Translations under genes and position numbers: made by a program | Part shown: piece by piece, positions 1 to 64,000 of the stretch | Numbering within the stretch: position 1 is the stretch's first letter | Layout of the letters: each line of letters opens with the position of its first letter | NCBI RefSeq assembly: GCF_003790525.1 | Contig: NZ_CP033635.1 | Length of the DNA stretch: 64,000 bases | Direction: 5' to 3' (one strand) | Origin: Escherichia coli | GTDB lineage: Bacteria > Pseudomonadota > Gammaproteobacteria > Enterobacterales > Enterobacteriaceae | The notes under the pieces: generated by a model | Databases searched by the model: none | The model's input: the letters and a program-made list of their open reading frames with translations, nothing else | What the model was told of the DNA's origin: nothing

Positions 1-118
1 CCGCGCGTTCCGATACCAGTTGATAGTTAATGATGAAAAAAAGACCAATAAATGACAGTGCTGCCAATAAAAATAAAATTATCAGCCTTATCTTTATCTT
101 TTCGTATAAACTCAGCAT
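1..118 (-). CDS. pdeI: c-di-GMP phosphodiesterase PdeI (YliE), N-terminal ~39 codons only; gene runs off the left edge
   Basis: Minus-strand translation from an ATG near 118 reads MLSLYEKIKIRLIILFLLAALSFIGLFF..., recognisable as the YliE N-terminus; position downstream of gsiD matches E. coli synteny. Not in ORF track (partial). Confidence 0.7.
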   Translation of the reverse strand, partial: MLSLYEKIKIRLIILFLLAALSFIGLFFIINYQLVSERA

Positions 119-294
119 GTTAATACATTTAACAAAATAACTGTCTGAACGCTGTGCCGCTGCAAAATAGTCCCTTGCTGCGGCTTTTTAACCAAATTAC
201 CCGATTCTACAAAATCAGCAGAAAGTTACAACACTTGCTTAGGGCAATAATTTCCTGTGAGGTGATTACCCTTTCAAGCAATATTCAAACGTAA

Positions 295-1206
295 CTATCC
301 TTTAATTTTCGGATCCAGCGCATCGCGTAAACCATCGCCCAACAAATTGAACGCCAGTACGGTCAGAAAAATAGCCAGGGCCGGAAAAACAGCGACATGC
401 GGCGCGATAACCATATCCGCTCGTGCCTCATTGAGCATTGCTCCCCACTCTGGTGTCGGCGGCTGCGCACCGAGGCCGAGAAATGACAGGCTGGCGGCAG
501 AGATAATCGAGGTACCAATGCGCATGGTGAAAAACACCACGATAGAAGAGACGGTCCCAGGCAGGATATGACGCAATAAAATGGTCATATCGCTGGCACC
601 AATACTGCGTGCTGACTCGATAAAGGTTTGCTGTTTCAACACCAGCGTGTTGCCGCGCACCAGCCGGGCAAACGCGGGGATGGAAAAAATGGCGACTGCG
701 ATAATCACGTTAGCAATGCCGCTTCCCAACACCGCAACAACAGCGATCGCCAGTAAAATACCCGGGAAGGCAAACAGCACATCGCAAATACGCATGATCA
801 GCCGATCCCACCAGCCTTCATAATATCCAGCCAGCAAGCCCAGCAACGTCCCGATCGCCGCACCGATAAACACGGCAAACACGCCCGCCGCCAGCGAGAT
901 TTGCGCACCAACCAGGACACGGCTGAAAATGTCGCGCCCCAGTGAATCGACGCCAAACCAGTGCTGCAAAGAAGGTCCGTTATTCAGATTGTCATAATCA
1001 AAATAATTTTCGGCGTCATAGGGAGCGATCCAGCGTGCAAAAATGGCCACCACAATCAATAAAATAACGAATAATGCGGCGGTCATCGCCATATGCTGAC
1101 GGCGAAATCGTCGCCAGAATTCATACCACGGTGTACGCACCTGGTCAGGTTTGACCAGTGGCATGGCGTTTAACACCGCCTGACGTCGCCAGTTAAATAG
1201 TCGCAT
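295..1206 (-). CDS. gsiD: glutathione ABC transporter permease GsiD
   Basis: 303-aa ORF, DppC-type permease sequence; last gene of gsiABCD cluster. Confidence 0.93.
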
Positions 1207-1208
1207 CC

Positions 1209-2129
1209 TTACTTGTACCTGATAGCCGGGTTAATGGCGGCGTAAAGCACATCCACCACTAAGTTGATAAGAATAAATTCCAGCGAGAAAAGCAGAATTT
1301 CCGCCTGAATCACCGGGTAATCGCGCATTTCTACGGAGTCAACGAGTAAGCGTCCAAGTCCGGGCCAGTTGAAAACTTTCTCCACCACGATAGAACCACC
1401 GAGCAAAAAGCCAAACTGTAAGCCCATCATGGTCACTACCGGGATCATCGCGTTACGTAGCCCGTGTTTGAGGACAACCCAGGTTTCGCTCACCCCTTTC
1501 GCCCTCGCGGTACGCATATAATCTTCGCTTAAAACATCGACAAACGACGCGCGGGTAAAGCGCGCCATCACGGCTGCCACTGCCGCGCCGAGCGTCAGGG
1601 AGGGTAAAATGTAGTGCTGCCAACTGTCTGCTCCCACGGTAGGCAGCCAGCCCAGTTCAACGGAGAATACCTGAATTAAAAGCATCCCCAGAGCAAATGC
1701 CGGAAACGAGATCCCCGACACCGCAATGGTCATACTCAATCGATCCGGCCAACGGTTACGCCAGACGGCGGCGATAATTCCCGCCGCCATACCAAATATC
1801 ACCGCCCAGACCATACTGGTTATGGTCAGCCACAGCGTTGGCATAAAGCGGCTGGCAATCTCATCAGCAACCGGACGACGCGACACCATCGACAGGCCAA
1901 AATCTCCCTGCACAGCATTGCTGATATAGTGCCAGAACTGGTGATACAGCGGCTGATCCAACCCCAGCTGCTGACGCACCAGTTCTATAACCTGCGCATC
2001 AGCTTCGGGCCCGGCAATTAATCGCGCCGGATCGCCGGGCAGCATATGGACAAATAAAAACACCAGCACCGAGACGATAAACAGCGTCGGAATCAACCCC
2101 AGCAAGCGTTTGATAACGTAATTAAGCAT
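1209..2129 (-). CDS. gsiC: glutathione ABC transporter permease GsiC
   Basis: 306-aa ORF, DppB-type permease; 2-bp gap to gsiD. Confidence 0.93.
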
Positions 2130-2146
2130 TCCACTCCCTGCGTTGC

Positions 2147-3685
2147 TTATTGCAAATCTGCGTCTTCAAAGCTGAAGCCGGTGTCTGGCATGATCCAAAA
2201 ACCGGTCAGGTTTTTACTGTGTGCCGACACCAGTTTTTCTACCACCAGCGGGATCCACGGCGACTCTTGCCAGATGATATCCTGCGCCGCCTTATATAAA
2301 CGGGTCTTTTCCGCCGGATCATTAGTTTTTAGTGCCTGAGCCAGGAAGTCATCCACCTGTTTATTGCTGTAAAACGCGGTATTAAACAGCGTTGGTGGCC
2401 AGTTTTGCGAGGCAAACAGCGGCGATAGTGCCCAGTCAGCTTCGCCGGTTGAAGCCGACCAGCCAGTGTAGAACATCCGCACGCCGCTCTCTTTTTGCCC
2501 TTTACCTTCGACTTCTGCCGCCCGCTGTCCGGCATCCATCGCAGTCACCTGGGCTTTAATCCCGACCTGCGCTAACTGCTGCTGGGTAAATTGCAGCACT
2601 TTCTGCGCGGTGCTGTGGTTATGTGACGACCACAGCGTGGTACTGAAACCGTTGGGATATCCCGCCTCTTTCAGTAATTCGCGCGCTTTCACTGGATCGT
2701 AAGGCCACGGTTTATAACTTTGCGCATAGGCGATACTCGGCGGTACCACACCAGTAGCTGGCGTTGCATAGCCCGCGAAGGCCACTTTCACCAGCGCCGG
2801 GCGGTTAATGGCGTAATTCAGCGCCTCACGGACCTTCGGGTTATCGAACGGCTTTTGCGTCACGTTCATACTGATATAACGCTGCATAATTGACGGACTG
2901 GCCATCAACTCGATATTTTTGTTTTTCTCCAGCAATGCGGCCTGCTCGTAAGGAATGGGGAAAGCAAACTGCGCTTCACCGGTTTGTAGCATTGCCGCGC
3001 GGGTGTTGTTATCCGCAACCGGACGCCAGGTTATGCTGTCCAGTTTGGGCAATCCTGGCTGCCAGTAACCCGCGAATTTTTTCACCTTCACAAAATCGGT
3101 CTGATTCCAGGTATCCAGTTCATACGGCCCGGTTCCCACCGGATGAAAACCAATATCCTTGCCATATTTTTCCAGCGCTGCCGGCGAAATCATCGCGGTC
3201 GCCGGATGGGCAAGAATATTAATAAACGCTGAGAACGGCTGTTTGAGGGTAATCTTTACCGTTGTTGGATCGATCGCTTCCGTTTTGGCAATATTCTTAT
3301 ACAGGTTGTAGCGTTTAAGATGATTCGCCGGATCGCTGGCCCGGTCCAGATTCGCTTTTACCGCCGCTGCGTTGAAGTCGGTTCCATCCTGGAATTTAAT
3401 TCCTTCCCGCAGTTTCACGGTGTAAGTAAGGCCGTCATCGGAAACGGTATAACTCTCCGCCAGCACGTTTTTCAGTTTCATCTCTTTATCCAGACCGAAC
3501 AGCCCCTGGTAAAACGATTTCGCTACGGCCTGAGATAACGTGTCATTCGCGTCATATGGATCGAGCGTGGTGAAGTTCGATCCTACCGCCACCACCACAT
3601 CTTTGGCAGCGAATGCACAAGATGCCATCAACGCTGTCGCAATGCCCAGCGCCACTAACCCACTACGGTGTACAGCTCTTGCCAT
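2147..3685 (-). CDS. gsiB: glutathione-binding periplasmic protein GsiB
   Basis: ORF 2147..3952 trimmed to internal Met 90 ([26 protein letters not shown] signal peptide), giving 512 aa; the longer ORF is an in-frame extension that would overlap gsiA. Confidence 0.9.
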
Positions 3686-3704
3686 TTTATTCTCCGCCTG
3701 AATG

Positions 3705-5576
3705 TTATCTACGCATGAATGCGTATTCTGATTGTGGTTGTGCGACGTAATGCCCCGGCCCGACGCATTGCAACGAGACGGCTGCAACCTCTTCGCCACG
3801 CAGATGAATATTGCTGGGAAGATCGTCCGACAGCAGTACACGCTGCGGTCGTTGTCGGGACGGTTCAGCGACCGGAACTGCCGCCAGTAATTTACGCGTA
3901 TAAGGATGCTGCGGGTTTTCGAAGACCGCGCGCCGTGGACCAATTTCAACAATTTGCCCGAGATACATCACCGCCACACGATGACTAATCCGCTCTACCA
4001 CGGCCATATCGTGGGAGATAAACAGATACGCAATGCCGAAATCACGCTGGAGATCGAGCAACAAGTTGATAATCTGCCCGCGAATAGAAACATCCAGCGC
4101 CGAGACGGCTTCGTCGGCAATGATCACTTTTGGATTCAATGCCAACGCGCGAGCAATGCAGATGCGCTGGCGCTGACCGCCGGAAAACTCATGCGGGTAA
4201 CGCCAGGCATGTTCAGGTAACAGGCCCACGCGCTCCAGCAACCACGCAACACGTGCAGCCGCTTCTTTACCTGGCAATAAACCGTGTACGCGCAGCGGTT
4301 CGATAATCGAATCACCGATGGTCTGACGTGGGTCCAGCGAAGCGTAAGGGTCCTGAAAAATAAACTGAATATCGCGGCGCAATGCCTGAAGTTTACCGGA
4401 TGACAAGGTATCGATTCGCTGACCGTTAAAGATAATTTCGCCGCCCTGCGATTCGACCAGGCGCAGCAACGCCCGCCCGGTAGTGGATTTACCGCTGCCA
4501 GACTCGCCCACCAGCGATAGCGTTTCACCAGGCCAGAGATCAAAACTGACTTTCTCAACGGCATGCACTTCCCGCGTTACGCGATTCAACAAACCGCTGC
4601 GCAAAGGGAAACGGGTGACCAGATTACGCACCCGTAAAACAGGTTCGCCATCCACCACCGTTTTCTGCTCGATGGGTGGCTCCTGTTTCGCTGGATGTTC
4701 AAGCGATATCAACGGGAAACGTCGGGGATAATCTAACCCTTTCATCGCACCAAGTTGCGGAACAGCAGCTAACAGCGCACGGGTATAAGGATGTTGCGGT
4801 GCATGAAAAATCTGTTCGACGCTACCCGTTTCCACCGCCTCGCCCTGATACATCACCAGAACCCGATCGGCAATCTCTGCCACCACGCCCATATCGTGAG
4901 TGATAAAGATAACGCCCATCGACATCTCTTTTTGCAATACTTTGATTAATTGCAGGATCTGCGCCTGAATAGTGACATCCAGCGCGGTGGTTGGCTCATC
5001 GGCAATCAGCACCGCCGGGCAGCATGACAGCGCCATCGCAATCATCACTCGCTGGCGCATCCCGCCAGAGAGTTGATGCGGATAACGTGAAAGAATGGTT
5101 TGTGCCTCCGGAATGCGTACCTGATCCAGCATCCGCTTCGCCTCGACCATCGCTTCTTCACGACTGGCGTTCTGATGCAGACGAATTGATTCGGCAATCT
5201 GTTCACCCACAGTAAATACCGGGTTCAGCGATGTCATCGGTTCCTGAAATATCATCGCCATATCCGCACCGCGCACATGGCGCATTTGTGCAGCGCTCTG
5301 CTCGCTAAGTTCAATCACTTCGCGACTGCGCCGCCGCAACAGCATTTTATCGCACTGTACTAAACCGCCCGCCTGTTCCAACAGACGCATCAATGCCAGC
5401 GCAGTCACTGACTTACCGGAGCCGGATTCGCCAACAATTGCCAGCGTCTCACCGCGTTGCAGGCTAAAAGAGAGATTGCGGACCGCAGCTATTTTCTGCT
5501 GGTCCTGCATAAAGGCAATATTCAGATTTTCAACCGCCAGCACATCACCGGCATCAAGTTCATCACTGTGTGGCAA
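3705..5576 (-). CDS. gsiA: glutathione ABC transporter ATP-binding protein GsiA (two fused ABC ATPase domains)
   Basis: Two Walker A motifs (GESGSGKS twice). Conserved N-terminus (L/M)PHSDELD begins at a TTG codon at 5576, 36 codons inside the ORF-track start; overlaps iaaA 3-prime end by 14 nt. Confidence 0.88.
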
Positions 5577-6528
5577 CGGTGTCCCCTTTTTCACGGTAGA
5601 TACCGGTGGTTGGCGTATCGCCTGCGTAGCCCCAGGCGCGATACATTCCTTCGGTGTTAAACGGTAGCGCGACGTTACCTTCATGGTCGATAGCGATTAA
5701 GCCACCGCTACCGCCAAGCGCAGGGAGTTTTTCCATTACTACCCGCTCGCAGGCTTCCGCGAGACTTAATCCGCCGTAATCCATTAACGCGGCGATGTCA
5801 TATGCCGCCAGCGCGCGGATGAAGACTTCGCCCGTGCCGGTACAAGAAACCGCCACACTGGCGTTATTGGCGTAGCATCCGGCACCCACTAAGGGACTAT
5901 CGCCAACTCGTCCGGGTAATTTATTGGTCATTCCGCCCGTGGACGTGGCTGCCGCCAGATTGCCGTCTAAATCCAACGCCACGGCCCCCACGGTGCCCAT
6001 TTTCTGTTTTTCATCCAGTGGCGCACCGCTATGGTCGAGGACTGTTGCCCCTTCCTCGCGCGCTGCCAGTAGTTGTTCATAACGCAAAGGCGTGGAGAAA
6101 ATCTCCGGTGAGACGCGCTCCATGCCATGAGCAAACGCAAAATTTTCTGCCCCTTCGCCAATCATCATCACATGCGGGCTTTGCTCCATCACCAGCCGGG
6201 CGGCAAGAACCGGATTACGCAGATGACTAACGCCCGCCACCGCACCGGCTTTCAGGGTGTTACCATCCATCACACAGGCGTCCAGTTCATGGGTTTCATC
6301 ACGCGTAAAGACAGCGCCAATTCCGGCGTTAAACAGTGGACACTCTTCCAGCAGACGCACCGCTTCCGTCACCACATCCAGCGCACTTTCGCCCGCTTCC
6401 AGCATTTTCTGCCCGGTTTCAACAATGGCAGACAGCGCCTCGATGTAGCGTAATTCCTGTTGCAGACTCATCTGCGCGCGGCTAATTGCACCTGCGCCGC
6501 CATGAATTGCAATGACTGCTTTGCCCAT
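5563..6528 (-). CDS. iaaA: isoaspartyl dipeptidase / L-asparaginase family Ntn-hydrolase IaaA
   Basis: 321-aa ORF with plant-type asparaginase signature; upstream of gsiA. Confidence 0.92.
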
Positions 6529-6731
6529 AGTATTCGTCCATTAAGGGTGGCTCGCCACTTTTGCTATAAATATCAGAATTTTTATGAATTACTCATTCAA
6601 TTTTTGAATATAGAAAGATGGATATGGCATGTAAAGGCAGGAGCCAGCGCTACGCCCGAGGTGGCATACAGTCTGTGGCGTTTTTCTGACATAATAGGCA
6701 AATTCGATTTTGCCTCCGCAGGAGTGTTTTC

Positions 6732-7967
6732 ATGGAATTTACCACCGGATTGATGTCGCTCGACACCGCGCTTAATGAGATGCTTTCTCGCGTTACCCCA
6801 CTGACCGCCCAGGAAACGCTGCCACTGGTTCAGTGTTTTGGTCGTATTCTGGCGAGCGATGTCGTTTCGCCACTGGATGTCCCGGGGTTTGATAACTCCG
6901 CTATGGACGGCTACGCGGTGCGTTTAGCCGATATTGCCTCCGGGCAACCGCTGCCCGTTGCCGGTAAATCCTTTGCCGGTCAGCCGTACCATGGTGAATG
7001 GCCTGCGGGTACCTGCATTCGTATTATGACCGGTGCGCCGGTGCCAGAAGGCTGCGAAGGGGTGGTGATGCAGGAGCAGACTGAACAAACGGACAATGGC
7101 GTGCGTTTTACTGCTGAAGTGCGTAGCGGGCAAAATATTCGCCGTCGCGGTGAAGATATCTCTGCAGGTGCGGTTGTTTTCCCGGCGGGGACTCGCCTGA
7201 CTACCGCTGAACTGCCAGTGATTGCTTCGCTAGGGATTGCCGAAGTTCCGGTGATTCGTAAAGTGCGTGTAGCGCTTTTTTCTACCGGTGATGAACTCCA
7301 GTTGCCCGGTCAGCCGCTGGGCGACGGCCAAATCTACGATACCAACCGTCTCGCCGTACACCTGATGTTAGAACAGTTGGGATGCGAGGTAATCAACTTA
7401 GGGATTATCCGCGACGATCCCCATGCCCTGCGCGCCGCATTTATTGAAGCCGACAGCCAGGCGGATGTGGTGATCAGTTCCGGCGGTGTTTCAGTGGGTG
7501 AAGCGGATTACACCAAAACCATTCTTGAAGAGCTGGGGGAGATCGCCTTCTGGAAGCTGGCGATTAAACCAGGTAAACCGTTCGCGTTCGGTAAACTCAG
7601 CAATAGCTGGTTCTGCGGCCTGCCGGGCAACCCGGTTTCAGCAACGCTGACCTTCTATCAACTGGTACAGCCTTTGCTGGCAAAACTAAGCGGCAATACC
7701 GCCAGCGGCCTGCCCGCGCGCCAGCGTGTGCGCACGGCATCGCCTCTGAAGAAATCGCCAGGACGCCTTGATTTCCAGCGCGGCGTGCTGCAACGCAACG
7801 CCGATGGCGAACTGGAAGTGACGACCACCGGACATCAGGGTTCACATATATTTAGCTCCTTTAGCCTCGGCAACTGCTTTATCGTGCTGGAACGCGATCG
7901 CGGCAATGTGGAAGTGGGCGAATGGGTGGAAGTAGAACCGTTTAACGCGTTGTTCGGAGGCCTGTAA
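6732..7967 (+). CDS. moeA: molybdopterin molybdenumtransferase MoeA
   Basis: 411-aa ORF; stop overlaps moeB start. Confidence 0.95.
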
Positions 7968-8716
7968 TGGCGGAACTCAGCGATCAGGAGATGCTGCGCT
8001 ACAACCGGCAAATCATTCTGCGCGGCTTTGATTTTGACGGCCAGGAGGCGCTGAAAGATTCTCGCGTGCTGGTAGTGGGCCTGGGCGGCCTCGGCTGTGC
8101 AGCCTCGCAGTATCTGGCAAGCGCCGGTGTCGGCAACCTGACGCTGCTCGACTTCGACACGGTTTCGCTCTCCAATCTGCAACGCCAGACGCTGCACAGT
8201 GATGCCACGGTCGGGCAACCGAAGGTGGAATCCGCCCGTGACGCCCTGACGCGGATCAACCCATATATCGCGATTACGCCAGTCAATGCGCTGCTTGATG
8301 ACGCTGAACTTGCTGCGATGATTGCAAAACACGATCTGGTGCTCGACTGTACGGATAACGTTGCAGTACGTAATCAACTGAACGCAGGCTGTTTTGCCGC
8401 GAAGGTGCCGCTGGTTTCCGGCGCGGCAATTCGTATGGAAGGGCAAATCACGGTCTTCACTTATCAGGACGGCGAACCGTGCTATCGCTGCCTTAGCCGT
8501 TTGTTTGGCGAGAACGCGTTAACCTGCGTAGAAGCAGGCGTGATGGCACCGTTAATCGGCGTAATTGGTTCGTTGCAGGCAATGGAAGCAATCAAACTGC
8601 TGGCAGGTTATGGCAAACCAGCCAGCGGGAAAATCGTGATGTACGATGCGATCACCTGTCAGTTTCGCGAAATGAAACTGATGCGCAATCCGGGGTGTGA
8701 GGTGTGCGGGCAGTAA
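7967..8716 (+). CDS. moeB: molybdopterin-synthase adenylyltransferase MoeB
   Basis: 249-aa ORF, ThiF/MoeB fold with GLGGLG nucleotide motif and C-terminal CxxC pair. Confidence 0.95.
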   Translation: MAELSDQEMLRYNRQIILRGFDFDGQEALKDSRVLVVGLGGLGCAASQYLASAGVGNLTLLDFDTVSLSNLQRQTLHSDATVGQPKVESARDALTRINPYIAITPVNALLDDAELAAMIAKHDLVLDCTDNVAVRNQLNAGCFAAKVPLVSGAAIRMEGQITVFTYQDGEPCYRCLSRLFGENALTCVEAGVMAPLIGVIGSLQAMEAIKLLAGYGKPASGKIVMYDAITCQFREMKLMRNPGCEVCGQ

Positions 8717-8791
8717 CTGCCACCTCCAGGCCAGATAAGACGCGGCACTCCGCCACGTCATCAGCAATTTATGAGGATGCAGAACGTCCGG

Positions 8792-9454
8792 TTAAATCGA
8801 CGTTCTGCCAAACGCACCCAGCCAGTCCTGTTCAAACTTCGCCACAGCGGCATCAACCGCCGGATAGCTAATCATCTGTTGTGCCACATCCAGTGGCAGA
8901 GTAATTGATTCACATCCTGCCAGTAAGCAGTCCAGCGCCTGACGCGGGGTTTTGAAACTCGCTGCCAGCACTTTCGCCTGCGGCGCATGCATTTTCAATA
9001 ACTGGTGTAAGTCGGTCACAGTCTGAATACCGCTACCGCCCTGAGCATCAATACGATTAACGTAAAGCGCAACATATTCTGCACCTGCCAGCGCCGACAT
9101 CAACCCTTGTGCCGCGCCATATACCGCGGTTCCCAGCGTCGGAATCCCTTCCGCTTTTAACATCTTAATCGCTGCCAGCCCCTCGGCGGTCACCGGAACT
9201 TTCACCACGATATCCGCAATAATAGAACGCAGCTTAAGCGCGTCATTCACCATCCCTTCGGCAGTGGTAGCCATTACCTGGGCAAACAGACGCCCCTGAC
9301 CGCCCATCGCTTCATGAAGTTGCGGAAGCACAACCTCCAGCGGTTTTTTACCCGCGGCGATAATGCTTGGGTTAGTGGTCACACCCGCTAGCGGAAAAAT
9401 ACGTGACAGCGCCTTCACCGCAACAACGTCTGAAGTATCCAGATACAGTTCCAT
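8792..9454 (-). CDS. fsaA: fructose-6-phosphate aldolase 1
   Basis: ORF 8792..9526 trimmed to Met 25 ([10 protein letters not shown]...), 220 aa, transaldolase-like. Confidence 0.9.
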
Positions 9455-9584
9455 AACCATCCTCAAAATGTACTTTTTGTCTGAATGTAGACTATCACGG
9501 GAAAACTCTCTGAACAGTTGACACACATCAATCTAACTTTCATTCGAAAGTATTTTAATGTTTGAACGAAACAGAGAGGCAACT

Positions 9585-10484
9585 ATGATTTTCAATATTC
9601 AGCGCTACTCGACCCATGATGGCCCCGGTATCCGCACGGTCGTATTTCTTAAAGGCTGTTCGCTGGGCTGCCGCTGGTGTCAGAACCCGGAAAGCCGAGC
9701 CCGCACGCAGGATCTGTTGTATGACGCACGACTGTGTCTGGAAGGCTGCGAGCTGTGCGCTAAGGCCGCGCCGGACGTGATTGAGCGCTCGCTGAATGGT
9801 TTGCTTATTCATCGGGAAAAGTTAACCCCGGAGCATCTGACAGCGTTAACCGACTGCTGTCCGACACAGGCGTTAACCGTGTGTGGTGAAGTGAAAAGCG
9901 TTGAGGAGATCATGGCGACCGTTTTGCGCGATAAACCGTTTTACGATCGCAGCGGCGGCGGCTTAACACTTTCTGGCGGTGAACCCTTTATGCAGCCGGA
10001 AATGGCGACGGAGCTACTGCAAGCCAGCCACGAGGCCGGCATTCATACTGCGGTAGAAACCTGTCTGCATGTGCCGTGGAAATATATCTCCCCTTCTCTG
10101 CCCTATATCGATCTGTTTCTTGCCGATTTAAAACACGTCGCCGACGCGCCGTTTAAACAGTGGACCGACGGTAACGCCGCCAGGGTGCTGGATAATCTGA
10201 AAAAACTCGCTGCGGCGGGGAAAAAAATCATCATCCGCGTACCGCTGATTCAGGGCTTTAATGCCGACGAAACCGCTGTAAAAGCCATTACCGATTTTGC
10301 CGCCGACGAGCTGCACGTTGGCGAAATCCATTTCCTGCCCTACCACACGCTGGGCATCAACAAATATCACTTACTTAATCTGCCCTATGACGCCCCGGAA
10401 AAACCGCTTGATGCGCCAGAACTGCTCGACTTTGCCCAGCAGTATGCCTGCCAGAAAGGGTTAACCGCGACCTTACGAGGATAA
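9585..10484 (+). CDS. ybiY: glycyl-radical enzyme activating protein (PflE/YbiY), radical SAM
   Basis: ORF trimmed to Met 10 ([37 protein letters not shown]); CxxxCxxC radical-SAM cluster plus ferredoxin-like Cys; precedes ybiW. Confidence 0.9.
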
Positions 10485-10489
10485 CAACC

Positions 10490-12922
10490 ATGACCACACT
10501 GAAACTGGACACGCTCAGCGACCGCATTAAAGCGCACAAAAATGCGCTGGTGCATATTGTGAAACCACCAGTCTGTACCGAGCGCGCGCAGCACTATACC
10601 GAGATGTATCAACAACATCTCGATAAGCCGATCCCGGTACGTCGCGCGCTGGCACTGGCGCATCACCTGGCGAATCGCACCATCTGGATCAAGCACGATG
10701 AATTGATCATTGGCAACCAGGCAAGCGAAGTTCGCGCCGCGCCGATCTTCCCGGAATATACCGTCTCCTGGATCGAAAAAGAGATTGATGATCTGGCAGA
10801 TCGTCCCGGTGCTGGTTTTGCGGTGAGCGAAGAGAACAAACGCGTTCTGCATGAAGTGTGCCCGTGGTGGCGCGGTCAGACCGTACAGGATCGCTGCTAC
10901 GGCATGTTTACCGATGAGCAAAAAGGTCTGCTGGCGACCGGCATCATTAAAGCGGAGGGCAATATGACCTCCGGCGATGCGCACCTGGCGGTCAATTTCC
11001 CGCTACTGCTGGAAAAAGGTCTTGATGGTCTGCGTGAGAAAGTGGCGGAACGTCGCTCGCGCATCAATCTGACGGTACTGGAAGATCTGCACGGCGAGCA
11101 ATTCCTGAAAGCGATTGATATCGTGCTGGTGGCAGTCAGTGAACACATTGAACGTTTCGCTGCCCTGGCGCGTGAAATGGCCGCGACCGAAACCCGCGAA
11201 AGCCGTCGCGATGAACTGCTGACGATAGCAGAAAACTGCGATCTTATCGCCCACCAGCCGCCGCAGACTTTCTGGCAGGCGCTGCAACTGTGTTACTTCA
11301 TCCAGTTGATTTTGCAGATCGAATCTAACGGTCACTCAGTATCGTTTGGTCGTATGGACCAGTATCTCTACCCGTACTATCGCCGCGACGTTGAACTGAA
11401 CCAGACACTGGATCGTGAACACGCCATCGAGATGCTGCATAGCTGCTGGTTAAAATTGCTGGAAGTGAACAAGATCCGCTCCGGCTCACACTCAAAAGCC
11501 TCTGCGGGAAGTCCGCTGTATCAGAACGTCACCATTGGCGGGCAAAATCTGGTTGATGGTCAACCAATGGACGCGGTGAATCCACTCTCTTACGCGCTCC
11601 TCGAATCCTGCGGTCGCCTGCGTTCCACTCAGCCTAACCTCAGCGTGCGTTACCATGCAGGAATGAGCAACGATTTCCTCGACGCCTGCGTACAGGTGAT
11701 CCGTTGCGGCTTCGGGATGCCGGCGTTCAACAACGACGAAATCGTGATCCCGGAATTTATTAAACTCGGTATTGAACCGCAGGACGCTTACGACTATGCA
11801 GCGATTGGTTGTATCGAAACCGCCGTCGGTGGCAAATGGGGCTATCGCTGTACCGGCATGAGCTTTATCAACTTCGCCCGTGTGATGCTGGCGGCGCTGG
11901 AAGGCGGTCGTGATGCCACCAGCGGCAAAGTGTTCCTGCCACAAGAAAAAGCGTTGTCGGCAGGTAGCTTCAACAACTTCGATGAAGTGATGGACGCGTG
12001 GGATACGCAAATCCGTTACTACACGCGTAAATCAATCGAAATCGAATATGTCGTCGACACCATGCTGGAAGAGAACGTACACGATATTCTCTGCTCGGCG
12101 CTGGTGGATGACTGCATTGAGCGAGCGAAAAGTATCAAACAAGGCGGCGCGAAGTATGACTGGGTGTCTGGCTTGCAGGTCGGTATCGCCAACCTCGGCA
12201 ACAGCCTGGCGGCAGTGAAGAAACTGGTATTTGAACAGGGCGCGATTGGTCAGCAACAGCTGGCTGCCGCACTGGCGGATGACTTCGACGGCCTGACTCA
12301 CGAGCAGCTGCGTCAGCGGCTGATTAACGGTGCGCCTAAGTACGGCAACGACGATGATACTGTCGATACGCTGCTGGCTCGCGCTTATCAGACCTATATC
12401 GACGAACTGAAACAGTACCATAATCCGCGCTACGGTCGTGGTCCGGTTGGCGGCAACTATTACGCGGGTACGTCATCTATCTCCGCTAACGTACCTTTTG
12501 GCGCGCAGACGATGGCAACGCCGGACGGGCGTAAAGCCCACACCCCGCTGGCAGAAGGCGCAAGCCCGGCCTCCGGTACTGACCATCTTGGCCCTACCGC
12601 GGTCATTGGCTCGGTGGGTAAACTGCCTACGGCAGCGATTCTCGGCGGCGTGTTGCTCAACCAGAAACTGAATCCGGCAACGCTGGAGAACGAATCTGAC
12701 AAGCAGAAGCTGATGATCCTGCTGCGCACCTTCTTCGAGGTGCATAAAGGCTGGCATATTCAGTACAACATCGTTTCCCGCGAAACGCTGCTGGAGGCGA
12801 AAAAACATCCCGATCAGTATCGCGATCTGGTAGTGCGCGTCGCGGGCTATTCCGCCTTCTTCACCGCGCTCTCTCCAGACGCTCAGGACGATATCATCGC
12901 CCGTACTGAACATATGCTGTAA
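10490..12922 (+). CDS. ybiW: glycyl radical enzyme (pyruvate formate-lyase family, PflF/YbiW)
   Basis: 810-aa ORF with C-terminal RVAGYSA glycyl-radical motif. Confidence 0.93.
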   Translation: MTTLKLDTLSDRIKAHKNALVHIVKPPVCTERAQHYTEMYQQHLDKPIPVRRALALAHHLANRTIWIKHDELIIGNQASEVRAAPIFPEYTVSWIEKEIDDLADRPGAGFAVSEENKRVLHEVCPWWRGQTVQDRCYGMFTDEQKGLLATGIIKAEGNMTSGDAHLAVNFPLLLEKGLDGLREKVAERRSRINLTVLEDLHGEQFLKAIDIVLVAVSEHIERFAALAREMAATETRESRRDELLTIAENCDLIAHQPPQTFWQALQLCYFIQLILQIESNGHSVSFGRMDQYLYPYYRRDVELNQTLDREHAIEMLHSCWLKLLEVNKIRSGSHSKASAGSPLYQNVTIGGQNLVDGQPMDAVNPLSYALLESCGRLRSTQPNLSVRYHAGMSNDFLDACVQVIRCGFGMPAFNNDEIVIPEFIKLGIEPQDAYDYAAIGCIETAVGGKWGYRCTGMSFINFARVMLAALEGGRDATSGKVFLPQEKALSAGSFNNFDEVMDAWDTQIRYYTRKSIEIEYVVDTMLEENVHDILCSALVDDCIERAKSIKQGGAKYDWVSGLQVGIANLGNSLAAVKKLVFEQGAIGQQQLAAALADDFDGLTHEQLRQRLINGAPKYGNDDDTVDTLLARAYQTYIDELKQYHNPRYGRGPVGGNYYAGTSSISANVPFGAQTMATPDGRKAHTPLAEGASPASGTDHLGPTAVIGSVGKLPTAAILGGVLLNQKLNPATLENESDKQKLMILLRTFFEVHKGWHIQYNIVSRETLLEAKKHPDQYRDLVVRVAGYSAFFTALSPDAQDDIIARTEHML

Positions 12923-13067
12923 TCTCCTCAGCCCGGCGGCGGCGTCGCCGGGCTAAATCATTCACATCATCAATTTCAGCCTCGCTTTCATTCGAAATAT
13001 AATTTGTGCTCTGCGTCACATTGTTATTACACTGTTACGGTTTCATTTTCGAGCCAGGAGCACACCT

Positions 13068-13883
13068 ATGAGCGTAAAAGTTATCGTCACAGACATGGAC
13101 GGTACTTTTCTTAACGACGCCAAAACGTACAACCAACCACGTTTTATGGCGCAATATCAGGAACTGAAAAAGCGCGGCATTGAGTTCGTTGTCGCCAGCG
13201 GTAATCAGTATTACCAGCTTATTTCGTTCTTTCCTGAGCTAAAGGATGAGATCTCTTTTGTCGCAGAAAACGGCGCACTGGTTTACGAACATGGCAAGCA
13301 GTTGTTCCACGGCGAACTGACCCGACATGAATCGCGGATTGTTATTGGCGAGTTGCTAAAAGATAAGCAACTCAATTTTGTCGCCTGCGGTCTGCAAAGT
13401 GCATATGTCAGCGAAAATGCCCCCGAAGCATTCGTCGCACTGATGGCAAAACACTACCATCGCCTGAAACCTGTAAAAGATTATCAGGAGATTGACGACG
13501 TACTGTTCAAGTTTTCGCTCAACCTGCCGGATGAACAAATCCCGTTAGTGATCGACAAACTGCACATAGCGCTGGATGGCATTATGAAACCCGTCACCAG
13601 TGGTTTTGGCTTTATCGACCTGATTATTCCCGGTCTACATAAAGCAAACGGTATTTCGCGGTTACTGAAACGCTGGGATCTGTCACCGCAAAATGTGGTA
13701 GCGATTGGCGACAGCGGTAACGATGCGGAGATGCTGAAAATGGCGCGTTATTCCTTTGCGATGGGCAATGCTGCGGAAAACATTAAACAAATCGCCCGTT
13801 ATGCTACCGATGATAATAATCATGAAGGCGCGCTGAACGTGATTCAGGCTGTGCTGGATAACACATCCCCTTTTAACAGCTGA
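13068..13883 (+). CDS. ybiV: HAD-family sugar phosphatase YbiV (SupH)
   Basis: 271-aa ORF, N-terminal DMDGT HAD motif. Confidence 0.9.
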
Positions 13884-13892
13884 CCTCTCTAC

Positions 13893-13916
13893 CGGAGCCA
13901 TGCGCTCCGGTTTTCC
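13893..13916 (+). terminator. putative intrinsic terminator downstream of ybiV
   Basis: GC hairpin ccggagc...gctccgg followed by a T-run, about 10 nt after the ybiV stop. Confidence 0.55.
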
Positions 13917-14034
13917 CTTCTTTTTACATCCTGTACATCACATCAAATCATTAAACTTGCATTAACTTATTTATAACTTATATTGTCACATGCAAATCAG
14001 TATAGTTTCGAATGAAAGTTAATGCGAGGTGGTT

Positions 14035-15300
14035 ATGGCTTCTACTTTTACCAGCGACACATTGCCTGCCGATCACAAAGCAGCTATCCGTCAGATGAAG
14101 CACGCGCTGCGGGCGCAGCTTGGCGACGTCCAGCAGATCTTTAATCAGCTAAGCGATGACATTGCCACGCGAGTGGCTGAAATCAACGCACTCAAAGCAC
14201 AGGGCGATGCAGTCTGGCCGGTGCTGTCTTATGCCGATATCAAAGCAGGTCATGTTACTGCAGAGCAACGCGAACAGATTAAACGTCGCGGTTGTGCGGT
14301 GATAAAAGGCCATTTCCCCCGCGAACAAGCGCTAGGCTGGGATCAGTCGATGCTGGACTATCTGGACCGCAACCGCTTTGATGAGGTCTACAAAGGCCCC
14401 GGCGATAATTTCTTCGGGACGCTCAGCGCTTCACGTCCCGAGATTTACCCCATCTACTGGTCGCAGGCGCAAATGCAGGCCCGCCAGAGTGAAGAAATGG
14501 CGAATGCGCAGTCGTTTCTCAATCGTCTGTGGACATTTGAAAGTGATGGAAAGCAATGGTTTAACCCGGATGTGAGCGTCATCTACCCTGACCGTATCCG
14601 CCGCCGTCCGCCCGGAACGGCCTCCAAAGGTCTCGGAGCGCATACCGACTCCGGGGCACTGGAACGCTGGCTGCTTCCAGCGTATCAGCGCGTTTTCGCC
14701 AACGTCTTTAATGGCAATCTGGCGCAATATGATCCCTGGCATGCGGCACATCGTACAGAAGTTGAAGAGTACACGGTGGACAACACCACCAAATGTTCCG
14801 TGTTTCGGACATTCCAGGGCTGGACAGCGCTCTCTGATATGCTGCCTGGTCAGGGACTGCTGCACGTCGTGCCCATTCCTGAAGCCATAGCGTACGTGCT
14901 GTTACGTCCGCTGCTTGATGATGTGCCGGAGGATGAACTGTGCGGCGTAGCGCCCGGAAGAGTGTTGCCGGTATCAGAGCAATGGCATCCACTGTTGATT
15001 GAGGCATTAACCAGCATTCCACAACTCGAAGCCGGAGACTCCGTCTGGTGGCACTGCGACGTCATCCATTCCGTTGCCCCCGTTGAAAATCAACAGGGCT
15101 GGGGCAACGTGATGTACATTCCTGCGGCACCGATGTGCGAGAAAAATCTTGCCTACGCGCACAAGGTGAAGGCCGCACTGGAAAAAGGCGCATCACCTGG
15201 CGACTTCCCGCGGGAAGATTATGAAGCAAACTGGGAAGGCCGCTTTACGCTGGAGGATCTGAACATTCACGGTAAGCGCGCACTGGGCATGGATGTTTGA
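14035..15300 (+). CDS. ybiU: DUF1479 family protein YbiU
   Basis: ORF trimmed to MASTFTSD start; 421 aa. Confidence 0.85.
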   Translation: MASTFTSDTLPADHKAAIRQMKHALRAQLGDVQQIFNQLSDDIATRVAEINALKAQGDAVWPVLSYADIKAGHVTAEQREQIKRRGCAVIKGHFPREQALGWDQSMLDYLDRNRFDEVYKGPGDNFFGTLSASRPEIYPIYWSQAQMQARQSEEMANAQSFLNRLWTFESDGKQWFNPDVSVIYPDRIRRRPPGTASKGLGAHTDSGALERWLLPAYQRVFANVFNGNLAQYDPWHAAHRTEVEEYTVDNTTKCSVFRTFQGWTALSDMLPGQGLLHVVPIPEAIAYVLLRPLLDDVPEDELCGVAPGRVLPVSEQWHPLLIEALTSIPQLEAGDSVWWHCDVIHSVAPVENQQGWGNVMYIPAAPMCEKNLAYAHKVKAALEKGASPGDFPREDYEANWEGRFTLEDLNIHGKRALGMDV

Positions 15301-15383
15301 GAGTTAATGGAAGTGAATTGATGTGGGATTAAGAAAATCGATTCGACGTTACTCAGATTGCTGACAAATGCGCTTTGTTAATG

Positions 15384-15480
15384 CCTGATGCGGCGTTAAC
15401 GCCTTATCCGGCCTACAAAGTCCTGCAGATTCAATATATTGCAGGTACTGCGTAGGCCTGATAAGCATAGCGCATCAGGC
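15384..15480. repeat. REP/BIME-type extragenic palindromes (two inverted REP units)
   Basis: gcctgatgcggcgttaacgccttatccggcctac and the inverted gtaggcctgataagcatagcgcatcaggc in the ybiU-ybiT gap; classic E. coli REP consensus. Confidence 0.7.
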
Positions 15481-15540
15481 AATCTTGCGTTTGTCATCAG
15501 CCGCCGTCACCCCGACAGTATCGGGCTGACGGATAATAAC

Positions 15541-17133
15541 TTACTCGATCCCTTTACTACGCAGATAATCTTCGTAATTACCGCTAAAGTCGATCACGCG
15601 TTCCGGGGTGATTTCCAGAATACGGGTCGCCAGGGAGCTTACGAACTCACGGTCGTGTGAAACAAAGATCAGCGTGCCCTGATACAGTTCCAGCGCCATG
15701 TTCAGCGACTCAATAGATTCCATATCCAGGTGGTTGGTCGGTTCGTCCATGATCAGAATGTTCGGCTTCTGCATCATTAACTTACCAAACAGCATCCGCC
15801 CTTTCTCCCCACCGGAAAGCACTTTCGCTGGCTTTTTGATATCGTCCTGGCTGAACAGCAAACGACCGAGAATGCTGCGTACCGCCTGCTCGTCATCGCC
15901 TTCCTGCTTCCACTGGCTCATCCATTCGAACACGGTCAGATCATTTTCGAACTCATATTCATGGTCCTGGGCGTAGTAACCAATGCGCGCGTTCTCAGAC
16001 CATTTTACGGTGCCGCTGTCCGGTTGCAGATCGCCCACCAGCGTTTTCAGCAGCGTTGATTTACCGACGCCGTTGGTACCCAGTACCGCCAGTTTTTCAC
16101 CGACTTCCAGCAGCAGGTTGAGATTTTTAAACAGTGGACCGTTATCAAACCCTTTGGTCAGACCTTCCACTTCCAGCGCGTTACGGAACAGTTTCTTATC
16201 CTGCTCAAAACGGATGAACGGGTTCTGACGGCTGGAAGCTTTCACCTCTTCCAGTTTGATTTTATCGATCTGGCGCGCACGCGAAGTTGCCTGGCGAGAT
16301 TTCGAGGCGTTGGCGCTAAAGCGGCTAACGAAAGATTGCAGCTCGGCAATCTGCGCTTTCTTCTTGGCATTATCAGCCAGCAGACGTTCACGCGCCTGGG
16401 TCGCCGCCGTCATGTACTCATCGTAGTTACCTGGATAAACGCGCAGCTCGCCGTAATCCAGATCCGCCATATGGGTACAAACCATGTTAAGGAAGTGACG
16501 GTCGTGCGAGATGATGATCATGGTGCTGTCACGCTCGTTCAGCACCTGTTCCAGCCAACGAATGGTGTCGATGTCGAGGTTGTTGGTCGGTTCGTCGAGC
16601 AGGAGAATGTCCGGATCAGCAAACAGCGCCTGCGCCAGCAGCACACGCAGCTTCCAGCCAGGAGCAACTTCACTCATCGGGCCGTAGTGCTGTTCCACTG
16701 GAATTCCCACGCCAAGCAACAGTTCACCGGCGCGAGCTTCCGCAGAGTAACCGTCCATTTCGCCGTATTTTACTTCCAGATCGGCCACTTTATAACCGTC
16801 TTCTTCGCTCATTTCCGGCAAAGCATAGATACGGTCGCGCTCCTGCTTCACTTCCCACAACTCTTTATGCCCCATGATCACCGTATCCAGCACGGTGAAC
16901 TCTTCAAAGGCAAACTGATCCTGACGCAATTTACCAATGCGCTCGTTGGGATCGAGGGAAACGTTACCCAGCGTCGGCTCTAAGTCGCCGCCGAGGATCT
17001 TCATAAAGGTGGATTTACCACTACCGTTCGCGCCAATCAGGCCGTAACGGTTGCCGCCGCCAAACTTGACGGAAATGTTTTCAAACAACGGCTTACTGCC
17101 GAACTGCATGGTGACGTTACTGGAAACTAACAC
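15541..17133 (-). CDS. ybiT: ABC-F family ATPase YbiT (two ABC domains, no permease)
   Basis: 530-aa ORF with two Walker A motifs ([18 protein letters not shown]). Confidence 0.92.
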
Positions 17134-17351
17134 AGGCGTATCCTGAAAAGAGATATGACAAACCGCGTATTATGCCATAAGTCTGAAAGAAGATCCCGTC
17201 CCCCGCTTAAGGTCTACACTCTTCCCAAAGGCAAAAAATGTGATTTCGTACACATCTGATTTCACTGTGAGCTGGAATGAACTTATAATGCGCTTCCAAT
17301 ACTCTAATATTCTCAACCCAATGGCCTGCCAGGCACAAAATCTCGCTTAAC

Positions 17352-18272
17352 ATGAATATGAAATTGAAAACATTATTCGCAGCGGCCTTCGCTGTTGTCG
17401 GCTTTTGCAGTACCGCCTCTGCGGTAACTTATCCTCTGCCAACCGACGGGAGTCGCCTGGTTGGTCAGAATCAGGTGATCACCATTCCTGAAGGTAACAC
17501 TCAGCCGCTGGAGTATTTTGCCGCCGAGTACCAGATGGGGCTTTCCAATATGATGGAAGCGAACCCGGGTGTGGATACCTTCCTGCCGAAAGGCGGTACT
17601 GTACTGAACATTCCGCAGCAGCTGATCCTGCCGGATACCGTTCATGAAGGCATCGTCATTAACAGTGCAGAGATGCGTCTGTATTACTATCCGAAAGGGA
17701 CCAACACCGTTATCGTGCTGCCGATCGGCATTGGTCAGTTAGGCAAAGATACGCCTATCAACTGGACCACCAAAGTTGAGCGTAAGAAAGCAGGCCCGAC
17801 CTGGACGCCGACCGCCAAAATGCACGCAGAGTACCGCGCTGCGGGCGAACCGCTTCCGGCTGTCGTTCCGGCAGGTCCGGATAACCCGATGGGGCTGTAT
17901 GCACTCTACATCGGTCGCCTGTACGCTATCCATGGCACCAACGCCAACTTCGGTATCGGCCTGCGTGTAAGTCATGGTTGTGTGCGTCTGCGTAACGAAG
18001 ACATAAAATTCCTGTTCGAGAAAGTACCGGTCGGTACCCGCGTACAGTTTATTGATGAGCCGGTAAAAGCGACCACCGAGCCAGACGGCAGCCGTTATAT
18101 TGAAGTCCATAACCCGCTGTCTACCACCGAAGCCCAGTTTGAAGGTCAGGAAATTGTGCCAATTACCCTGACCAAGAGCGTGCAGACAGTAACTGGTCAG
18201 CCTGATGTGGATCAGGTCGTGCTGGATGAAGCGATCAAAAATCGTTCCGGGATGCCGGTTCGTCTGAATTAA
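17352..18272 (+). CDS. ldtB: L,D-transpeptidase LdtB (YbiS)
   Basis: 306-aa ORF with signal peptide and YkuD-domain catalytic SHGCVRL motif. Confidence 0.93.
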
Positions 18273-18291
18273 TCGTCAAAACGTAAAACAG

Positions 18292-18320
18292 AGGCGGACT
18301 CATCATCCGCCTTTTTTATT
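18292..18320 (+). terminator. intrinsic terminator after ldtB
   Basis: aggcgga-ctcatca-tccgcct hairpin followed by TTTTTTATTT. Confidence 0.7.
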
Positions 18321-18330
18321 TGGCCAGACC

Positions 18331-19449
18331 CTAGTTGGCCGGGAGCATAACGAATAAAACGTATCCCACCAGCGCCGCCCACAACAGCATCGGTATCGAA
18401 TAAAGATGAAAACGCCACCAGATACGGCGATCGTTCGCCATCCGTAACGCAATCAAATTTGCCAGCGATCCGGGTAATAAACCAAAGCCCCCCACGTTTA
18501 CCGCCCATGCCAGCAGCAACGACGGCGGCACATAGTTCAGCAACAATATGGTACTCGGCACATTACTGATCACCTGCGATAAACCGATTGCCGTTAACCA
18601 TAATCCGGGTTCGGATAAATGGCTCACATTGCTCAACACGCCCTGCAAAGCTGGCAGTTGGGTCAGCAAATGGACGTCGATAAACATCGCCATAAATACC
18701 AGCAGCAGCGTCCAGTCCACACTCAACACCACGCGACGTGCCAGCAGCGCAAAGCCCGCCGCCACAATCACCAGTCCCCACAGCTCTTGTTTTAACTCCA
18801 GCGCCGTCAGAAAGACGATATACAGCCCCAGACAACTCCACACCAGCCGCGGTTTCCACTCCGGTGTTTGCACCCCCGTATGGTATTGGAGTGCCTTTCC
18901 AGGGAAACAACACCAGCACAACAGCAGGAGCGTCAGCATCATTGCGCCAGCCAGCGGTGCCATTTGGGCAATAAATCCGGCAAACGAAAGACCAGAACGT
19001 CCCCAGATAAGAATATTTTGCGGGTTGCCAATTGGCGTCAGTAGCGAACCCGCATTGACTGCCAGCGCCTCAAAAATAATCAGCCGATTAACCGGGATCT
19101 CACACAGTCTTTTTAGCGTGATAGTCAGCGGAACAACTATAAACAGCGCGACATCGTTGGTCAGAAAGGTAGAAAGCAGCGCCGCCGCCAGCACCATAAA
19201 CATCGCCAGCCGACGCTCCGTAGCAAAGCGGCGCACCATTTTGCGCCCCAGCACATCAAAATAACCGCTTAACTCCACACCTTTGGTCAGCAGCATCAGG
19301 CCGCTTAAGGTGATGATGGTGTGCCAGTCGATAGCAGCAGGCCAGGATTTCGGTGCAAAGGGCACGAAAAAGCTTAATCCGATACCAACAAGAATTAATA
19401 ACTGAAAAAAACGATCCCCTTGCAGCGTGCGTAAAAAAGGCAGGCTCAT
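18331..19449 (-). CDS. ybiR: inner-membrane transporter YbiR (ArsB/NhaD-like permease family)
   Basis: 372-aa polytopic membrane ORF; start overlaps mntR stop by 4 nt. Confidence 0.88.
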
Positions 19450-19913
19450 TTGGCACCGTGTTTCTGGGTAAACAAACGAAAAGCGTCGAGCGTCTCTTCA
19501 CTGACATGGTGCTCCATGCCTTCCGCGTCGCGACGGGCGATTTCCGGACTGACGCCCAACACCAACAAGAAATTTTCGACTATCTGATGTCGCTCGCGGC
19601 TTTCCTGCGCCAGCTTCTCTCCTTCTGCCGTTAAAAACACGCCACGCCAGGGGATCATTTCAATCAGCCCCATGGTTGCCAGTCGCTTAAGCATTTTAGC
19701 CACCGTCGGTTGCGAAACTCCCAAACGAGCAGCCATGTCTACCTGACGAGCTTCCCCCACTTCCCTGATCAAGTCAGAAATCAGCTCAACGTAATCATCA
19801 ATAAGCTCGCGCCGATGCGCCTCTCTGACCTGGCGGAACCCTTCAACGTGCTCTTCCACGTTCACTAACTGCGTCACTTTTTTTGCTGTTGGCGTACCTG
19901 CGCGACGACTCAT
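19446..19913 (-). CDS. mntR: manganese-responsive transcriptional regulator MntR (DtxR family)
   Basis: 155-aa ORF with DtxR-type HTH. Confidence 0.93.
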
Positions 19914-20020
19914 TGTGCTTCCTCATTATGGTGACGCATACCTAGCGTTCTCATTTCGTGCGCACATTGTAAACCAGAGTTGCGAAGGTACAAAAAATTA
20001 ACGTTTTAGCAATAGCTATA

Positions 20021-20040
20021 TAATATAGCCTGTGCTATAT
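20021..20040. promoter_or_regulatory. putative MntR operator upstream of mntS
   Basis: Palindrome ATAGC-ctgt-GCTAT inside AT-rich promoter DNA, resembling the MntR box core; about 60 nt upstream of the mntS ATG. Confidence 0.5.
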
Positions 20041-20098
20041 CTGTATGTAATGCAATCATCCCTCAAGGATCGACGGGATTAGCAAGTCAGGAGGTCTT

Positions 20099-20227
20099 AT
20101 GAATGAGTTCAAGAGGTGTATGCGCGTGTTTAGTCATTCTCCCTTTAAAGTACGGTTAATGCTGCTCTCTATGTTGTGCGATATGGTCAACAACAAACCG
20201 CAGCAAGATAAACCTTCCGATAAATAG
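20099..20227 (+). CDS. mntS: small protein MntS (42 aa; same locus as the RybA transcript)
   Basis: Read directly from sequence: MNEFKRCMRVFSHSPFKVRLMLLSMLCDMVNNKPQQDKPSDK with GGAGG RBS; below the ORF-track length cutoff; divergent from mntR as in E. coli. Confidence 0.75.
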   Translation: MNEFKRCMRVFSHSPFKVRLMLLSMLCDMVNNKPQQDKPSDK

Positions 20228-20498
20228 CGGCGTCGCGGTACGCCGCTTCACTCCTGCTTTTATGCAGGCACAACGCGTTTTGGTCTGAAAAACCCCACTT
20301 TTTGTCGGATTTGCAATCCCCTTCGCGAAAGATTTGTTCGTCAGTAGTTGACCTGAACGGCGGCTCGCTCTATCTTCTTGCAGCCCTGCGTATATTGCGG
20401 CTCGCGGATGCGGACCCCTTTCCCCTCTTCACGCACTCTTGCAGGTATTGACCCTTGACGCCAGGGTAAGCACATGGCGTTTGTTACGATAGTGGCAT

Positions 20499-22082
20499 AT
20501 GAATTTAACCCTCAAAGACTCGCTTGTTACCCGTAGCCGGGTATTTAGCCCGTGGACTGCGTTCTACTTTTTACAGTCGCTATTAATTAACCTCGGCTTA
20601 GGTTATCCCTTCAGTTTGCTCTACACCGCTGCGTTTACGGCTATTTTGCTTTTGCTATGGCGAACATTGCCTCGCGTACAAAAAGTTCTGGTCGGTGTCA
20701 GTTCGCTGGTGGCGGCTTGTTATTTCCCTTTTGCTCAGGCCTACGGCGCGCCTAATTTCAATACATTGCTGGCATTGCACTCCACCAATATGGAAGAGTC
20801 GACCGAAATCCTGACGATTTTTCCGTGGTACAGCTACCTGGTCGGCTTATTTATTTTTGCGCTCGGCGTAATAGCAATCAGGCGAAAAAAAGAGAATGAA
20901 AAAGCGCGCTGGAATACCTTCGACAGCCTGTGTCTGGTATTCAGTGTGGCGACATTTTTTGTTGCTCCCGTGCAAAACCTGGCCTGGGGCGGCGTATTTA
21001 AACTGAAAGATACTGGCTATCCGGTATTTCGTTTTGCTAAGGATGTCATCGTCAATAATAACGAGGTGATCGAAGAGCAAGAACGGATGGCAAAACTTTC
21101 CGGAATGAAAGATACCTGGACGGTCACTGCCGTTAAGCCGAAGTATCAGACCTATGTGGTGGTGATCGGTGAAAGCGCGCGTCGCGATGCCCTCGGTGCC
21201 TTTGGCGGTCACTGGGACAATACCCCGTTTGCCAGCAGCGTTAACGGTTTGATATTTGCTGACTACATTGCCGCCAGTGGCTCCACGCAGAAATCGCTTG
21301 GCTTAACGCTCAATCGCGTTGTCGATGGCAAACCACAGTTTCAGGATAACTTTGTCACCCTGGCAAATCGCGCGGGCTTCCAGACCTGGTGGTTTTCCAA
21401 CCAGGGCCAAATCGGCGAATACGATACCGCCATCGCCAGCATCGCCAAACGTGCAGATGAAGTGTACTTCCTGAAAGAAGGTAATTTTGAAGCAGATAAA
21501 AACACGAAAGACGAAGCGTTACTGGATATGACCGCTCAAGTGCTGGCGCAAGAGCACTCGCAACCGCAGCTGATTGTTCTACATCTGATGGGCTCGCATC
21601 CGCAGGCCTGCGACAGGACACAAGGCAAATACGAAACCTTTGTGCAATCAAAAGAAACGTCGTGCTATCTCTATACCATGACGCAAACGGACGATTTACT
21701 GCGCAAACTGTACGATCAGTTACGCAACAGCGGCAGCAGCTTCTCGCTGGTTTACTTTTCTGACCACGGTCTGGCCTTTAAAGAGCGCGGCAAAGACGTG
21801 CAATACCTTGCCCATGATGATAAGTATCAGCAAAATTTCCAGGTGCCTTTTATGGTCATTTCCAGCGACGATAAAGCGCATCGGGTGATTAAAGCCCGCC
21901 GCTCAGCCAATGACTTCTTAGGTTTTTTCTCCCAGTGGACGGGAATTAAAGCGAAGGAAATTAACATCAAATACCCGTTTATATCTGAGAAGAAAGCCGG
22001 GCCGATATACATCACCAACTTCCAGTTACAGAAGGTAGATTACAACCATCTCGGAACCGATATTTTCGACCCGAAACCTTAA
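20499..22082 (+). CDS. opgE: phosphoethanolamine transferase OpgE (YbiP)
   Basis: 527-aa ORF, N-terminal TM segments plus sulfatase-like domain. Confidence 0.9.
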   Translation: MNLTLKDSLVTRSRVFSPWTAFYFLQSLLINLGLGYPFSLLYTAAFTAILLLLWRTLPRVQKVLVGVSSLVAACYFPFAQAYGAPNFNTLLALHSTNMEESTEILTIFPWYSYLVGLFIFALGVIAIRRKKENEKARWNTFDSLCLVFSVATFFVAPVQNLAWGGVFKLKDTGYPVFRFAKDVIVNNNEVIEEQERMAKLSGMKDTWTVTAVKPKYQTYVVVIGESARRDALGAFGGHWDNTPFASSVNGLIFADYIAASGSTQKSLGLTLNRVVDGKPQFQDNFVTLANRAGFQTWWFSNQGQIGEYDTAIASIAKRADEVYFLKEGNFEADKNTKDEALLDMTAQVLAQEHSQPQLIVLHLMGSHPQACDRTQGKYETFVQSKETSCYLYTMTQTDDLLRKLYDQLRNSGSSFSLVYFSDHGLAFKERGKDVQYLAHDDKYQQNFQVPFMVISSDDKAHRVIKARRSANDFLGFFSQWTGIKAKEINIKYPFISEKKAGPIYITNFQLQKVDYNHLGTDIFDPKP

Positions 22083-22085
22083 AAA

Positions 22086-22116
22086 CAAAAATCCGCCCCG
22101 AGAGGCGGATTTTTTA
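22086..22116. terminator. bidirectional intrinsic terminator between convergent opgE and ompX
   Basis: Hairpin atccgcc-ccgagag-ggcggat flanked by an A-run on one side and a T-run on the other. Confidence 0.7.
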
Positions 22117-22130
22117 TATCACCGAAGTGA

Positions 22131-22646
22131 TTAGAAGCGGTAACCAACACCGGCAATCCAGGTGCCTACGTCAACGCTACGAATACGGCTCTGCTCGTAA
22201 GAGAAGTCCAGAGCAACGTTTTCCATCGGGTTGAACTGCAGACCAGCACCGTAGGAGAAACCGTAGTCGCTGGTGTCGTGTTTGTAGGTCGGGTATTCAG
22301 TGGTCTGGAATTTACCATAACCCACACCCACTACACCGTAGATGCTTGCCCAGTCGTTAATGCGGTAAGCCGGACCAGCAGTGATGCCGTAGTACTGGTT
22401 TTTGTTGTAGTCACCAGAGCTTGCAGTACGGCTTTTCTCGGTGTAAGTGAAAGAACCGATCACACCCAGCGGGCTGTTGTCTTCTTCATAGCGGTATTTC
22501 AGGTTGAAACCGCCCATTTTGTTCATTTGGCCCTGAGCGTCGCTCTGTGCGTAACCGCCAGTTACAGTAGAAGTCGCAGCTACGGAAGTACCTGCGGTGA
22601 AAGCCAGAACTGCGGCCAGTGCTGAAAGACATGCAATTTTTTTCAT
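22131..22646 (-). CDS. ompX: outer membrane protein X
   Basis: ORF trimmed to MKKIACLSALAAVLAFTAGTSVA signal peptide; 171 aa; C-terminal ...GVGYRF. Confidence 0.95.
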   Translation of the reverse strand: MKKIACLSALAAVLAFTAGTSVAATSTVTGGYAQSDAQGQMNKMGGFNLKYRYEEDNSPLGVIGSFTYTEKSRTASSGDYNKNQYYGITAGPAYRINDWASIYGVVGVGYGKFQTTEYPTYKHDTSDYGFSYGAGLQFNPMENVALDFSYEQSRIRSVDVGTWIAGVGYRF

Positions 22647-22998
22647 AACCACCTCAAATGTGATTCAAATAAGTCCTAAGTTTTAAATATATCAAAAATT
22701 AATGGGAAACTCTTCGCGATTTATGATGTCTAACGGGCCATTTCATGTAACAGAACGTTTCCATACACCGCTATCCATCTAAATTTAAATCACTTTTTCA
22801 GAGAACTGCGTAAGTATTACGCATGTTTTCCCTGTCATTCATCCAGATTATTCCTAATCACCAGACTAATGATTCCATCAATCCTGGCGCATTTTAGTCA
22901 AAACGGGGGAAAATTTTTTCAACAAATGCTCAACCAGCATTGGGTATATCCAGTACACTCCACGCTTTACTTAGGTTTAGATATTTGTGGGAGAAAGG

Positions 22999-23886
22999 AT
23001 GCCTGGTTCATTACGTAAAATGCCGGTCTGGTTACCAATAGTCATATTGCTCGTTGCCATGGCGTCTATTCAGGGTGGAGCCTCGTTAGCTAAGTCACTT
23101 TTTCCTCTGGTGGGCGCACCGGGGGTCACTGCGCTGCGTCTGGCATTAGGCACGCTGATCCTCATCGCGTTCTTTAAGCCATGGCGACTGCGCTTTGCCA
23201 AAGAGCAGCGGTTACTGCTGTTGTTTTACGGCGTTTCGCTGGGGGGGATGAATTATCTTTTTTATCTTTCTATTCAGACGGTACCGCTGGGTATTGCGGT
23301 GGCGCTGGAGTTCACCGGACCACTGGCGGTGGCGCTGTTCTCTTCTCGTCGCCCGGTAGATTTCGTCTGGGTTGTTCTGGCGGTTCTTGGTCTGTGGTTC
23401 CTGCTACCGCTGGGGCAAGACGTTTCCCATGTCGATTTAACCGGCTGTGCGCTGGCTCTGGGGGCCGGGGCTTGTTGGGCTATTTACATTTTAAGTGGGC
23501 AACGCGCAGGAGCGGAACATGGCCCTGCGACGGTGGCAATTGGTTCGTTGATTGCAGCGTTAATTTTCGTGCCAATTGGAGTGCTTCAGGCTGGTGAAGC
23601 ACTCTGGCACTGGTCGGTTATTCCATTGGGTCTGGCGGTCGCTATTCTCTCGACCGCTCTGCCTTATTCGCTGGAAATGATTGCCCTCACCCGTTTGCCA
23701 ACACGCACATTTGGTACGCTAATGAGCATGGAACCTGCGCTGGCTGCCGTTTCCGGGATGATTTTCCTCGGAGAAACACTGACACCCATACAGCTGCTGG
23801 CGCTCGGCGCTATCATCGCCGCTTCAATGGGTTCTACGCTGACAGTACGCAAAGAGAGCAAAATAAAAGAATTAGACATAAATTAA
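22999..23886 (+). CDS. rhtA: threonine/homoserine exporter RhtA (DMT/EamA family)
   Basis: ORF trimmed to MPGSLRKMPVWLP start; 295 aa, 10-TM EamA-type. Confidence 0.92.
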   Translation: MPGSLRKMPVWLPIVILLVAMASIQGGASLAKSLFPLVGAPGVTALRLALGTLILIAFFKPWRLRFAKEQRLLLLFYGVSLGGMNYLFYLSIQTVPLGIAVALEFTGPLAVALFSSRRPVDFVWVVLAVLGLWFLLPLGQDVSHVDLTGCALALGAGACWAIYILSGQRAGAEHGPATVAIGSLIAALIFVPIGVLQAGEALWHWSVIPLGLAVAILSTALPYSLEMIALTRLPTRTFGTLMSMEPALAAVSGMIFLGETLTPIQLLALGAIIAASMGSTLTVRKESKIKELDIN

Positions 23887-24011
23887 ATTTACATTTCTGC
23901 ATGGTTATGCATAACCATGCAGATTTTCTCGCTACTTTTCCTCTACACCGTCTTTATATATCGAATTATGCAAAAGCATATTTATTCCGAAAATTCCTGG
24001 CGAGCAAATAA

Positions 24012-24689
<678 letters not shown>

Positions 24690-24731
24690 ATCCATCGCTG
24701 ATGGTGCAGAACTTTAGTACCCGATAAAAGC

Positions 24732-24760
24732 GGCTTCCTGACAGGAGGCCGTTTTGTTTT
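24732..24760 (+). terminator. intrinsic terminator after dps
   Basis: ggcttcc-tgaca-ggaggcc hairpin followed by GTTTTGTTTT. Confidence 0.65.
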
Positions 24761-24904
24761 GCAGCCCACCTCAACGCACTTATTTAGTGCATCCATCTGC
24801 TATCTCCAGCTGATTAAGTAAATTTTTTGTATCCATATCATCACACAATCGTTACATAAAGATTGTTTTTTCATCAGGTTTTACGCTAAATAATCACTGT
24901 GTTG

Positions 24905-24950
24905 AGTGCACAATTTTAGCGCACCAGTTTGGTGCCCCAGAATGGTGCAT
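24905..24950. promoter_or_regulatory. putative NtrC binding sites upstream of glnH
   Basis: GCACCAgttTGGTGC palindrome, close to the NtrC consensus TGCACCA-N3-TGGTGCA, with flanking half-sites. Confidence 0.6.
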
Positions 24951-25022
24951 CTTCAGGGTATTGCCCTATAAATCGTGCATCACGTTTTTACCGCATCTCG
25001 ATAAATCAATGAGTTGCAAAAC

Positions 25023-25038
25023 TGGCACGATTTTTTCA
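25023..25038 (+). promoter_or_regulatory. putative sigma-54 (-24/-12) promoter for glnH
   Basis: TGGCAC-N5-TTTCA about 55-70 nt upstream of the glnH ATG, downstream of the NtrC sites. Confidence 0.5.
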
Positions 25039-25077
25039 TATATGTGAATGTCACGCAGGGGATCGTCCCGTGGATAG

Positions 25078-25839
<762 letters not shown>

Positions 25840-25876
25840 TAACGCTACGCCTGTAAGGCGCACTGGCAGTTCCCTC

Positions 25877-25890
25877 TCCCCTCTGGGGAG
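25877..25890. repeat. left copy of island-flanking direct repeat (att core) tcccctctggggag
   Basis: Identical 14-mer recurs at 52665..52678. Confidence 0.75.
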
Positions 25891-26018
25891 GATCTATTGA
25901 TATCAACTGATTTCAACAGAGCTAACCCCTCCCCCTTTAACCCCCTTTGAAATAAGATATCATCAGAAATTCCTTTTCTCTGGGGGTCAATCATATTCCA
26001 TGAACATCAAGATGATTT

Positions 26019-26040
26019 TGGGGGCTATTCTGGGGGCTAC
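26019..26040 (+). repeat. tandem TGGGGGCTAT / TGGGGGCTAC repeats (candidate integrase arm-type sites), left end
   Basis: Two copies 12 bp apart just upstream of int; a related TGGGGGTCAA at 25981; the same pair recurs at the right end. Confidence 0.55.
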
Positions 26041-26056
26041 ATTTCAGGGGTAACTC

Positions 26057-27250
26057 ATGCCACTTACTGTTCGACAAATTGAGTCGGCTAAACCTGCTGA
26101 CAAGGATTACAAACTTTCTGACGGTCAGGGCCTTTATCTTCTTGTCAAAAAATCCGGTGCCCGTTACTGGAATCTGAAGTACCGGTTTGCCGGTAAGGAA
26201 AAGAAACTGGTGATTGGTGTCTATCCTGACATATCACTGGCTCAGGCTCGTCAGAAGCGGGATGAAGCACGTAAACTTCTGGCTGAAGGTAAAGATCCGT
26301 CGTATGAAAAACAGGCGCGAAAACTTGCCATCAGGGAAAGTATGGCCTGCACATTTCGCACCATTGCAGAGGAGCTGCTTACTCATATGGCACGTCGATG
26401 GACAACAGGTTACCAGGCAGACCAGCGTGCAAGACTTGAAAATCATGTTTTCCCTGCTCTTGGAAACCGTCCTGTGACCGGGATCCGCCCCATGGAAATA
26501 CTGAACGTCCTGAGGACTATAGAAGAACAGGGAAAACTTGAAGCACTGCGTAAAACACGCCAGCTCTGTGCGCAGGTTTTTGATTATGCCATAGCAACAG
26601 GGCGTGCAACCGTTAATCCGGCATCGACACTCAGCGGGGTACTGCTTCCTCCTGAAAAACAACAGCGCAGGACGCTTTCTGAAGAACAGATAGGAGCTTT
26701 CATGTATCAGATAACGGCTTCCGGAAATCTGATGTCGCTGGCAACGCGGATGCTGGTTCTGACCGCTGTTCGCACCGGAGAACTGCGACTGGCAACCTGG
26801 GACGAAATTAATTTCACGGAGGCCCTGTGGGTTATTCCGAAAGAAAGAATGAAAATGCGACGACCGCACGTTGTGCCGCTTTCACGGCAGGTACTGGCGT
26901 TACTGGAGGAGATAAAAACACGCACTGAATCGCGTAATTCCGCCTTTATTATTCCTGGTGCATTCAGAAAAGATCTCCCGCGAAACCGCAAGTGTATCAA
27001 TGAATTCCTTGAGCAGTCAGGCTGGCATGCCCTGACAACAGCCCACGGATTTCGTCATACCTTCAGCACCATTCTCCATGACCATGATTTCAGCTCAGCC
27101 TGGATTGAACTCCAGCTTGCTCATGTTGATAAAAACGTCATGCGTGGCACTTATAACCATGCGCAATATCTGGATGGACGTCGTGAAATGATGCAGTGGT
27201 ACGCTGATTACATTGATTCACTTATGGAGAAAAACGTAAAAACGAAATAA
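26057..27250 (+). CDS. tyrosine site-specific integrase, phage P4 / CP4-57 IntA type
   Basis: 397-aa ORF with P4-integrase-like N-terminus and C-terminal catalytic HGFRHTF ... HxxR ... Y motifs. Confidence 0.9.
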   Translation: MPLTVRQIESAKPADKDYKLSDGQGLYLLVKKSGARYWNLKYRFAGKEKKLVIGVYPDISLAQARQKRDEARKLLAEGKDPSYEKQARKLAIRESMACTFRTIAEELLTHMARRWTTGYQADQRARLENHVFPALGNRPVTGIRPMEILNVLRTIEEQGKLEALRKTRQLCAQVFDYAIATGRATVNPASTLSGVLLPPEKQQRRTLSEEQIGAFMYQITASGNLMSLATRMLVLTAVRTGELRLATWDEINFTEALWVIPKERMKMRRPHVVPLSRQVLALLEEIKTRTESRNSAFIIPGAFRKDLPRNRKCINEFLEQSGWHALTTAHGFRHTFSTILHDHDFSSAWIELQLAHVDKNVMRGTYNHAQYLDGRREMMQWYADYIDSLMEKNVKTK

Positions 27251-27258
27251 GCCATCAC

Positions 27259-27308
27259 CCCCACCAACCACAGCGGTTGGTGGGGAGTTAACTACCATTT
27301 GTATTTTT
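27259..27308 (+). terminator. possible terminator after int
   Basis: 11-bp stem ccccaccaacc/ggttggtgggg with 5-nt loop; the T-run lies about 18 nt downstream, so it is non-canonical. Confidence 0.4.
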
Positions 27309-27616
27309 TGATTTCTGCCTTCAGGCGACATACTCAATATCATCTGATGAGCGAAGATACCCCACCCAAAATGATGGTAGCTTCACATCGTCATTTTCAT
27401 ATAGCAGCACACTGCTGTTCTGACCTCGTAGTCACATTTCTACAGCATCATTACCAGTCAGGCTGATTGCTCCTCATTGAAAGAATGAATCCATGACTAA
27501 CACAAAAATAGCTCTGGCCGGCTGTTACCGGTGTGAGAAGAAACTTGATACAAACTGCCGTGGGCTTTATTCTTGGAGAACTATAAGTTTTTCCAGATTT
27601 ACAACAGATTCAGCAT

Positions 27617-28672
27617 ATGAACAGATTACGCTTTGAAGTGAAGAATAATCAGGGCTGCTTCATTTTCCCGGAAACCTGGTATGAATCACTACTGGAGAAG
27701 TTTAACGAACTGCTTGACTCCTTTGACGAGGATGAGATCAGCGACAGGTCTTATATCAATGCCCTGAAGCGTATCACACAACAGGAACCGGATTTTATTG
27801 ATGCGTATGCATACATGGCATATGCCTTTCTGGAGCAGGAGACACCGCGAAAAGCGCTGAATATTGCACTCAAAGGACTGGCGGCAGGTAACCGACTGAT
27901 ACCTGAAGGTTTCACCGGTGAAATCAGCTGGTTACATCCGGAAAACAGGCCCTTTCTGAATGCCCTTTACGCCGCCATCCTCGCGAATGTGCACCTGCAG
28001 CATCATCAGAATGCTGTCATGCTCATTGATAAAATTCTGGCTTACAATCCTTCAGATAATCCGGGAGCACGCTGGTTACTGGGACCGGAACTGTTGCGTT
28101 CTGGTGACCATGAACGGGCTCTCTGTGTTCTCCGGCAGTATGCAGATGAATTTTCGCCTTACTGGTATGAGCTTGGTCTTCTGCATTTTATTAATGGAGA
28201 GCCGGTGAAGGCAGCGACAGCTTTCCGGCGCGGCTTTGCAGAAAATACTTATATCGCGGAGATTCTATGCGGAAATCTGTACCCCTTCCCGCTTGCCCTT
28301 TGGCATGATTATTCATCTGAGCCGGATACAGCCAGACAGTATTATGAAACATTCTGCCCGTTATGGGGAAAATATCCCGAGGCATTGTTATTTGTTAACT
28401 GGCTCTACAACCAGTCTGGCGTACTGAGCGAACGGGCTGAATTCATGAAGTGTGCTGAAATGCTGTTAAGGGCAGATGATCAGGAAATGAATGAAAGCAT
28501 TTTTCAGCAGCGGGAGCTCTTACGGGAAAGAATTGATGATCGTCTTTCTGAGGAAATCGTTCAGAAATTACGGACATTGAACGGGGAGGAGATCTGGCCC
28601 TGGATGTTACCGTTTTCCGGAGAACTGATCCCCGCAGACATTTGCTTTCAGAACAGTCTGAAATATCAGTAA
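27617..28672 (+). CDS. hypothetical protein, TPR-like helical repeats by eye
   Basis: 351-aa ORF; repeated A/L/Y-rich helical segments; no family recognised. Confidence 0.6.
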   Translation: MNRLRFEVKNNQGCFIFPETWYESLLEKFNELLDSFDEDEISDRSYINALKRITQQEPDFIDAYAYMAYAFLEQETPRKALNIALKGLAAGNRLIPEGFTGEISWLHPENRPFLNALYAAILANVHLQHHQNAVMLIDKILAYNPSDNPGARWLLGPELLRSGDHERALCVLRQYADEFSPYWYELGLLHFINGEPVKAATAFRRGFAENTYIAEILCGNLYPFPLALWHDYSSEPDTARQYYETFCPLWGKYPEALLFVNWLYNQSGVLSERAEFMKCAEMLLRADDQEMNESIFQQRELLRERIDDRLSEEIVQKLRTLNGEEIWPWMLPFSGELIPADICFQNSLKYQ

Positions 28673-28773
28673 TATCTGCACCAGGATGCCATTCCGGGGT
28701 CAGTAAGGATCTTCCCCCTGACCTGGACAAATGTAATGAAACTCAGCTAAGCCCCAGAAGAGCAGGCATATAG

Positions 28774-29154
28774 TCAACCGAGGTCGCTGCAATAAACCAT
28801 CGCGCTTTGATTCCCCCGATGAAGAGGTGACTGGCAGCGACTTCCTGAGCGACGACTTGTCTTTCCATCAATAGCGACTACCTGAGAAGATAAAACAGGA
28901 AGGACTTCTGAACCCCATCGCCGGAACGCAGCTTCAAACTGCTCAGGGACAATCAGCCCAAAAAGACGGGCGAATGTATCATGGGAAGGTATGCCATTTT
29001 TTAGAGGTAAAAAACTGGCGGAGCCACTCAATGCGTTGCCTGCCCAGAGCTCAATTTCCTGAAAATTATCCGCACCGACCAGCACACCACAAACGGCAAT
29101 GGTCAATGTATCAACCAGAGTGTGCCTGACTTGTCCAGGGCTGACAGGGATCAT
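28774..29154 (-). pseudogene. ISAs1-family (H-repeat type) transposase N-terminal fragment
   Basis: DTLTIAVCGVLVGADNFQEIELWAGN...GIPSHDTFARLF...VAIDGKT resembles the N-terminus of ISAs1/YhhI-type transposases; only ~126 codons, C-terminal DDE region absent. Confidence 0.6.
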
Positions 29155-29299
29155 GTATTGAGATGAATATATCGGTAACCGGCGGTATATGAGACATAAT
29201 ATATCCCTTTGATAAAAAAGGTTATGTTGACATATTTATCCTGCATGTCACGTATCATTATTTTTCATGCGATTGCCCTGCGGTTACCACCGCTCACAG

Positions 29300-29404
29300 T
29301 TAGTAAAGGACTGGGCGGAAGTGGTCAATATAAGGTTGCATTACCTTCCTCCTTATAGTCCGAATCTGAATCCGATTGAACGGATGTGGAAAAATGCTGC
29401 TTAA
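29300..29404 (+). pseudogene. IS630-family transposase C-terminal remnant
   Basis: Reading frame ending ...YLPPYSPNLNPIERMWKNAA* matches the conserved DDE-proximal YSP(D/E)LNPIE motif of IS630/Tc1 transposases; no upstream ORF. Confidence 0.55.
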
Positions 29405-29716
29405 TAGTATTGATGTTCATCTTTATGCCTCTAAAAGAAAGCATAAGATCACAACAGGCTCAGCAGGTCAATCACTCTATTTTTGTTCAAAAAACGTTCA
29501 TGATCTTGCCCTACCCAATTTTGTGGGTAAGGATATGCGATGAAATTCTCCTTGCAGTTTAATACAACCTTTCCATATTAAGCGGCAGTATTACCTGCCA
29601 GTCAGGATAATTTTACACCTAATGTTAGTTAAAATTTGTGCAACTTGAAACAATAATACTACAGTATCCACTATCGTCAGCACACCTCAAATACTATTTT
29701 TTATGAAACGTTTATT

Positions 29717-30373
29717 TTATAAATCATTATCAATCAAACTCAGGAATGTATCTCTGGCATAATTACCAACGATGTTGGTTGTTATCGCATCAAGACTACC
29801 ACCAACGATTCCTCCTACAACAGGAACAAACTTTGACATATTAATAACACCAGTAGCACCTGTTTTTGTAAGCAGTCTGAAACCGACTGCCTTATTTATC
29901 TTTACAATAATATCTTTACTAATACATCTAATTGCATTTGTTGTCAACTTTTGTCCTATCTGAATTCCTGCTTCCTTCAAAATATCTTTCGCAGCATTAC
30001 CTACAAGACAGGTATAAACAATAGTTCTGACTTTATCATCACGAATATCCTGGCCACACATGATCGCAATAGATGCAACCATCCTGACCTGAATGAAAAG
30101 GACACTTGAAATATTGGTCGGTATAGTTACTGGTAATGTAATAATTCCTCCAAGACCAGTAAGAAAACCTGATGTGGCTGACTTGGTATTTTGCCATCGA
30201 ATAAGGCTATTTATCTGTTCTTTTAAACTACTACCCGTTTTCAGATAACTTTCCGCAAGACTATGTGCCGTATCAATTCCTGGGATACCAATACCATCGA
30301 TGGATTTTTCATAAGCGTAATCCAGAAATTTTATGATTTTTGATGGCGTGAGAATATTTTCATTATCAGTCAT
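29717..30373 (-). CDS. hypothetical protein, possibly EcsC-family; glycine-rich hydrophobic segments
   Basis: ORF trimmed to first internal ATG (MTDNENIL); motifs TSGFLTGLGGIITLPVTIP and VPVVGGIVGG; AT-rich by eye; family assignment from memory only. Confidence 0.55.
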   Translation of the reverse strand: MTDNENILTPSKIIKFLDYAYEKSIDGIGIPGIDTAHSLAESYLKTGSSLKEQINSLIRWQNTKSATSGFLTGLGGIITLPVTIPTNISSVLFIQVRMVASIAIMCGQDIRDDKVRTIVYTCLVGNAAKDILKEAGIQIGQKLTTNAIRCISKDIIVKINKAVGFRLLTKTGATGVINMSKFVPVVGGIVGGSLDAITTNIVGNYARDTFLSLIDNDL

Positions 30374-30464
30374 ACAACAAAACACCTAAAAATTTCACGA
30401 TCACTTTCTAAAAACTATCTCCGACAGATATCGGAACACCAGTATTATCACCAATTAAATAATA

Positions 30465-30656
30465 TTATTTTTTGAGAAACAATTGTATTGCTCTGGCAAA
30501 AAGATTTTCTGTAATTGTAGCCTTACGTTTATAAATAACTTTCTCTCCACACACAGGACATTCATAAAATCCTGCTGTACAATTCATATGAATAATAGTT
30601 TTACTCCATTGACAATTTGTACAGATAAATGTAATGGGTGGACAGGGAAAAATCAT
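30465..30656 (-). CDS. small zinc-ribbon protein (two Cys pairs)
   Basis: ORF trimmed to internal ATG (MIFPCPPITFICTNCQ...ECPVCGEK); CxxC-type pairs; sits between the 117-aa and EcsC-like genes on the same strand. Confidence 0.45.
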   Translation of the reverse strand: MIFPCPPITFICTNCQWSKTIIHMNCTAGFYECPVCGEKVIYKRKATITENLFARAIQLFLKK

Positions 30657-30746
30657 TGGCTCACACTCTCGATATATAAATAACACTTACAGGGACATGT
30701 AAATATTTTCGATTTATCCCTATAAAAATAACTTCACCTCCAGTAA

Positions 30747-31100
30747 TCAATTCAGTTCTGTAAGACGATCGATTATTTTACGTAGTTCATCTGCAGAATC
30801 ACATGTATCCAGTGAAATTTTTATTCTAAAATTCTTTAACCAATTAGCAGCCTCCTGATCTTCACGCCATAAACGCTCCCCGCTCCAATCCCCCCTAAAA
30901 CATAGAGCAGCAATAGCCAATCCTCTGCATGCTGGCCGATTATGCTCAGATGTATTATTTTGGTTATAAAAATCGTTAATTCTTTCTACCGGAGATGATT
31001 TTATTTTATCCCACACATTGAAATTAGCTTTTTTCATCGTTTCAGCAGCAGCATTAGAAGCAAGCTTACCGAATCCCATTATAGCATCCCAAAATCCCAT
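30747..31100 (-). CDS. hypothetical protein (117 aa)
   Basis: ATG start with AAGGTG RBS; no recognisable family; AT-rich. Confidence 0.5.
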   Translation of the reverse strand: MGFWDAIMGFGKLASNAAAETMKKANFNVWDKIKSSPVERINDFYNQNNTSEHNRPACRGLAIAALCFRGDWSGERLWREDQEAANWLKNFRIKISLDTCDSADELRKIIDRLTELN

Positions 31101-31312
31101 ATATCACCTTATGCTATATAATATCTAAATGAGTATCTAATCTTTTAGAACCACTATTTGGACAATGGTTTTACGCCACTTACATCTGGTACAAATGAAT
31201 GTAACCGGGGGCTGAGGAAGTGCCATGAAGGTACGTGTCTGTTGTATTAAACTATCAAATCAGACCACACGCTGCGATTTTGAATTTAACAACGTGTAGT
31301 CAGATATTACAT

Positions 31313-32062
31313 TCAGAAGCTGTATGTAGCACCTAACGTAAATTCGTTACTTCTGACATCAACAGAGGATTTATATGTATCCTGCCCGTCTTCATACGTC
31401 AGGGTTGAATCACCTGCATCAAGATAGCGATAAGCAAGGTCAAGACTGAAATCCGGGGTGACCTCATATTTCACGCCAACACCAAGGCTCCATGCGAAAT
31501 TGTTATCATATCCCGAGTAATGTAATGAAGAAGCATCACTTACTTCACCTGATTTATTCCAGGAGGTATCGGTGTATGTTGCCTTATGATGTACCCGCGC
31601 ATAACCCAGTCCGGCTGATACCCACGGAGTGAAAGCACTGCTGTTTCTGAAATCATAATACGTGTTCACCATCAGGGTATTCACGCTGAGCCTGTTTTGT
31701 GTGTCTTCCTTCCAACCATTATCTCCAGACGGGGACTCCCATGTATCCAGTGGATAGCGGGAATTCGCAGAGCCGCGACCATAGAATTCAACTTCCGTGC
31801 GTACAGGGACATTGTAGTGCTGATAAAAGTCGTATCCCACCGCAAGGCCAGCACCAAAAACCGTATCGCTCTTGTCACCGCCTTTATACTTATAAACATC
31901 ATCCCCAAAGTCCTGACTAAAGCGCTGATTATCCTGAGTGATAACAGATGCACCAGCCTTACCCGTGATATAGAAACCGGTTTTATCCGCATCTGCCAGC
32001 GTCAGCGTTGAAAACGTACCGGTAAGCGCAGCTACCGCAGTGAGTGCCAGTAACTTTTTCAC
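31313..32062 (-). CDS. outer-membrane beta-barrel protein, OmpA/opacity-like; possibly Hra/Tia/Hek adhesin-invasin family
   Basis: Signal peptide MKKLLALTAVAALTGTFSTLTLA, alternating amphipathic strands, C-terminal ...GATYSF with terminal aromatic; GTG start; ~249 aa as for Tia/Hek-type proteins. Confidence 0.6.
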   Translation of the reverse strand: MKKLLALTAVAALTGTFSTLTLADADKTGFYITGKAGASVITQDNQRFSQDFGDDVYKYKGGDKSDTVFGAGLAVGYDFYQHYNVPVRTEVEFYGRGSANSRYPLDTWESPSGDNGWKEDTQNRLSVNTLMVNTYYDFRNSSAFTPWVSAGLGYARVHHKATYTDTSWNKSGEVSDASSLHYSGYDNNFAWSLGVGVKYEVTPDFSLDLAYRYLDAGDSTLTYEDGQDTYKSSVDVRSNEFTLGATYSF

Positions 32063-32377
32063 AATCCACCTCTCCTGATGTTTCCTTCAGACATATGAAT
32101 TTGTCCAATTTTAAGACGGATTTCTCATTGGTAAAATGAATTGTACAGATCGTATCGATCGACAAAGTCGATCGTTAAGCAGAAAAAAGATTTATCGTCA
32201 GCGAAGATTTGTTTATGGAAATGACTGAAAAAACGGGTTAAAAAACAGACTGTTCTGTCCATGTGAAACGGGAAGTGACGGGATAAGACGTTATGTGAGG
32301 ATTGTTACGGGAAATGCTGTTTTACGTTGTTAAAATGTAACTCCGCAATGAAACTATCCCCTGTGGAGGTCCTGTAA

Positions 32378-32731
32378 ATGAACAAAGCACTCTCTTCCAT
32401 TCTGCTCATCTTCGGTATCTGTGCATCATCACTGGCCGCTGAAAAAAACAGAACCGTCAGTTTTCCACGATGTGAAGTACAGGAAGCATCAGCTGTTGCA
32501 GCCAGCGTCAAACGGGACTATCTCCAGAAACAGGTATTTCAGTGGAAAGATGATCAGGAAATTCTCGGTCAGCAGCGTCCCGTTGTCTGGGTGAATCTTC
32601 GTGAGCCGGTAAATAAAGGTGATAATGTCATCACAGTGCATCTCACTGCCCGTGGAAAGAAAGCAGATATTCAGTATCGTGTGCGCGTTGACTGTAAGAA
32701 CGGAAGTGCTACCTGGCAACGCCAGGGATGA
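32378..32731 (+). CDS. small secreted hypothetical protein
   Basis: 117-aa ORF with N-terminal signal peptide (ILLIFGICASSLAA). Confidence 0.45.
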   Translation: MNKALSSILLIFGICASSLAAEKNRTVSFPRCEVQEASAVAASVKRDYLQKQVFQWKDDQEILGQQRPVVWVNLREPVNKGDNVITVHLTARGKKADIQYRVRVDCKNGSATWQRQG

Positions 32732-32777
32732 ACGGGTGAAGTTGAATACAGAGCCCGAACGAACGGGCTCTCCATAC

Positions 32778-33350
32778 TCATCGTATATAACTGAATGCGG
32801 TGATGACGTGTTTCACCCCCGCCACGCGACTGGCGATATCAGCAGCAGCCTGTCCTTCCTTCTCTGTAACTCTCCCCATAAGAAAGACTTCACCATTCTC
32901 CGTCAGTACCTTTACATCTGACAGTTTCACCCTGCTGCTCTTCAGTAACTGTGCCCGGATTTTTGTGGTCAGCCACGCATCAGTAGCTGTTTTATCAGCC
33001 CGAAGTGGTTTTCCCGTCCTTATTTCATTCCATACCTGCACAGTCCCCTCAACACCATCTGCAATCTGACGGGCTTTTTCACCTGCACTACGGTCTGGTG
33101 CCTGCCCTGTCAGCAGTACAGTGCCCTGGTATGCTGTGACGATGATTCGCGCATCCCCCCTGAGTTGTGAGTCCTTCGACAGCGCACGGCTGACCCTTGC
33201 TTCCAGAATTTCATCATCAATCTGCGTTCCCGCACTTCGGGGGTCCACTGACACTTTAGTACCCACAGCAGCCGTACCGACCAGCGCAGCGGCAACACAA
33301 CCCTGTAACAGCAACAGAGTCGAAAGAAAAGGCAGAAACCAGCGTTGCAT
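32778..33350 (-). CDS. BON-domain lipoprotein, DolP (YraP) paralog
   Basis: Trimmed to MQRWFLPFLSTLLLLQGC lipobox start with GGAGG RBS; sequence closely parallels DolP/YraP (two BON domains, ...ASRVAGVKHVITAFSYIR). Confidence 0.75.
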   Translation of the reverse strand: MQRWFLPFLSTLLLLQGCVAAALVGTAAVGTKVSVDPRSAGTQIDDEILEARVSRALSKDSQLRGDARIIVTAYQGTVLLTGQAPDRSAGEKARQIADGVEGTVQVWNEIRTGKPLRADKTATDAWLTTKIRAQLLKSSRVKLSDVKVLTENGEVFLMGRVTEKEGQAAADIASRVAGVKHVITAFSYIR

Positions 33351-33673
33351 GGCAGAATCCTCCACGGTCTGATATCCGGAATTTCGCAGTATGACGGCAG
33401 GAATCAGCCATCACAGATACCACAAGCTTCAGAGAGTAACGAAAACGTTAAAGGAAACGGAAGTGCCTGAATGTAAAGAACGGGGAACCACACAGGGTAT
33501 GGACAAACATAATAACAATAACAGGATGAAAATATTGAATAAAAAATAAAAACCGAGACATCATCATTTGCAGTAATAGCCACCTCCTTACCGAAAAGTG
33601 TGAGTTGCCGGACATTTTTTAAACGCATGATAAGGTCTGATGATACAGTCACCCTGCAACCAGGAGGTACATC

Positions 33674-33967
33674 ATGCGTATACGTGTTTTTGGTTACCGG
33701 CACTGCCCTTCAGTCCATCGCATCATGCATCACGCAACGCGAATCCCCGATGAAATGGAACCGGATGTTGTGTTTATTGATGTCGCGAAGCACAGTGTGA
33801 CGCTGCGGGATATGGCTGACCGTGCAGGCTGCCCGGTGGATAACTTCCCGTGTGTGTTTGTTGATGATGTCTATCTGGAGCCCCTCCACCAGAACCGGGC
33901 AAACCGCACTTTACATACTGCTGAATATTTATTACCGGATATGGACAATCGCTTTCATTCGGGATAA
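33674..33967 (+). CDS. hypothetical protein, possibly thioredoxin-fold / glutaredoxin-like
   Basis: 97-aa ORF with strong AGGAGG RBS; MRIRVFGYRHCPSV... layout resembles a glutaredoxin-type N-terminus with single Cys; weak. Confidence 0.4.
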   Translation: MRIRVFGYRHCPSVHRIMHHATRIPDEMEPDVVFIDVAKHSVTLRDMADRAGCPVDNFPCVFVDDVYLEPLHQNRANRTLHTAEYLLPDMDNRFHSG

Positions 33968-34091
33968 AAAATACTGCGCGTTCCTGGTTTATTTTGCGTT
34001 GCTGTCATGACGTGTTTGCCTTCATTGCCGGGATCGCGCACTTTTTGTTATAACTCCCCGGAGGACACTGTCTGTAATCAGATGGAAACCT

Positions 34092-34526
34092 TTATCTCAG
34101 TGATGTCCTGGTTAATACAGAATACTGCCCCGGACCAAGTAACATAATGGCAATCCCCCCCATGAAATACAGCATTTCATTTTCAAGCCCCCACGCCCCT
34201 ACTTCAGTCAGTGTGAAAAACTTCCCTGTTCCGACCAGAAGCGTGGCAACAATCAGTGTCAGCGCATAAATCAGAGCAGCAGGTCTGGTAAATATCCCAA
34301 GAATGATAAGTACCGGAGCCACGATTTCACCAATATACACACCATAGGCAATAAATCCTGGCAAACCAGCATCCTGCAACATTGATATAATCCAGTTGAC
34401 ACCGTGCTCTATTTTGGCCACACCATGGAACAGCATCAATATACCAAATGTCAGTCTCAGCAACAGAAGACCTGTATCCGGGTAGTCTGTCAGTCTGGTA
34501 AAGAACATATTTATTCTTGCTGGCAT
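34092..34526 (-). CDS. DoxX-family inner membrane protein
   Basis: 144-aa ORF, 4 hydrophobic helices, DoxX-like pattern. Confidence 0.65.
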   Translation of the reverse strand: MPARINMFFTRLTDYPDTGLLLLRLTFGILMLFHGVAKIEHGVNWIISMLQDAGLPGFIAYGVYIGEIVAPVLIILGIFTRPAALIYALTLIVATLLVGTGKFFTLTEVGAWGLENEMLYFMGGIAIMLLGPGQYSVLTRTSLR

Positions 34527-35126
34527 AAAAAACCTCGTTAAACGATAACAGATAATGAAGAAACTATTATCGTTGAGTCGACACCATCAATTGACCAGAT
34601 ATTTCTGACATTCATAATCAAAAAATTTGACAAAACTGTAAACGTTCGCTTTTTATACCAACACAGAATCCACTCAGTCACACAACCTGTATGCGTCATT
34701 TCCTGCTGTTATTTAAAAAATTTCTCACGTAACAGACATTTCAAAAAAACACTAAAAAATACCAGAACAATTAAGATAATATTACGATCAAATAAGTAAA
34801 AGTCTTTTGTCTGTTATTTTTATTTTCTGTGATTACTGTCATTCTTTCACCACTTTAATTAACATCGCATAATAATCCGGGAGGTGGATAAGATATGAAA
34901 ATTAACTATCCTTTACTGGCGCTGGCGTTGAATTATTACCTGTAGAGCTCACTCCGGATGAGCAGAAAGAACCGATGGTGGCTCTTACTCCACTTTTATC
35001 CACTCCTTCACACAGCACTGTCAGTGCAGGTGCCTGAAAGATCTCGTTCCGTCACGGTAAAATGACGCTGGAAAATTCTTCACCAGAACTGCTCACTGTG
35101 TTAATTCGTGAACTGACCTGGGGGGA

Positions 35127-35285
35127 ATGCGTGGTACCCTGCTGTACGGACTAATCGGAACCTGTCGGTTGAACGGTATCGATCCGGAAGCGTATCTGCG
35201 CCATATCCTGAACGTTCTACCGGAATGGCCTTCCTGCATGGTTGATGAACTCCTGCCATGGAATATGGTGCTCCCATTGGGGTAA
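35127..35285 (+). pseudogene. IS66-family transposase C-terminal remnant
   Basis: MRGTLLYGLIGTCRLNGIDPEAYLRHILNVLPEWPSCMVDELLPWN matches the conserved C-terminal tail of IS66-family TnpC; upstream frames are disrupted. Confidence 0.6.
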
Positions 35286-35411
35286 GCGTCAATACGGCGT
35301 TCGCTTAACTTAACACTTACTTTCAAAGCCTGATATCTGTCCTACGCTTTTCCTCAATACCACATCGCCAGCAGGAAACAACCTAATGCCTGTGTTGGGG
35401 TCTGAATTACT

Positions 35412-35430
35412 AATGATAATCATTTGCATT
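35412..35430. promoter_or_regulatory. Fur box upstream of the sitA-like gene
   Basis: AATGATAATCATTTGCATT, close to the Fur consensus GATAATGATAATCATTATC. Confidence 0.65.
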
Positions 35431-35433
35431 GTG

Positions 35434-35471
35434 TATAGCTTATGCTATAAAACATAGCCGTTGCTATGTTT
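35434..35471. promoter_or_regulatory. tandem MntR operators upstream of the sitA-like gene
   Basis: AAACATAGC-cgtt-GCTATGTTT, a perfect match to the MntR box architecture, preceded by TATAGC-ttat-GCTATA. Confidence 0.7.
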
Positions 35472-35503
35472 GTTCTAATTTTACTCACTATAGGTACTGA
35501 ATT

Positions 35504-36418
35504 ATGCACTCAATAAAAAAAGTAACCATGCTCCTGGGGTGCCTCGCCCTCACCTGCTCGATAGCATTTCAGGCGAGTGCAACTGAAAAATTCAAGGTCA
35601 TTACAACATTTACCATCATCGCAGATATGGCCAAAAACGTGGCTGGAGATGCTGCAGAAGTCTCATCCATAACCAGGCCCGGTGCAGAAATTCATGAGTA
35701 TCAGCCTACCCCTGGCGATATTAAACGTGCGCAGGGGGCACAACTGATTCTCGCCAACGGTATGAATCTGGAATTGTGGTTCCAGCGCTTTTACCAGCAT
35801 CTCAGTGGGGTTCCAGAAGTGATTGTCTCTTCGGGTGTGACGCCAGTAGGGATCACCGAAGGCCCCTACGAGGGAAAACCTAACCCTCATGCCTGGATGT
35901 CGCCAGATAATGCTTTGATTTACGTCGATAATATTCGTGATGCGTTGATAAAATACGATCCGGCAAATGCAAAAACATACCAACGTAATGCCGATACTTA
36001 TAAAGCCAAGATTACCCAAACCCTTGCCCCCCTGCGTAAGCAGATTGCTGAACTCCCTGAGAATAAAAGATGGATGGTCACCAGTGAAGGGGCTTTTTCT
36101 TATCTCGCACGCGATTTGGGGCTAAAAGAGCTTTATCTGTGGCCGATAAATGCCGATCAACAAGGAACACCCCAGCAGGTACGTAAAGTGGTTGATATAG
36201 TGAAGAAAAATAATATCCCAGCGGTATTTAGTGAGAGTACGGTTTCCGATAAACCAGCGCGTCAGGTTGCGCGTGAAACCGGCGCACACTACGGCGGTGT
36301 GCTCTATGTCGATTCCCTGAGCACAGAAAACGGCCCGGTACCTACGTATATCGACCTTCTGAAGGTTACTACCAGTACGCTGGTGCAGGGAATTAAAGCC
36401 GGGAAAAGGGAGAAGTAA
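35504..36418 (+). CDS. sitA: metal (Mn/Fe) ABC transporter periplasmic binding protein, SitA/YfeA/MntC (TroA) family
   Basis: 304-aa ORF with signal peptide and TroA-like metal-binding fold; Fur and MntR boxes upstream as in sitABCD/yfeABCD operons. Confidence 0.75.
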   Translation: MHSIKKVTMLLGCLALTCSIAFQASATEKFKVITTFTIIADMAKNVAGDAAEVSSITRPGAEIHEYQPTPGDIKRAQGAQLILANGMNLELWFQRFYQHLSGVPEVIVSSGVTPVGITEGPYEGKPNPHAWMSPDNALIYVDNIRDALIKYDPANAKTYQRNADTYKAKITQTLAPLRKQIAELPENKRWMVTSEGAFSYLARDLGLKELYLWPINADQQGTPQQVRKVVDIVKKNNIPAVFSESTVSDKPARQVARETGAHYGGVLYVDSLSTENGPVPTYIDLLKVTTSTLVQGIKAGKREK

Positions 36419-36552
36419 TGATGCAATCTGCGGGTATTGTCGTTAATGGCGTTACTGTCACCTGGCGAAACGGGCAGAAAGCACTGCGCGATGCATCCTT
36501 CACAGTACCAGGCGGATCTATTGCCGCTCTGCTTGGGGTAAACGGTTCCGGT
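36418..36552 (+). pseudogene. truncated metal ABC transporter ATPase (sitB-like), first ~45 codons only
   Basis: ATGA overlap with sitA stop; N-terminus typical of an ABC ATPase (VTVTWRNGQKALRDASFTVPGGSIAALLGVNGSG) breaks inside Walker A (GSGE in place of GSGKST); downstream sequence is unrelated. Confidence 0.7.
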
Positions 36553-36900
36553 GAAATCGTCTTGACACGTTTCTGGGCTCGTCATCAGCGGTTGTTGCGA
36601 ATGATCGCCGCCCTGCGATGGTTGATTTATTTTATTGCGCCCCGGCGTCTGCCTTGCCAGGTACCGGAGGCGGGCTCTGAAGGACTGAGTAGGGTGAGCG
36701 CGTCAGGCCGCGAAGTACTGACACGGGAGTTTGTGGCAGGCAGTGAAGTCCTGACCAGGGTAAGGGAGGCGCTGACGTGCAGGTCCTGACTGTCAGCCAG
36801 GCGCATGGTGACTGACTTTCTCAATAACCCGCTGTCAGGCGCTCAACGCCCGACAGCAGGCCATGGCCCGGTGTGCAAAGACCTGACGGCAGGTGTTGTG

Positions 36901-37221
36901 TCACCCGGAGAAGGTAAATCCCTCAAGAGGCAGCAGCTCAGCCAGTCGGTCCTCAGGCCACTCCGGCAGGCGCGTCAGTACGTCCGTCAGCCAGGCATGT
37001 GGCTCCAGACCATTACGCTTTGCTGTTTCCAGAAGACTCATTATCTGTGCCGCGCGTTTGCCGGCCATCAGCGAGCCTGCGAATAACCATGCCTTTCGCC
37101 CCAGCGTGACCGGGCGGATGGCTCGTTCGCAGATATTGTTGTCCGGTGGCACAGAGCCATCATCCAGAAAACGGCACAGCTCATCAGGTCGTTTCAGGAT
37201 ATAGCTGATAGCCTTATGCAA
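36901..37221 (-). pseudogene. IS66-family transposase C-terminal fragment
   Basis: NNICERAIRPVTLGRKAWLFAGS...LLETAKRNGLEPHAWLTDVLTRLPEWP matches the conserved IS66 TnpC C-terminal region; N-terminal two-thirds missing. Confidence 0.65.
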
Positions 37222-37694
37222 TGGACTGTCTGGCGGACCGCCTGCTCCTGCTCTTGACGGTTTTTTGCCTTGTATATCAGGTTATAGACGAGAAGATTGT
37301 CGTCTTCGTGGTTTCCGTCAGGAAAAGAGAATGCTCAAAAGTGTATAGTAAGGCGGTCAAACGCATTCGCTGAAATAAGATGTGTCACTTCAGCTTTGCG
37401 TTAACACGACTATTTTTCATCACTCAAGCGGTAGTCCCGGTGACTCACACGTATACGAGTCACCGCTTCAGATTTGAGTATCCGAATTTAAATCAGGGAC
37501 ACAATGGAAGAAGCGAACACTTTCGCATCCTCTTCCTGCAATTCGCAGACTGTCACTCTGCGTCCAGTTCCCTCTTTCCTCAGCAGGTACCAACGCCAGG
37601 CTCCCGACAAAGGTTGACCTGAAACGACCAAATACACAGGAAACAAAATACTGTCAGACAGAACGAGGCGTGCTATACATCACGCCTCAATGCT

Positions 37695-38684
37695 TCAGTG
37701 GCTGATTTTTTTCAGCTGTTCTTCACTCAATCCCGTGATTTTCATGATGGTCTGAAGCCCCATTCCTTCAGCCAACATATTACGCGCCGTTTCCAGTTTG
37801 CCTTCCAGTTGTCCTTCGAGTCGCCCTTCGGCACGGCCTTCCATTCTGCCTTCCATTCTGCCTTCTAGCTTACCGCGCTCCATACCCTGGGCAATACCGC
37901 GCTCAAATCCCTTGACTTCCCCTTCCTGCTTCAGTTGTTCAGCCAGTGTCATTATGTTGCCCTCATGCTGTGGCAGCCGCTCCGCCAGCGTCTGCAAAAA
38001 CCTTACCGTCACATGTTCACTGCCGTTCAGCAGATAGTGGAACAGAGCCTTCGCCAGCTCTTCATTCAGTGAAGTCTGTATCAGCTGAACCAGCCTGTCC
38101 ATCTGCAGCATGATGTCGCGGCTGCGGCTGTGTTTCATCAGCAGCGTCAGTGCCCCCATTCGGCGGTGTTGCATTATCTCATCGTCATCCAGTACCGTCA
38201 CGTCCACCAGGTGGAACGGTCTGGTGTAGATTTTAGCAGCAAGTTCCGGATTTCTGAAACACTCCAGCCAGTTCATGCTGTACGGGTACGGGCTCCGCTC
38301 ACCGTGGTAGAATAACAGCGGGATCACCAGCGGCAGCTCATGGTGCTGTTCAAAGTGACGCTGCATCGCCGCCACCGCATATCTGAGCATCCTGAACGCC
38401 ATAAACGCGTTTTCCGTACTCTGGTGTTCCGCGAGGCAATAAATATACCCCTCCTCACCGCTGACGGTCTTCATGCTGAACAGCGCATCGCACGCATACT
38501 GTTTCAGATCCTGGTCCACAAAGGTACAGGGCTCCAGCCGCAGCGTCGACAGATCACACAACTGCCGGTATTCCGCCGGAAGATGCAGTTCAACAAAATC
38601 ACGGGCCACCTCTGCTGAGGCCATAAACGCCCTGAAGGCGGCATCATGCGGCGTGGGCGTATTTTTCTCTTTCCTGCTGCTCAC
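37695..38684 (-). CDS. Rpn-family (YhgA-like) recombination-promoting nuclease / PD-(D/E)XK putative transposase
   Basis: 329-aa ORF with characteristic Rpn N-terminus (HDAAFRAFMASAEVARDFVELHLP) and C-terminal EGR(M/A/L) tetrapeptide repeats. Confidence 0.7.
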   Translation of the reverse strand: MSSRKEKNTPTPHDAAFRAFMASAEVARDFVELHLPAEYRQLCDLSTLRLEPCTFVDQDLKQYACDALFSMKTVSGEEGYIYCLAEHQSTENAFMAFRMLRYAVAAMQRHFEQHHELPLVIPLLFYHGERSPYPYSMNWLECFRNPELAAKIYTRPFHLVDVTVLDDDEIMQHRRMGALTLLMKHSRSRDIMLQMDRLVQLIQTSLNEELAKALFHYLLNGSEHVTVRFLQTLAERLPQHEGNIMTLAEQLKQEGEVKGFERGIAQGMERGKLEGRMEGRMEGRAEGRLEGQLEGKLETARNMLAEGMGLQTIMKITGLSEEQLKKISH

Positions 38685-38918
38685 TGTTTATCTCTTCTGA
38701 ACCAGGTAACATTAACAGAACATGTTTCAGGATATCCGCGCAGTGCGGAACATTACGGCTCACCACTGTGACGGCGGATCATCGCCACCCAGTATCCGAC
38801 AGACCCCTTACTTTGTTCGTAAACATCCTTCCTGCCCCCCTGAATCTCCAGACAACCAATATCACTTAAATAAGTGATAGTCTTAATACTAGTTTTTAGA
38901 CTAGTCATTGGAGAACAG

Positions 38919-39284
38919 ATGATTGATGTCTTAGGGCCGGAGAAACGCAGACGGCGTACCACACAGGAAAAGATCGCAATTGTTCAGCAGAGTTTTGAAC
39001 CGGGAATGACGGTCTCCCTTGTAGCCCGGCAACACGGTGTGGCAGCCAGCCAGCTATTTCTCTGGCGCAAGCAATACCAGGAGGGAAGTCTTACTGCTGT
39101 GGCCGCAGGAGAACAGGTCGTTCCTGCCTCTGAACTTGCTGCTGCCATGAAGCAGATTAAAGAACTCCAGCGCCTGCTCGGCAAAAAAACGATGGAAAAT
39201 GAACTCCTCAAAGAAGCCGTTGAATATGGACGGGCAAAAAAGTGGATAGCGCACGCGCCCTTATTGCCCGGGGATGGGGAGTAA
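38919..39284 (+). CDS. insC: IS2 transposase OrfA (InsC)
   Basis: [56 protein letters not shown]...; ORF-track ORF trimmed to Met 16. Confidence 0.9.
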
Positions 39285-40147
39285 GCTTAGTCAGCCGTTG
39301 TCTCCGGGTGTCGCGTGCGCAGTTGCACGTCATTCTCAGACGAACCGATGACTGGATGGATGGCCGCCGCAGTCGTCACACTGATGATACGGATGTGCTT
39401 CTCCGTATACACCATGTTATCGGAGAGCTGCCCACGTATGGTTATCGTCGGGTATGGGCGCTGCTTCGCAGACAGGCAGAACTTGATGGTATGCCTGCGA
39501 TCAATGCCAAACGTGTTTACCGGATCATGCGCCAGAATGCGCTGTTGCTTGAGCGAAAACCTGCTGTACCGCCATCGAAACGGGCACATACAGGCAGAGT
39601 GGCTGTGAAAGAAAGTAATCAGCGATGGTGCTCTGACGGGTTCGAGTTCCGCTGTGATAACGGAGAAAAACTGCGAGTCACGTTCGCGCTGGACTGCTGT
39701 GACCGTGAGGCACTGCACTGGGCGGTCACTACGGGCGGCTTCAACAGTGAAACAGTACAGGACGTCATGCCAGGAGCGGTGGAACGCCGCTTCGGCAACG
39801 ATCTTCCGGCGTCTCCAGTAGAGTGGCTGACGGATAATGGTTCATGCTACCGGGCTAATGAAACACGGCAGTTTGCCCGGATGTTGGGGCTTGAACCGAA
39901 GAGCACGGCGGTGCGGAGTCCGGAGAGTAACGGCATAGCAGAGAGCTTCGTGAAAACGATAAAGCGTGACTACATCAGTATCATGCCTAAACCAGACGGG
40001 TTAACGGCAGCAAAGAACCTTGCAGAGGCGTTCGAGCATTATAACGAATGGCATCCGCATAGTGCACTGGGTTATCGCTCGCCACGGGAATATCTGCGGC
40101 AGCAGGCCAGTAATGGGTTAAGTGATAACAGGTGTCTGGAAATATAG
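39242..40147 (+). CDS. insD: IS2 transposase OrfB (InsD), DDE catalytic subunit
   Basis: 301-aa ORF overlapping insC in the -1 frame, as in IS3-family frameshift arrangement. Confidence 0.9.
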
Positions 40148-40291
40148 GGGCAAATCCACCTGAATCTGAGGCAGCACCTGGCACGGCTGGGACGGAAGTC
40201 GCTGTCGTTTTCAAAATCGGTGGAGCTGCATGACAAAGTCATCAGGCATTATCTGAACATAAAACACTATCAATAAGTTGGAGTCATTACC

Positions 40292-40441
40292 GTGTTCCCG
40301 ACAGACGACTCGGTGAAAAAAGTGGTGTGGCTGGCAATCCAGTCTGCGTCCCAGAAATGGACGATGCCGTTGAAGGACTGGCGAATGGCAATGAGCCGCT
40401 TTATTATCGAGTTCGGTGACCGCCTGGACGGTCACTTCTGA
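40292..40441 (+). pseudogene. IS256-family (mutator-type) transposase C-terminal remnant
   Basis: VFPTDDSVKKVVWLAIQSASQKWTMPLKDWRMAMSRFIIEFGDRLDGHF* matches the conserved C-terminal tail of IS256-family transposases; immediately right of IS2. Confidence 0.6.
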
Positions 40442-40473
40442 GAAAAGGCATTTACACAGAATCCTAAACAGGC

Positions 40474-41211
40474 TCATGTACAGCGCTGTACCGGGCAATG
40501 GGTAATACCGGTCACAACCGGTAACCCCAGAGACAATGCAACTGTTTTTAACGCAATATACTGGCCGGATGTATCACCCCGGGCAGCCTGAAAACACCTT
40601 TCCACCCGGCATTGTCCGTCAGCACTTATCACCCGCCATGTCTGTTGCAATAAATCCACCCGTTGCGAACATTCTTCATCAACCGTGGCACTGACCCGTG
40701 GATGGCAAATGCTCGTCTGGCTGAGCAGCAACAGGCATCGCATTGTTGCTCCTCCATGTTGTTCCCGCAACCAGCGTAATACCACCGGTGGTGCTGGACT
40801 GGCCGTGTGATTACGTTCAGTAATACGCTCGTGCACCTGTCGGTAAAAGGAAGTACAGAATGCATGAATCTGTTGTCCGTTGATGTTTCCTTCTGCCGAA
40901 TGGAGTGTGAAGTGGACGGCCAGCAGACGCGGCCAGTGATCCACCGCCTGCTGAATAAAACGCCGGATTTCCACCGGCTCTGAAAGTACGGTTTCGGTTA
41001 TTTGCACGATTTGATCCCCTTGAATGTTGCTGAACCGGTGTCGGTACGCAGGAAAGCACGCCGAGACCGGTACGATGCCTGTTACAGCGAAGAACGAGGA
41101 ATGACAGACGGGGGCAGCAGGTCGCCAGCACCAGGGACAGGGCTGATTTCCACAATACCAACGCTGGTATTTTGCACATTGCCAGCGTACCGGCATTACA
41201 ACACGTTTCAT
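40474..41211 (-). CDS. hypothetical protein, weakly YagK/YfjJ-like (third paralog)
   Basis: 259-aa ORF trimmed to Met 15; central segment RLLAVHFTLHSAEG... resembles the RVDLRFP-type region of the two adjacent YagK/YfjJ-like proteins; competing frames exist. Confidence 0.4.
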   Translation of the reverse strand: MKRVVMPVRWQCAKYQRWYCGNQPCPWCWRPAAPVCHSSFFAVTGIVPVSACFPAYRHRFSNIQGDQIVQITETVLSEPVEIRRFIQQAVDHWPRLLAVHFTLHSAEGNINGQQIHAFCTSFYRQVHERITERNHTASPAPPVVLRWLREQHGGATMRCLLLLSQTSICHPRVSATVDEECSQRVDLLQQTWRVISADGQCRVERCFQAARGDTSGQYIALKTVALSLGLPVVTGITHCPVQRCT

Positions 41212-41432
41212 GCTGCTGCCCCTCGTGATGCCTCGATTCGTTGCTGCATCCACTGCTCCACTTCACTTTTGTACCAGCGGCTGCTGCGCCCCAGTTTGAT
41301 GGGTTTAGGGAAATGGCCTTCACTGATCAGCTTGTAAAACCATTTGTCGGTCATACCAGTGAAGCTGGTGATGTAGTTCATGTCGATCAGGGGATCGTCG
41401 GCACGCAGCAATACGCTGTCGTGACCTGTCAT
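41208..41432 (-). CDS. alpA: AlpA-family (P4 Vis-like) transcriptional regulator
   Basis: Small ORF with FTGMTDKWFYKLISEGHFPKPIKLGRSSRWYKSEVEQWM, the AlpA/Vis HTH signature; start codon uncertain (Met 5 or Met 22). Confidence 0.7.
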   Translation of the reverse strand: MTGHDSVLLRADDPLIDMNYITSFTGMTDKWFYKLISEGHFPKPIKLGRSSRWYKSEVEQWMQQRIEASRGAAA

Positions 41433-41512
41433 TGAGGTCAACATGGTCAGAATGTCCTCTGTGAGATTTATGAATGTTGGGCAAATGCGGGTGAATCTGC
41501 TGAGCTGAGCTT

Positions 41513-42115
41513 TCAGAGCTGGCCTGCTACGGGATACCAGGGATTACCGGCGAGGTAACGGGCTTCCGGATCGCGCACACCACGACGATCGCGGGCGAAA
41601 TCACTGAACGCCCATATCAGCTCTTTGAGTCTCTCTTCGCAGTCCGGTGAACAACTGTCCAGCACCACATCCCGGGTTATCTGTTTCTGGTACGGTGCCG
41701 CTTCACCCGGTGAGGCGAAGCCCAGCACGTTGCTCCAGGCATCCAGAATCAGCCGATCCAGTTCAGGGCCGTCGAAATACTCCTGCCTGACGCACAGCAC
41801 CACGTGGTATTCCGGCTTTTCAGGATGACGTGTCAGGAGCCAGCAGAGGTCACGTCCGGGGGTTGCATTCATCAGGTCACTGACGGTTTCAATAAAGGCC
41901 ATACCGAACCAGGTCCTGCGGCTGCTGAAGGTATTATCGGGTTCCCACGGCAGACGAAGCAGGATACGTCGTATCCGGGAGCCGGACTGCTCACGCAGCG
42001 CACGGTCAAGAACGCCAATAACTTTGTTCTGATACGAGGGCCAGAAGGGTGCCATGCTGTCGTCGAAATAAGAGAAAGTATTCACAGGATATGCTCCGTT
42101 ATGCGCAGCCCACAA
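41513..42115 (-). CDS. YagK/YfjJ-family protein (inovirus Gp2-like domain)
   Basis: 200-aa ORF, TTG start; island-associated family typically next to alpA. Confidence 0.6.
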   Translation of the reverse strand: MWAAHNGAYPVNTFSYFDDSMAPFWPSYQNKVIGVLDRALREQSGSRIRRILLRLPWEPDNTFSSRRTWFGMAFIETVSDLMNATPGRDLCWLLTRHPEKPEYHVVLCVRQEYFDGPELDRLILDAWSNVLGFASPGEAAPYQKQITRDVVLDSCSPDCEERLKELIWAFSDFARDRRGVRDPEARYLAGNPWYPVAGQL

Positions 42116-42417
42116 CGCGTCCTGCCCGGGGATGGATGGGCTGACGGGTTACAGGCTGCGGATGAGGTTGATGGAACAGGTGAAGAACCGACGCTGAGCG
42201 GGAATATCAGGGAAGAACATTCAGGGTGAATGAACTCCGTTGACTTCGGTTCACATCATTAAGCAGGGCGGTAAGGTTTTACCGACAGATTGTTTCCGGG
42301 TGCGGAAGCAGATACCGCTGCTGACTTCATGACGGGTTATCAGAATACGGGATAAGGGCATTGGCTGACTCTCTTACCGTGGCATAAGTTCAGGTACCGG
42401 ATACCGTTTTACCGACC

Positions 42418-43149
42418 TCACCTGCCATCCAGCAAACGCCCCGGCCCACGGCTGCAACCATAATTACGCTGACCGGAACCATTATGCTGCTTCGTTTTAT
42501 TTTTCACGAGATAACTGGCTCTGTTCCTGGCTTTCTGCATCGCTGCCACATCACCACGCTTGATCCAGAGAACAGCGGCTTCACCCGGCTTTTTTTCTGA
42601 AGCCTTCCTGGTATCAGAACATCCACCCGACAAAGGCGTGTCATCGGAAGAAGGGCGAGCATCAGACGATGCTGGTTTACGAAAAGGCTTCCACCTGGAA
42701 AAATGGACCAGGCCATCGCCTTGCCAGGGCTCAAGATGCAGAGCGCTGCACCATGCCTCCTGGATCATCGCCGCCAGCGAAGACGGTTCGCTGAAATCCC
42801 CGAGCGAGCACCAGGTATCTTTGTTGAGCAGCAATATCACGTGATAATGTTTCCTGTTTTCTTCCTCTCCGAACTCCCGGCACCAGAAATAACGCAGGCT
42901 GGTTGCATGCACACGCTGACTGGCACGTCGCTTATGCTGCTGGTAAGCCTGGATTTTGGCTTTCAGGGATTCGAAAAAACGAGAAATCACCGCTGAATCC
43001 GGATCGGGATCCATGATGGTGACAGGCATATACTCAGGGAAACGTAAATCCACCCGGATTAACGAGACGGCACGGTGCTGCGACAGGGCACTGTCGAGAA
43101 GGCTGTCAAAACGGGATAACCAGTAAGCATTGTGTATTGGTTGATTCAT
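42418..43149 (-). CDS. YagK/YfjJ-family protein (inovirus Gp2-like domain)
   Basis: 243-aa ORF; ...SLIRVDLRFPEY... motif; paralog of 41513..42115. Confidence 0.65.
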   Translation of the reverse strand: MNQPIHNAYWLSRFDSLLDSALSQHRAVSLIRVDLRFPEYMPVTIMDPDPDSAVISRFFESLKAKIQAYQQHKRRASQRVHATSLRYFWCREFGEEENRKHYHVILLLNKDTWCSLGDFSEPSSLAAMIQEAWCSALHLEPWQGDGLVHFSRWKPFRKPASSDARPSSDDTPLSGGCSDTRKASEKKPGEAAVLWIKRGDVAAMQKARNRASYLVKNKTKQHNGSGQRNYGCSRGPGRLLDGR

Positions 43150-44722
43150 GATGAGAGATCTCCGTTGATTTGGATTGACTTCACATCATTAATCACCGCG
43201 GTAAAACTTTACGGCATCATGTCATTAAGCAATGCTACAACTCTCTGATTAAGAGTGATTGAAACGGAACAAACCATCCCGGAACGAAAAGATAATCCTG
43301 CACACAGCAGCAAAACACGCAACAACAGCATGAATGGATTTAAAAACGACATGGACGACGAGAAAAGCCTGAAGGGAAAAGGATCCACAGAACATTCGAA
43401 CAAAACACCAGAAACGCAACCAGAACGCTTCCTGGCAATGCAAATCAACAACAACACCAAAACCTACAGCTTAATCACACAACTCAATCACGAATGCGAA
43501 TGACACGTTTAAAACCTGTTTACAGATAACGTCGTAACAAGATCATCCCCATCAGAATCGATTTTCTTATCTTGAGTATGTTACTTTTCAACATACCTAA
43601 ACGATTAACCACCGATAACGTAAATCTCATCTGAATCAAAACACCAAAACCAATCATCACGTTTTCGACAGAAGAAAAACACCACATCATGACAAAAAGA
43701 ATGACCTTACACGGAAAAGAAAAACGTCAGGAATCGTTAATGCATACCTCAATCTGATTGTTATCAAAACATCCAGAAAGTCGTTTAACAGAATCGTCGT
43801 AAGCACATCGAAAAGAACGTCAGATCACCTCAGGAAAGTTCGGGTTGATTTAGCGTAAAGATACTTTTCTCAGCTTAACGTCGAAACACAAACCAAAAAC
43901 CACAAACAACCAAAGCTCAGGAAAGGTTAAACGTCACATCAGTAAAATCGAATAGCAGATTGATTGCTTAAACAGGAAGGATTGTTTTACAGCAGCATTA
44001 AACTGATTTAGTTAACGTAAAATCAGAACTGACAGGTTTACTAACTTGGATGTGTATCAGTTCAAAAATGTGTACAGCAATGCGTAATGAAACACATTTA
44101 AAGGAGATTAATGGGAAAAGTGTGTAAATGCGTAAACATGCACTAATGAATCACTGAAGGAATACATACAAAACGACTTAATGAAAACATAAAAGGACCT
44201 AATGGAAAAGGTGTATATAATACCATATCCGACATTCTCAACATCTTAAGACATCCATGCAGACTGAATGTTGGTTTCAGTTTTTCACGGTAAGCATGAA
44301 TCTTTTCTGTTCAAAAGCAGAGCAGATTTACTCTGGAATTATTTTTCTTACTCCGTATTCTGTACAGCAAAAACTTGTGCTAACTTTACAGCAAACCATC
44401 ATAATCAGCGTCTGTAGTCCCATCGCTTTACCCCATGAAAGTGAATCCATATGATGCGAGAGAGATAAGTCATCGTATCCGGTAAACACTGCTAACCATA
44501 ACATAAGATCATTCAGTCAGTTTTATCTCTGAACTGACGATTATGGCATGCTCATTTATATGGCTCACAGAGGAGTGTTATTATCTGTAAGCTTTAATCA
44601 TCAAATCACATGACCATACCAAACTGGCGCTATATCAGCTCATTTGACACCCCTTCCCTTTAGATTTCTTTATGTGTTTTTTGTCGATAATTAAAATGTA
44701 ATATGAATTTAATATTTTTACA

Positions 44723-45946
44723 TCATAAACACCATTTAAAACCATTATCCTGAACATCATACAACAATATATTTTTACTAAAGCATGAATTGTATATTTC
44801 TATTAATTCAGGAAAATTATCAGGATTCACCTTTAAATTCACCTGAATGTTACGCCTAATTTCACCCAGCAGTTTTTCATGCGTGAATTTTATTATTTCT
44901 TTATCATAATCTATAAATTCACACATGTTTTTTATGAATTCAAACCCTTTTCCTGTATACAGTTTGATGAATGCCACAAGAGCAAACATTTCAAGATGCA
45001 GCCATAATGCCACGTGAGTTTTTCGCAAAGTATAAAAAATTGAATTCACCTCTTTTTTACTTATTGCTCTTTTGTACTGTGAGTGTGCCAGATTCAGTAG
45101 TGGCAATTCTCTCTCGATAAATGAAAGTGAAAAAGGCGGGTAAATTGATGTCGGAAATATTTTAGGTCTTATGATATTTTCTATTTCCACCATAAATCTA
45201 TCCATAGAAAGAAAATCATTTTCTTTTTTTATTCTGGTATAGAGACCGCCTTTATTTCTTACTGCGACTTTTTTTCGTGCTACCCCCCCCAACACTTCCT
45301 CTAATTGTTTATTTATCTTCGTATCATTAAATACAACCATTCTTCTTATCATCCTGGGAAGGATGATAATATCAGAGCTTGAATCACTTGAACGGTAATT
45401 ATTATTGATCCATGCAACTTCAAGTTGAAGTATCGGAACATTAAATTCTCTGGGGTTAATAACTCTCTGATATTGTTTTTTGTATGCGTTTTTATTAAGA
45501 TATTCTCTGCTGTAGAGAAACTTATAGCAATATAATCTGACAATATCCTTTATGTAAGATTTAAATGAGTCACCTGTAACAGATATATTTTTTCTGCTCA
45601 GTAACTCCTGTGTATTGAGCCATTCCCGTGACCGGAGTACTCCCTTATGAAGACTTTTTCTTACTTGCATTGAACTGCGCAATTGATGTAATATTTTTGC
45701 GTCCTCAACAATTCTCTTTCCCGTTTGATTTCTTGCAGCATCTATTACTCTGTCAAATATCTCCCGGTCCAGACTTTTGTCATATTTACTGATTATACGA
45801 CAAATATTCCTGACCCGACGGTTCTCTTTATTTCGTTTCCATAACTGATAATGATCATCACATAACCTCAGGGCATTTGCCTCATCAAATTCTGAAACAG
45901 GATTGCTGCATTTTTTATTCCGACAGATACCTTTGTTTTTAGCCAT
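44723..45946 (-). CDS. hypothetical protein (407 aa), AT-rich orphan with Cys-rich N-terminus
   Basis: Long uninterrupted ORF in strongly AT-rich DNA; N-terminal CRNKKCSNP...CDDHY suggests a metal-binding motif; no family recognised. Confidence 0.6.
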   Translation of the reverse strand: MAKNKGICRNKKCSNPVSEFDEANALRLCDDHYQLWKRNKENRRVRNICRIISKYDKSLDREIFDRVIDAARNQTGKRIVEDAKILHQLRSSMQVRKSLHKGVLRSREWLNTQELLSRKNISVTGDSFKSYIKDIVRLYCYKFLYSREYLNKNAYKKQYQRVINPREFNVPILQLEVAWINNNYRSSDSSSDIIILPRMIRRMVVFNDTKINKQLEEVLGGVARKKVAVRNKGGLYTRIKKENDFLSMDRFMVEIENIIRPKIFPTSIYPPFSLSFIERELPLLNLAHSQYKRAISKKEVNSIFYTLRKTHVALWLHLEMFALVAFIKLYTGKGFEFIKNMCEFIDYDKEIIKFTHEKLLGEIRRNIQVNLKVNPDNFPELIEIYNSCFSKNILLYDVQDNGFKWCL

Positions 45947-46046
45947 ACTCTTCTTCCCGTCAATGGAAAATTTTTCACGTCCATATTACCTGACTGAGAG
46001 ACCGGATTAATGTGATCCGGTTCAGTGAAATCAACAGGATACCGGT

Positions 46047-46931
46047 ATGTCATTCAGCCATTCTTCCCTTTCCGCACACGTAAAATCACATCTGACCTTT
46101 CTTCCTGAAGAAATACGCCAGAAAATCCTTGAATATCTTCACAGCGTCATTCAGTACGAACCCGTGATTGGCATTATGGGTAAATCCGGTGCCGGAAAAA
46201 GCAGCCTGTGCAATGCCATTTTTCAGTCCCGTGTCTGCGCCACGCATCCACTGAACGGCTGCACCCGTCAGGCTCATCGTCTTACCTTTCAGCCTGGTGA
46301 ACGCAGAATGACGCTCGTCGATCTGCCCGGCACTGGCGAAACACCACAGCATGATCAGGAATACCGGGCACTTTACCGTCAGTTACTGCCCGAACTGGAT
46401 CTGATTATCTGGATCCTGCGTGCTGATGAACGTGCGTATGCTGCCGACATCGCCATGCATCAGTTTTTACTGAATGAAGGTGCCGATCCCTCGCGTTTTC
46501 TGTTTGTTCTCAGCCATGCTGATCGCATCCACCCGGCTGAAGAATGGAACAGCCAGAGCAACACGCCATCCCGTCAGCAGGAACTCTCACTGGCAACAGT
46601 AACAGCCCGGGTGGCAACCCTGTTCCCTTCATCATTTCCGGTACTCCCCATAGCTGCCCCTGCAGGCTGGAATCTTCCGGCATTTGTGTCACTGATGATC
46701 CACGCCCTGCCACCACAGGCAACCAGCACGGTTTATTCGCATATCCGGAATGAAAAGCGCACTGCGCAGGATCAGCAACACGCACAGCAGGCTTTTGGTG
46801 ACGCCATCGGCCAGAGCTTTGACGCGGCCATTGCCCGGTTCAGCTTTCCGGCCTGGATGCTGCAGCTTCTGCGTAAAGCCCGTGATCGCATTATCCGCCT
46901 GCTGGTCACACTGTGGGATCGCCTGTTCTGA
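46047..46931 (+). CDS. YfjP/YeeP/YkfA-family GTPase (CP4-type island protein)
   Basis: 294-aa ORF with P-loop GKSGAGKSS and DLPG switch motif. Confidence 0.8.
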   Translation: MSFSHSSLSAHVKSHLTFLPEEIRQKILEYLHSVIQYEPVIGIMGKSGAGKSSLCNAIFQSRVCATHPLNGCTRQAHRLTFQPGERRMTLVDLPGTGETPQHDQEYRALYRQLLPELDLIIWILRADERAYAADIAMHQFLLNEGADPSRFLFVLSHADRIHPAEEWNSQSNTPSRQQELSLATVTARVATLFPSSFPVLPIAAPAGWNLPAFVSLMIHALPPQATSTVYSHIRNEKRTAQDQQHAQQAFGDAIGQSFDAAIARFSFPAWMLQLLRKARDRIIRLLVTLWDRLF

Positions 46932-47116
46932 ATTTCCCCGCTTTTTGACCGGCACAGACGATGACCAGGGAACGCATTTCCGGCGGCTTTACCACAATGC
47001 TGAAGGGCTTTTGGTAAACCTCATTCATTTCATCCATCAGGCAGCGTCTTCTCCGGGAGATGCGGCTTTTTCATTGATTACGTCAGTCAGTCTTAACCAC
47101 TGATAAGGAGCAAAGT

Positions 47117-47935
47117 ATGCGATTAGCCAGTCGTTTTGGTTATGCGAACCAGATACGCCGTGACCGTCCGCTGACACATGAAGAGCTGATGCACCATGTG
47201 CCCGGGATTTTCGGGGAGGATAAGCACACCTCCCGGAGCCGGAACTATACATACATCCCCACCATCACCGTGCTGGAAAGCCTGCAACGGGAAGGCTTTC
47301 AGCCGTTCTTTGCCTGCCAGACCCGCGTGCGTGACCCGGGACGCCGGGGATACACAAAGCACATGCTGCGTCTGCGCCGTGACGGGGAGATAAACGGACA
47401 GCATGTCCCTGAAATCATCCTGCTCAACTCCCATGACGGCACCTCCAGCTACCAGATGCTGCCGGGTTACTTCCGGTTCGTGTGTCAGAACGGATGTGTC
47501 TGTGGTCAGTCTCTCGGAGAGGTGCGTGTCCCGCACCGGGGAGACGTGGTGGACAGGGTCATTGAAGGGGCTTACGAGGTGGTGGGCGTGTTTGACCGGA
47601 TAGAGGAAAAGCGTGATGCCATGCAGTCACTGATTTTACCACCACCGGCTCGTCAGGCGCTGGCACAGGCCGCCCTGACTTACCGTTATGGTGACGAACA
47701 TCAGCCCGTCACCACCGCCGACATTCTGACACCACGACGCCGGGAGGATTACGGTCAGGACCTGTGGAGTGCTTATCAGACCATCCAGGAGAATATGCTG
47801 AAAGGCGGGATTTCCGGTCGCAGTGCAAAAGGAAAACGTATCCATACCCGGGCCATTCACAGCATTGATACCGATATAAAACTCAACCGCGCATTGTGGG
47901 TGATGGCAGAAACGCTGCTGGAGAGCATGCGCTGA
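47117..47935 (+). CDS. DUF932-family protein (YfjQ-like)
   Basis: 272-aa ORF in the canonical position after the GTPase. Confidence 0.65.
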   Translation: MRLASRFGYANQIRRDRPLTHEELMHHVPGIFGEDKHTSRSRNYTYIPTITVLESLQREGFQPFFACQTRVRDPGRRGYTKHMLRLRRDGEINGQHVPEIILLNSHDGTSSYQMLPGYFRFVCQNGCVCGQSLGEVRVPHRGDVVDRVIEGAYEVVGVFDRIEEKRDAMQSLILPPPARQALAQAALTYRYGDEHQPVTTADILTPRRREDYGQDLWSAYQTIQENMLKGGISGRSAKGKRIHTRAIHSIDTDIKLNRALWVMAETLLESMR

Positions 47936-48016
47936 TGCCGTTTCCCTGAGTGAGGGAATCATTCAGCTTTCGTTCCTGAAAAACACACATTTATTTGTTA
48001 TTTAAGGAGTTATCTC

Positions 48017-48457
48017 ATGAAAACCGTTTCTCAGAATACCCCCACAATTTATTCAGCTACAACACCAGAGAATAATCCGCCTCAGTTGGTTGCCAGCCTC
48101 GTCCCTGATGAACAGCGCATCAGCTTCTGGCCGCAGCATTTTGGCCTCATTCCACAGTGGGTGACCCTGGAGCCCCGTGTCTTCGGCTGGATGGACCGTC
48201 TGTGCGAAGACTACTGCGGTGGTATCTGGAATCTGTACACCCTGAACAACGGCGGCGCATTTATGGCCCCCGAACCGGATGATGATGATGACGAAACATG
48301 GGTACTGTTCAATGCCATGAACGGTAACCGCGCTGAAATGAGCCCGGAAGCCGCCGGCATTGCTGCCTGTCTGATGACGTACAGTCATCATGCCTGTCGT
48401 ACGGAGTGTTATGCCATGACGGTTCATTATTACCGTCTGCGGGATTACGCCCTGTAG
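48017..48457 (+). CDS. antirestriction protein, KlcA/ArdB family (YfjX/YeeR-like)
   Basis: 146-aa ORF with acidic stretch (PEPDDDDDE) and pattern typical of CP4-island antirestriction proteins. Confidence 0.7.
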   Translation: MKTVSQNTPTIYSATTPENNPPQLVASLVPDEQRISFWPQHFGLIPQWVTLEPRVFGWMDRLCEDYCGGIWNLYTLNNGGAFMAPEPDDDDDETWVLFNAMNGNRAEMSPEAAGIAACLMTYSHHACRTECYAMTVHYYRLRDYAL

Positions 48458-48511
48458 CATCCGGAATGCAGCGCCATTATGCGCATCATTGACTGAAAGG
48501 GGGCCGGAACA

Positions 48512-48988
48512 ATGCAACAGATTTCCTTTCTGCCCGGAGAAATGACAACCAGAGAGCGCAGCCTCATTCAGCGGGCCCTGAAAGCCCTGGACCGCCATCT
48601 TCATGAACCCGGCGTGGCCTTCACCTCCACCCGTGCGGCACGGGAATGGCTGATTCTGAACATGGCGGGACTGGAGCGGGAAGAGTTCCGGGTGCTGTAC
48701 CTGAACAACCAGAATCAGCTGATTGCCGGTGAAACCCTCTTCACCGGCACCATCAACCGCACGGAAGTCCATCCCCGGGAGGTGGTTAAACGCGCCCTGT
48801 ACCACAATGCCGCTGCCGTGGTGCTGGCACACAATCATCCGTCCGGTGAAGTCACACCCGGTAAGGCAGACCGGCTTATCACTGAACGTCTGGTACAGGC
48901 ACTGGCCCTGGTGGATATCCGGGTGCCGGACCATCTGATAATCGGTGGCAGCCGGGTGTTCTCCTTTGCCGAACACGGTCTGCTTTAA
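48512..48988 (+). CDS. RadC-like JAB/MPN domain protein (YfjY/YeeS/YkfG-like)
   Basis: 158-aa ORF with JAMM-like HNHPSGEVTPGKAD motif. Confidence 0.8.
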   Translation: MQQISFLPGEMTTRERSLIQRALKALDRHLHEPGVAFTSTRAAREWLILNMAGLEREEFRVLYLNNQNQLIAGETLFTGTINRTEVHPREVVKRALYHNAAAVVLAHNHPSGEVTPGKADRLITERLVQALALVDIRVPDHLIIGGSRVFSFAEHGLL

Positions 48989-49077
48989 TCCGTCACCGTC
49001 ACAACCACCTTCATATTGTCACTTCAGTTTCTCTTTCTCAGCTGTTTCTCACTTTCACATTCAGGAGGACTGTTCTC

Positions 49078-49299
49078 ATGAAAATCGTCACCCGTGGTGA
49101 AGCCATGCGCGTTCACCGTCAGTATCCGTCATCCCGTCTTTTTCCGTTCTGCACCGGTAAGTACCGCTGGCACGGCGGCACTGAGGCGTATACCGGTCGT
49201 GAAGTGCAGGATATCCCCGGCGTACTGGCCGTGTTTGCCGAACGCCGCAAGGACAGTTTTGGCCCGTATGTCCGGCTGATGAGCGTCACCCTGAACTGA
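49078..49299 (+). CDS. DUF987-family small protein (YeeT/YpjJ-like)
   Basis: 73-aa ORF, MKIVTRGEAMRVHRQYP...; canonical position upstream of the antitoxin. Confidence 0.65.
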   Translation: MKIVTRGEAMRVHRQYPSSRLFPFCTGKYRWHGGTEAYTGREVQDIPGVLAVFAERRKDSFGPYVRLMSVTLN

Positions 49300-49309
49300 G
49301 TCAGTGGAG

Positions 49310-49960
49310 ATGCTGATGAGCAGCATTATCACCACCACCGTGTATACGCTGAATGAACTTTCCGCCACAGCACGGGAAAAAGCCCGCGGCTGGTACCGTC
49401 AGCATCATGCTGACAGCCGCTGGTATGAAAACGTGTATGAGGACTTCAGGGCGGTCTGTGAGATTGTCGGGATTGTCCTCCGCCAGCGTGTTATCCGGCT
49501 CAGCAGCGGCAGGTTTATGGAAGAGCCGTGCATCTGGTTCAGCGGATTCTGCAGCCAGGGGGACGGAGCCTGTTTTGAAGGGCGCTGGCACTGGCAGCCG
49601 GCAACAGCCAGGCGAGTCCGGGAATATGCCCCGCAGGACCGTGAGCTTCATCGTATCACGGATGCCCTGCAGGCGGTGCAGAAGCATAACTTCCGGCAGT
49701 TACAGGCTGAAATCCGTCACCGGGGACGCTACTGCCATCCGTACAGCATGGATATCACCGTCACCCGGGACAGCCCGACCGGACAGGCAATGACAGCCGG
49801 CGCGGAAACCGTTGTCTGTGACGCCCTGCGGGACCTGGCCTTCTGGTTATACAGTCAACTGGAAAACGAGTACGACTGGCTGACCTCAGATGACGCCGTG
49901 GATGAGGCGCTTCTCATCAACGGATACACCTTCACCGAAGCCGGTCTGCGCGCCGGCTGA
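49310..49960 (+). CDS. hypothetical protein (~216 aa)
   Basis: ORF in a GC-rich segment between DUF987 and the antitoxin; start ambiguous (GTG 49304, ATG 49310 or 49316); no family recognised. Confidence 0.5.
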   Translation: MLMSSIITTTVYTLNELSATAREKARGWYRQHHADSRWYENVYEDFRAVCEIVGIVLRQRVIRLSSGRFMEEPCIWFSGFCSQGDGACFEGRWHWQPATARRVREYAPQDRELHRITDALQAVQKHNFRQLQAEIRHRGRYCHPYSMDITVTRDSPTGQAMTAGAETVVCDALRDLAFWLYSQLENEYDWLTSDDAVDEALLINGYTFTEAGLRAG

Positions 49961-50010
49961 CCCGTCATTGTTAAAACCATTCTTAACCGATTATCAGTGA
50001 GGACTTTATC

Positions 50011-50388
50011 ATGTCAGACACACTCACCGGGACAACGCATCCCGACGACAACAGCGACCGCCCCTGGTGGGGGCTGCCCTGCACCGTGACGCCCTGTTTC
50101 GGTGCCCGTCTGGTGCAGGAGGGTAACCGCCTGCATTACCTTGCAGACCGCGCCGGCATCAGAGGCCGGTTCAGCGACGCAGATGCGTACCACCCGGACC
50201 AGGCCTTTCCGCTGCTGATGAAACAGCTGGAACTCATGCTCACCAGTGGTGAACTCAGTCCCCGCCATCAGCATACCGTCACACTGTATGCGAAAGGGCT
50301 GACCTGCGAAGCCGACACCCTCGGCAGTTGTGGTTACGTGTATATCGCCATTTATCCGACACCGGCAACACCCGGAACCACCGCATAA
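50011..50388 (+). CDS. type IV antitoxin, CbeA/YeeU/YfjZ family
   Basis: 125-aa ORF; ...[20 protein letters not shown]...[19 protein letters not shown] matches the YeeU family. Confidence 0.85.
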
Positions 50389-50434
50389 CCCCGGACAGCA
50401 CTTCTTTATCACCACCTGTTACAGAGTACTTAAG

Positions 50435-50809
50435 ATGAAAACATTCCCCGACACACATGTACGGGCAACATCGCGCTGCCCGTCTCCGGTTGAAATCTGG
50501 CAGACACTGCTCACCCGGTTGCTGGACCAGCACTACGGCCTCACGCTGAATGACACACCGTTCGCCGATGAACGTGTGATTGAACAGCATATTGAGGCAG
50601 GTATTTCACTGTGTGATGCGGTGAACTTTCTCGTGGAAAAATACGCACTGGTGCGTACCGACCAGCCGGGATTCAGTGCCTGCACCCGCTCTCAGTTAAT
50701 CAACAGCATTGATATCCTCCGGGCCCGCCGGGCAACCGGCCTGATGACCCGCAGCCACTACCGAATGGTGAGCAACATCACCCTGGGTAAACACTGTGAG
50801 GTGAAATGA
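50435..50809 (+). CDS. type IV toxin, CbtA/YeeV/YpjF family (cytoskeleton-binding)
   Basis: Trimmed to [48 protein letters not shown]..., near-identical in pattern to CbtA. Confidence 0.85.
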
Positions 50810-51297
50810 TGAAACTGTCCCTGACGCTGGAAGCAGACAGCGTTAACGTCCGGGCACTGAACATGGGGCGCATTGTCGCTGACGTCGATGGTGTTAATCT
50901 CGCTGAACTGATTAACGTGGTCTGCGATAACGGCTGTTCCCTTCGTGTTGTTGATGAATCTGACCGGACCTCAGCAGACTGCATGCCACCATTTACTGCC
51001 CTTACCGGCATACGCTGCAGTACCGCACATATCACGGAACAGGACAATGCCTGGCTGTACTCGCTGTCGCATCAGACGAATGACAACGGCGAATCAGAAT
51101 GGATTCATTTTACAGGCAGCGGATATCTGTTACGTACTGATGCGTGGTCGTACCCGGCTCTGCGGCTTAAACGCCTGGGGCTGTCAAAAACCTTCCGCCG
51201 TCTGGTTGTCACACTTATCCGGCGTTATGGCGTCAGTCTCATTCATCTGGATGCCGGCGCTGAATGTCTGCCGGGTTTACCCACTTTCGACTGGTAA
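50806..51297 (+). CDS. hypothetical protein downstream of toxin (YeeW-position protein)
   Basis: 163-aa ORF, ATGA overlap with the toxin stop. Confidence 0.5.
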
Positions 51298-51316
51298 CCG
51301 GGACAAAAGACACCGT

Positions 51317-51514
51317 ATGAAATCATTAACCACAGAAACGGCACCGGATATTCTGATTGCGTGGCTGCAGGACAATATCGACTGCGGCTCCGGCATTATC
51401 TTCGACAACGATGAGGATAAAACGGATTCGGCAGCACTGCTGCCCTGTATCGAACAGGCCAGAGCGGATATCCGCACCCTGCGCCACCTGCAGCTTCAGC
51501 ACCAGAACCGGTGA
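51317..51514 (+). CDS. small hypothetical protein (possibly DUF957-type)
   Basis: 65-aa reading frame from internal ATG of ORF 50945..51514 (MKSLTTETAPDILIAWLQDNIDCG...). Confidence 0.4.
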   Translation: MKSLTTETAPDILIAWLQDNIDCGSGIIFDNDEDKTDSAALLPCIEQARADIRTLRHLQLQHQNR

Positions 51515-51609
51515 GTCTCACTCATCATCTCACTCACCACGATTCATTCCCCTGACGCCAGTCCGAATACGGCTGGCGTTTTCATTTATAAACCACAAGG
51601 AAAAATGTA

Positions 51610-52458
51610 ATGTCTGATATCACAATCCCTTATCCGGAAGCGGTCAACGGACATACGGACGTTATCTGCTCCACAGATATCCGGCACGTTGTGACGGTAC
51701 GGAATGAAGCACTGCAACAAACCGAAAGGGTTATCCGGCAACTGGCAGAAATCTCAGCAATGACAGAAAGCATAGGCGGTAAAACGGCGCGGGACTGGGC
51801 CGTGAAACAGGATTTTCGCTGTGGCTGCTGGCTGATGGAAAAACCGGAAACCGCAATGAAAGCCATCACCCGGAACCTTGACCGTGAAATCTGGCGTGAC
51901 CTGATGCAACGCTCCGGGATGCTGAGTCTGATGGATGCACAGGCGCGTGATGAATGGTACCGTTCACAGGAGGACGATAATTTCCCGGAAATCAGCGAAG
52001 CGAATATCCTGAGCACGTCTGAACAACTGCACCGTAACAGGGATGAAATGGCTGAACGGGGCGTCATCAACCTCTTCAGGGGACTGAGCCGGACGCAAAA
52101 CAGCGGGTCACCCTGTAAATTCGGCAGCAAGATTATCCTCAACAACCTGGTGAAATGGGACTGGTGGGGATTTGGTCTGAACCATGGCCCGCAGGCCGGG
52201 CGGCTTGCCGACCTGGAAAGAATGTTGTATCTGTTCAGTGGTAAACCCATACCCGATTACAGGGACAATATCCTCATTCGTCTGGATGAGCACATCCGGT
52301 CCGTTCAGGGTGAAGCGTGTTATGAAGATGAGATGTTCAGCATCAGATACTTCAGGAAAGGCTCTGCGCATATCACGTTTAAACACCCGGAACTGGTGGA
52401 GAAGCTGAATGCTGTTCTGGCGAAACATTATTCGGTAAAGTTCCATTCTTCTGTATAA
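51610..52458 (+). CDS. hypothetical protein (possibly DUF4942-type), last island gene
   Basis: 282-aa ORF; same strand as the downstream glnP. Confidence 0.55.
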   Translation: MSDITIPYPEAVNGHTDVICSTDIRHVVTVRNEALQQTERVIRQLAEISAMTESIGGKTARDWAVKQDFRCGCWLMEKPETAMKAITRNLDREIWRDLMQRSGMLSLMDAQARDEWYRSQEDDNFPEISEANILSTSEQLHRNRDEMAERGVINLFRGLSRTQNSGSPCKFGSKIILNNLVKWDWWGFGLNHGPQAGRLADLERMLYLFSGKPIPDYRDNILIRLDEHIRSVQGEACYEDEMFSIRYFRKGSAHITFKHPELVEKLNAVLAKHYSVKFHSSV

Positions 52459-52583
52459 ACTTACAGATCACGGGTATTGTGTCTCGTCCTGAACAGGGCC
52501 GACAGGTATACTGCATTCGCTGAGCCATTACAGATAATGCCTCAACTGAGTTCAATCTACCTCCATGTACAACAACAATACGA

Positions 52584-52605
52584 TGGGGGCTACATTGGGG
52601 GCTAT
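52584..52605 (+). repeat. tandem TGGGGGCTAC / TGGGGGCTAT repeats (candidate integrase arm-type sites), right end
   Basis: Same motifs and 12-bp spacing as at 26019..26040, same orientation. Confidence 0.55.
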
Positions 52606-52664
52606 ACTTTCAAGTAAAACTGATATAACCAAGATTAAACAATAAGATAGAGAATTTTCACCAT

Positions 52665-52678
52665 TCCCCTCTGGGGAG
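52665..52678. repeat. right copy of island-flanking direct repeat (att core) tcccctctggggag
   Basis: Identical to 25877..25890. Confidence 0.75.
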
Positions 52679-52765
52679 AGGATTAGGGTGAGGGGCGCAA
52701 ACCCGCTCCGGGGCCATTAATTACCCTGAATTTGATTATTTACACCACGGTAACAGGAACAACAT

Positions 52766-53425
52766 ATGCAGTTTGACTGGAGTGCCATCTGGCCAGCCAT
52801 TCCGCTTCTGATTGAAGGTGCCAAAATGACCCTGTGGATCTCGGTCCTCGGTCTGGCTGGCGGCCTGGTGATCGGATTGCTGGCAGGTTTTGCACGCACC
52901 TTCGGTGGTTGGATAGCCAACCACGTCGCGCTGGTCTTTATTGAAGTGATCCGCGGCACACCTATCGTCGTCCAGGTGATGTTTATCTATTTCGCCCTGC
53001 CGATGGCGTTTAACGACTTACGCATCGACCCGTTTACTGCGGCGGTGGTCACCATCATGATCAACTCTGGCGCGTACATTGCGGAAATCACGCGTGGTGC
53101 GGTGCTGTCTATTCACAAAGGTTTTCGTGAAGCAGGACTGGCGCTCGGTCTTTCACGTTGGGAAACCATTCGCTACGTCATTTTACCGCTGGCACTGCGT
53201 CGTATGCTGCCGCCGCTGGGTAACCAGTGGATCATCAGCATTAAAGACACCTCGCTGTTTATTGTTATCGGTGTGGCGGAACTGACCCGTCAGGGGCAAG
53301 AAATTATTGCCGGTAACTTCCGCGCCCTTGAGATCTGGAGCGCCGTGGCGGTGTTCTATCTGATTATTACCCTGGTGCTGAGCTTTATTCTGCGTCGTCT
53401 GGAAAGAAGGATGAAAATCCTGTGA
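52766..53425 (+). CDS. glnP: glutamine ABC transporter permease GlnP
   Basis: 219-aa ORF. Confidence 0.95.
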
Positions 53426-54144
53426 TTGAATTTAAAAACGTCTCCAAGCATTTTGGTCCAACCCAGGTGCTGCACAATATCGATTTGAACATTGCTCAGG
53501 GCGAAGTCGTGGTGATTATCGGGCCGTCCGGTTCCGGTAAATCGACCCTGCTGCGCTGCATCAACAAACTGGAAGAAATCACTTCCGGCGATCTGATTGT
53601 CGATGGCCTGAAGGTTAACGATCCGAAAGTTGACGAGCGCCTGATTCGCCAGGAAGCAGGTATGGTGTTCCAGCAGTTTTACCTCTTCCCGCATCTGACG
53701 GCGCTGGAAAACGTCATGTTTGGTCCGCTACGCGTGCGTGGCGCGAACAAAGAAGAGGCGGAAAAACTGGCGCGTGAGCTGCTGGCGAAAGTCGGTCTGG
53801 CAGAACGTGCACATCACTACCCTTCCGAACTTTCTGGTGGTCAACAGCAGCGTGTGGCGATCGCACGCGCGCTGGCGGTGAAGCCGAAAATGATGCTGTT
53901 TGATGAACCGACTTCCGCTCTTGACCCGGAACTGCGCCATGAAGTGCTGAAGGTTATGCAGGATCTGGCTGAAGAAGGGATGACGATGGTGATCGTGACA
54001 CACGAAATCGGTTTTGCCGAGAAAGTAGCTTCGCGCCTGATCTTTATCGACAAAGGCCGGATTGCGGAAGATGGCGATCCGCAGGTGTTGATCAAGAACC
54101 CACCGAGCCAGCGCTTGCAGGAATTTTTGCAGCACGTCTCTTAA
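53422..54144 (+). CDS. glnQ: glutamine ABC transporter ATP-binding protein GlnQ
   Basis: 240-aa ORF with Walker [10 protein letters not shown] and LSGGQQQR signature; 4-nt overlap with glnP. Confidence 0.95.
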
Positions 54145-54260
54145 CTTCTCAGCCTCCCTTTCCCCCGAAAGGGAGGCACACCAGATTCCTCTCATTTAAA
54201 ATCGCCCCTCCTCCAGCATCTATACTTATCTTTTTGCTCTGTTTTCTCACTGGAGGAGTC

Positions 54261-56486
54261 ATGCGGTGGATCCTGTTCATCCTCTTCTGCCTGCTGGGCG
54301 CACCTGCCCACGCGGTATCCATACCCGGCGTTACAACCACAACGACAACGGACTCAACGACTGAACCGGCCCCGGAACCGGATATCGAACAAAAAAAAGC
54401 GGCCTATGGCGCACTGGCGGATGTGCTGGATAATGACACCTCGCGTAAAGAGTTGATCGACCAGTTGCGCACCGTCGCCGCGACGCCCCCGGCAGAACCC
54501 GTACCGAAGATCGTGCCGCCGACGCTGGTTGAAGAGCAAACCGTGCTGCAAAAGGTCACCGAAGTCAGCCGCCATTATGGTGAAGCCCTTTCCGCCCGCT
54601 TCGGGCAACTTTATCGCAATATCACCGGCTCCCCGCATAAGCCGTTTAATCCACAAACCTTCAGCAATGCGTTGACCCATTTTTCAATGTTAGCGGTATT
54701 AGTGTTTGTTTTTTACTGGCTGATTCGCCTGTGCGCACTTCCGCTGTATCGCAAAATGGGCCAGTGGGCGCGGCAAAAAAATCGTGAGCGCAGTAACTGG
54801 TTGCAGCTTCCGGCGATGATTATCGGGGCGTTTATTATCGACCTGCTGTTACTGGCACTGACATTGTTTGTCGGCCAGGTATTAAGCGACAACCTGAATG
54901 CGGGCAGTCGCACCATCGCTTTCCAACAAAGTTTGTTTCTCAACGCCTTTGCCCTGATTGAATTTTTCAAAGCCGTACTACGCCTGATTTTTTGCCCAAA
55001 CGTGGCTGAACTGCGCCCGTTCACGATTCATGACGAGACCGCCCGTTACTGGAGCCGTCGCCTGAGCTGGTTAAGCAGCCTGATTGGCTATGGCCTGATT
55101 GTGGCCGTGCCGATTATCTCTAATCAGGTGAATGTACAGATAGGTGCGCTGGCGAACGTCATCATTATGCTGTGCATGACGGTCTGGGCGCTGTACCTGA
55201 TCTTTCGTAATAAAAAAGAGATTACCCAGCATTTGCTCAACTTCGCGGAGCATTCGCTGGCCTTTTTCAGCCTGTTTATCCGCGCCTTTGCGCTGGTGTG
55301 GCACTGGCTGGCAAGCGCCTATTTTATCGTGCTGTTTTTCTTTTCGTTGTTCGATCCGGGCAACAGCCTGAAATTTATGATGGGTGCAACGGTGCGCAGC
55401 CTGGCGATTATTGGTATCGCAGCATTTGTTTCCGGTATGTTTTCCCGCTGGCTGGCGAAAACCATCACCCTCTCGCCACATACTCAGCGTAACTATCCGG
55501 AGCTGCAAAAACGGTTGAATGGCTGGCTGTCGGCGGCGCTGAAAACGGCGCGTATTCTGACAGTCTGCGTGGCGGTAATGCTGCTGTTGAGCGCATGGGG
55601 ATTGTTCGATTTCTGGAACTGGCTGCAAAACGGCGCGGGGCAGAAAACCGTAGATATCCTGATCCGTATCGCACTCATTCTTTTCTTCTCGGCGGTTGGC
55701 TGGACAGTGCTCGCCAGTTTGATCGAAAACCGGCTGGCTTCGGATATTCATGGCCGCCCGCTACCCAGCGCCCGTACGCGTACCCTGCTGACGCTGTTTC
55801 GTAACGCGCTGGCGGTGATTATCAGTACCATCACCATCATGATTGTGTTGTCGGAAATCGGCGTTAATATCGCGCCATTGCTGGCAGGTGCCGGGGCATT
55901 AGGTCTGGCTATCTCGTTTGGTTCGCAAACGCTGGTGAAAGATATTATCACCGGGGTATTTATTCAGTTTGAAAACGGCATGAACACTGGAGATTTGGTG
56001 ACTATCGGGCCGTTGACCGGCACTGTGGAACGGATGTCGATTCGCTCCGTGGGCGTGCGTCAGGATACCGGGGCGTATCACATCATTCCGTGGTCTTCGA
56101 TAACTACCTTTGCTAACTTCGTCCGCGGCATTGGTTCGGTGGTGGCAAATTACGATGTTGATCGCCATGAAGATGCTGATAAAGCCAATCAGGCACTGAA
56201 AGATGCGGTAGCGGAATTAATGGAAAACGAAGAAATTCGCGGGCTGATTATTGGTGAACCGAATTTTGCCGGGATTGTCGGCTTAAGCAATACCGCGTTT
56301 ACACTGCGTGTTTCGTTCACCACGCTGCCACTCAAACAGTGGACGGTCCGCTTTGCCCTCGACAGCCAGGTGAAAAAACATTTCGACCTGGCGGGCGTTC
56401 GCGCGCCAGTGCAGACTTATCAGGTGCTGCCTGCTCCGGGCGCGACCCCGGCTGAACCGTTGCCGCCGGGGGAACCAACGCTTTAA
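54261..56486 (+). CDS. ybiO: MscS-family mechanosensitive channel YbiO
   Basis: ORF trimmed to [18 protein letters not shown] signal start with GGAGG RBS; 741 aa. Confidence 0.9.
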
Positions 56487-57409
56487 CGCTGGCGATTGAC
56501 AAAACGGCGGCGCTGCTCGTCGTTCATAAAGGTCCAGGCTATAAAGCGGCTCTGCTTTTGCCCCTGGGCCATCTCTTTTTTGACCACTTTCACCGCGCCC
56601 ACTTCCGTCAGAGCACGATACAACGGCGGTAAGTTTTCGCCACGAGATACCAGCGAGGTAAACCACATCACCTGCTTCGCGAAGCCTTTGCTCTCTTCAA
56701 TCATCTTTTTAATAAAAGCGACTTCACCGCCTTCACACCACAACTCCTGTTGCTGACCACCAAAATTCAGTGCATCGTCTTTGTTTAGCCCCAGGTTACG
56801 GCGTTTACGTTCACTACCTGCCCGTGCCGCAGCGGCGGAATCGTGGAATGGCGGGTTACACAAGGTCGCGTCGTATTGCTCGTTTTTATGGATGATGCCG
56901 TTAAAAATCGCCCCACTCTCTTTTTGCCGACGCAGACGAATGGCGCGGTTAAGCCCCGGATTAGCACTGATGATCGCCTGCGCACTGCTTAACGCCTGGC
57001 TGCTGGTTTCACTACCAGTAAAACGCCAGCCATATTCATGTACGCCAATCAGCGGATAAATACAGTTCGCACCAACGCCGATATCCAGAATGCTGGCATT
57101 AGCTAGAATTGATCCTGTTGCTTCTGCCAGTAAATCGGCAAGGTGATGAATATAATCCGCCCGGCCCGGTACTGGTGGGCAGAGAAAACCGTCGGGGATA
57201 TCCCAGTTCGCTACGGCGTAAAAATGGGCCAGCAACGCCTTATTGAGCGCCTTCACCGCCAGCGGATTGGCAAAGTCTACGCTTTGCTCCCCGGCGGGTG
57301 TAAGCGTGAGGAATTGCCTGAGTTCAGGATTGACCTGACAAAGCGTGGCGAGATCGTAGCGGCTGTGATGACGGTTGCGCGGATGCAACCCCGGTTTCTG
57401 GGCGGACAT
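56483..57409 (-). CDS. rlmF: 23S rRNA m6A1618 methyltransferase RlmF (YbiN)
   Basis: ORF trimmed to Met 31 ([19 protein letters not shown]...), 308 aa; SAM-MTase with NPPF motif. Confidence 0.9.
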
Positions 57410-57684
57410 AGCATTCTCCTTTAAGCAGCGGCGTAAGATACCCGCATAACGCGACAGGGTAAATATCTGGCTGCGTTTATCATTTCTATAAACCTTCACA
57501 TGGCTATGTTTTATGGCAATTCATCATAAAAATCAGCATTATGCATATCATTGATTTGTCTTGTTTTGTAAAAATATATCGTTCAAAAAACAAGCACATC
57601 TCTGTCAATTTTTTGCGTCATTTTCATCGCCCAGGCGACCTACACTTATCAGGCACTACCCGTTGTATTTATGAGGATGTCATT

Positions 57685-57945
57685 ATGAAAAAGTGCCTCA
57701 CACTACTGATTGCCACCGTCCTGAGCGGAATCTCTCTCACGGCTTATGCCGCGCAACCGATGAGTAACCTGGACAGCGGTCAGCTACGGCCCGCCGGTAC
57801 CGTTTCGGCAACTGGCGCATCAAACCTAAGCGATCTGGAGGATAAACTGGCAGAAAAAGCGCGCGAACAAGGCGCGAAAGGTTATGTCATTAATTCCGCA
57901 GGCGGAAATGACCAGATGTTCGGTACTGCAATCATCTACAAATAA
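57685..57945 (+). CDS. mcbA: DUF1471 (YdgH/BhsA/McbA) family periplasmic protein McbA (YbiM)
   Basis: 86-aa frame from internal ATG of ORF 57541..57945; signal peptide and C-terminal ...GTAIIYK. Confidence 0.85.
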   Translation: MKKCLTLLIATVLSGISLTAYAAQPMSNLDSGQLRPAGTVSATGASNLSDLEDKLAEKAREQGAKGYVINSAGGNDQMFGTAIIYK

Positions 57946-58080
57946 CCCCACCAACGTAACTGCATTCGCCTCTGGATGCAGTTTTCGTCCGATTTGTAAG
58001 CAAAAAACATCAAATATGAACGCAATGTAAATAAATGTATTTCTTTTTCGCGCAATGGGTGATAGAAAATCGCGCCAAGT

Positions 58081-58105
58081 GATAATGCTTATCAAAATTA
58101 TTATC
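58081..58105. promoter_or_regulatory. Fur box in the fiu promoter region
   Basis: GATAATGCTTATCAAAATTATTATC, strong match to the Fur consensus, ~100 nt upstream of fiu. Confidence 0.7.
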
Positions 58106-58209
58106 ACTTGCACGAACGCTATCACGAGATTAACAATGGCATCGCATCCGCAGAGATGCTTTCTCGTGGCAGTGAAAATTTCAACATATAAGAAAAAGTC
58201 ACCTGCAAA

Positions 58210-60492
58210 ATGGAAAACAATCGCAATTTCCCTGCCAGACAATTTCATTCGCTCACGTTCTTTGCCGGTCTTTGTATTGGCATCACGCCTGTGGCTCAGG
58301 CTCTCGCCGCCGAAGGGCAAATTAACGCGGATGACACGCTGGTTGTCGAAGCATCAACGCCTTCGCTTTATGCGCCACAACAATCTGCCGATCCGAAATT
58401 CTCGCGTCCGGTAGCGGATACTACCCGCACGATGACGGTGATTTCTGAACAAGTGATTAAAGATCAGGGTGCAACCAACCTTACCGACGCGCTCAAAAAC
58501 GTCCCCGGCGTGGGTGCGTTTTTTGCGGGTGAGAACGGTAACTCCACCACTGGCGACGCCATTTATATGCGTGGTGCCGATACCTCTAACAGTATTTATA
58601 TTGATGGCATTCGCGATATCGGCAGCGTCTCGCGCGACACCTTCAATACCGAGCAGGTCGAAGTGATTAAAGGGCCGTCCGGCACCGACTACGGGCGCAG
58701 CGCACCGACGGGCTCGATCAATATGATCAGCAAGCAGCCGCGCAATGATTCGGGCATTGACGCCTCCGCGAGTATTGGCAGCGCCTGGTTCCGCCGCGGC
58801 ACGCTGGACGTCAATCAGGTCATTGGTGATACCACCGCGGTGCGCCTGAATGTAATGGGCGAAAAAACGCACGATGCCGGACGCGACAAAGTCAAAAATG
58901 AGCGTTACGGCGTCGCCCCTTCTGTCGCTTTTGGCCTTGGTACAGCGAATCGTTTGTATCTTAATTATCTGCATGTCACCCAGCACAACACGCCAGACGG
59001 TGGCATTCCGACTATCGGTTTACCGGGCTATTCTGCCCCATCTGCGGGAACAGCGGCCCTGAATCATTCCGGAAAAGTTGATACGCATAACTTTTACGGC
59101 ACGGATTCCGATTACGACGATTCGACCACCGACACCGCTACCATGCGTTTTGAGCACGACATCAACGATAACACCACCATTCGCAATACTACCCGTTGGT
59201 CGCGCGTGAAGCAGGATTACCTGATGACGGCGATTATGGGTGGGGCGTCGAATATTACCCAGCCCACCAGCGATGTGAATAGCTGGACGTGGTCACGCAC
59301 GGCGAATACCAAAGATGTGAGTAACAAAATTCTCACCAACCAGACCAACCTGACCTCGACGTTCTATACCGGCGCTATCGGTCATGATGTCAGTACCGGC
59401 GTGGAATTTACCCGTGAAACGCAGACTAACTATGGCGTTAATCCGGTGACGTTACCGGCGGTAAATATTTATCATCCTGACAGCAGCATTCATCCCGGCG
59501 GCCTGACGCGCAACGGCGCAAACGCCAATGGTCAGACGGATACCTTCGCAATTTACGCCTTCGATACGCTGCAAATCACCCGTGATTTTGAGCTGAACGG
59601 CGGGATCCGTCTGGATAATTATCATACTGAATATGACAGTGCCACCGCCTGCGGCGGCAGCGGACGCGGTGCCATCACCTGCCCAGCTGGTGTGGCAAAA
59701 GGTTCTCCGGTCACCACCGTCGACACCGCCAGGTCGGGCAATCTGGTGAACTGGAAAGCCGGGGCGCTGTATCACCTGACGGAAAACGGCAATGTCTATA
59801 TTAACTATGCCGTTTCCCAGCAGCCTCCGGGCGGCAACAACTTCGCCCTTGCGCAGTCTGGCAGCGGTAACAGTGCCAACCGCACCGATTTTAAACCGCA
59901 AAAAGCCAACACCAGCGAGATTGGCACCAAATGGCAGGTTCTGGATAAACGCCTGTTGCTCACCGCCGCGCTGTTCCGTACTGATATCGAAAATGAAGTT
60001 GAGCAAAATGATGACGGAACTTACTCGCAATACGGTAAGAAACGCGTCGAAGGCTATGAGATATCCGGGGCCGGGAATATCACCCCCGCGTGGCAGGTGA
60101 TTGGCGGCTATACCCAGCAAAAAGCAACCATCAAAAACGGCAAAGATGTTGCCCAAGATGGTTCCTCATCGCTGCCCTATACGCCGGAGCACGCCTTTAC
60201 CTTATGGAGCCAATATCAGGCAACCGATGATATTTCCGTTGGTGCGGGCGCACGGTATATCGGCAGTATGCATAAAGGTTCTGACGGCGCGGTGGGAACG
60301 CCAGCGTTTACCGAAGGTTATTGGGTCGCCGACGCTAAACTGGGGTATCGGGTTAATCGCAATCTCGACTTCCAGCTAAACGTCTACAACCTGTTTGATA
60401 CCGATTACGTCGCCTCAATCAACAAGAGCGGCTACCGTTATCACCCGGGCGAGCCAAGAACCTTCTTGCTCACGGCCAATATGCATTTCTGA
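58210..60492 (+). CDS. fiu: TonB-dependent catecholate siderophore receptor Fiu
   Basis: 760-aa ORF with signal peptide, plug and barrel, C-terminal ...TANMHF. Confidence 0.95.
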
Positions 60493-60499
60493 TTCAGAT

Positions 60500-60523
60500 G
60501 TGGGGCGCAGGCCCCACTTTTTG
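60500..60523 (+). terminator. hairpin plus T-run between fiu and ybiX (possible terminator or attenuator)
   Basis: gtggggc-gcag-gccccac followed by TTTTTGG, 8 nt after the fiu stop and 10 nt before the ybiX ATG. Confidence 0.5.
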
Positions 60524-60533
60524 GAGAACTTGT

Positions 60534-61211
60534 ATGATGTACCACATTCCCGGCGTGCTATCGCCACAGGACGTCGCCCGGTTTCGCGAACAACTGGAAC
60601 AAGCCGAATGGGTGGATGGACGCGTCACCACCGGCGCACAAGGTGCGCAAGTTAAGAACAATCAACAGGTAGACACCCGCAGCACGTTATACGCCGCCCT
60701 GCAAAATGAGGTGCTGAACGCGGTTAATCAACATGCTTTATTCTTTGCCGCGGCCTTGCCGCGTACCCTTTCCACGCCGCTGTTTAATCGCTATCAGAAC
60801 AATGAAACCTATGGTTTCCATGTGGATGGCGCAGTACGCAGCCATCCACAAAACGGCTGGATGCGCACTGACCTTTCTGCCACGCTGTTTTTAAGCGATC
60901 CAGAAAGCTACGACGGCGGCGAACTGGTCGTTAATGACACCTTCGGGCAACATCGGGTAAAACTCCCGGCAGGCGATCTGGTGTTGTATCCCTCCAGCAG
61001 CCTGCATTGCGTGACACCCGTAACCCGCGGCGTGCGAGTGGCATCATTTATGTGGATCCAGTCGATGATCCGCGATGATAAAAAGCGCGCCATGCTGTTT
61101 GAACTGGACAACAATATTCAGTCGCTGAAAAGCCACTACGGCGAAAGTGAAGAGATCCTGTCGCTGCTCAATCTTTATCATAATCTGCTGCGGGAATGGT
61201 CGGAGATCTGA
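60534..61211 (+). CDS. ybiX: PKHD-type Fe(II)/2-oxoglutarate hydroxylase YbiX
   Basis: ORF trimmed to [10 protein letters not shown] start; 225 aa. Confidence 0.88.
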
Positions 61212-61284
61212 CGCTTGAACTGCCCGAGTTCGTCCCTATATTAGCTACACTTAACTGTACAAGCATTGATATGGGGAGGACGAT

Positions 61285-61551
61285 ATGGCATCCGGTTGGG
61301 CTAACGATGACGCCGTCAACGAACAGATCAACAGTACAATTGAAGATGCGATTGCTCGTGCCCGGGGTGAAATTCCGCGTGGCGAGAGCCTGTATGAATG
61401 TGAAGAGTGCGGCGCCCCCATCCCGCAGGCCCGTCGGGAAGCCATTCCTGGCGTGCGCTTATGCATTCATTGTCAGCAGGATAAAGATTTACAAAAATCA
61501 GCTTATACAGGATATAATCGCAGAGGTTCGAAAGACAGCCAGTTACGTTAA
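61285..61551 (+). CDS. ybiI: DksA/TraR-family C4-type zinc-finger protein YbiI
   Basis: 88-aa ORF with CEEC...CIHC zinc finger. Confidence 0.88.
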   Translation: MASGWANDDAVNEQINSTIEDAIARARGEIPRGESLYECEECGAPIPQARREAIPGVRLCIHCQQDKDLQKSAYTGYNRRGSKDSQLR

Positions 61552-61815
61552 CTACAACTGGCGGGATGTATAGCGAGTATAATTTGTGTTTTGCGTGGCA
61601 TTCCGTGCCTTTAACGCTGTCGTGACTGCCACGCTGCATAAAACAAGTCCATAAGTTCAACAAATAAATGGATTATCAGTATGTTAGATATCAATCAATT
61701 TATTTGAACAAGGCGGTCAATTCTCTTCGATTTTATCTCTCGTAAAAAAACGTGATACTCATCACATCGACGAAACAACGTCACTTATACAAAAATCACC
61801 TGCGAGAGATTAATT

Positions 61816-62076
61816 ATGAAAACTATCAATACTGTTGTTGCTGCTATGGCTCTTTCAACTCTGTCATTTGGCGTGTTCGCGGCGGAACCGGTAACGACAT
61901 CCCAGGCACAGAACATGAATAAAATCGGCGTGGTTTCTGCCGATGGCGCATCCACCCTCGATGCCCTGGAAGCGAAACTGGCTGAGAAAGCCGCGGCGGC
62001 CGGTGCCAGTGGATACAGCATCACTTCTGCCACCAACAACAATAAATTAAGCGGTACTGCGGTAATTTATAAGTAA
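61816..62076 (+). CDS. ybiJ: DUF1471-family periplasmic protein YbiJ
   Basis: 86-aa ORF, paralog of mcbA (signal peptide, ...GTAVIYK). Confidence 0.88.
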   Translation: MKTINTVVAAMALSTLSFGVFAAEPVTTSQAQNMNKIGVVSADGASTLDALEAKLAEKAAAAGASGYSITSATNNNKLSGTAVIYK

Positions 62077-62187
62077 TTCGTATGCTAGATCAGGCGTTTA
62101 CGCTACATTCAGCACAAGTATTTCCCTGTCTGTTTGCCGACAGACGCATATGCTCTAACCCTCATTGATCCTATGTTACCCTTGTTT

Positions 62188-62214
62188 GCCCGTCCGCCAC
62201 TGGACGGGCTTTTT

Positions 62215-62216
<2 letters not shown>
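62188..62216 (+). terminator. intrinsic terminator downstream of ybiJ (overlaps ybiC stop codon)
   Basis: gcccgtcc-gccactg-ggacgggc hairpin followed by TTTTTTT. Confidence 0.65.
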
Positions 62217-63434
<1,218 letters not shown>

Positions 63435-63440
63435 AAAGAA

Positions 63441-64000
<560 letters not shown>

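Follow-up and report, generated by a model that had tools for sequence, protein, structure and literature searches.

P4-like (CP4-type) genomic islands of E. coli are found at tRNA and tmRNA genes, as in the case of CP4-57 at ssrA, CP4-6 at thrW, and the pathogenicity islands at pheV, pheU, selC and leuX. Dispersed repeats also serve as insertion targets: IS1397 and ISKpn1 target BIMEs, and IS110/IS621-type elements target REPs. Among tyrosine recombinases, Tn916 Int and IntDOT of CTnDOT tolerate heterology in the crossover region. BoxC/PIT/TMECO repeats are reportedly treated in work by Bachellier from 1999 and by Hoyne from 2000, and BoxC/TMECO repeats have had no known function since the 1990s. 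These repeats follow the pattern CCCTCNCCC-N3-6-GGGNGAGGG-N3-GGGNGAGGG, and their neighborhoods show raised genomic variability by an unclear mechanism, with transposase or integrase remnants never found adjoining them (Holder et al. 2015, PMC4666352). Passages of two further papers place papGII pathogenicity islands in the gln (glnP-glnH) and ula (ulaE-ulaD) operons and describe them as integrase-flanked, with integrase sequences distinct from those of tRNA-site islands (Biggel 2020, PMC7686366; Royer 2021, PMC8097792). Attachment sites and direct repeats have 0 occurrences in those passages, which describe no att sequence, and we found no publication that identifies the sequence nature of the gln insertion site.

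The window, by which we mean the whole 64 kb stretch of Escherichia coli DNA analyzed here, carries an integrated CP4/P4-like genomic island at 25891-52678. An earlier note on this DNA had proposed an integrase-bearing island between glnH and glnP, flanked by a 14-mer direct repeat, and both its junctions and real empty sites bear this out. Exactly two copies of the 14-mer TCCCCTCTGGGGAG are present in the window with up to one mismatch allowed (25877-25890 and 52665-52678; none in 100 shuffles), bracketing 26.8 kb with glnH on the left and glnP on the right. As the note had anticipated, one 14-mer joined to both flanks recreates the empty site: the joined sequence is identical at 150/150 positions to the glnH-glnP sites of E. 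coli AF10 and 7/2, which hold a single copy, while the K-12 empty site differs within the repeat in its loop alone (TAT, not TCT). By megablast, the glnH part of the probe was matched in 5421 of 5426 complete genomes, just 18 of which run on into the integrase, and the match ends at exactly 25890 in all sampled island-free genomes. Island-specific DNA begins at 25891, where homology to every related island also begins (+/- 3 nt, or nt 16 in the ~80% clade), and homology to relatives ends at 52664. All attL junctions end in ...CCCC-loop-GGGGAG, followed directly by GAT(C/T)TATT. The glnH, glnP and glnQ ORFs of the window agree with what RefSeq annotates in relatives. The chromosomal flanks, island ends and recombination genes are as follows.

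25093..25839, + strand: glnH, glutamine ABC transporter binding protein, left chromosomal flank (ORF; relatives annotate GlnH, WP_000843866.1)
25872..25890, + strand: attL, comprising the C-rich left stem of a BoxC-like repeat (CCCTCTCCCC), loop TCT and GGGGAG, with the 14-mer core at 25877-25890 (sequence, repeat search)
25891..26056, + strand: attP as reconstructed, P' arm; carries short GATATCAACTGA-like repeats plus TGGGGGCTA twice in tandem, at 26019-26027 and 26031-26039 (motif search)
26057..27250, + strand: tyrosine integrase of 397 aa, P4-like architecture (Pfam, PHROG, NCBIfam)
41208..41444, - strand: AlpA-family HTH protein, candidate excisionase or directionality factor (tblastn with consensus; Pfam PF05930 Phage_AlpA, E = 2.6e-10)
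52459..52664, + strand: attP as reconstructed, P arm; carries TGGGGGCTA twice in tandem, at 52584-52592 and 52596-52604, and has the terminus ...TTTCACCAT (motif search)
52665..52695, + strand: attR, comprising the 14-mer core at 52665-52678 and then the G-rich rest of the BoxC-like repeat (AGGATTAGGGTGAGGGG) (sequence, repeat search, TMECO/BoxC pattern)
52766..54144, + strand: glnP (52766-53425) and glnQ (53422-54144), right chromosomal flank (ORFs; relatives' annotation)

The integrase ORF lies 167 bp in from the left junction. Its domains are those of a P4-type integrase, the class named in the earlier note: PF13356 Arm-DNA-bind_3 (E = 4.6e-28), PF22022 Phage_int_M (3.7e-28) and PF00589 Phage_integrase (9.2e-20), the catalytic-domain match to the last spanning model positions 3-170 of 172. 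It also matches the PHROG 1 integrase family and, with a score under the cutoff, the PRK09692 integrase domain model of NCBIfam. In an index of public assemblies, 1127 blocks contain this exact protein. The closest integrases in other species share at most 55% identity, and for 42 of these 51 a tRNA gene lies upstream at a distance of 160-400 bp, mostly ~165-270 bp. The three-domain integrase, the AlpA-family gene, the position of the integrase gene directly inside attL, the short direct repeats at the ends, and a right-hand module of GTPase, DUF932, anti-restriction, RadC and DUF5983/DUF957/DUF4942 genes are all shared with CP4-type islands. Unlike these, the island has no tRNA gene at its ends, a feature already remarked upon and one that extends to the whole window, in which ARAGORN found neither tRNA nor tmRNA. 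The motif TGGGGGCTA occurs 4 times in the 64 kb (0.27 expected), as two pairs, one per island end and nowhere else, and the pair is kept in the 91% and ~80% integrase clades; the right island end is present in one copy in each of nine complete genomes with a 98.8-100% integrase. These pairs are candidate arm-type sites for the N-terminal domain of the integrase, and the AlpA-family protein is a candidate excision factor.

In the 14-mer we recognize the stem-loop core of a BoxC/PIT/TMECO repeat, a dispersed element with many chromosomal copies, which gives this integrase clade many possible landing sites. The glnH-glnP copy, CCCTCTCCC-CTCTG-GGGAGAGGA-TTA-GGGTGAGGG, fits the TMECO/BoxC pattern with one deviation (A replaces the last G of the second block), and the target forms a stable hairpin with a 9-bp stem. 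Five other sites were rebuilt from both junctions and compared with the pattern by eye; those at lptG, yhfS and ycjD fit fully, and those at gcvP and zntA have one small deviation in the C-rich stem. The same integrase or its 98.8% variant is found at at least 10 different BoxC copies in other E. coli, always inserted at one and the same nucleotide of the repeat and facing the same way. The identical protein occurs at glnH, lptG, ycjD and yijF, the 98.8% variant at glnH, zntA, gcvP, ycjD, yraQ, sstT and ytfQ, and a 99.9% copy at the yhfS site. Four occupied loci lie at what we take to be the coordinates of catalogued K-12 BoxC copies (#9 near ycjD-fabI, #11 near gcvP-ygfF, #15 at 75.5 min and #16 at 78 min). 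The far ends were fetched for six sites and the expected neighbor gene was present in all six (yjgR, fabI, ygfF, tusA and frlR among them), indicating clean insertions at those loci. Across all used sites the stem arms CCCC/GGGGAG are invariant, and the sequence and even the length of the loop vary. The earlier note had counted different repeats around the same island elsewhere against its reading; loop bases and loci do vary, and this extends the model rather than refuting it. The attB of CP4-type islands thus has a counterpart here in a dispersed BoxC core with many sites per genome, ten of them seen occupied. This is a variant of P4-like integration in which a short hairpin repeat offers many landing sites per genome rather than one tRNA-gene site, and the same element is therefore found at ten or more chromosomal places across strains.

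A relative of the integrase with 84% identity uses another site, the near-perfect palindrome CTCCCCGCCGGGGAG inside ulaE, where islands with identical integrase protein within this clade are inserted in both orientations. This site is not a BoxC repeat and is without the third BoxC segment, yet its junction anatomy is the same. A sister clade thus uses a palindrome within coding sequence in either orientation, a further departure from CP4-type islands, whereas orientation at BoxC is fixed. In some genomes the loop bases differ between attL and attR (TTT/TAT in CM2, TTT/TCT in GPEC1040, GCC/GGC in PKF11), with differences on either side of the center, which suggests that the palindrome center lies within the strand-exchange region. 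A reciprocal exchange of loops was seen as predicted in one of three genomes (PKF11); in EF5-18-41 and CS5L the loops of attL and attR are both native. At glnH, islands of the 91% clade carry GCC, a non-native loop, at each of their two ends, and a simple heteroduplex model would need additional steps to arrive at this. At one occupied site the loop is 4 nt long, which sits badly with an overlap fixed at 7 bp.

The best explanation, to which we assign a probability of about 0.82, is that the tyrosine integrase placed this CP4/P4-like island by site-specific recombination between its attP and a BoxC-core attB located between glnH and glnP. As reconstructed from the junctions, the island attP would be ...TTTCACCAT-TCCCC-TCT-GGGGAG-GATCTATTGATATC..., and attB the stem-loop core CCCC-N3-GGGGAG of the intergenic repeat. 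The two dyad arms, CTCCCC and GGGGAG, would be the core sites of the integrase, and strands may be exchanged across the palindrome center with central mismatches tolerated. The outer loop bases may set orientation, such that T-N-T at BoxC permits a single orientation and the nearly self-complementary G-C-C loop of ulaE permits either. The TGGGGGCTA pairs by the island termini would act as arm-type sites and the AlpA-family protein as excision factor. As with Tn916 Int and IntDOT, the centers of attL and attR may differ in one genome, each holding a host or an element base; unlike those systems, the half-sites are strictly conserved and the target is narrow (CCCC-N3-GGGGAG), and the tolerance of heterology is deduced from genomes. 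The BIME- and REP-targeting insertion sequences resemble the island in landing safely in a palindromic intergenic repeat that is dispersed in many copies; they are 1-2 kb elements with DDE or DEDD transposases, in contrast to a tyrosine integrase with arm sites and islands of 27-116 kb.

Could the element instead be a single-site one for the glnH-glnP spacer, reaching other loci by homologous recombination between BoxC copies or by larger rearrangements rather than by its integrase? The 91% clade occupies the glnH site in 25/25 contigs read with no other site found, passages of Biggel et al. describe insertion-site-specific integrases (PMC7686366), and rearrangements do occur, as in strain Br_112_kylling, where the two island ends are 1.6 Mb apart and on opposite strands. 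We nevertheless regard this as very unlikely, given ten loci with the junction at the same nucleotide, native neighbors on both sides wherever they were fetched, an end-to-end identity of just 13-14 bp that is too short for efficient RecA recombination, and a non-BoxC ulaE site of the same anatomy. The chance that an island transposase (IS2, or the IS66/ISAs1 remnants) produced the 14-bp repeat as a target-site duplication, with the integrase incidental, is slighter still and close to negligible. Such a duplication would likewise be single in the empty site, and several IS elements and remnants do lie within the island, but they are internal rather than at its ends. The same core sequence recurs at every locus, the two repeats of one island have unlike loops in CM2, GPEC1040 and PKF11, the ends carry integrase-type arm motifs, and the integrase gene is in its canonical position; neither terminal inverted repeats at the island ends nor insertions at unrelated sequences were seen. 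Target duplications of IS2 are, moreover, shorter than 14 bp.

A different possibility is that the integrase recognizes DNA structure, either an extruded BoxC hairpin or cruciform or an intrastrand triplex, much as integron integrases act on folded attC. The stability of the target hairpin and the variation of its loop in sequence and length are in keeping with this, and TMECO oligonucleotides form triplexes in vitro (PMC4666352). The lack of a third BoxC segment at ulaE shows that a triplex is not needed, and the invariant stem arms fit ordinary sequence reading, as does the classical arm-binding architecture of lambda/P4-type enzymes, which act on duplex DNA. In a small census, no insertion was seen at BoxC copies whose stems are CCC-loop-GGG, which also counts against structural recognition, and we consider it improbable. 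A broader proposal, speculative and on balance doubtful, is that BoxC/TMECO repeats are dispersed landing pads co-evolved with tyrosine-integrase islands, read as extruded hairpin or triplex rather than as duplex, with cycles of insertion and excision rewriting their loops. If true, such cycles would account for the raised variability reported around these repeats.

Under the favored reading of integrase-mediated insertion at BoxC, an integrase family uses as attachment sites the very repeats that had been described as free of adjoining integrase remnants (PMC4666352). The gln insertion site itself and the related ula site were known before, and the window's clade and its 84% relative occupy the same chromosomal sites as the papGII islands in the passages that describe them. 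What is new is a multi-site integrase clade with BoxC as attB, in contrast to the insertion-site specificity that those passages ascribe to papGII-island integrases. The cargo also differs, consisting here of a truncated sit operon and envelope proteins; no fimbrial family was found among the ORFs profiled (NCBIfam, PHROGs), and no pap genes are listed in the annotation of relatives of the island cargo. The island contents are listed below.

27617..36570, no strand assigned: left cargo block (NCBIfam; CM2 island annotation), with the next nine features from the same sources
27617-28672: TPR protein
Within the block: ISAs1 remnant
29717-30385: EcsC-family protein
31313-32062: outer-membrane protein
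32378-32731: YebF-like protein
32778-33365: DolP-like lipoprotein
34092-34526: DoxX-like protein
35504-36418: sitA, intact
From 36418: sitB, just the first ~50 codons
37695-38684, - strand: Rpn-family nuclease gene (NCBIfam)
38874-39284 and 39242-40147, + strand: the ORFs of IS2 (sequence comparison, NCBIfam)
40474..43149, - strand: three ORFs (40474-41253, 41513-42115, 42418-43149); related stretches carry genes annotated "inovirus Gp2 family protein" (RefSeq names, not per ORF)
46047..52458, + strand: conserved right-hand module of CP4-type islands (NCBIfam, PHROGs; RefSeq annotation at the right ends of relatives), with the next eight features
46047-46931, + strand: YeeP-like GTPase (NCBIfam/PHROGs, as for the other named genes of the module)
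47117-47935, + strand: DUF932 protein
48017-48457, + strand: anti-restriction protein
48512-48988, + strand: RadC
Within the module, + strand: small ORFs, including a putative CbeA/CbtA-type pair by position alone
50806-51297, + strand: DUF5983 protein
51357-51617, + strand: DUF957 protein
51610-52458, + strand: DUF4942 protein

Strain CM2 has an island at its lptG site whose first 14.6 kb match the left cargo block at 99.9% identity, and identity to this 92 kb island breaks off in the Rpn nuclease and IS2 stretch (37695..40147). Of the three minus-strand ORFs that follow, 42418-43149 alone has a PHROG 25019, replication-initiator-like match. At 26.8 kb, compared with 40-116 kb in relatives, the island appears to be a reduced version, shortened next to IS2. 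Much cargo has been lost from this copy, and its mobility may be gone. The integrase is intact, and both att ends are kept. The insertion leaves glnP 26.9 kb from glnH and its promoters. The last island gene and glnP share a strand, and no terminator-like or sigma-70-like site was found between them. The glnPQ genes are thereby cut off from the promoters of glnH, and their transcription probably comes from read-through out of the last genes of the island.

The earlier note placed an integrase-bearing island between glnH and glnP, and this observation of a gln-operon island is confirmed on every point by the boundary features below; its interpretation is likewise supported.

Boundary features of the island in the window
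25839, end of glnH
25877-25890 and 52665-52678, left and right copies of the 14-mer TCCCCTCTGGGGAG
26057-27250, 397-aa integrase ORF, 167 bp inside the left repeat
51610-52458, final island gene, on the same strand as glnP
52766, start of glnP, with glnQ next

The direct repeat said to flank the element occurs at these two places only in the whole window, allowing up to one mismatch, against a chance expectation of none. The integrase reported just inside the left junction carries the Arm-DNA-bind_3, Phage_int_M and Phage_integrase domain set of its P4-type assignment, and the absence of a tRNA at the junctions extends to the whole window, across which ARAGORN finds no tRNA or tmRNA. GC content within the island interval ranges from 33% to 57%. 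The empty chromosomal site, attB, was rebuilt from the left flank, a single 14-mer and the right flank, and, as the earlier note had predicted, this recreates a real site: the product is identical over 150 bp to the glnH-glnP spacers of E. coli AF10 and 7/2. In K-12 the sole difference within the repeat is the loop, TAT versus TCT. By megablast, the glnH part of the junction probe was matched in 5421 of 5426 complete genomes; the match ended at 25890 in all island-free genomes sampled and ran on into the integrase in just 18.

The empty site reads CCCTCTCCCC-TCT-GGGGAGAGG-ATTA-GGGTGAGGGG, a hairpin with a 9-bp stem followed by a second G-rich block. With one deviation, it fits CCCTCNCCC-N3-6-GGGNGAGGG-N3-GGGNGAGGG, the defining pattern of the dispersed BoxC / PIT / TMECO repeat (Holder et al. 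2015, PMC4666352). The island cuts the repeat after GGGGAG; the left junction (attL) retains the C-rich stem, the loop and GGGGAG, and the right junction (attR) retains TCCCC, the loop, GGGGAG and the remainder of the repeat. The BoxC hairpin normally found 3' of glnH is shortened at attL, and its stem is only 5 bp at attR.

Relatives of the integrase that span 80% or more of the probe are present in 90 of the 5426 complete E. coli genomes and form clades at ~99-100%, 91%, 84% and 80% nucleotide identity, with homology among related islands starting at the first island base, 25891. For the 98.8-100% clade, both island ends were fetched at six loci (the window and five sites in complete genomes), all with the native neighbour gene on either side, and four further sites came as left junctions from an exact-protein look-up in public assemblies.

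Insertion sites of the 98.8-100% integrase clade
glnH-glnP: the window, both ends; left junctions also in 23CRST013, GF60 and Br_112_kylling
lptG-yjgR: CM2, both ends
yhfS-frlR: GPEC1040, both ends
zntA-tusA: HCM-27C-1, both ends
gcvP-ygfF: TUM9803, both ends
ycjD-fabI: both ends; strains PK-F-10122 and 135
downstream of yijF: left junction, exact-protein look-up
downstream of yraQ: left junction, exact-protein look-up
downstream of sstT: left junction, exact-protein look-up
ytfQ-ytfR: left junction, exact-protein look-up (locus L119)
The names yijF and yraQ are based on the neighbours' Pfam domains and lengths; NCBIfam gave no equivalog for either.

Left junctions at all sites read CCCTC(N)CCCC-loop-GGGGAG/GATCTATTGATATC, and all right ends fetched read TTTCACCAT/TCCCC-loop-GGGGAG-AGGGTTAGGGTGAGGGG, so that the clade holds one constant orientation relative to BoxC throughout. 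On the K-12 map, four of the occupied loci coincide with catalogued TMECO copies. Island size varies from 26.8 kb in the window up to ~116 kb. The proteins are common: each of the five integrase sequences looked up by exact match is found in 706 to 2917 public-assembly blocks. From these sequence comparisons, we consider island insertion into BoxC to be very probably integrase-mediated (probability above 0.8).

The occupied BoxC downstream of sstT has a 4-nt loop (CGCCCC-TTTT-GGGGAG, locus L118), and the integrase therefore tolerates altered half-site spacing. Two of the ten sites, glnH-glnP and ytfQ-ytfR, lie directly 3' of the gene for an ABC-transporter periplasmic binding protein, where insertion cuts off the genes for the permease and the ATPase from the promoter that serves them. 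In Br_112_kylling (NZ_CP182371.1), attL is found at glnH at 2.568 Mb (L011), and the right end of the island at 4,195,319-4,195,543 on the opposite strand, 1.6 Mb off; a large inversion of the chromosome, one of its breakpoints within the island, is implied.

For the 91% sister clade, glnH was the only site found, both in 16 complete genomes and in all 25 contigs read. The 84% clade is inserted at CTCCCCG-C-CGGGGAG within the ulaE coding sequence (codons ALPAGE), a nearly perfect palindrome without BoxC context, and an identical protein of this clade is found there in both orientations; the ~80% clade occupies the same ulaE site in a single orientation in 10 of 10 places read. All sites therefore share CCCC-N3-GGGGAG, a core of the dyad-symmetric type expected for a tyrosine recombinase. 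Insertions in ulaE (L008, L009 and L020) fall in codons 17-22, after which RefSeq annotates either an N-terminally shortened UlaE of 271 aa or a 303-aa ORF (912 bp) beginning in island DNA. The K-12 protein is 284 aa long; ascorbate use may be affected.

Within such a core, the dyad arms would act as the core-type binding sites of the integrase, and strand exchange would span the palindrome centre. The loop bases at the two junctions bear on where the exchange falls.

Loop bases at island junctions
CM2: attL TTT, attR TAT
GPEC1040: attL TTT, as in K-12 TMECO #15; attR TCT
PKF11: attL non-native (GCC), attR native (GGC)
Loci L126 and L128 versus L127, L130, L132, L134 and L135: attL with either centre base, left end only

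These loop data support exchange across the centre: the exchange point appears to fall on either side of it, as would result from a heteroduplex formed at the centre on recombination and then segregated. Orientation would be set by loop symmetry, since T-N-T is asymmetric, and GCC and GGC, its reverse complement, are alike except at the middle base. A reciprocal-loop check of the heteroduplex model was mixed: PKF11 fits, but in EF5-18-41 and CS5L the loop is native at each end. The 91% clade (L006, L021 and L122-L125) carries GCC at both attL and attR, the native glnH-glnP loop being TCT or TAT. The native loops of EF5-18-41 and CS5L, the GCC loops of the 91% clade and the occupied 4-nt-loop site all count against the simple version of the model. 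On account of these three observations, we give an overlap region at the palindrome centre slightly less than even odds. A model with every crossover to the right of the loop accounts for the 98.8-100% clade but not for PKF11 or the 91% clade. Two rival accounts, the 14-bp repeat as a target-site duplication and RecA-mediated relocation of the island between loci, were rejected. The foreign loop at both ends of 91%-clade islands fits no simple crossover model; it may stem from repeated excision and re-insertion, or from a single old event.

Further candidate components of a recombination system lie within the island.

Candidate recombination features of the island
128-148 bp inside attL, left tandem pair of TGGGGGCTA
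61-81 bp inside attR, right tandem pair of TGGGGGCTA
41208-41444, minus strand, AlpA-family protein

The four copies of TGGGGGCTA are the only ones in the 64 kb and form two tandem pairs, with copies 12 bp apart; the neighbouring DNA diverges in the 91% and ~80% clades, but the motif is kept there, and its copies are candidate arm-type integrase sites. The AlpA-family protein was missed by an approximate K-12 AlpA query but matched by a family-consensus query, with Pfam confirmation. In the 99-100% and 91% clades, irrespective of site and cargo, the integrase is followed by a TPR-like protein of 346-351 aa (27617-28672, plus strand, in the window; also L001, L002, L004-L006, L010, L012-L014 and L105-L125). 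This protein, which does not adjoin the integrase in the 84% and ~80% clades, may have a part in integration or its control.

Neither the island nor its gln site is new. Pathogenicity-island insertion in the gln and ula operons has been published, and these papers term the integrases insertion-site specific (PMC7686366, PMC8097792). A term search in them for attachment sites and direct repeats gave 0 occurrences, and the passages retrieved contain no description of the att sequence. Genomic variability is reported to be raised around TMECO repeats by an unclear mechanism, and remnants of integrases or transposases near them were never seen (PMC4666352). Our search of openly accessible papers found no literature linking BoxC/TMECO to an integrase, nor any linking the lptG, ycjD, zntA, gcvP, yhfS, sstT, ytfQ, yraQ or yijF loci to one. 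We found no prior report of the BoxC core as an island site, of at least 10 BoxC copies used by one integrase, or of either-orientation insertion of a sister clade into the ulaE palindrome.

A peptide-pattern scan of 100,044 GTDB representative genomes, one per species, returned nearest integrases of at most 55% identity and, from species other than E. coli, no informative att site. Most of these relatives (42 of 51) have a tRNA gene immediately upstream (Phe, Arg, SeC, Asn, Gly, Thr or Ser). The present clade is therefore a branch of the P4-like family that does not depend on tRNA genes, and E. coli is the only species in which it has been seen so far. As elsewhere in that family, the target remains a short dyad-symmetric stem-loop, but here it is supplied by a repeat family and not by a tRNA gene. 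BoxC targeting would account for a P4-class integrase without an adjacent tRNA and offers a specific mechanism behind some of the unexplained genomic instability reported near BoxC/TMECO. In E. coli epidemiology, island location needs rereading: one integrase can reach at least 10 loci, with virulence or metabolic cargo often placed inside operons (glnH-glnP, ytfQ-ytfR) or a gene (ulaE). An integrase of this kind, reaching many sites through a 13-bp core, could also serve as an integration tool.

In the window strain, glnPQ now lies 26.9 kb away from its promoters. The final island gene runs on the same strand as glnP, as the earlier note had stated. A scan of 51500-52800 gave no sigma-70-like site, and between that gene and glnP there was no terminator-like hairpin. 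Read-through from the island into glnPQ would be the simplest expectation. Over the island's final 1.3 kb, the sole terminator-like hairpin (51554-51580, plus strand) lies just 5' of the DUF4942 gene, and any read-through would most simply start 3' of it.

The exact island is present in no complete RefSeq E. coli genome, the best match covering 71% of it; its leading 14.6 kb are 99.9% identical to the 92-kb lptG-site island of CM2.

Gene content of the island, in order
Leading 14.6 kb, first part: integrase, TPR protein, ISAs1 remnant, EcsC, outer-membrane protein, YebF-like
Leading 14.6 kb, second part: DolP-like, DoxX-like, sitA, sitB stub, IS66 remnants, Rpn, IS2
Past IS2: stretch 40474-45946, then the conserved right-hand module
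Right-hand module: GTPase, DUF932, anti-restriction, RadC, DUF5983, DUF957, DUF4942

While sitA is intact, sitB is cut to about its first 50 codons and followed by unrelated sequence and IS66 remnants (35504-36789). With the sit operon cut short, its iron/manganese transporter is probably non-functional and this uptake function lost. The window's copy appears to be a deletion derivative, with all parts needed for recombination retained. NCBIfam, PHROGs and PADLOC gave no family for a number of island ORFs, among them the TPR protein and two of the three in 40474-43149. The island's most AT-rich part (33-35% GC) holds a 407-aa ORF (44723-45946, minus strand) for which Pfam, NCBIfam, PHROGs and PADLOC likewise gave no significant match. 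The EcsC-family protein (29717-30385, minus strand) has a match (E = 6e-86) to PDC-S29, a candidate defence model of PADLOC, and its gene, near the integrase end, is kept across several clades.

Follow-up and report, generated by a model that had tools for sequence, protein, structure and literature searches.

Paired repeats at both ends of a BoxC-inserted Escherichia coli island as probable arm-type sites of its P4-family integrase

In this study, we examined a stretch of 64,000 nucleotides from Escherichia coli (contig NZ_CP033635.1, hereafter the window), in which glnH (25093-25839) and glnP (52766-53425) are split by 26.8 kb of island. The two flanking genes belong to the glnHPQ operon, and expression of glnP would depend either on read-out from the right end of the island, where a DUF4942 gene points in the direction of glnP, or on a promoter yet to be mapped. 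The island ends were fixed by aligning attL and attR to the unoccupied glnH-glnP spacer of E. coli K-12. This alignment places the attL copy of the shared segment, TCCCCTCTGGGGAG (general form CCCC-N3-GGGGAG), at 25877-25890 on the plus strand; it is the first hairpin of the BoxC/PIT/TMECO-type element found between glnH and glnP. The attR copy, again TCCCCTCTGGGGAG on the plus strand, lies at 52665-52678; the remainder of the BoxC-type element, AGGATTAGGGTGAGGGG, comes next, before glnP. Across the 11 left ends of related islands that we examined, the left junction, GGGGAG followed by GATCTATT, was identical in all 11.

Beside the left junction lies int (26057-27250, plus strand), which encodes a P4-family tyrosine integrase of 397 aa with the Pfam domains Arm-DNA-bind_3, Phage_int_M and Phage_integrase. 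The first of these (PF13356) covers residues 3-87 at the N-terminus (E 4.6e-28), and the protein as a whole is 36% identical to phage P4 Int over its full length (415 aligned positions, E 4e-79). A second protein of interest is encoded on the minus strand at 41208-41444. It is an AlpA/Vis-like small DNA-binding protein of 78 aa (Phage_AlpA, PF05930, E 2.6e-10) that shares 33% identity with P4 Vis over 51 aa and has a weak match, below the curated cut-off, to an excisionase domain; from these similarities it is a candidate recombination directionality factor (RDF). The right half of the island is CP4-like, with genes for an inovirus Gp2 family protein, a GTPase, DUF932, antirestriction, JAB/RadC, DUF987, CbeA/CbtA, DUF5983, DUF957 and DUF4942 proteins. 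The left half holds cargo together with IS remnants, and looks mosaic and decayed; the cargo of the island includes TPR and EcsC proteins and an outer membrane protein. At and around 35504-36418 we observed sitA, then a truncated sitB, along with fragments of ISAs1, IS66, IS2, IS1 and IS256, and the cargo also comprises an Rpn-family nuclease and extra copies of yebF- and dolP-like genes.

Each end of this island carries two copies of the word TGGGGGCTAY. On the left, that is, on the int-proximal or P' arm, TGGGGGCTAT (ending in T) occupies 26019-26028, 128 bp from the core, and TGGGGGCTAC (ending in C) occupies 26031-26040, its end 16 bp before the int ATG. On the right, or P, arm, TGGGGGCTAC is found as an exact match at 52584-52593 and TGGGGGCTAT at 52596-52605, the latter ending 59 bp before the core. 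All four words are on the plus strand and at most 160 bp from the island junctions. The first-pass annotation of this sequence had drawn attention to the left pair, and its exact words and 12-bp period are as described there. It had also described the right pair as the same in spacing and orientation, which holds for the 12-bp period and the orientation, but the order of the T and C forms is swapped (T, C on the left; C, T on the right). Its placement of the right pair 60-80 bp inside the right boundary was accurate, with the pair ending 59 bp before the segment shared with the empty K-12 site.

These four exact copies are the only ones in the window, against 0.17 matches expected, and none of 100 dinucleotide-preserving shuffles reached four. 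Beyond the island, no copy was found in 543 kb of other fetched loci, where 2.07 were expected. When two mismatches were permitted, the window gave 64 matches for 78 expected; because this is no enrichment, the signal consists of the four exact copies. A third, degenerate copy had been proposed at 25981. The sequence TGGGGGTCAA is indeed present at 25981-25990, but three of its ten bases depart from the word and its G-run is not kept in relatives, related islands reading CTGGATGTCAAC or CTGGACGTAAAC, and we rejected it as an arm site. The conserved part of this region is instead an overlapping TCAAYC word, which has a right-arm counterpart at an equal distance of 26 nt. The C-runs at 25925-25950, which read GGGGG on the minus strand, were likewise considered as inverted arm sites and rejected, as they are not conserved in UTME-7 or strain 2/0.

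Joined in a circle, the two ends would give an attP in the order pair (P1, P2), 59 bp, CCCC-N3-GGGGAG, 128 bp, pair (P'1, P'2), 16 bp and int ATG (26057). The arm words are found on both attP arms and outside the crossover segment, 59 bp from it on one side and 128 bp on the other, and they are distinct from the core in sequence, having in common with it only a G-run. A pattern scan of both arms with the IHF consensus gave one near-match in attL and none in attR. This word, TATCAACTGATTT (25901-25913, plus strand), departs from WATCAANNNNTTR at one position; it lies 10 bp away from the core in the direction of int and is a candidate bending site. The block CTGATTTCAACAGA is mostly invariant in five diverged left arms, with a single C/T difference at its third base. 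Scans of both arms for sigma-70 promoters and for terminators found nothing.

The arms resemble each other beyond the pairs. They share an imperfect direct repeat of about 60 nt that extends past the pairs and scores 39 in alignment, compared with 16 ± 2 in shuffles. Inside this repeat sit the conserved word TCAATC (25987-25992, plus strand), which is exactly 26 nt upstream of the left pair and overlaps 25981-25990, and its counterpart at 52552-52557 (plus strand), 26 nt upstream of the right pair. In relatives the left word is kept as TCAAYC or TAAAYC, and the right one as TTCAATC or TTCAATA in six right arms; it may be a site for an accessory protein or an element of the int promoter. In many distant relatives, GGTCAAC precedes the local pair by about 26-27 nt, and an AATCAAG block is present as well. 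A 9-mer, AATAAGATA, is also common to both arms (25951 and 52641), but is only partly kept in relatives and is absent from the ula right arms.

To place the window among its relatives, we compared related E. coli islands at 11 left and 6 right ends; their int genes are 84-100% identical at the nucleotide level. In all of these ends, among them five diverged left arms that were aligned, GGGGGCTA and the 12-bp period are invariant. The surroundings are freer. The two bases between the words vary (TC, TT, TG or TA on the left; AT on the right), as do the tenth base of the word (T or C) and the first base of repeat 1 (T or C), and the pair ends 16-17 bp before the int ATG. On the right, the pair is the last conserved block before the core, and the spacer to the core measures 59 bp in all six right ends, even in UPEC 26-1, where its sequence is unrelated. 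On the left, core and pair are 128 bp apart in eight loci, and three others (L005, L097 and L098) have 138 bp. This 10-bp indel, adjacent to the core (compare window positions 25891-25900), amounts to about one turn of the helix, so that the arm sites would roughly keep their rotational phase with respect to the core. Thus, in the homologous islands examined, the arm words are kept while inter-word bases, spacer and insertion locus change. Relatives agree well along the entire left arm (87% mean column identity), so that the persistence of the left pair, taken alone, does not discriminate; the stronger evidence comes from the right arm.

In the wider E. coli collection, the left pair with its flanks (39 nt) was found in 89 of 5426 complete genomes, and a query spanning the clade's left end and int was mostly present in 90 of 5426, the two sets being compared by their numbers. 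At the sensitivity reached, the pair is seen only in a genome set of the size of the int clade, and it is also present in every homologous island examined. Both outcomes agree with the proposal of the first-pass annotation that the pairs are arm-type sites of the integrase, to which geometry, the PF13356 domain, the P4 annotation and word conservation all lend support at the level of sequence. Some genomes, for example NZ_AP045773.1 (strain 23CRST013), give as many as three matches to the int query and likewise three to the right-pair query, which suggests several islands of the window family in one chromosome. The gln island of strain 23CRST013 is about 39 kb long, as opposed to 26.8 kb in the window.

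The closest known parallel is phage P4, and the correspondence extends to most elements of the layout. The P4 record (NC_001609) annotates pairs of a 12-bp "attP arm sequence repeat" flanking a core at 4097-4078. On the far side of the core from int, the P4 pair lies at 4174-4151 (GTGGGGGCACAA AAGGGGGCATAT), compared with 52584-52605 in the window (TGGGGGCTAC, then TGGGGGCTAT), and is separated from the core by 53 bp (59 bp in the window, the core copies being those at 52665-52678 and 25877-25890). On the int side, a spacer of 112 bp (128 bp in the window) leads to the pair at 3965-3942 (TTGGGGGCATAA TTGGGGGCATCT), which corresponds to 26019-26040 (TGGGGGCTAT, then TGGGGGCTAC), and the pair ends 15 bp before int in P4 and 16 bp before it in the window. 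Both elements thus have two tandem words with a 12-bp period on each side of the core, all in one orientation, with a word built on GGGGGC; both encode homologous integrases with the same N-terminal arm-binding domain, and both encode a Vis/AlpA-type small protein elsewhere in the element. The words are near-identical but not the same (GGGGGCTA in the window, GGGGGCAT in P4). Two further differences concern the int start, over which P4 has an inverted copy that is absent from the window, and the core, which is a BoxC hairpin in the window, whereas that of P4 lies in a tRNA-Leu gene. The inverted copy, TAGCCCCC, was absent between the pair and the int ATG in all five aligned members of the clade. 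The attP arm repeats of P4 are said to have been first described by Pierson and Kahn in 1987. The TGGGGGCTAY repeats are very likely P4-type integrase arm sites, and as such they are ordinary and already known in kind.

The same arrangement recurs more widely in the family. A scan with one genome per species returned 80 loci, 75 of them usable, with integrases 34-55% identical to that of the window; because this search in other species gave only integrases of at most 55% identity, all close relatives come from the E. coli collection. At about 45 of the 75 loci, the 110 bp upstream of int contain an exact repeat of a word of 7 nt or more with a period of 10-13 bp, in the great majority of cases 12 bp; our own estimate of the chance rate is about 2%. 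The repeated word differs by clade, being GGGGGCT, GGGGGCAT, GGGGGTA, TGTATAG, GCGGGCAT, ACGGTAT, GTGTATCC or GTGTATGCC, and a word that tracks the clade in this way is the behaviour that would be expected of a site read by the integrase's own N-terminal domain. In most of the paired loci, an inverted copy of the arm word abuts the int ATG and overlaps the ribosome-binding region; the window clade has lost this copy, which may mean a different mode of int control. Around 60 of the 75 relatives lie 160-315 bp, mostly 160-200 bp, downstream of a tRNA or tmRNA gene. With 166 bp from core to ATG, the window keeps the geometry of these tRNA- and tmRNA-sited relatives.

Taken as a whole, we consider it highly probable that the P4-family integrase encoded on the island uses the four TGGGGGCTAY words as its arm-type binding sites. 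Such a reading builds on the arm architecture, the domain content of the integrase, its P4 homology and the conservation of the words with clade-specific variation. The integrase would be heterobivalent, its N-terminal domain (residues 3-87) holding the four arm words and its core-binding and catalytic domains holding the crossover segment CCCC-N3-GGGGAG. The DNA between arm and core would be bent, probably by IHF at TATCAACTGATTT in the P' arm, and the resulting intasome would recombine attP with a chromosomal BoxC hairpin. One pair is found near each island end because integration splits the pairs between attL and attR. The left pair precedes the int start codon by 16-38 bp, and Int bound to this pair probably also represses its own gene. 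The scan of the attL arm detected no sigma-70-like promoter, which leaves this step of the model without a mapped target. Excision would additionally require the AlpA/Vis-like protein encoded at 41208-41444. A mutant design for each arm would change GGGGGCTA to CCCCCGAT.

Autoregulation of this kind has precedents. For IntS of KplE1, attL overlaps the int promoter and negative autoregulation has been demonstrated, and down-regulation of the P4 integrase is referred to in the discussion of the same paper (Panis et al. 2010, PMC2951348). Similarly, IntI of PAI I536 represses its own promoter (PMC7286903). The KplE1/HK620 IntS-TorI system is like the window in that int points away from attL, so that its control region and the P' arm sites overlap; its integrase is negatively autoregulated. 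It differs in its arm word, which contains TAAA, and in having its RDF sites and promoter mapped (Panis et al. 2010, PMC2951348). Lambda Int offers the more general parallel of a heterobivalent integrase with arm sites that are distinct from the core sites, lie on both attP arms and have bending sites between (PMC2951348). It belongs, however, to another protein subfamily with another site sequence and 2 + 3 sites (P1, P2 and P'1-P'3), and lambda int is not read from a promoter inside attL.

Other explanations of the pairs can be weighed against the same evidence. They could be sites for the recombination directionality factor, here the AlpA/Vis-like protein (41208-41444), and not for the integrase. 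We regard this as unlikely: RDF sites normally occupy one arm only, as in lambda, KplE1 and P2/186, whereas here identical pairs are found on both arms. The homologous repeats of P4 are moreover annotated as att arm repeats, and over 75 loci the word changes with the integrase clade, a comparison made on the integrase side only. The proposal does draw on the presence of an AlpA-family gene in the island and on the period of the repeats, since RDF sites are typically direct repeats about one helical turn apart (PMC7498355), which 12 bp fits.

Somewhat less probable still, in our judgement, is that the pairs are relics of an ancestral duplication of about 60 nt between the island ends, being either functionless or only expression signals (a leader or operator of int on the left, a read-out ORF or promoter on the right). 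The imperfect repeat that reaches past the pairs would be explained on these terms, and so would an ORF at ulaE that starts in the right arm and runs in frame through the pair into the gene. Within that repeat, however, the two GGGGGCTA words are the longest perfect blocks and stay invariant where the flanks of relatives have diverged; the core stays 59 bp away even across a spacer of unrelated sequence; and paired words arranged in this way are shared by P4 and the majority of the family. Mere chance recurrence of a G-rich 10-mer is suggested only by the shortness of the word, and with none of 100 shuffles reaching four copies, none found in 543 kb, and the position and conservation of the words, it is refuted and retains a negligible probability.

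The attB of this island is not a tRNA gene but the first hairpin of a dispersed BoxC/PIT/TMECO repeat, represented in the window at 25877-25890 and 52665-52695. The consensus of this repeat is CCCTCNCCC-N3-6-GGGNGAGGG-N3-GGGNGAGGG, with 23 copies in K-12 (Holder et al. 2015, PMC4666352), and the attB sequences of window-type islands match it. At every BoxC left junction, the chromosomal part reads CCCTC(N)CCCC-N3-GGGGAG, and at the right junction it reads AGGGTTAGGGTGAGGGG; joined, the two parts give the BoxC/PIT/TMECO element. The reconstructed 49-nt BoxC element occurs at a median of 19 places per genome in 5425 genomes. We found insertions at seven loci, namely between glnH and glnP, between lptG and yjgR, downstream of ycjD, gcvP, yhfS and zntA, and inside ulaE, where the island sits, in both orientations, at a chance palindrome, CTCCCCGCCGGGGAG. 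Single integrase accessions recur at different loci, WP_001131672.1 at glnH, lptG and ycjD, and WP_072648864.1 at gcvP, ycjD and zntA. Of the unoccupied counterparts, the lptG-yjgR site is intact in E2348/69, K-12 has TMECO copies 10 and 11 between ygfF and gcvP, and the K-12 copies at the gcvP, ycjD/sapF, yhfS and zntA positions are the sites used by islands.

The central triplet of CCCC-N3-GGGGAG differs among sites and sometimes between attL and attR of one island. It is TCT at both ends in the window, TTT (B-type) in attL and TAT in attR of CM2, and AGC at locus L089; the gln-site attL of strain 2/0 has GCC, and the sole unoccupied gln site examined, that of K-12, reads TAT. Such differences hint at a position of the triplet inside the exchanged segment, with some tolerance of mismatches. 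At the right end of the AR_0085 island in ulaE (L087:1566-1760), an ATG in the conserved right-arm block CTCCATGTACAAC opens an ORF, beginning MYNNNTMGATLGAIFSRKTNIVQLNQQNEKISPLPAGECWLE, whose frame continues across the two arm repeats and the core and joins that of the truncated ulaE; RefSeq annotates the fusion as the epimerase gene. This frame may be open by chance, or the island may provide a replacement N-terminus.

Earlier work on these repeats found raised strain-to-strain variability at TMECO loci but never an integrase adjacent to them (Holder et al. 2015, PMC4666352), whereas here an integrase island abuts a BoxC/TMECO repeat at six loci. The loci themselves have been encountered before, as papGII islands of uropathogenic E. 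coli are inserted at glnP-glnH and ulaE-ulaD according to passages of Biggel et al. (2020, PMC7686366), and window-type islands use these same loci. The passages in question treat integrases as specific for one site, in contrast to the clade of the window, in which integrase accessions are found at three loci, and they describe neither arm sites nor a BoxC target. Compared with the papGII islands as presented there, the window also differs in its cargo (sitA remnant, TPR, EcsC, outer membrane protein and the CP4-like right half). Our literature search, in a collection that was incomplete and on which priority cannot be claimed, returned no paper linking BoxC/TMECO repeats with an integrase. 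On balance, we think it probable that the integrases of this clade have exchanged tRNA genes for the BoxC first hairpin as their target, with about 20 potential attB sites per E. coli genome, that they can also use the ulaE palindrome and tolerate triplet differences, and that the variability at TMECO loci is in part caused in this way.

In conclusion, the arm-site layout of P4 appears as a family-wide rule in which the word tracks the integrase clade, and this rule may be used to predict arm sites, island ends and integrase specificity from sequence. For pathogenic and avian E. coli, the finding also provides a precise, testable map of recombination sites for a family of pathogenicity islands in the gln and ula operons and in BoxC repeats. 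BoxC targeting is the more unusual point, matters more than the arm sites and is worth following up. With a multi-copy repeat as attB, a tyrosine integrase can land at many loci, even in the middle of operons such as glnHPQ and ula, and, if the proposed targeting is true, such islands would be one concrete cause of the strain variability reported at TMECO loci.

Follow-up and report, generated by a model that had tools for sequence, protein, structure and literature searches.

An EcsC-like gene of the PDC-S29 candidate defence family and two co-inherited small open reading frames in an AT-rich patch of an Escherichia coli genomic island

Canonical EcsC of Bacillus is tied to the EcsAB ABC transporter and to membrane-protein quality control. 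A small EcsC-like protein can also be compared with the membrane effectors of single-gene abortive-infection systems and with pore-forming toxins of the glycine-zipper type. PADLOC-DB v2 lists a single-gene EcsC-family entry, PDC-S29, which is itself a computational candidate; our literature search found no experiment that addressed a defence role of PDC-S29 or of any other EcsC-like protein. The gene for the jumbo-phage sensor, jukA, forms putative operons with EcsC-like genes, in a preprint that does not report activity of the EcsC-paired Juk operon (bioRxiv 10.1101/2022.09.17.508391), and in a type III-E CRISPR (Cas7-11/Csx29) locus an EcsC-like gene is a predicted CASP-sigma target (PMC10028731).

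The locus described here belongs to an E. coli genomic island and was analysed within a window of 64,000 nucleotides, the whole stretch of DNA under study. Its minus strand carries three co-directional ORFs of 117, 63 and 218 codons (Table 1), in about 2.2 kb of DNA whose GC content is 0.32–0.37 inside and 0.45–0.50 on either flank. The ORF list and this composition profile agree with the initial annotation, which had described three minus-strand genes in AT-rich DNA between insertion-sequence remnants and an outer-membrane protein gene. The latter placement is also correct: in RefSeq, an identical E. coli locus is flanked by two transposase fragments, one of them ISAs1, and by a gene for an outer-membrane protein. 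There the 218-aa product is labelled ‘EcsC family protein’ and the 117-aa product ‘hypothetical protein’, while the 63-aa zinc-ribbon-like ORF is not called. The intergenic gaps are 90 and 91 nt if translation starts at the ATG codons; the longest possible ORFs would shorten them to 60 and 79 nt.

Table 1. Positions in the window of the features discussed in the text
Feature	Coordinates	Strand	Remarks
AT-rich block with all three ORFs	29200..31400		GC 0.32–0.37 (composition profile)
EcsC-like 218-aa ORF	29717..30373	-	from ATG; 222 aa if GTG at 30385
Weak terminator-like hairpin, then T-run	30419..30436	-	between zinc-ribbon stop and EcsC start; consensus scan, pattern match only
63-aa zinc-ribbon-like ORF	30465..30656	-	from ATG; 73 aa if GTG at 30686; unannotated in RefSeq
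117-aa ORF	30747..31100	-	strong AAGGTG Shine-Dalgarno sequence
Decaying duplicate of the zinc-ribbon ORF, truncated to its 5' half (MALPQPPVTFICTRCKWRKTIVQIVVLKD*)	31137..31226	-	upstream of the 117-aa gene

The trio sits at the integrase-proximal end of the island. Its cargo elsewhere in the window consists of fitness genes (sit, iol, ter and envelope-protein paralogues), and the envelope genes near the trio encode an Adr/OmpW-like outer-membrane protein and paralogues of YebF and DolP. No recognised defence system was found in the rest of the island within the window. JukA and JukB gave no PADLOC match among the five proteins scanned in the region and no tblastn match in the window, and genes for an ABC transporter (EcsA ATPase, EcsB permease) do not adjoin the EcsC-like gene in the window or in the identical RefSeq loci. 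A scan of positions 28500–32500 for non-coding RNA with Rfam returned nothing relevant, and promoter-like sites were no more frequent than in shuffled sequence. The truncated copy of the zinc-ribbon ORF forms a 56-nt direct repeat with the intact one (30586–30641 versus 31156–31211, 73% identity) and is matched by tblastn (58% over 24 aa, E 5e-6); homology stops past about codon 29, and in a variant island (95.6% identical) the copy carries an in-frame stop.

The 218-aa protein matched the Pfam EcsC model (PF12787) with E 3.2e-11 and a score of 43.8, residues 53–214 aligning to model positions 82–235 of 240. All 18 of its aligned relatives match the same model at E ≤ 0.001, which bears out the tentative EcsC assignment made from the sequence alone. 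JGI names had hinted at a relationship to DUF697; no Pfam DUF697 match was found in the 18 members. The match to the PADLOC PDC-S29 profile runs over the full length (E 6.4e-86, 285 bits, residues 10–216 versus profile positions 10–214 of 220), with PDC-S30 as a second match (E 4e-12). As judged by this profile comparison, the gene is a member of the already catalogued PDC-S29 family of PADLOC single-gene candidates. Across three diverged island lineages its dN/dS is 0.03–0.15, indicating strong purifying selection. The protein has two glycine-rich hydrophobic segments (residues ~66–108 and ~172–203) and the glycine motifs G69xxxG73xGG (G69, G73, G75 and G76) and GGxxGG. Residues R59, W60, Q61 and N62 are invariant. 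Its hydropathy peaks and these motifs suggest that it may associate with or insert into a membrane; insertion stays putative because the peaks are moderate (Kyte-Doolittle maximum 1.9) and the AlphaFold2 model is poor (pLDDT 59, with 63 homologues). Since Foldseek with that model found nothing meaningful in the PDB (best E 1.3) and a profile search of PDB sequences gave no match, inference from fold was impossible.

Homologues of the 218-aa protein number 2,238, at 52–67% identity and across phyla. Among ~100,000 species genomes, 352 matches were confirmed (about 0.35% of species, 52–63% identity), in Proteobacteria, Firmicutes, Bacteroidota, Campylobacterota and Myxococcota; the family is strongly conserved yet patchily distributed. 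The gene is present on 207 plasmids, one of which, the 2,131-bp pE6474.4 of E. coli (NZ_CP116985.1), has no other annotated gene. It is not typical of phages, since copies there are limited to two unannotated 11-kb ‘Listeria phage’ records (45% identity).

We compared 80 loci from 80 other species, in which the EcsC-like gene is flanked by sizeable intergenic gaps on both sides. Neither a homologue of the 117-aa protein nor one of the zinc-ribbon protein occurs beside it, a CxxC...CxxC ORF lies upstream in 0/80, and no neighbour, ABC transporters included, is conserved. The earlier reading of the three genes as one compact module therefore fails outside Escherichia/Salmonella-type islands. Within E. 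coli it fails as well on nine plasmid records from complete genomes, which carry the EcsC-like gene and lack both the 117-aa gene and the zinc-ribbon ORF. When 30 immediate neighbours from other species were sampled, 8 matched PADLOC defence models (E < 1e-5), a count from a non-random sample with no matched control: Old/GajA/AriA-like, Orf5/HEC-06, TIR, PDC-S11, BovA, pVip-like, a second EcsC paralogue and JukA. The last lies 42 nt downstream of the PDC-S29 homologue in a Silvanigrella genome (JukA match E 5e-76) and is the only JukA at the 80 loci. On this genomic evidence, the EcsC-like gene appears to act as a single gene without an obligatory partner.

The 117-aa protein, in which no family had been recognised at the outset, likewise matched none in profile searches. 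Its family, very small and uncharacterised, has a conserved MGFWD motif at the N terminus, and the protein is predicted to be all-helical and TPR/ARM-like. Its dN/dS across the three diverged lineages is 0.08–0.23, and in some strains the gene is frameshifted while the EcsC-like gene is intact. Distant homologues without EcsC adjoin JukA+JukB, PDC-M09A/B with BrxR, and a WYL regulator; at the first of these loci the homologue lies just downstream of the JukA-JukB pair. The best reading of this helical-repeat protein is as an independent defence-island resident.

The 63-aa protein is small and basic (pI 9.1). It has the two Cys pairs for which the initial annotation had called it zinc-ribbon-like (C12xxC15 and C34xxC37), though searches of Pfam, NCBIfam, PHROGs and the PDB gave just sub-threshold zinc-ribbon or Lar-like matches, the zinc-ribbon family matches being generic (E 0.01–0.3; Pfam, NCBIfam, PDB). 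The family comprises only 2 clusters among 5.8 billion proteins, evolves fast and is confined to the E. coli-type island lineage. An ORF of at least 63 codons arises in 5.3% of shuffles of the 373-nt spacer, so length alone is a weak argument, and the case for coding rests on an ORF that is open in all three lineages at 33–84% amino-acid identity, on the retained motif PPxxFICxxCxWxKT...CPVCG and on dN/dS values of 0.24–0.42. The ORF is probably coding, though its case is the weakest of the three. Type-1 and type-3 alleles have both Cys pairs, whereas type-2 alleles miss one cysteine of the second pair, a different one in each of two sub-lineages (CPVYG or YPVCG).

Inside E. coli the trio holds together. 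Three diverged island lineages retain the same order, first the 117-aa gene, then the zinc-ribbon ORF and then the EcsC-like gene (identities of 69–100%, 33–100% and 84–100%, respectively), even though the integrases that adjoin the trio are only 54–84% identical among them, and all 24 chromosomal E. coli EcsC-like copies adjoin the 117-aa gene region, with a partial match in H69. Because the order has been kept across this divergence, a local functional link among the three may exist; a genuine local partnership, too, would show conserved order together with purifying selection on both small ORFs. These observations could be taken to describe an enterobacteria-specific three-component system, in which a 117-aa sensor or adaptor, a zinc-ribbon regulator and an EcsC-like membrane effector are co-transcribed from the promoter of the 117-aa gene. 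Such a system would account for the shared orientation, for dN/dS below 1 in all three ORFs and for the occurrence of the 117-aa and EcsC-like families, each on its own, beside Juk systems elsewhere; a block that outconserves the adjacent integrases would on this account be moving as a unit. We nevertheless consider it unlikely. The module reading is weakened by the EcsC-like gene standing alone in the 80 species and on the E. coli plasmids and by 117-aa homologues that exist without EcsC, and it fits poorly with strains whose frameshifted 117-aa gene accompanies an intact EcsC-like gene, with the zinc ligand lost at different positions in type-2 alleles and with the terminator-like hairpin that separates the zinc-ribbon ORF from the EcsC-like gene. 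Synteny over so short a range, between closely related islands, can be mere linkage. A narrower pairing, in which the zinc-ribbon protein serves as a type II-like antitoxin against the toxicity of an EcsC-like membrane protein, seems very improbable to us. A small basic protein encoded directly upstream of a putative membrane-active protein does recall the architecture of some toxin-antitoxin and abortive-infection pairs, which the initial annotation had drawn from the sequence. However, the EcsC-like gene occurs alone in E. coli, on the 2.1-kb plasmid and on large plasmids, and these stand-alone copies largely refute the pairing. Co-occurrence of the kind expected of a toxin-antitoxin pair is likewise missing across genomes: no zinc-ribbon homologue was found at the 80 loci. 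Moreover, the zinc-ribbon ORF diverges far faster than the supposed toxin and has lost a cysteine ligand, and the two genes, 91 nt apart with the hairpin in between, neither overlap nor couple tightly. Of that earlier suggestion, the defence flavour survives in the PDC-S29 match and the defence-type neighbours elsewhere, and the toxin-antitoxin-like three-gene module does not.

A role outside defence strikes us as doubtful, if somewhat less so than the three-component system. Here the EcsC-like protein would serve as an accessory protein of the envelope or of membrane stress, or as a factor in the maintenance or exclusion of mobile elements, accompanied by other envelope cargo. The link of canonical EcsC to EcsAB and membrane-protein quality control points this way, as do the envelope-protein genes that neighbour the trio in the window, the frequency of the EcsC-like gene on plasmids and a literature search that returned no phage-defence experiment on EcsC-like proteins. 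Upstream of the 117-aa gene, type-1 and type-3 islands carry an outer-membrane protein gene or its remnant, and the same position in the type-2 island gave a weak, non-significant match (E 0.34). Outside E. coli, however, envelope cargo shows no linkage to the EcsC-like gene, and the ABC-transporter partner is absent both here and at the loci of the 80 species. Presence in ~0.35% of species, 55–63% identity between phyla and changing neighbours typify mobile defence or selfish cargo and not envelope housekeeping, and defence genes are frequent as neighbours, within the limits of the uncontrolled sample of 30.

Altogether, the AT-rich block is not an obligate or new three-component system. With moderate confidence we read the locus as a small, horizontally acquired patch of defence-type cargo, consisting of an EcsC-like anchor and two co-inherited small genes. 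Under this reading of defence-type cargo, the EcsC-like protein would be self-contained. It would combine a helical part at the N terminus with two hydrophobic, glycine-rich hairpins, and the hairpins would be bound to the inner membrane or inserted in it. A phage-derived cue would lead it to disturb membrane integrity or potential, and the infection would be aborted; in some genomes it may instead be coupled to a separate sensor, for example JukA. The 117-aa protein and the zinc-ribbon ORF would be passengers, at most modulators of the EcsC-like protein in Escherichia-type islands, and neither should be required for the EcsC-like gene to be tolerated. A more ambitious version, in which the small proteins gate the membrane effector as an enterobacterial three-part immune module and the 117-aa family is an unrecognised recurrent component or regulator of defence islands, appears improbable.

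Measured against the described systems, the locus comes closest to PDC-S29, with which it shares a full-length HMM match, a stand-alone gene and defence-type neighbours elsewhere; the E. coli island copy differs in adding two co-inherited small ORFs that lie outside the PADLOC definition. No new kind of system emerges from the locus, whose three-gene architecture is mostly a product of local linkage. With Bacillus subtilis EcsC (ecsA-ecsB-ecsC; PF12787) the 218-aa protein has the Pfam domain and two glycine-rich hydrophobic segments in common. Unlike that protein, it leaves the N-terminal third of the Pfam EcsC model unmatched, has no adjacent EcsA or EcsB genes here or at the 80 related loci, and belongs to a mobile, patchily distributed subfamily. 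The abortive-infection membrane effectors and glycine-zipper toxins offer what may be a functional analogy, as small stand-alone proteins with glycine-rich hydrophobic segments that are carried on plasmids or islands, but no solved structure resembles the EcsC-like protein in sequence or fold. The likeness to Juk (JukA sensor, JukB effector) lies in one locus with JukA beside a PDC-S29 homologue (L029) and another with JukA-JukB beside a 117-aa homologue (L099), whereas the window has no JukA or JukB homologue and JukA occurs at 1/80 EcsC-like loci. In the type III-E CRISPR locus an immune system again has an EcsC-like protein among the products of its downstream genes (PMC10028731), although no CRISPR or sigma-factor context surrounds the E. 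coli trio. PDC-S29 proteins are unusual in combining 55–63% identity across phyla with occurrence in ~0.35% of species and the capacity to make up the whole cargo of a 2-kb plasmid, and the copy described here offers a functional test of the family in a tractable host. If it proved protective, a database candidate would become a validated single-gene and probably membrane-acting defence, and a function would be assigned to the EcsC fold, which is met again next to JukA sensors and at a type III-E CRISPR locus.

The three open reading frames lie on the minus strand (table), separated by spacers of 90-91 nt, in DNA with a GC content of 0.32-0.37 across ~29200-31400 versus 0.45-0.50 in the flanks. 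The initial annotation of three minus-strand genes in AT-rich DNA is thus confirmed by the ORF listing, the GC profile and the RefSeq neighbours. The window belongs to an E. coli chromosome, and the 1.8 kb around the trio, found in 16 of 5,426 complete genomes, are 100% identical in several of them, mostly poultry-associated. RefSeq lists for an identical locus, in order, a P4-type tyrosine integrase, a TPR protein, an ISAs1 fragment, a second transposase fragment, an ‘EcsC family protein’, a ‘hypothetical protein’ (the 117-aa ORF), an outer-membrane protein, YebF and DolP paralogues, sit, IS66, iol and ter; the zinc-ribbon ORF is not annotated there. The TPR protein has no match in PADLOC; it is kept with the trio in type-2 islands (70% identity) and missing from type-3 islands (island types are described below).

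Features in the window and in loci from other genomes and plasmids (L-numbers)
Locus	Positions	Strand	Feature	Remarks
Window	26057-27250		Integrase	
Window	27617-28672	+	TPR protein	351 aa; adjoins integrase
Window	29717-30373	-	EcsC-like ORF	218 aa from ATG
Window	30465-30656	-	Zinc-ribbon ORF	63 aa from ATG; longest form 73 aa from GTG
Window	30747-31100	-	117-aa ORF	Good AAGGTG ribosome-binding site
Window	31137-31226	-	Truncated, diverged zinc-ribbon ORF copy	5' half (first ~29 codons), upstream of 117-aa gene; 56-nt repeat, 73% identity
Window	31313-33365		Additional island copies of envelope proteins	Adr/OmpW/Lom-like beta-barrel outer-membrane protein (249 aa), YebF paralogue (117 aa), DolP paralogue (195 aa)
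Window	34400-35000		Second AT-rich dip	GC 0.33-0.35; downstream of DoxX-family gene region
L002 (NZ_CP029741.1)	8956-9147		Zinc-ribbon ORF	Type-1 variant
L083	4758-4964		Zinc-ribbon ORF	Type 2
L110	5723-5929		Zinc-ribbon ORF	Type 2
L029 (Silvanigrella MAG)	4001-5421		EcsC-like gene and JukA	JukA match E 5e-76, 42 nt downstream
L058 (Christiangramia)	3177-4609		Tandem EcsC-like genes	259-aa paralogue (PDC-S29 E 3e-8) 45 nt upstream of close homologue
L112 (Klebsiella pKCTC2242)	5207-6636		EcsC-like gene	26 nt downstream of DUF2971 gene; one plasmid examined
L099	229-2550		117-aa homologue (40% identity)	346 nt downstream of complete JukA-JukB pair
L103	4001-7379		117-aa homologue	Within 1-2 kb of PDC-M09A/B and BrxR regulator
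L107	4001-7093		117-aa homologue	Upstream of WYL regulator and PDC-M09A-like gene, within 1-2 kb

The 218-aa protein matched the Pfam EcsC profile (E 3e-11) over the C-terminal two-thirds of the model, which upholds the family originally proposed for it, and the PADLOC family PDC-S29 covers it from end to end (E 6e-86); the match to PDC-S30 was weak. The gene is already known, both as an annotated EcsC family member and as a catalogued defence candidate, and this copy is a further member. A large protein collection holds 2,238 homologues, typically 57-67% identical and with many invariant residues, from Enterobacterales, Aeromonas, Vibrio, Pseudomonas, Bacillus/Paenibacillus, Duganella and others. 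Scanning one genome per species gave 352 confirmed loci among ~100,000 species. The gene also occurs on 207 PLSDB plasmids, ~180 of them large Klebsiella plasmids (56% identity), and is the sole annotated gene of one 2,131-bp E. coli plasmid (L111, NZ_CP116985.1). Tiny Rop/ColE1-type plasmids of E. coli and other enterobacteria (L111 and L090-L092; some ~2.2 kb) carry a 63%-identical copy as sole annotated cargo. The only ‘phage’ records with the gene (database matches H46 and H47, 45% identity) are labelled Listeria phage LM 4-14-1 and LM 4-11-1, and are short unannotated entries of ~11 kb.

We then asked if the three genes travel together, a check that had been proposed. In the best 80 of the 352 species loci, inspected with 4 kb of flank per side, tblastn detected homologues of neither the zinc-ribbon ORF nor the 117-aa protein, none of the 80 had a small CxxC...CxxC ORF in the 700 nt upstream of the gene on its own strand, and clustering of neighbouring ORFs gave no family common to more than five loci. 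The intergenic gaps flanking the EcsC-like gene at these loci are usually 50-500 nt on both sides. Since shared neighbours and small-gene homologues are lacking across these loci, the EcsC-like gene appears to be a stand-alone unit, in agreement with the ‘S’ (single gene) of its PADLOC label. Among 5,426 complete E. coli genomes, 33 carry the gene. All 24 chromosomal copies adjoin the 117-aa gene region, which one match (H69) covers only partly, and in the nine plasmid records the match is limited to the EcsC-like part; the 218-aa gene therefore needs neither small gene, even in E. coli. Joint travel thus holds in E. coli chromosomal islands, where the order of the trio is kept in three lineages, and fails in the nine plasmid records and in the 80 loci from other species. 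The three-gene architecture does not generalise, the two companions of this copy are lineage-restricted, and we consider it likely that the gene is a stand-alone PDC-S29 member and not part of an obligate trio.

Three diverged versions of the block were recovered from E. coli assemblies. Type 1 comprises the version in the window and, at another chromosomal site, a variant that is 95.6% identical to it in DNA sequence. Amino-acid identities to the window for the EcsC-like protein, the 117-aa protein and the zinc-ribbon ORF are 84%, 69% and 33% in type 2 and 90%, 85% and 75% in type 3, and dN/dS across the types (Nei-Gojobori) is 0.03-0.15, 0.08-0.23 and 0.24-0.42, respectively. The remaining cargo differs by lineage: sit, iol and ter genes in type 1; an AraC regulator, a GGDEF protein, an MFS transporter and a phosphoethanolamine transferase in type 2, some copies of which also carry an HsdS and AAA_15 defence-type pair; and a large ResIII/SNF2 helicase in type 3. 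Upstream of the 117-aa gene, type-3 islands also retain an N-terminal remnant of the outer-membrane protein. Related islands (window, L001, L002, L093-L095) occupy different chromosomal sites, at sapF/ycjD, ulaD, dsbD and a DUF554 gene.

In each of the three types the zinc-ribbon ORF remains open, at 63-69 codons, and its motif PPxxFICxxCxWxKT...CPVxG...R+xA is preserved; on the other hand, an ORF of its length appears in 5.3% of spacer shuffles. The second pair is short of one cysteine in type-2 alleles, a different one in each of two sub-lineages (CPVYG and YPVCG; L083 and L110), so a putative zinc ligand was lost independently in each. In the type-1 variant L002, an island otherwise nearly identical to that of the window (EcsC 99.5%, 117-aa protein 99%), dS is 0.31 in this ORF versus 0.04-0.08 in the flanking genes, a pattern that resembles a mosaic or recombination patch with the ORF at its centre; RefSeq locus tags also jump by one number (RS15480) between the two genes that flank it. 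We thus regard the ORF as probably coding and under weak constraint, and as a local hot spot for divergence or recombination. It falls into two clusters among 5.8 billion proteins, and its matches (generic zinc-ribbon, Rpo12 or Lar-like) are all sub-threshold. The truncated copy, with an in-frame stop in the variant island, points to an ancient, partial duplication of the gene's 5' end.

Searches of Pfam, NCBIfam, PADLOC and PHROG placed the 117-aa protein in none of their families, as its description as a protein of no recognisable family had implied. It forms 10 clusters among 5.8 billion proteins, those with an organism label all from Escherichia, and a profile search run over the full set of 1.84 billion representatives returned just 16 members; further uncharacterised relatives in AFDB come from Salmonella (70%) and from Pseudomonas and Vibrio (~40%). 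AlphaFold2 predicts a seven-helix TPR/ARM-like repeat (pLDDT 82), for which no specific structural relatives were found. None of the distant members (27-40% identity) adjoins EcsC or the zinc-ribbon ORF, and those with sufficient context (L099, L103 and L107) lie in defence islands; the homologue in L099 also faces a kinase-AAA (IetA/PD-T4-6-like) gene. The family thus represents a small defence-island resident in its own right, and may be a recurrent one.

The N-terminal part of the 218-aa sequence is helical, and the protein has two Gly/Pro-rich hydrophobic stretches of moderate hydropathy, at residues 66-108 (...GFLTGLGGIITLPVTIPTNISSVLFIQVRMVASIAIM...) and 172-203 (...FVPVVGGIVGGSLDAITTNIVG...), both overlapping invariant motifs and low-confidence parts of the AlphaFold2 model. 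We suggest that the protein would be self-contained, would associate with or insert into the membrane, and could act as an abortive-infection-type effector to which a separate sensor such as JukA may sometimes be coupled. This overall reading has about an even chance of being right; a defence role with a membrane mechanism, taken by itself, is a tentative proposal that falls at or slightly short of that.

A real enterobacterial three-part system would account for the invariant order of the trio across the E. coli lineages. The integrases (54-84% identical between lineages) are far more diverged than EcsC (90-99.5%), and therefore the block moves among islands as a unit, which is compatible with a local functional link and also with simple tight linkage of ~1.4 kb. 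Frameshifts of the 117-aa gene in some strains with intact EcsC, together with the decay of the type-2 zinc ligand, speak against an obligate link, and we regard a three-part system as unlikely. A toxin-antitoxin pair seems highly improbable; in the E. coli plasmid records the EcsC-like gene is present without its companions. A role outside defence, in the envelope, stress or element maintenance, is slightly less improbable than a three-part system. PDC entries in PADLOC are ‘phage defence candidates’, that is, computational nominations; the one paper found to name PDC-S29 does so in a table, and treats PDC genes as untested candidates. Set beside this is the neighbourhood of the EcsC-like gene in other species: among 30 immediate neighbours, picked by proximity and size without a matched control and hence descriptive, eight matched PADLOC at E < 1e-5, a share that in our judgement far exceeds expectation for arbitrary genes.

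A stand-alone PDC-S29 gene that may act at the membrane is a candidate that shows unusual conservation and lends itself to testing in E. coli, and the recurrence of the 117-aa family at the edges of unrelated defence systems is also of lasting interest. The eight neighbours are a pVip-like radical-SAM protein, a second EcsC paralogue in tandem, an Old/GajA/AriA-like ATPase, an Orf5/HEC-06 (DUF262-type) protein, a TIR protein (PDC-S66), BovA, PDC-S11, which tblastn places beside the EcsC-like gene in three Bacillaceae loci (L026, L028 and L030), and JukA. They are in line with two statements in the literature: jukA, the gene for a jumbo-phage sensor, has EcsC-like genes as putative operon partners, the EcsC-paired operons not being reported active (bioRxiv 10.1101/2022.09.17.508391), and the CASP sigma factor is predicted to target an EcsC-like gene at a type III-E CRISPR locus (PMC10028731). 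The EcsC-like/JukA pair of the Silvanigrella MAG is a concrete case of the pairing named in the Juk preprint.

Follow-up and report, generated by a model that had tools for sequence, protein, structure and literature searches.

Named members of the Hra adhesin family of outer membrane proteins are 65-90% identical to each other, and the variation among them lies in loops (PMC5539235). In E. coli, the pathogenicity island PAI tia, which carries tia and leoA, is heterogeneous (PMC7545054). For the lipoprotein DolP, W127 and L137 of the phospholipid-binding helix of BON2 are loss-of-function positions (PMC7806268). Export of YebF depends on porins, and the protein is released to the medium through OmpF/OmpC (PMC8619257).

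Here, we analyzed a window (i.e., the whole stretch of 64,000 nucleotides under study) from the chromosome of the chicken E. coli strain CM2, in which genes for relatives of all of these proteins lie side by side. Our analyses support as the likely reading that the block consists of five physically linked monocistronic accessory genes that are cargo of a tia-PAI-family integrase-TPR island beside lptG. We consider it ordinary mosaic island cargo and not a new kind of system.

Layout and genomic setting of the block

Five open reading frames on alternating strands (-, +, -, +, -) were found at 31313-34526 (Table 1), precisely where an earlier note on this DNA had placed a five-gene cluster, and these five genes are also annotated by RefSeq in the identical record (E. 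coli CM2, NZ_CP158308.1). We refer to the products as OMP, YebF', DolP', Grx' and DoxX. With its five accessory genes, the block has a size of 3.4 kb. The GC content is 45-53% for the five genes and 36-38% for the genes on the left (EcsC and a 117-aa ORF), which make up unrelated low-GC DNA left of 31156.

Table 1. Coordinates of the block in the window
Feature	Position	Strand	Remarks
Left edge of shared block	31156..31312		Homology to the leoABC-side second copy and the GF60 copy begins at 31156
OMP (Hra/Tia-family barrel)	31313-32062	-	249 aa; Pfam OMP_b-brl, signal sequence
Intergenic, divergent OMP / yebF'	32063..32377		38% GC
YebF'	32378-32731	+	117 aa; Pfam YebF
Inverted repeat AGAGCCCG-aacgaa-CGGGCTCT	32750..32771		In 46-bp gap, convergent yebF' / dolP'
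DolP'	32778-33350 (33365 from upstream GTG)	-	190/195 aa; two BON domains, lipobox
Intergenic, divergent dolP' / grx'	33351..33673		IS21 insertion site in the GF60 copy
Grx'	33674-33967	+	97 aa; GrxA-like, weak match
DoxX	34092-34526	-	144 aa; Pfam DoxX

The island integrase, a tyrosine integrase that ends ~4 kb from the OMP gene, directly follows lptG. We first assumed an insertion at leuX; this was ruled out by this position of the integrase and by ARAGORN, which finds no tRNA gene in the window. Many IS fragments flank the block, sitB in the window is truncated, and Rfam gave no matches at E<=0.1 within 28500-37500. A phage origin was rejected, as the only matches, at 65%, were to housekeeping dolP in records that are tiny or mislabelled, and there was no meaningful PHROGs match; the earlier view that these are not phage genes is thus borne out. 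A plasmid origin was also rejected because the block is on no true plasmid, and the "plasmid" matches for dolP and yebF come from chromosomal records that were mis-assigned, in which they represent the housekeeping loci.

The five genes are separate transcription units and do not form an operon. In the three promoter-bearing intergenic regions, we found no shared regulatory motif for PhoP, Fur, CpxR, OxyR, RcsB or a sigma-E-like factor, but only weak matches with three mismatches, and a scan for sigma-70 promoters and terminators gave hits at shuffle level. The inverted repeat between yebF' and dolP' has no T-run and, judged from its sequence, may serve as a two-way transcript end for these genes. 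No regulon is evident for the five genes.

Family assignment of the five proteins

Family profile and identity searches agreed with the earlier identifications of all five genes. OMP matches Pfam OMP_b-brl (E=5e-19), has a hydrophobic segment at residues 4-22 as part of a signal peptide (...TLA/DA), and ends in ...TYSF. At 100% coverage, its identity is 77% to two clusters that bear the name "invasion outer membrane protein Tia", which lies within the range for named Hra members, and 57-58% to a cluster holding "adhesin/virulence factor Hek". These data support the proposal in the earlier note that OMP belongs to the Tia/Hek/Hra family and not with OmpW/OmpX. OMP also shows the family traits: it is a barrel of ~25 kDa that has a Sec signal peptide and an aromatic residue at its C-terminus, and its gene is located in a pathogenicity island near an integrase. 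The allele is a mosaic in which the C-terminal ~50 aa resemble other family alleles. Based on its sequence, OMP is a putative adhesin/invasin of the Hra/Tia family that would form a Tia/Hra-type eight-stranded barrel and could function in adhesion, aggregation or invasion via variable surface loops. Through this block, the Hra adhesin family gains a distinct Tia-like allele.

YebF' matches Pfam YebF (PF13995; E=8e-27) and scores just above the cutoff of NCBIfam YebF_not_Cmi (115.2 bits; cutoff 110) and under that of PRK13680 (120.5 bits; cutoff 147). It is 51% identical to K-12 YebF, has an N-terminal hydrophobic stretch at residues 3-22 and a signal peptide, and its C32 and C106 align with both cysteines of mature K-12 YebF. 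We excluded that YebF' is a colicin M immunity protein based on the YebF_not_Cmi score and the match to the YebF structure 2LQV (E=1e-27), compared with E=0.01 for the immunity protein. Among 1.84 billion representative proteins, the next relatives of YebF' after its own cluster (88%) were housekeeping YebF proteins (54%), with none in between. By analogy with YebF, YebF' would be Sec-exported, disulfide-bonded and probably released through porins. Prehna et al. in 2012 are said to have found OmpX to be involved in YebF export as well.

DolP' scores above the cutoff of the NCBIfam DolP model NF008247 (279 bits; cutoff 184) and matches PDB 7A2D (E=1e-62). Its length is 190 aa from the annotated ATG, or 195 aa if the GTG at 33365 is used, and it has a signal sequence and LLQGC, the lipobox that is also present in K-12 DolP. 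The signal-peptide and lipobox predictions that had been proposed earlier thus gave signal sequences for OMP, YebF' and DolP' and a lipobox for DolP'. Compared with K-12 DolP, to which it is 62% identical, DolP' retains Y75, G83, W127, T130, K131, R133, Q135, L137 and G160, i.e., it keeps both loss-of-function positions of the BON2 lipid-binding helix, and has the substitutions G120D, E121K, S123A, N124T, T126A and S134A. dolP' is convergent with yebF' on the island and not in the lpoA-yraN-diaA-dolP locus; therefore, DolP' is a paralogue of DolP (YraP), as previously suggested, and not an orthologue. DolP' is most similar (65-68%) to DolP paralogues from the cargo slots of ICEs. No donor species for DolP' and YebF' was found, and the orthologues of all Enterobacterales are about equally distant from DolP' (58-63%). 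We infer that DolP' is an outer membrane lipoprotein that, given its W127/L137 determinants, probably supplements DolP in outer membrane integrity and BAM support. As a natural variant that keeps key lipid-binding residues but differs in half of the helix, DolP' offers a probe for DolP specificity.

Grx' has no signal sequence and is, therefore, considered cytoplasmic and not exported. Its match to the GrxA-family model NF008401 is weak (32 bits; cutoff 84), as is that to TIGR02183 (26.5 bits; cutoff 106.5), and Pfam gave no match. Grx' is similar to PDB 1EGO (E=2e-5), and its first 65 residues are 29% identical to GrxA, but it has CPSV instead of CPYC in the active site and lacks the GG motif and the last helix, while the cis-Pro P59 is kept; the alignment to glutaredoxin stops at residue ~70, and the missing helix is encoded in no reading frame. 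An AF2 model, for which GrxA was one of the six rows of the input alignment, has the core of a thioredoxin/glutaredoxin fold with the cis-proline (strand-helix-strand-helix-strand-strand; pLDDT mostly 79-92, 65 for residues 21-30), and Foldseek gave 1GRX and 1EGO as the best matches to this GrxA-informed model (TM 0.57-0.69). Relative to 83-aa alleles, a 1-nt deletion between 33884 and 33885 frameshifts the tail and replaces the conserved ...PPEPGKPHFTYC. The possibility that Grx' is a frameshifted GrxA pseudogene was ruled out because the 70-residue core is under purifying selection (omega 0.12 against 68%-identical homologues), the glutaredoxin C-terminal helix is in no frame, and only the short tail is frameshifted in the window allele. 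The family is confined to E. coli islands (14 clusters), and its closest relatives (68%) adjoin iha and ICE remnants without DoxX. Grx' is best described as a candidate cytoplasmic, monothiol and C-terminally shortened glutaredoxin-fold protein.

DoxX matches Pfam PF07681 (70.4 bits; cutoff 23.6) and contains several hydrophobic spans, suggesting a small inner membrane protein of the DoxX family. Its nearest relatives (65-75%) are encoded by chromosomal genes of Hafnia, Rahnella, Rouxiella, Serratia, Pectobacterium and Budvicia. Overall, the most likely function of each block gene is that of its family.

Copies, distribution and selection

A second copy of 31156-33799 lies in the CM2 genome behind leoABC and is 97% identical to that in the window. 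In different island contexts, OMP-yebF'-dolP'-grx' recurs as a unit with its left boundary at 31156. Within the island lineage, the genes are, thus, not independently distributed; an independent distribution across genomes was what the earlier note had listed as speaking against its reading. In GF60, the order is leoABC-OMP-yebF'-dolP'-IS21-grx' without DoxX, and CFSAN061770 has the window arrangement together with annotated sitABCD, in which sitD has an internal stop. LH50-c and Ch1 contain a diverged N-terminal OMP remnant (74% nucleotide identity) and yebF'-dolP'(-grx'-doxX) next to a different left-hand module, to which their islands switch at a breakpoint at ~32241. Altogether, there are four left-hand contexts (leoABC, EcsC, an lpxM-cptA-GT4-deacetylase module, and an IS21-interrupted form). 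yebF'-dolP' is the most persistent core of the block, which deletions and IS elements gradually break up; the genes are held together by linkage and move via recombination between related islands. Sister islands also carry other envelope genes (PEtN transferase, lpxM, GT4, deacetylase, sodC and sitABCD), which may point to envelope or stress functions as a shared theme.

Among 5,426 complete E. coli genomes, the presence of the genes is nested: 19 contain dolP', 18 contain yebF', and 16 show the five-gene arrangement. The source is avian for 15 of the 17 carrier genomes with a stated source, so the block could mark poultry-adapted lineages. In public assemblies, the exact block proteins were found on hundreds to at least 999 contigs.

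Compared with diverged homologues, dN/dS is 0.12-0.30 for all five genes, with dS near saturation in the most distant comparisons. These values support that they are real genes under purifying selection and not chance ORFs. Some copies are decaying: yebF' is interrupted by a stop codon in the second copy of CM2, in which OMP is intact, and DoxX is frameshifted in CFSAN061770. Therefore, the genes need not all function in every strain.

Alternative explanations

The decaying copies raise the question of whether the block is non-functional debris, i.e., hitch-hiking remnants of degraded ICEs or islands in neutral decay. The flanking IS fragments, the truncated sitB, the frameshifted Grx' tail, the IS21 insertions and pseudogenes in other copies, and the occurrence of DolP' and Grx' relatives in cargo slots of SPI-7/PFGI-1-class ICEs are consistent with this explanation. 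We regard it as very unlikely, because all five frames are open in the window, the low dN/dS extends to the Grx' core, the key DolP residues and YebF cysteines are conserved, and the exact proteins occur on many public contigs. The earlier note had also joined DoxX and the thioredoxin-fold protein in an envelope thiol-stress pairing, and a membrane thiol or quinone stress pair is suggested by the convergent arrangement of grx' and doxX, 124 bp apart, by their joint loss in truncated copies, and by redox-linked members of the DoxX family, to which a PHROGs match annotated "quinone oxidoreductase TQO" can be added. However, none of 62 DoxX relatives in other species has a homologue of Grx', DolP', YebF' or OMP at a distance of up to 6 kb. 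In the Hafnia and Pectobacterium loci inspected, the neighbours of DoxX are a LysR regulator and an MBL-fold protein or a TetR regulator and an aldo-keto reductase, with no thioredoxin-fold neighbour and no conserved partner gene. Moreover, GF60 and the 68%-identical relatives beside iha and ICE genes have Grx' without DoxX, and Grx', which has neither the second Cys of the active site nor the GG motif or the final helix, is far under the GrxA cutoffs. As relatives of each gene stand alone outside the island lineage, the proposed thiol module is unsupported, and we consider such a pair hardly credible.

Linkage across several contexts could also reflect co-selection for joint function instead of hitch-hiking. 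Accordingly worded, a co-adapted envelope module would have DolP' buffering BAM and outer membrane stress from acquired barrel adhesins and YebF' as a secreted partner tied to the divergent barrel. OMP-yebF'-dolP' are adjacent in at least three island contexts, LH50-c and Ch1 retain the diverged OMP remnant directly next to yebF', ICE DolP paralogues lie near a YadA-like outer membrane adhesin in two of the three ICE variants examined, and both W127 and L137 in DolP' and the porin dependence of YebF export (PMC8619257) would fit such roles. Nevertheless, the genes share no promoter motif, tia occurs in ~800 genomes without yebF', dolP' or the other two block genes, some ICE DolP copies have no adhesin nearby, the intact OMP of the second CM2 copy is accompanied by a yebF' pseudogene, and adjacency within a single recombining lineage is not independent evidence. 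We judge this module to be unlikely. Its broader form, in which E. coli tia-type islands and SPI-7/PFGI-1-class ICEs carry an old divergent DolP lineage, here with a private YebF, that protects BAM during expression of Tia-like and YadA-like adhesin barrels, appears slightly less likely still; if true, the OMP-yebF'-dolP' trio would be a functional adhesin-plus-helper cassette. We, therefore, retain the reading of the block as linked virulence and envelope cargo of the island. From the earlier description of an envelope-remodelling or virulence-associated cargo block, cargo and linkage stand, while an envelope-remodelling module would be a deduction from gene content and linkage.

Comparison with known systems

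The systems closest to OMP are PAI tia of ETEC H10407 and the Hra adhesins/invasins (Tia, Hek, Hra1, Hra2 and Hes). OMP aligns end to end with Tia- and Hek-labelled proteins and has the size of the family, a signal peptide and a C-terminal Phe, and its differences sit in few stretches, similar to the loop variation reported for the Hra family. The second CM2 copy adjoins leoABC, an arrangement that tia also has at selC of ST131 and further strains. In contrast to PAI tia, OMP is a distinct mosaic allele, which the NCBI pipeline names only "outer membrane protein"; its left neighbours in the window are EcsC and hypothetical genes and not leoABC; and the island lies next to lptG in a window that lacks tRNA genes. 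When we examined the classical locus of tia at selC, it contained none of yebF', dolP', grx' and doxX. Variants of the tia island, thus, carry private, strongly diverged copies of DolP and YebF, both of which are normally encoded by single-copy housekeeping genes.

YebF' shares the Pfam/NCBIfam match, signal peptide and cysteine pair with housekeeping YebF (2LQV) but is a lone lineage and adjoins neither yebG nor purT. Similarly, DolP' matches DolP (7A2D) in the lipobox, the two BON domains, W127, L137, Y75, G83 and G160, whereas the N-terminal half of its lipid-binding helix is altered (G120D, E121K, S123A, N124T and T126A). It is 58-63% identical to any housekeeping DolP, while housekeeping orthologues are 84-94% identical within Enterobacteriaceae and 73-81% to those of Yersiniaceae. 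Residues 1-70 of Grx' have the same predicted order of strands and helices as GrxA (1EGO/1GRX), with the first active-site Cys-Pro and the cis-Pro kept and the second active-site Cys, GG motif and C-terminal helix lacking. Finally, the window DoxX is small and multi-spanning like other members of its family (PF07681); it is not an E. coli core gene and has its closest relatives in Hafniaceae, Yersiniaceae, Pectobacteriaceae and Budviciaceae.

Layout of the five-gene block

The earlier note had placed five ORFs at positions 31313-34526, and we found them exactly there. They encode a Hra/Tia-family outer-membrane protein (OMP), paralogues of YebF and DolP (YebF' and DolP'), a GrxA-like protein (Grx'), and a DoxX protein. 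Neighboring genes lie on opposite strands, giving two divergent pairs and a fifth gene by itself, a layout that makes a single operon impossible; no shared regulatory motif was found among the block genes and no RNA element at the block. A check of the proposed envelope targeting identified N-terminal signal sequences in OMP, YebF', and DolP', with a DolP' lipobox (LLQGC) the same as that of K-12 DolP, and none in Grx', which is therefore predicted to be cytoplasmic. OMP ends in ...TYSF, and the DoxX protein has several hydrophobic spans. Against diverged homologues, all five genes gave dN/dS values of 0.12-0.30, with dS near saturation in the most distant pairs, and the ORFs are real genes under selection.

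Positions of the block genes and surrounding features in the window
Feature	Position	Strand
Region in which the integrase-TPR island begins, directly after lptG	24700-28700	
Low-GC segment	29717-31227	
24-residue fragment at left edge of shared block	~31156-31227	
Stretch shared with the second CM2 copy	31156-33799	
OMP ORF	31313-32062	-
yebF' ORF	32378-32731	+
dolP' ORF	32778-33350	-
grx' ORF	33674-33967	+
1-nt deletion in grx'	33884/33885	
DoxX ORF	34092-34526	-
sitA and truncated sitB	35504-36564	
YadA-like and HTH genes	40631-42512	

Identity of the encoded proteins

Pfam assigned OMP the generic OMP_b-brl domain alone, and a search of 5.8 billion proteins found a dense E. coli family around it. 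Over its full length, OMP shares 76-77% identity with two large NCBI clusters named "invasion outer membrane protein Tia," and it is 57-58% identical to a cluster containing "adhesin/virulence factor Hek," which bears out the proposed membership of the Tia/Hek/Hra family. Grouping with OmpW or OmpX would have spoken against this, but OMP does not belong with them, its OmpW match being partial and weak. The allele is a mosaic, Tia-like for the first two-thirds and matching other alleles of the family over the final ~50 residues. Published identities among Hra1, Hra2, Tia, Hek, and Hes are 65-90%, with most of the differences in the surface loops (PMC5539235), and the block contributes a new allele to this known adhesin family.

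The 117-aa YebF' is a YebF-family member. It matched Pfam YebF (E=8e-27), NCBIfam YebF_not_Cmi (115 bits; cutoff, 110), and PDB 2LQV (E=1e-27); the match to the colicin M immunity protein was weaker (E=0.01). YebF' is 51% identical to K-12 YebF and keeps both mature cysteines. Among 1.84 billion representative proteins, the YebF family comprises only 30 clusters, and no sequence lies between YebF' (88% within its own cluster) and housekeeping YebF (54%).

That the lipoprotein is a DolP paralogue was confirmed by its score against the DolP model (279 bits; cutoff, 184), its match to DolP structure 7A2D (E=1e-62), and 62% identity to K-12 DolP. Mapping published functional residues (PMC7806268) onto the alignment, we found that Y75, G83, G160, W127, T130, K131, R133, Q135, and L137 are kept, while the start of the lipid-binding helix is altered (G120D, E121K, S123A, N124T, and T126A). 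Housekeeping DolP proteins share 84-94% identity inside the Enterobacteriaceae and 73-81% when those of Enterobacteriaceae are set against those of Yersiniaceae; DolP' reaches just 58-63% with any housekeeping DolP compared. Its closest relatives (65-68%) are other accessory DolP genes in the cargo slot of SPI-7/PFGI-1-class ICEs, at tRNA-Phe, beside a DUF465 gene and ahead of UvrD-TraI-integrase. These identities show that the mobile-element DolP paralogues form an old, separate lineage, of which we found nothing in the literature searched. The ICE-borne paralogue is 71-73% identical to K-12 DolP and has matches in 26 of 5,426 complete genomes. It was seen at L080 (locus positions 19479-27912), L013, L014, and L016; it lies near TacAT, near a YadA-like adhesin in two copies, and in some copies near a CBASS-like nucleotidyltransferase/ThiF/JAB/SAVED set.

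Grx' matched no Pfam model and scored far below the cutoffs of the GrxA models (32 bits, cutoff 84; 26.5 bits, cutoff 106.5). Residues 1-68 align with E. coli Grx1 (PDB 1EGO; E=2e-5; 29% identity); the CPYC active site of GrxA is CPSV in Grx', which retains the cis-proline but lacks the GG motif and the C-terminal helix. The AlphaFold model has a confident core in glutaredoxin strand/helix order, with a tail disordered from residue 71, and Foldseek ranked 1GRX and 1EGO as the best matches to the model, GrxA being one of six input alignment rows. As a label, "glutaredoxin-like fold" is justified and "glutaredoxin" is not. The family is tiny (14 clusters, in E. coli alone). Homologues of 83 aa (68% identical) sit between iha and the degenerate ICE genes TIGR03757/TIGR03756, in a stretch matched in 85 complete E. 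coli genomes. This locus, in which iha encodes a siderophore receptor/adhesin, was seen at L017 (locus positions 8836-13223), L005, and L007. Compared with the 83-aa alleles of strains CFSAN061770 and GF60 and of the iha locus, grx' in the window has a 1-nt deletion that swaps the conserved tail ...PPEPGKPHFTYC for 26 unrelated residues.

The DoxX protein has a clear Pfam DoxX domain. In a scan of one genome per species, its closest relatives (65-75%) were chromosomal, in Hafnia, Rahnella, Rouxiella, Serratia, Pectobacterium, Budvicia, and related genera. None of 62 related DoxX loci had a homologue of any of the other four block genes within 6 kb; the neighbors are a LysR regulator, an MBL-fold protein, and a peptide transporter in Hafnia, and an aldo-keto reductase, a TetR regulator, and CysA in Pectobacterium. 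The suggested pairing of DoxX with a thioredoxin-fold protein is therefore not conserved.

The block is cargo of a genomic island

The chromosome of chicken strain CM2 (NZ_CP158308.1) is 100% identical to a 7-kb stretch around the block. The order there is pepA-lptF-lptG, directly followed by a tyrosine integrase, a TPR protein, IS fragments, an EcsC-family gene, a hypothetical gene, and the five genes, and then by an IS remnant, sitA, truncated sitB, and further IS debris. A PHROGs search gave no meaningful match for the block, and matches in a phage collection were limited to housekeeping dolP at 65%, from records that were small or mislabelled. Based on these surroundings and searches, the block region is cargo of an integrase-bearing genomic island and not prophage; the earlier note, too, had read the genes as cargo and not as phage genes. 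ARAGORN found no tRNA gene in the whole window.

In related integrase-TPR islands (L002, L082, and L084), the neighbor is zntA in HCM-27C-1 and ulaE in CFSAN061770, and the ST131 island lies at tRNA-Sec. Together with the lptG site, these islands therefore use several insertion sites. Left of the block, the low-GC segment (36-38%) holds the EcsC-family gene, a 117-aa ORF, and a 73-aa Cys-rich (CxxC...CPxC) ORF, which the 24-residue fragment at the block edge resembles. To the right, sitA is intact and sitB ends after ~49 codons, cut by IS66-family debris, which leaves a nonfunctional copy of the Mn/Fe transporter operon. Further along are a YadA-like trimeric autotransporter gene, echoing that beside the ICE-borne DolP paralogues, and a sigma-factor-like HTH gene.

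The block recombines as a single unit

Pairwise mapping showed that the stretch with OMP, yebF', dolP', and the grx' start shares 97% identity with a second copy in CM2 (NZ_CP158308.1, 5392436-5400457), which contains the first ~125 bp of grx' and a yebF' with an internal stop. Diverged leoA-leoB-leoC lie directly in front of this copy, and an extra sodC comes after it; the element abuts the SPI-7-type island replication genes dnaB-PI, ParA, and ParB. The order in GF60 is leoABC-OMP-yebF'-dolP'-IS21-grx'. CFSAN061770 has the window arrangement with IS21 within the OMP gene and, to the right, an annotated sitABCD set whose sitD has an internal stop. In LH50-c and Ch1, the OMP N-terminus survives as a 74%-identical remnant; to its left (LH50-c locus positions 2494-7287) are an extra lpxM, a frameshifted cptA (PEtN transferase), a GT4 glycosyltransferase, and a polysaccharide deacetylase. 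This slot may resemble loci of the shf-capU-virK-msbB2 type, which are carried by Shigella and EAEC plasmids. The five genes have a GC content of 45-53%, compared with 36-38% for the EcsC and hypothetical genes leftward, which fits a block boundary at 31156. Together, these data show that the block behaves as one recombining unit.

The five-gene arrangement is present in 16 of 5,426 complete E. coli genomes (2 of the 16 with an IS21 insertion), and dolP' or more in 19 of 5,426, in a nested pattern: LH50-c lacks OMP, one GF60 locus lacks DoxX, Ch1 has yebF'-dolP' only, and GF4 has dolP' only. A Tia-family gene without the other block genes occurs in ~800 genomes. The exact block proteins are far commoner in draft assemblies (DoxX on at least 999 contigs). 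The hosts of the 19 genomes were chicken or chicken meat (13), black kites (2), human (1), cheese (1), and unstated (2); the avian association of dolP' carriers looks strong in raw counts, which ignore phylogeny and database composition.

Discussion

The linked genes have been transferred jointly to several contexts and several chromosomal sites (next to lptG, zntA, and ulaE). This linkage lies inside one recombining lineage (94-100% identity) and is therefore not independent evidence of joint function. Independent distribution, which the earlier note named as evidence against its claim, was found in part: the genes are linked in the island family, but diverged relatives of single block genes, wherever found, occur without the others. 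As sister islands also carry PEtN transferases, extra lpxM, sodC, and sitABCD, the proposed envelope/stress theme is real at the level of gene content; any mechanistic module would be hypothetical.

Might the accessory DolP and YebF' help the cell to cope with assembling acquired barrel adhesins? The persistent adjacency of OMP, yebF', and dolP' and the YadA-like adhesins near two ICE-borne DolP copies are in line with such a role; however, tia is widespread without yebF' and dolP', and the yebF' of the second CM2 copy is a pseudogene. We consider this role improbable. The best-supported reading is that the block is independently transcribed virulence/envelope cargo in a variant of PAI tia.

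The classical tia locus, in ST131 and many others, has the order selC-integrase-TPR-PEtN transferase-leoABC-tia and none of the four companion genes. PAI tia is already known as heterogeneous (PMC7545054). Compared with this known kind of island, what is new is an adhesin allele and undescribed, though automatically annotated, paralogues of known proteins.

Follow-up and report, generated by a model that had tools for sequence, protein, structure and literature searches.

SitABCD-type metal ABC importers of E. coli are represented here by three loci, i.e., two chromosomal copies next to uspF (L014, L016) and one plasmid copy next to IS1 (L015). Two types of IS66-family elements are also needed for comparison: (i) the IS682/ISEc23 group (L008 4602-6215, L007 5644-7257 and L013 5006-6619; both names are those given by RefSeq to these copies); (ii) an unnamed 2773-bp element of E. 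coli strain Z1323CEC0009 (L010 1945-4717 and L011 1945-4717). The 64,000-nucleotide stretch of Escherichia coli contig NZ_CP033635.1 that was analysed (the window) contains a sit locus close to the former operons, bracketed by one remnant of each IS66 type and carried by an island that lies between glnH and glnP. This bracket is, with good probability, made of two unrelated IS66 scars left by separate events, i.e., it reflects ordinary decay of the island and not an operon-capturing transposon. The features of the locus are listed below (window coordinates, strand, description and evidence).

34896..34928, plus: 5' stub of a ydhP-like MFS transporter gene, 11 codons, MKINYPLLALA (blastn match to annotated ydhP, 82.7%; alignment with the ydhP start in locus L017)
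34915..35118, plus: part of an IS682-like tnpA, residues 70-137 of 141, interrupted by an in-frame stop (84% aa, 85.6% nt; tblastn, blastn)
34917..34928, no strand: left joint of the upstream remnant, 12 nt, CTGGCGCTGGCG (base-by-base comparison with L008 tnpA and L017 ydhP)
35112..35285, plus: tnpC remnant, residues 481-537 of 537 and stop codon (PF13817, DDE_Tnp_IS66_C, E=3.1e-15; tblastn, 84-85% aa to IS682/ISEc23 TnpC)
35284..35322, plus: right terminal region of the upstream IS, ending ...TTAACTTAACACTTAC at 35322 (alignment with the right ends of ISEc23 in L013 and of IS682 in L007 and L008)
35323..35503, plus: retained sit upstream region (alignment with three other sit loci)
35411-35424, plus: Fur-box-like core TAATGATAATCATT (conserved in the three other sit loci, alignment)
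35450-35471, plus: perfect palindrome AAACATAGC-N4-GCTATGTTT, MntR-box-like (conserved in the three other sit loci, alignment)
35504..36418, plus: sitA, intact, 304-aa Mn/Fe-binding periplasmic protein (Pfam ZnuA, E=4.6e-86; annotated as sitA in RefSeq relatives)
36418..36552, plus: sitB codons 1-45 of 275 (NCBIfam NF011630, E=4e-20, profile positions 1-45; alignment with the intact sitB of L002)
36545..36551, no strand: putative deletion joint, 7 nt, GTTCCGG (window compared with L002, L006, L019, L020, L021 and L010 repeats)
36545..36900, minus: 3' non-coding region and right inverted repeat, minus 5 nt, of the downstream IS (98.9-99.6% to AR_0085 and 96.4% to five other genomes, all from 36545)
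36901..37255, minus: tnpC remnant, residues 417-527 of 527 at 36904-37236 (PF03050, DDE_Tnp_IS66, E=4.3e-20; PF13817, DDE_Tnp_IS66_C, E=8e-18; tblastn, 86% aa)
37266..37373, plus: RelE/StbE toxin gene stub (RefSeq annotation of the matching sequence in L001, 99.9% over 34600-37900, and of L006)
37695..38684, minus: Rpn-family nuclease gene, with which the conserved distal backbone of the island begins (NCBIfam TIGR01784, E=1.7e-51; RpnA, E=1.9e-90)

The first-pass annotation had recognised two ORFs (35127-35285, plus strand; 36901-37221, minus strand) as C-terminal remnants of IS66-family transposases, with their 3' ends directed toward sitA and probably derived from different members of the family. 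All this is borne out. The Pfam E-values range from 3e-15 to 4e-20 and both 3' ends point toward sitA, so that sitA and the cut sitB are bracketed. The two fragments share only 41% aa identity over their common C-terminus, and their terminal repeats differ (...CACTTAC for the upstream element, GTCATGTTCCGG... for the downstream one). The identity and the extent of both remnants are read directly from the alignments, and the IS-derived DNA is wider than the two ORFs: 34917-35322 upstream and 36545-37255 downstream. The same pseudogenes are already labelled in the RefSeq annotation of near-identical genomes (LH50-c, 99.9% over 34600-37900). In the literature, a search for sit and IS66 together turned up only general plasmid and island papers. 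An Rfam scan of 33000-41000 gave no match.

As compared with the SitABCD operons of E. coli, the window is 94.6% identical in nucleotides over 35321-36559, and the palindrome and the Fur-like core are conserved. It differs from them in three respects: (i) the ATPase gene is cut at codon 45; (ii) both permease genes are absent, sitC and sitD being missing from the locus; (iii) an IS66 end takes the place of the DNA upstream of 35323. The sitB stub ends inside the Walker A motif (GVNGSG), and its ORF reads on into 78 IS-derived codons up to a stop at 36789. Thus, with an intact SitA, a SitB that ends at residue 45 of 275 and no permeases, the locus does not encode a SitABCD-type metal ABC importer: the transporter is dead.

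The palindrome AAACATAGC-N4-GCTATGTTT is unique in the window, where none is expected by chance. The palindrome and the core at 35411-35424 look like what we take to be MntR and Fur operators, as in sit/mntH regulation. No match to the 19-nt Fur consensus was found upstream of sitA at 3 mismatches or fewer. sitA is an orphan gene, probably with its metal-regulated promoter still in place. The three other sit loci stay similar to one another further upstream than 35323; the upstream IS end thus cut into an older sit upstream region. The only sitBCD genes of LH50-c and TUM9803 are those of the generic operon, which lies at another locus. For at least these two carriers, a second sit operon thus makes the sit copy of the window type redundant.

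The upstream remnant has the same ...CGGCGTTCGCTTAACACTTAC terminus as the IS682/ISEc23 group. Of the ~2500 bp of these elements it keeps ~400 bp, and the left end, tnpB and the catalytic part of TnpC are lacking. Its tnpA contains an in-frame stop and its terminal repeat a 5-nt duplication (TTAAC), apart from which the right end is intact. A TnpC homologue is therefore present, though reduced to its C-terminal 57 residues; on the contrary, a complete tnpA-tnpB-tnpC set with both inverted repeats is not, because tnpA (residues 70-137) is fused to tnpC (residues 481-537). In this fusion tnpB and tnpC codons 1-480 are deleted and the internal joint lies near 35126-35128. The assignment of 35041-35130 to a TnpB fragment, which is also the RefSeq annotation of L002, was rejected, since tblastn gives TnpA residues 70-137. 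The tnpC side is 91.8% identical in nucleotides to the ISEc23-family copy of AR_0085 (L013 6463-6651). The tnpA part is nearer to IS682 and the tnpC part nearer to ISEc23, so the remnant may derive from a distinct IS66 member.

On its left side the remnant cuts off the ydhP-like gene, the ATG of which is at 34896. The dodecamer CTGGCGCTGGCG is common to this gene and to the IS682-like tnpA, and no left inverted repeat is found at the joint; the shared dodecamer marks 34917-34928 as a short-homology deletion joint. On its right side the IS end at 35322 directly abuts the sit upstream DNA, ~180 bp before the start of sitA.

The segment 34850-35503 was found (coverage of at least 80%) in 17 of 5426 complete E. 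coli genomes. Nine of these carry the sitB joint described below, and the eight others an intact island-type sitABCD (99.7-100% identity over sitB'-sitC-sitD). This is the comparison with intact sit operons that had been advised together with the first-pass annotation, and it separates the two sides of the bracket: the upstream remnant, which occurs beside an intact operon in 8 of the 17 genomes, is older than the truncation and did not contribute to it. A common origin of the bracket is thus contradicted.

The downstream remnant belongs to another type. It has the same type of terminal repeat, GTAAT(G/A)TTCCGG..., as the 2773-bp element of Z1323CEC0009. It differs from that element as a distinct sublineage, of which the window keeps only the last 711 bp, minus the terminal 5 nt. 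Over 36545..36900 the identity to the full-length 2773-bp elements is ~78%, and the nucleotide homology stops at 37255 (blastn limits). A TnpC homologue is present here too: it covers the last 60 positions of DDE_Tnp_IS66, and its match to NCBIfam NF033517 (E=2.4e-35) is below the full-length cutoff, only profile positions 298-387 being present. The left end is absent and the terminal repeat is not intact, since the GTCAT seen in six other copies is missing.

The full-length relatives (~78% nt) were found in one strain, in a prophage terminase gene and on a plasmid between traX and traI. The two copies compared measure 2773 bp and end with GTAATGTTCCGG... and GTAATATTCCGG... (in longer form GTAATGTTCCGGGGAACTCAT and GTAATATTCCGGCGAACTCAT). 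At these two independent insertions 8-bp target duplications are found (GTTATATC and TCATCAGC). The full-length relatives have a long region (about 360 nt) after the tnpC stop, as does the remnant; the 340 bp that separate the tnpC stop from sitB in the window thus belong to the normal 3' region of this IS type. Neither the E. coli nor the plasmid collection yielded a full-length copy of the downstream sublineage at more than 80% identity, and in the plasmid collection nothing exceeded ~79% with full coverage. At the inner break the remnant adjoins the RelE/StbE stub, a 35-aa sequence that has no Pfam match.

The closest copy of the downstream remnant is that of AR_0085, which is 99.6% identical and breaks off at the same inner point, next to the RelE stub and then Rpn. 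The downstream element was therefore defective by the time of its fusion with sitB. The AR_0085 copy differs at its other side, where the terminus is complete. The complete terminus GTCATGTTCCGG is found in six genomes (AR_0085 and five others), beside an unrelated ABC-ATPase stub. In these six genomes the IS end reads GTCATGTTCCGGTGAAATCG and abuts the last 33 codons of this ABC-ATPase gene, after which come MFS, lldP and lldD genes. A third context of the same IS end is found in strain 23CRST013 (ATAATGTTCTGG, longer reading ATAATGTTCTGGTGAAATCG). These other copies agree with the full-length repeats, i.e., they have five more terminal bases than the window.

The joint itself can be read base by base. 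The window is identical to the intact sitB of L002 through 36551, except for one substitution at 36532, while its identity to the closest IS end (AR_0085, 99.6% over 36563-37260) begins at 36545. The heptamer GTTCCGG at 36545..36551 is thus common to intact sitB and to the right inverted repeat of the IS; once a 1-nt gap is allowed, 13 of 15 positions agree between the two parents (GTTCCGG-AAATCG). The terminal 5 nt of the IS (GTCAT) are missing. A joint placed 5 nt short of the IS terminus, on a microhomology of 7 nt, points to a deletion by illegitimate recombination and not to a transposase product, and the same may be said of CTGGCGCTGGCG at 34917-34928, which provides a second example of such a joint. 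The ATPase stub of AR_0085 was considered as a paralogue of sitB, which would permit homologous recombination; this was rejected since its C-terminus is unrelated to that of SitB. The sitB joint is found in nine complete genomes, with 98.3-100% identity.

A direct transposition of an intact downstream IS into sitB, followed by local trimming of 5 nt and by separate deletions of the rest, is the best of the other explanations, though an unlikely one. This IS type does insert into genes with 8-bp duplications, and the joint alone does not distinguish a short deletion from a long one. However, the AR_0085 copy, 99.6% identical to the remnant and broken at the same inner point, ends with a complete terminus inside another gene, and the AR_0085-type junction is conserved in five more genomes. 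Without tnpA, tnpB, the left end and the greater part of tnpC, such a remnant cannot transpose alone. Direct transposition would therefore require either that the identical truncation occurred twice or that the remnant was mobilised in trans. It must be added that the overlap of 7 nt is short and that transposition into sitB with a small local deletion would give the same joint, which counts against the deletion by illegitimate recombination.

The latter remains the preferred reading, and the island context indicates what would have been deleted. No island-type sitBCD was found in any of the nine joint carriers, which argues that the distal part of the sit operon was lost and not moved. An inversion instead of a deletion was rejected on the same ground, there being no reciprocal product. 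AR_0085 is the only genome in which both partners are unfused, at 98% identity or more to the window copies, and their orientation fits a deletion. In this genome, however, 179 kb separate the two partners and include essential core genes (lptF, lptG and valS among others), so that a chromosome of the AR_0085 type, reduced by one simple deletion, was rejected as the direct precursor.

A more plausible arrangement is provided by strain 23CRST013, which carries at the same glnH|glnP site an island with two matching backbones and different cargo. Its integrase-proximal backbone (int, TPR, EcsC, OMP, yebF) is 99.8% identical to window 25714-32813, and its distal backbone (RelE, Rpn, HTH, Gp2, GTPase onward) is 91-93% identical to the window. 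They enclose ~19 kb of unrelated genes for sugar and ketone-body metabolism. Since 23CRST013 carries both backbones at glnH|glnP, the sit side and the Rpn side of the window are opposite ends of one island type, in which the cargo varies. It is most likely that a deletion of cargo within a single island removed the remainder of sitB, sitC and sitD; that this was one deletion step is inferred from the above comparisons. No genome of the collection contains the postulated precursor, in which sitABCD, cargo, the ATPase stub and the IS remnant would follow one another in one contiguous island. A loss of glnH-dps-rhtA-ompX to the right of the island was also considered and rejected, as dps and glnH lie to its left.

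The succession of events may then be described as follows, their order being given directly by the distribution across genomes. Long ago, an IS682/ISEc23-like IS66 element would have been placed with its right end ~180 bp upstream of sitA, the sit promoter region being left intact. This element would then have lost its left end by a deletion at the 12-nt microhomology with the ydhP-like gene, as well as tnpB and most of tnpC by an internal deletion, so that ~400 bp of dead sequence remain. Elsewhere in the island cargo, a different IS66 element of the ~2.77-kb type would have inserted into another ABC-ATPase gene and would later have been cut to its last 0.7 kb, next to the RelE stub and the Rpn gene. 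Later still, a RecA-independent (illegitimate) recombination would have joined GTTCCGG in the Walker A sequence of sitB to the heptamer in the right inverted repeat, deleting the rest of sitB, sitC and sitD together with all the cargo between. No transposition is possible from either remnant.

Both known partners of the downstream IS end are ABC-ATPase genes. Moreover, the coding sequence of the sitB Walker A motif (GTAAACGGTTCCGGAAAATCG) resembles the terminal repeat (GTCATGTTCCGGTGAAATCG), with 7 contiguous identical bases. P-loop coding sequences might thus act as pseudo-ends or as preferred recombination partners for this IS type, in which case ABC transporter operons would be its recurrent casualties; such a preference is improbable. 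Separately, an equally doubtful suggestion concerns the orphan SitA, which could work with the SitBCD of the second operon as a candidate role.

The first-pass annotation had further proposed that the bracket is the footprint of an IS-mediated capture or erosion of a metal-uptake operon. Erosion is correct for the downstream side, where sitB stops after codon 45 and both sitC and sitD have been lost. The capture part has to be given up. A composite transposon, in which the sit operon was formerly enclosed by two IS66 copies and carried by them into the island, could be suspected, as sit operons often adjoin IS elements (e.g., the IS1 beside sit on the plasmid) and as the upstream IS end meets the sit upstream region without a gap. 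Nevertheless, the remnants belong to different IS66 lineages with unrelated terminal repeats, and one transposase would not act on both. The inner sides of the bracket are two right ends that face sitA, so that sitA lies outside both IS bodies, while the outer ends and most of each element are gone. The locus thus lacks a pair of copies of one IS whose outer ends could still be used. Moreover, the downstream remnant is absent from the eight genomes with an intact island-type sitABCD; it interrupts sitB instead of flanking the operon, and the truncating joint is not at the IS terminus. The missing outer ends, the two different IS types and their differing genome distributions together exclude a composite transposon for practical purposes, and a capture of this kind is very improbable. 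An artefact of assembly (a chimera), for which no point was found, is weaker still and can be dismissed, since the sitB/IS joint is present in nine independently sequenced complete genomes at 98.3-100% identity. The two sides of the bracket have no mechanistic link and their apparent pairing is a coincidence.

The main value of these results is a correct annotation and a caution, with little importance beyond. The recorded hosts of the nine joint carriers are chicken or poultry for seven of them; the name of an eighth strain contains "kylling", and the ninth record gives no host. sitA is a virulence-associated metal-uptake gene that often serves as an ExPEC/APEC marker, but in this set of genomes, most of them poultry-associated, its presence by itself does not mean a working SitABCD. 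Finally, in five of the nine joint carriers (e.g., strain 135) a further IS66-family element is inserted in the downstream remnant, at 37042/37043.

The regions compared are window 35321-36559 and 9960-12360 of L002, a relative with an intact island-type sitABCD. The island-type sitA and the generic chromosomal one (from the operon at the other locus) differ by about 5%, i.e., 94.6% identity, but between island-type sitB'-sitC-sitD and the generic copies the difference is only about 1% (98.8-99.1% identity). This unequal divergence suggests past recombination inside the sit operon.

The truncated sitB frame (36418-36789, plus strand) overlaps the stop codon of sitA in an ATGA-type coupling and runs on through 78 IS-derived codons. 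Thus a 123-aa chimeric SitB/IS peptide could be translated from it.

The downstream remnant (36545-37255), i.e., the IS66-family tail joined to truncated sitB, carries a further insertion in five of the nine complete E. coli genomes that share this joint. The additional element is a complete IS66-family one with tnpA, tnpB and a frameshifted tnpC, and the DNA past it is unlike the window in these five carriers. In strain 135 it is placed as follows:

L003 10443-~13000, additional IS66-family element, corresponding to window 37042/37043

The island (~25891-52664, 26.8 kb) lies between glnH (25093-25839) and glnP (52766-53425) and splits the glnHPQ operon. No tRNA gene is found within the window. 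The following features belong to the island and its borders:

25877-25890 and 52665-52678, 14-nt direct repeat TCCCCTCTGGGGAG at the island borders
26057-27250, integrase gene, on the glnH side
~38853-40190, IS3-family element, inserted immediately beyond the Rpn gene

In AR_0085 (2770000-2999000; L012, L013, L018), two halves of this island type are located about 180 kb apart: (i) the integrase-proximal half, with intact sitABCD, adjoins ulaD; (ii) the distal half (Rpn...DUF4942) adjoins cadC. The interval includes core genes whose order is inverted with reference to K-12. This suggests that the chromosome underwent a large inversion between copies of the island.

23CRST013, where the island also occupies glnH|glnP, has a lone piece of about 90 nt (L021 27674-27764) from the right end of the same IS type as the downstream remnant. 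It has 89.5% identity to window 36545-36630, is inverted with respect to the window, and lies within the cargo of the island, close to a gene for a PapB/FocB regulator.

The Rpn-family protein (37695-38684, minus strand) contains a run of EGR(M/L)EGR-type repeats at its C-terminal end, which give weak matches to FliH models. The annotated product of the carrier LH50-c is shorter. The IS3-family element, presumably IS2-like, has two ORFs (38874-39284 and 39242-40147) with HTH_Tnp_1 plus rve domains and, contrary to the window, is absent from the matching position in LH50-c.

Follow-up and report, generated by a model that had tools for sequence, protein, structure and literature searches.

A sitABCD copy, very likely truncated by recombination, that keeps its promoter and sitA on a genomic island between glnH and glnP of Escherichia coli

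We examined a 64-kb stretch of E. coli chromosomal DNA (hereafter the window) in which a metal-binding protein gene with Fur- and MntR-type promoter sites is followed by a broken ATPase gene. The related operons, which encode cluster A-I metal ABC importers, are yfeABCD of Y. pestis and the sitABCD operons found in Shigella, Salmonella and E. coli (APEC/ExPEC), and excerpts of PMC2626276, which cites Sabri et al., present the Mn/Fe importer function of SitABCD as established in APEC. We find that the locus is very likely a decayed copy of the Mn2+/Fe2+ ABC importer operon sitABCD, truncated by recombination and located on an integrase-bearing island between glnH and glnP.

The binding protein gene itself is complete:

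35504-36418, + strand: sitA, intact ORF of 304 aa with 0 internal stops and a signal peptide ending in ASA

RefSeq names the product SitA (WP_112047416.1). It shares 98.4% amino acid identity with SitA of islands that carry the intact operon, and it aligns with Yersinia pestis YfeA (PDB 5uxs) at E = 5e-124. Residues H64, H129, E195 and D270 of SitA are identical in the YfeA alignment, where their counterparts H76, H141, E207 and D282 are the metal ligands; the His-His-Glu-Asp metal site of cluster A-I binding proteins is therefore present in SitA. The protein is probably exported to the periplasm, to judge from its sequence, and it cannot import metal by itself. The YfeA match and the alignment of six sit promoters described below agree with the original prediction, in which the locus was taken as sitABCD/yfeABCD-type with a Fur and MntR promoter.

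The second gene of the operon is present only in part:

36418-36551, + strand: sitB remnant, codons 1-45, ending in Walker A ahead of the lysine

The sitB start at 36418 overlaps the sitA stop, as in every intact operon. Over the promoter, sitA and the first 134 nt of sitB, the locus shares 93-99% identity and the same gene order with intact E. coli sit operons. Identity with intact sitB extends up to 36551, which is codon 45 (Gly45 of GVNGSGKST); this is the last shared base, and 36552, where the original prediction had ended its interval, is the first base beyond. The product reads GVNGSG-EIVLT where SitB reads GVNGSG-KSTLF, thus diverging directly before the Walker A lysine, and the proposed break inside Walker A after about 45 codons was borne out. 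RefSeq calls the truncated sitB an incomplete pseudogene. The two permease genes expected downstream, sitC and sitD, are lacking at this locus, as had been noted, and searches with SitC and SitD found neither in the 64-kb window (tblastn, nothing better than E = 0.74). Unlike intact sit and yfe operons, with sitB cut after codon 45 and both permease genes absent, the locus allows no transporter as it is.

The open frame that starts at 36418 continues through foreign DNA to 36789 (123 aa in total), and this uninterrupted frame is what could speak for a complete, divergent ATPase, the outcome that the original prediction had named against itself. But ABC ATPase models, including the SitB model NF011630 (274 positions), match residues 1-50 of the 123-aa ORF only, and the other 73 codons are read-through of an IS66-family end. 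An ABC ATPase would have Walker A (GxxGxGKS/T), the signature motif and Walker B; in the 36418-36789 ORF the Walker A lysine, the Q-loop, the signature motif and Walker B are all absent. The related idea that the junction is an assembly error meets the same junction, at 99.6-100% identity, in nine independent complete genome assemblies, so it is no assembly artefact. Both forms of this reading are refuted on these grounds, and we leave them next to no probability.

Three features describe how the operon ends and what surrounds it:

36545-36551: junction microhomology GTTCCGG, 7 bp, shared by sitB codons 43-45 and an IS66-family terminal repeat
36552-37245, - strand: IS66-family remnant, one element end plus the C-terminal 106 codons of tnpC (36901-37221)
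35127-35326, + strand: older IS66-family remnant upstream of the sit promoter, a tnpC C-terminal fragment plus an element end

The junction sequence sitB'/IS66' is GGTTCCGGTGAAATCGTC. The DNA to the right of 36551 is 78-79% identical to complete IS66-family elements, from the terminal repeat into the 3' end of tnpC, as expected from the IS66-related DNA predicted downstream, and the ORF at 36901-37221 (- strand) aligns with the final 84 positions of NF033517, the IS66 transposase model (E = 1.5e-33). The interval 36552-37245 lacks tnpA, tnpB and the N-terminal part of tnpC; compared with a complete IS66 (tnpA-tnpB-tnpC between two terminal inverted repeats, with an 8-bp target duplication), this is a remnant and not an element. 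A 99.4%-identical copy of the remnant is located at a second chromosomal site in the genome AR_0085, where the element end reads GTCAT-GTTCCGGTGAAATCG, while the window has sitB sequence in place of GTCAT. Given these five extra terminal bases in the AR_0085 copy, the joint in the window is not an IS end left by transposition. A simple model of IS66 inserted into sitB was rejected, since the IS end is incomplete and the crossover falls in the microhomology; as read from the sequence, the joint is an illegitimate recombination with its crossover in the 7-bp microhomology. The older remnant at 35127-35326 is also found in islands with intact sitABCD. The sit module thus has IS66-family fragments on both sides, and the partial genes RelE', FhuD' and TRAP' nearby are RefSeq pseudogenes. 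Partial genes flanked by IS remnants are also the picture of IS-associated operon decay in E. coli islands; what sets the joint apart from decay by IS insertion is an IS end that stops 5 bases short and a crossover within microhomology.

Upstream of sitA, predicted Fur and MntR sites lie close together, and sites of both kinds recur elsewhere in the window:

35409-35427, + strand: Fur box, ACTAATGATAATCATTTGC, 15/19 matches to GATAATGATAATCATTATC with the central 13 bases exact
58081-58099, - strand: second Fur-consensus site, 111-129 bp upstream of fiu, i.e. in the fiu promoter
35450-35471, + strand: MntR-type palindrome AAACATAGC-CGTT-GCTATGTTT, 22 bp, perfect
35435-35448, + strand: upstream MntR-type core dyad ATAGC-TTAT-GCTAT, outer bases off the full operator
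24119-24140: dps upstream dyad, ACACATAGCTGGTGCTATACTT, core at 24123
20025-20038: mntS promoter dyad, ATAGCCTGTGCTAT, in the mntR-mntS intergenic region
20099-20227: mntS, with the dyad at 20025 in its promoter
19446-19913, - strand: mntR, an ordinary core gene and neighbour of mntS
35424-35451, + strand: possible sigma-70 promoter by visual reading, TTGCAT (35424-35429), 16-nt spacer, TGcTATAAA, -10 at 35446-35451

The Fur box at 35409-35427 was missed when up to 3 mismatches were allowed and recovered with up to 4, at which the 64 kb contain 2 Fur-consensus sites against 0.1 expected. The other site belongs to the receptor gene fiu, a classical Fur target (fiu spans 58210-60492, and ybiX 60498-61211). 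The Fur box of the original prediction is therefore present, but with 15/19 matches its description as near-consensus was slightly generous. With up to 3 mismatches allowed, the window contains 2 matches to AAACATAGC-N4-GCTATGTTT, reportedly the operator consensus for MntR, where 0.02 are expected; one is the perfect palindrome that had been pointed out, exact at 35450-35471, and one is in the dps promoter. Four copies of the core dyad ATAGC-N4-GCTAT are present in the window (at 20025, 24123, 35435 and 35454), where 0.05 would be expected. Two of these dyads adjoin in the sit promoter (35435 and 35454), the one at 35435-35448 corresponding to the second half-site pair already proposed, and their half-site ATAGC/GCTAT is that of the mntS and dps promoters in the window. 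Since mntS and dps are known MntR targets, their dyads serve as internal positive controls and agree with the known MntR regulon; the operator consensus has in-window controls at mntS, dps and fiu. A literature text search for the MntR half-site sequence gave unrelated papers only.

The sit promoter thus has a predicted 19-bp Fur box that overlaps the promoter and a predicted palindromic MntR operator near it. If the sigma-70 candidate is the promoter, the Fur box would possibly lie over the -35, with the MntR dyads extending across the spacer and start region; the promoter scanner made no call at this candidate, because it demanded T at position 6 of the -10. The predicted order, a Fur box and then an MntR palindrome just upstream, is like that of the dual Fur/MntR promoters of E. 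coli mntH and Salmonella sitABCD, and sitA is probably transcribed at low Fe and Mn, as its predicted sites suggest. Excerpts of PMC8970401 describe sitABCD of Salmonella as under dual repression, by Fur and by MntR (the original work, Ikeda et al. 2005, is cited there and in PMC3788343), and report Mn-dependent binding and repression by MntR as shown at the Salmonella sit promoter.

We aligned the promoters of six sit copies: three island copies, LF82 and M22546 (the prophage-linked chromosomal type) and pAPEC-O2-ColV. The MntR palindrome is invariant and the Fur core is conserved in 6/6, which makes this an ordinary sit promoter. Only the island lineage, islands with intact operons included, has a perfect upstream dyad; other sit lineages have an ATAGG half, so that a single base separates the two. 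Compared with dual-repression sit promoters, nothing is distinctive here beyond that one base, which perfects the upstream dyad and is common to the intact islands.

This bears on the proposal in the original prediction that the retained operator could titrate the MntR of the host, whose gene was confirmed at 19446-19913 on the - strand. In its wider form, the promoter would draw off MntR, or Fur, as a decoy and thereby relieve repression of the host Mn regulon. A perfect MntR palindrome adjoining a second perfect core dyad would suit such a decoy, as would the second dyad being slightly better in the island lineage than in other sit lineages. However, the locus is a single chromosomal copy, and intact islands have the same two dyads, which are therefore not a consequence of the truncation. 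Furthermore, in our survey set of 5426 complete E. coli genomes, sitA was present in 2355 (~43%), at 1-4 places in each and about 1000 on plasmids, and the standard sit promoter accompanies sitA in every locus inspected. Genomes thus naturally hold between zero and four sit copies, and one extra site falls well within that variation. Two other dyad sites in the window, those of mntS and dps, are already served by MntR, and we found no hint that the operator number is limiting, nor of selection for a decoy. We consider the decoy highly improbable and dropped the titration claim: the promoter is standard and unchanged from intact islands, and the extra operator would have no meaningful effect on MntR availability.

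The truncated junction was found in 9 of the 5426 genomes: Br_112_kylling, LH50-c, TUM9803, strain 135, GF60, CM2, HCM-27C-1, PK-F-10122 and GPEC1040. The hosts or sources stated among them are chicken, poultry and chicken meat. Positions 35300-36900 of the window are 100% identical to Br_112_kylling and 99.6-99.9% identical to the eight other complete genomes. The truncated island follows glnH in Br_112_kylling and yhfS in GPEC1040, so it has moved since the truncation. In GF60 (NZ_CP172185.1), two truncated sitA-sitB' modules were observed, at 1008207-1009807 and 3878591-3879505, and such distant copies imply that the truncated island, or part of it, was duplicated or integrated twice.

By chromosome count, sitA occupies at least two places on 8/9 of these chromosomes and one place in GPEC1040. 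Full-length sitB'CD was found elsewhere on the chromosome in at least 6/9 (LH50-c, TUM9803, strain 135, GF60, CM2 and HCM-27C-1), counted among the best 60 records with a plain sitB'CD query. A chimeric query of island DNA plus sitB'CD was set aside, since extra matches to its island part confounded the count of second loci. In LH50-c, the second locus is a complete sitABCD adjoining iutA, with SitB and SitC proteins identical to those of the intact island lineage. No second sit operon was found in the 100 kb inspected of the 207-kb plasmid p1 of Br_112_kylling. The binding protein, which had been called an orphan, is orphaned in cis, but not in genomes of the same junction with complete sitBCD elsewhere on the chromosome, which are at least six of the nine.

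These second loci leave room for SitA to be kept as something useful: it might supply a SitBCD from another locus with an additional binding protein, as a dosage or affinity variant, or buffer Mn/Fe in the periplasm. The gene is intact in 9/9 genomes and has stayed unbroken through moves between at least two chromosomal sites, complete sitBCD is available in at least six of the nine, and the identity of the LH50-c SitB and SitC with the island-lineage proteins fits the same idea. We nevertheless find it unlikely. The sitA copies of the nine genomes are 99.8-100% identical, and the truncated lineage has 0 private substitutions against six intact alleles (seven alleles compared), so that no decay of sitA can be seen; the truncation is therefore recent, too recent for intactness to mean selection, and an intact sitA says nothing about it. 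The junction is also limited to 9/5426 genomes, and our literature search gave no cluster A-I binding protein that works without its cognate transporter. Still more doubtful is the stronger form, in which a still-regulated SitA has a role of its own, as a high-affinity Mn/Fe binder docking to another SitBCD or as a metal buffer, and the island is a selected "binding-protein-only" module spreading in poultry E. coli. Most likely, the locus is a neutral remnant, from which SitA is possibly still made under Fe/Mn limitation, and SitA may feed a second sit operon where one exists.

Where the two parts of the junction came from can be read from the island around them:

25877-52678, + strand: genomic island of ~26.8 kb between glnH and glnP
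25877-25890 and 52665-52678: 14-bp direct repeat TCCCCTCTGGGGAG at the island borders
26057-27250: P4-type integrase (NF007246, 269.6 bits)

The insertion is in the intergenic palindrome between glnH, whose last base is 25839, and glnP, whose first is 52766, and GGGGGCTA repeats are found close to both ends of the island. Its terminal tyrosine integrase and flanking direct repeats give it the build of an integrase island; the integrase scores below the curated NF007246 cutoff of 434 and is thus a divergent member. Excerpts of Biggel et al. 2020 (PMC7686366) describe pathogenicity islands that integrate in the gln (glnP-glnH) and ula (ulaE-ulaD) operons. Our island resembles them in its gln site, in the ulaE site of its intact-sit relatives and in the P4-type integrase at one end, and it differs from the papGII islands described there in its cargo, which is sit and others, and in the yhfS site that was also seen.

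Positions 25876-36559 of the window are syntenic with the sit island of AR_0085 and CFSAN061770, where the order is integrase, EcsC, outer membrane protein, YebF-like, DolP-like, DoxX, IS66 remnant and sitABCD. Positions 36545-46041 are syntenic with the second-site island of AR_0085 (IS66', RelE', Rpn and hypothetical genes), barring an IS2; this right arm is 94.5-97.8% identical to that separate island (2788959-2803669 in AR_0085) and includes a gene for an inovirus Gp2-family protein. With its left and right arms syntenic with different islands, the island in the window is chimeric. The ancestral event could be a recombination between two related islands or a deletion within a larger island that held both parts. 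Ahead of the second-site module, AR_0085 has lldD, lldP, a gene for an MFS transporter and a further ABC ATPase fragment.

We propose that illegitimate recombination in GTTCCGG, between the Walker A codons of sitB and the terminal repeat of an IS66-family remnant on a related island, would have removed sitC, sitD and the part of sitB from codon 46 on. It would thereby have joined the left arm of a sit island to the right arm of the other island type, and the native sit promoter (Fur box and MntR operators) and sitA would remain unchanged. In most host genomes, a complete second sit operon could use the stranded SitA in trans, which would also explain why the loss of sitBCD was tolerated. This is ordinary operon decay, with no new regulatory device.

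The locus matters little in itself, as one more case of decay of an accessory virulence or fitness operon in mosaic genomic islands. Genotyping of "sit" by detection of sitA would score it as positive despite no possible transporter, and the junction cleanly marks a small group of island variants that come mostly from poultry. Should the orphan SitA prove to cooperate with a second sit operon, this would make a modest example of trans-complementation between paralogous ABC systems.

The cargo block at 29717-34526 accompanies sit in every island variant seen. It contains an EcsC-family protein, a small hypothetical protein, a 249-aa outer membrane protein, YebF-like and DolP-like paralogues, a 97-aa glutaredoxin-like ORF (a weak GrxA match) and a DoxX-family protein. 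An IS2 at 38832-40158, missing from the AR_0085 arm, separates an Rpn-family gene (37695-38684) from the hypothetical genes downstream. Br_112_kylling has an IS2 at this place too, and its sequence departs from the window directly after 40158; to the right of IS2 (NZ_CP182371.1, 2520000-2560000) we observed an iol gene cluster, IS and group II intron debris and yejO-narP-ccm-nap, with no glnP. This yejO-narP-ccm-nap continuation indicates a large IS-mediated rearrangement in that strain, absent from the genome of the window. The possibility that the island in the window also runs into a large chromosomal rearrangement was rejected, since it differs from Br_112_kylling after 40158 and closes normally at glnP.

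Finally, at every site seen, the left end of the island abuts a CYCCCC-N3-GGGGAG palindrome. In the window the site is the glnH-glnP intergenic repeat, at 25876-25890 and 52664-52678; the others are ulaE codons ~14-19 in both orientations (AR_0085 vs CFSAN061770) and a position downstream of yhfS (GPEC1040). The apparent target of the integrase is a short palindrome, not a tRNA gene.
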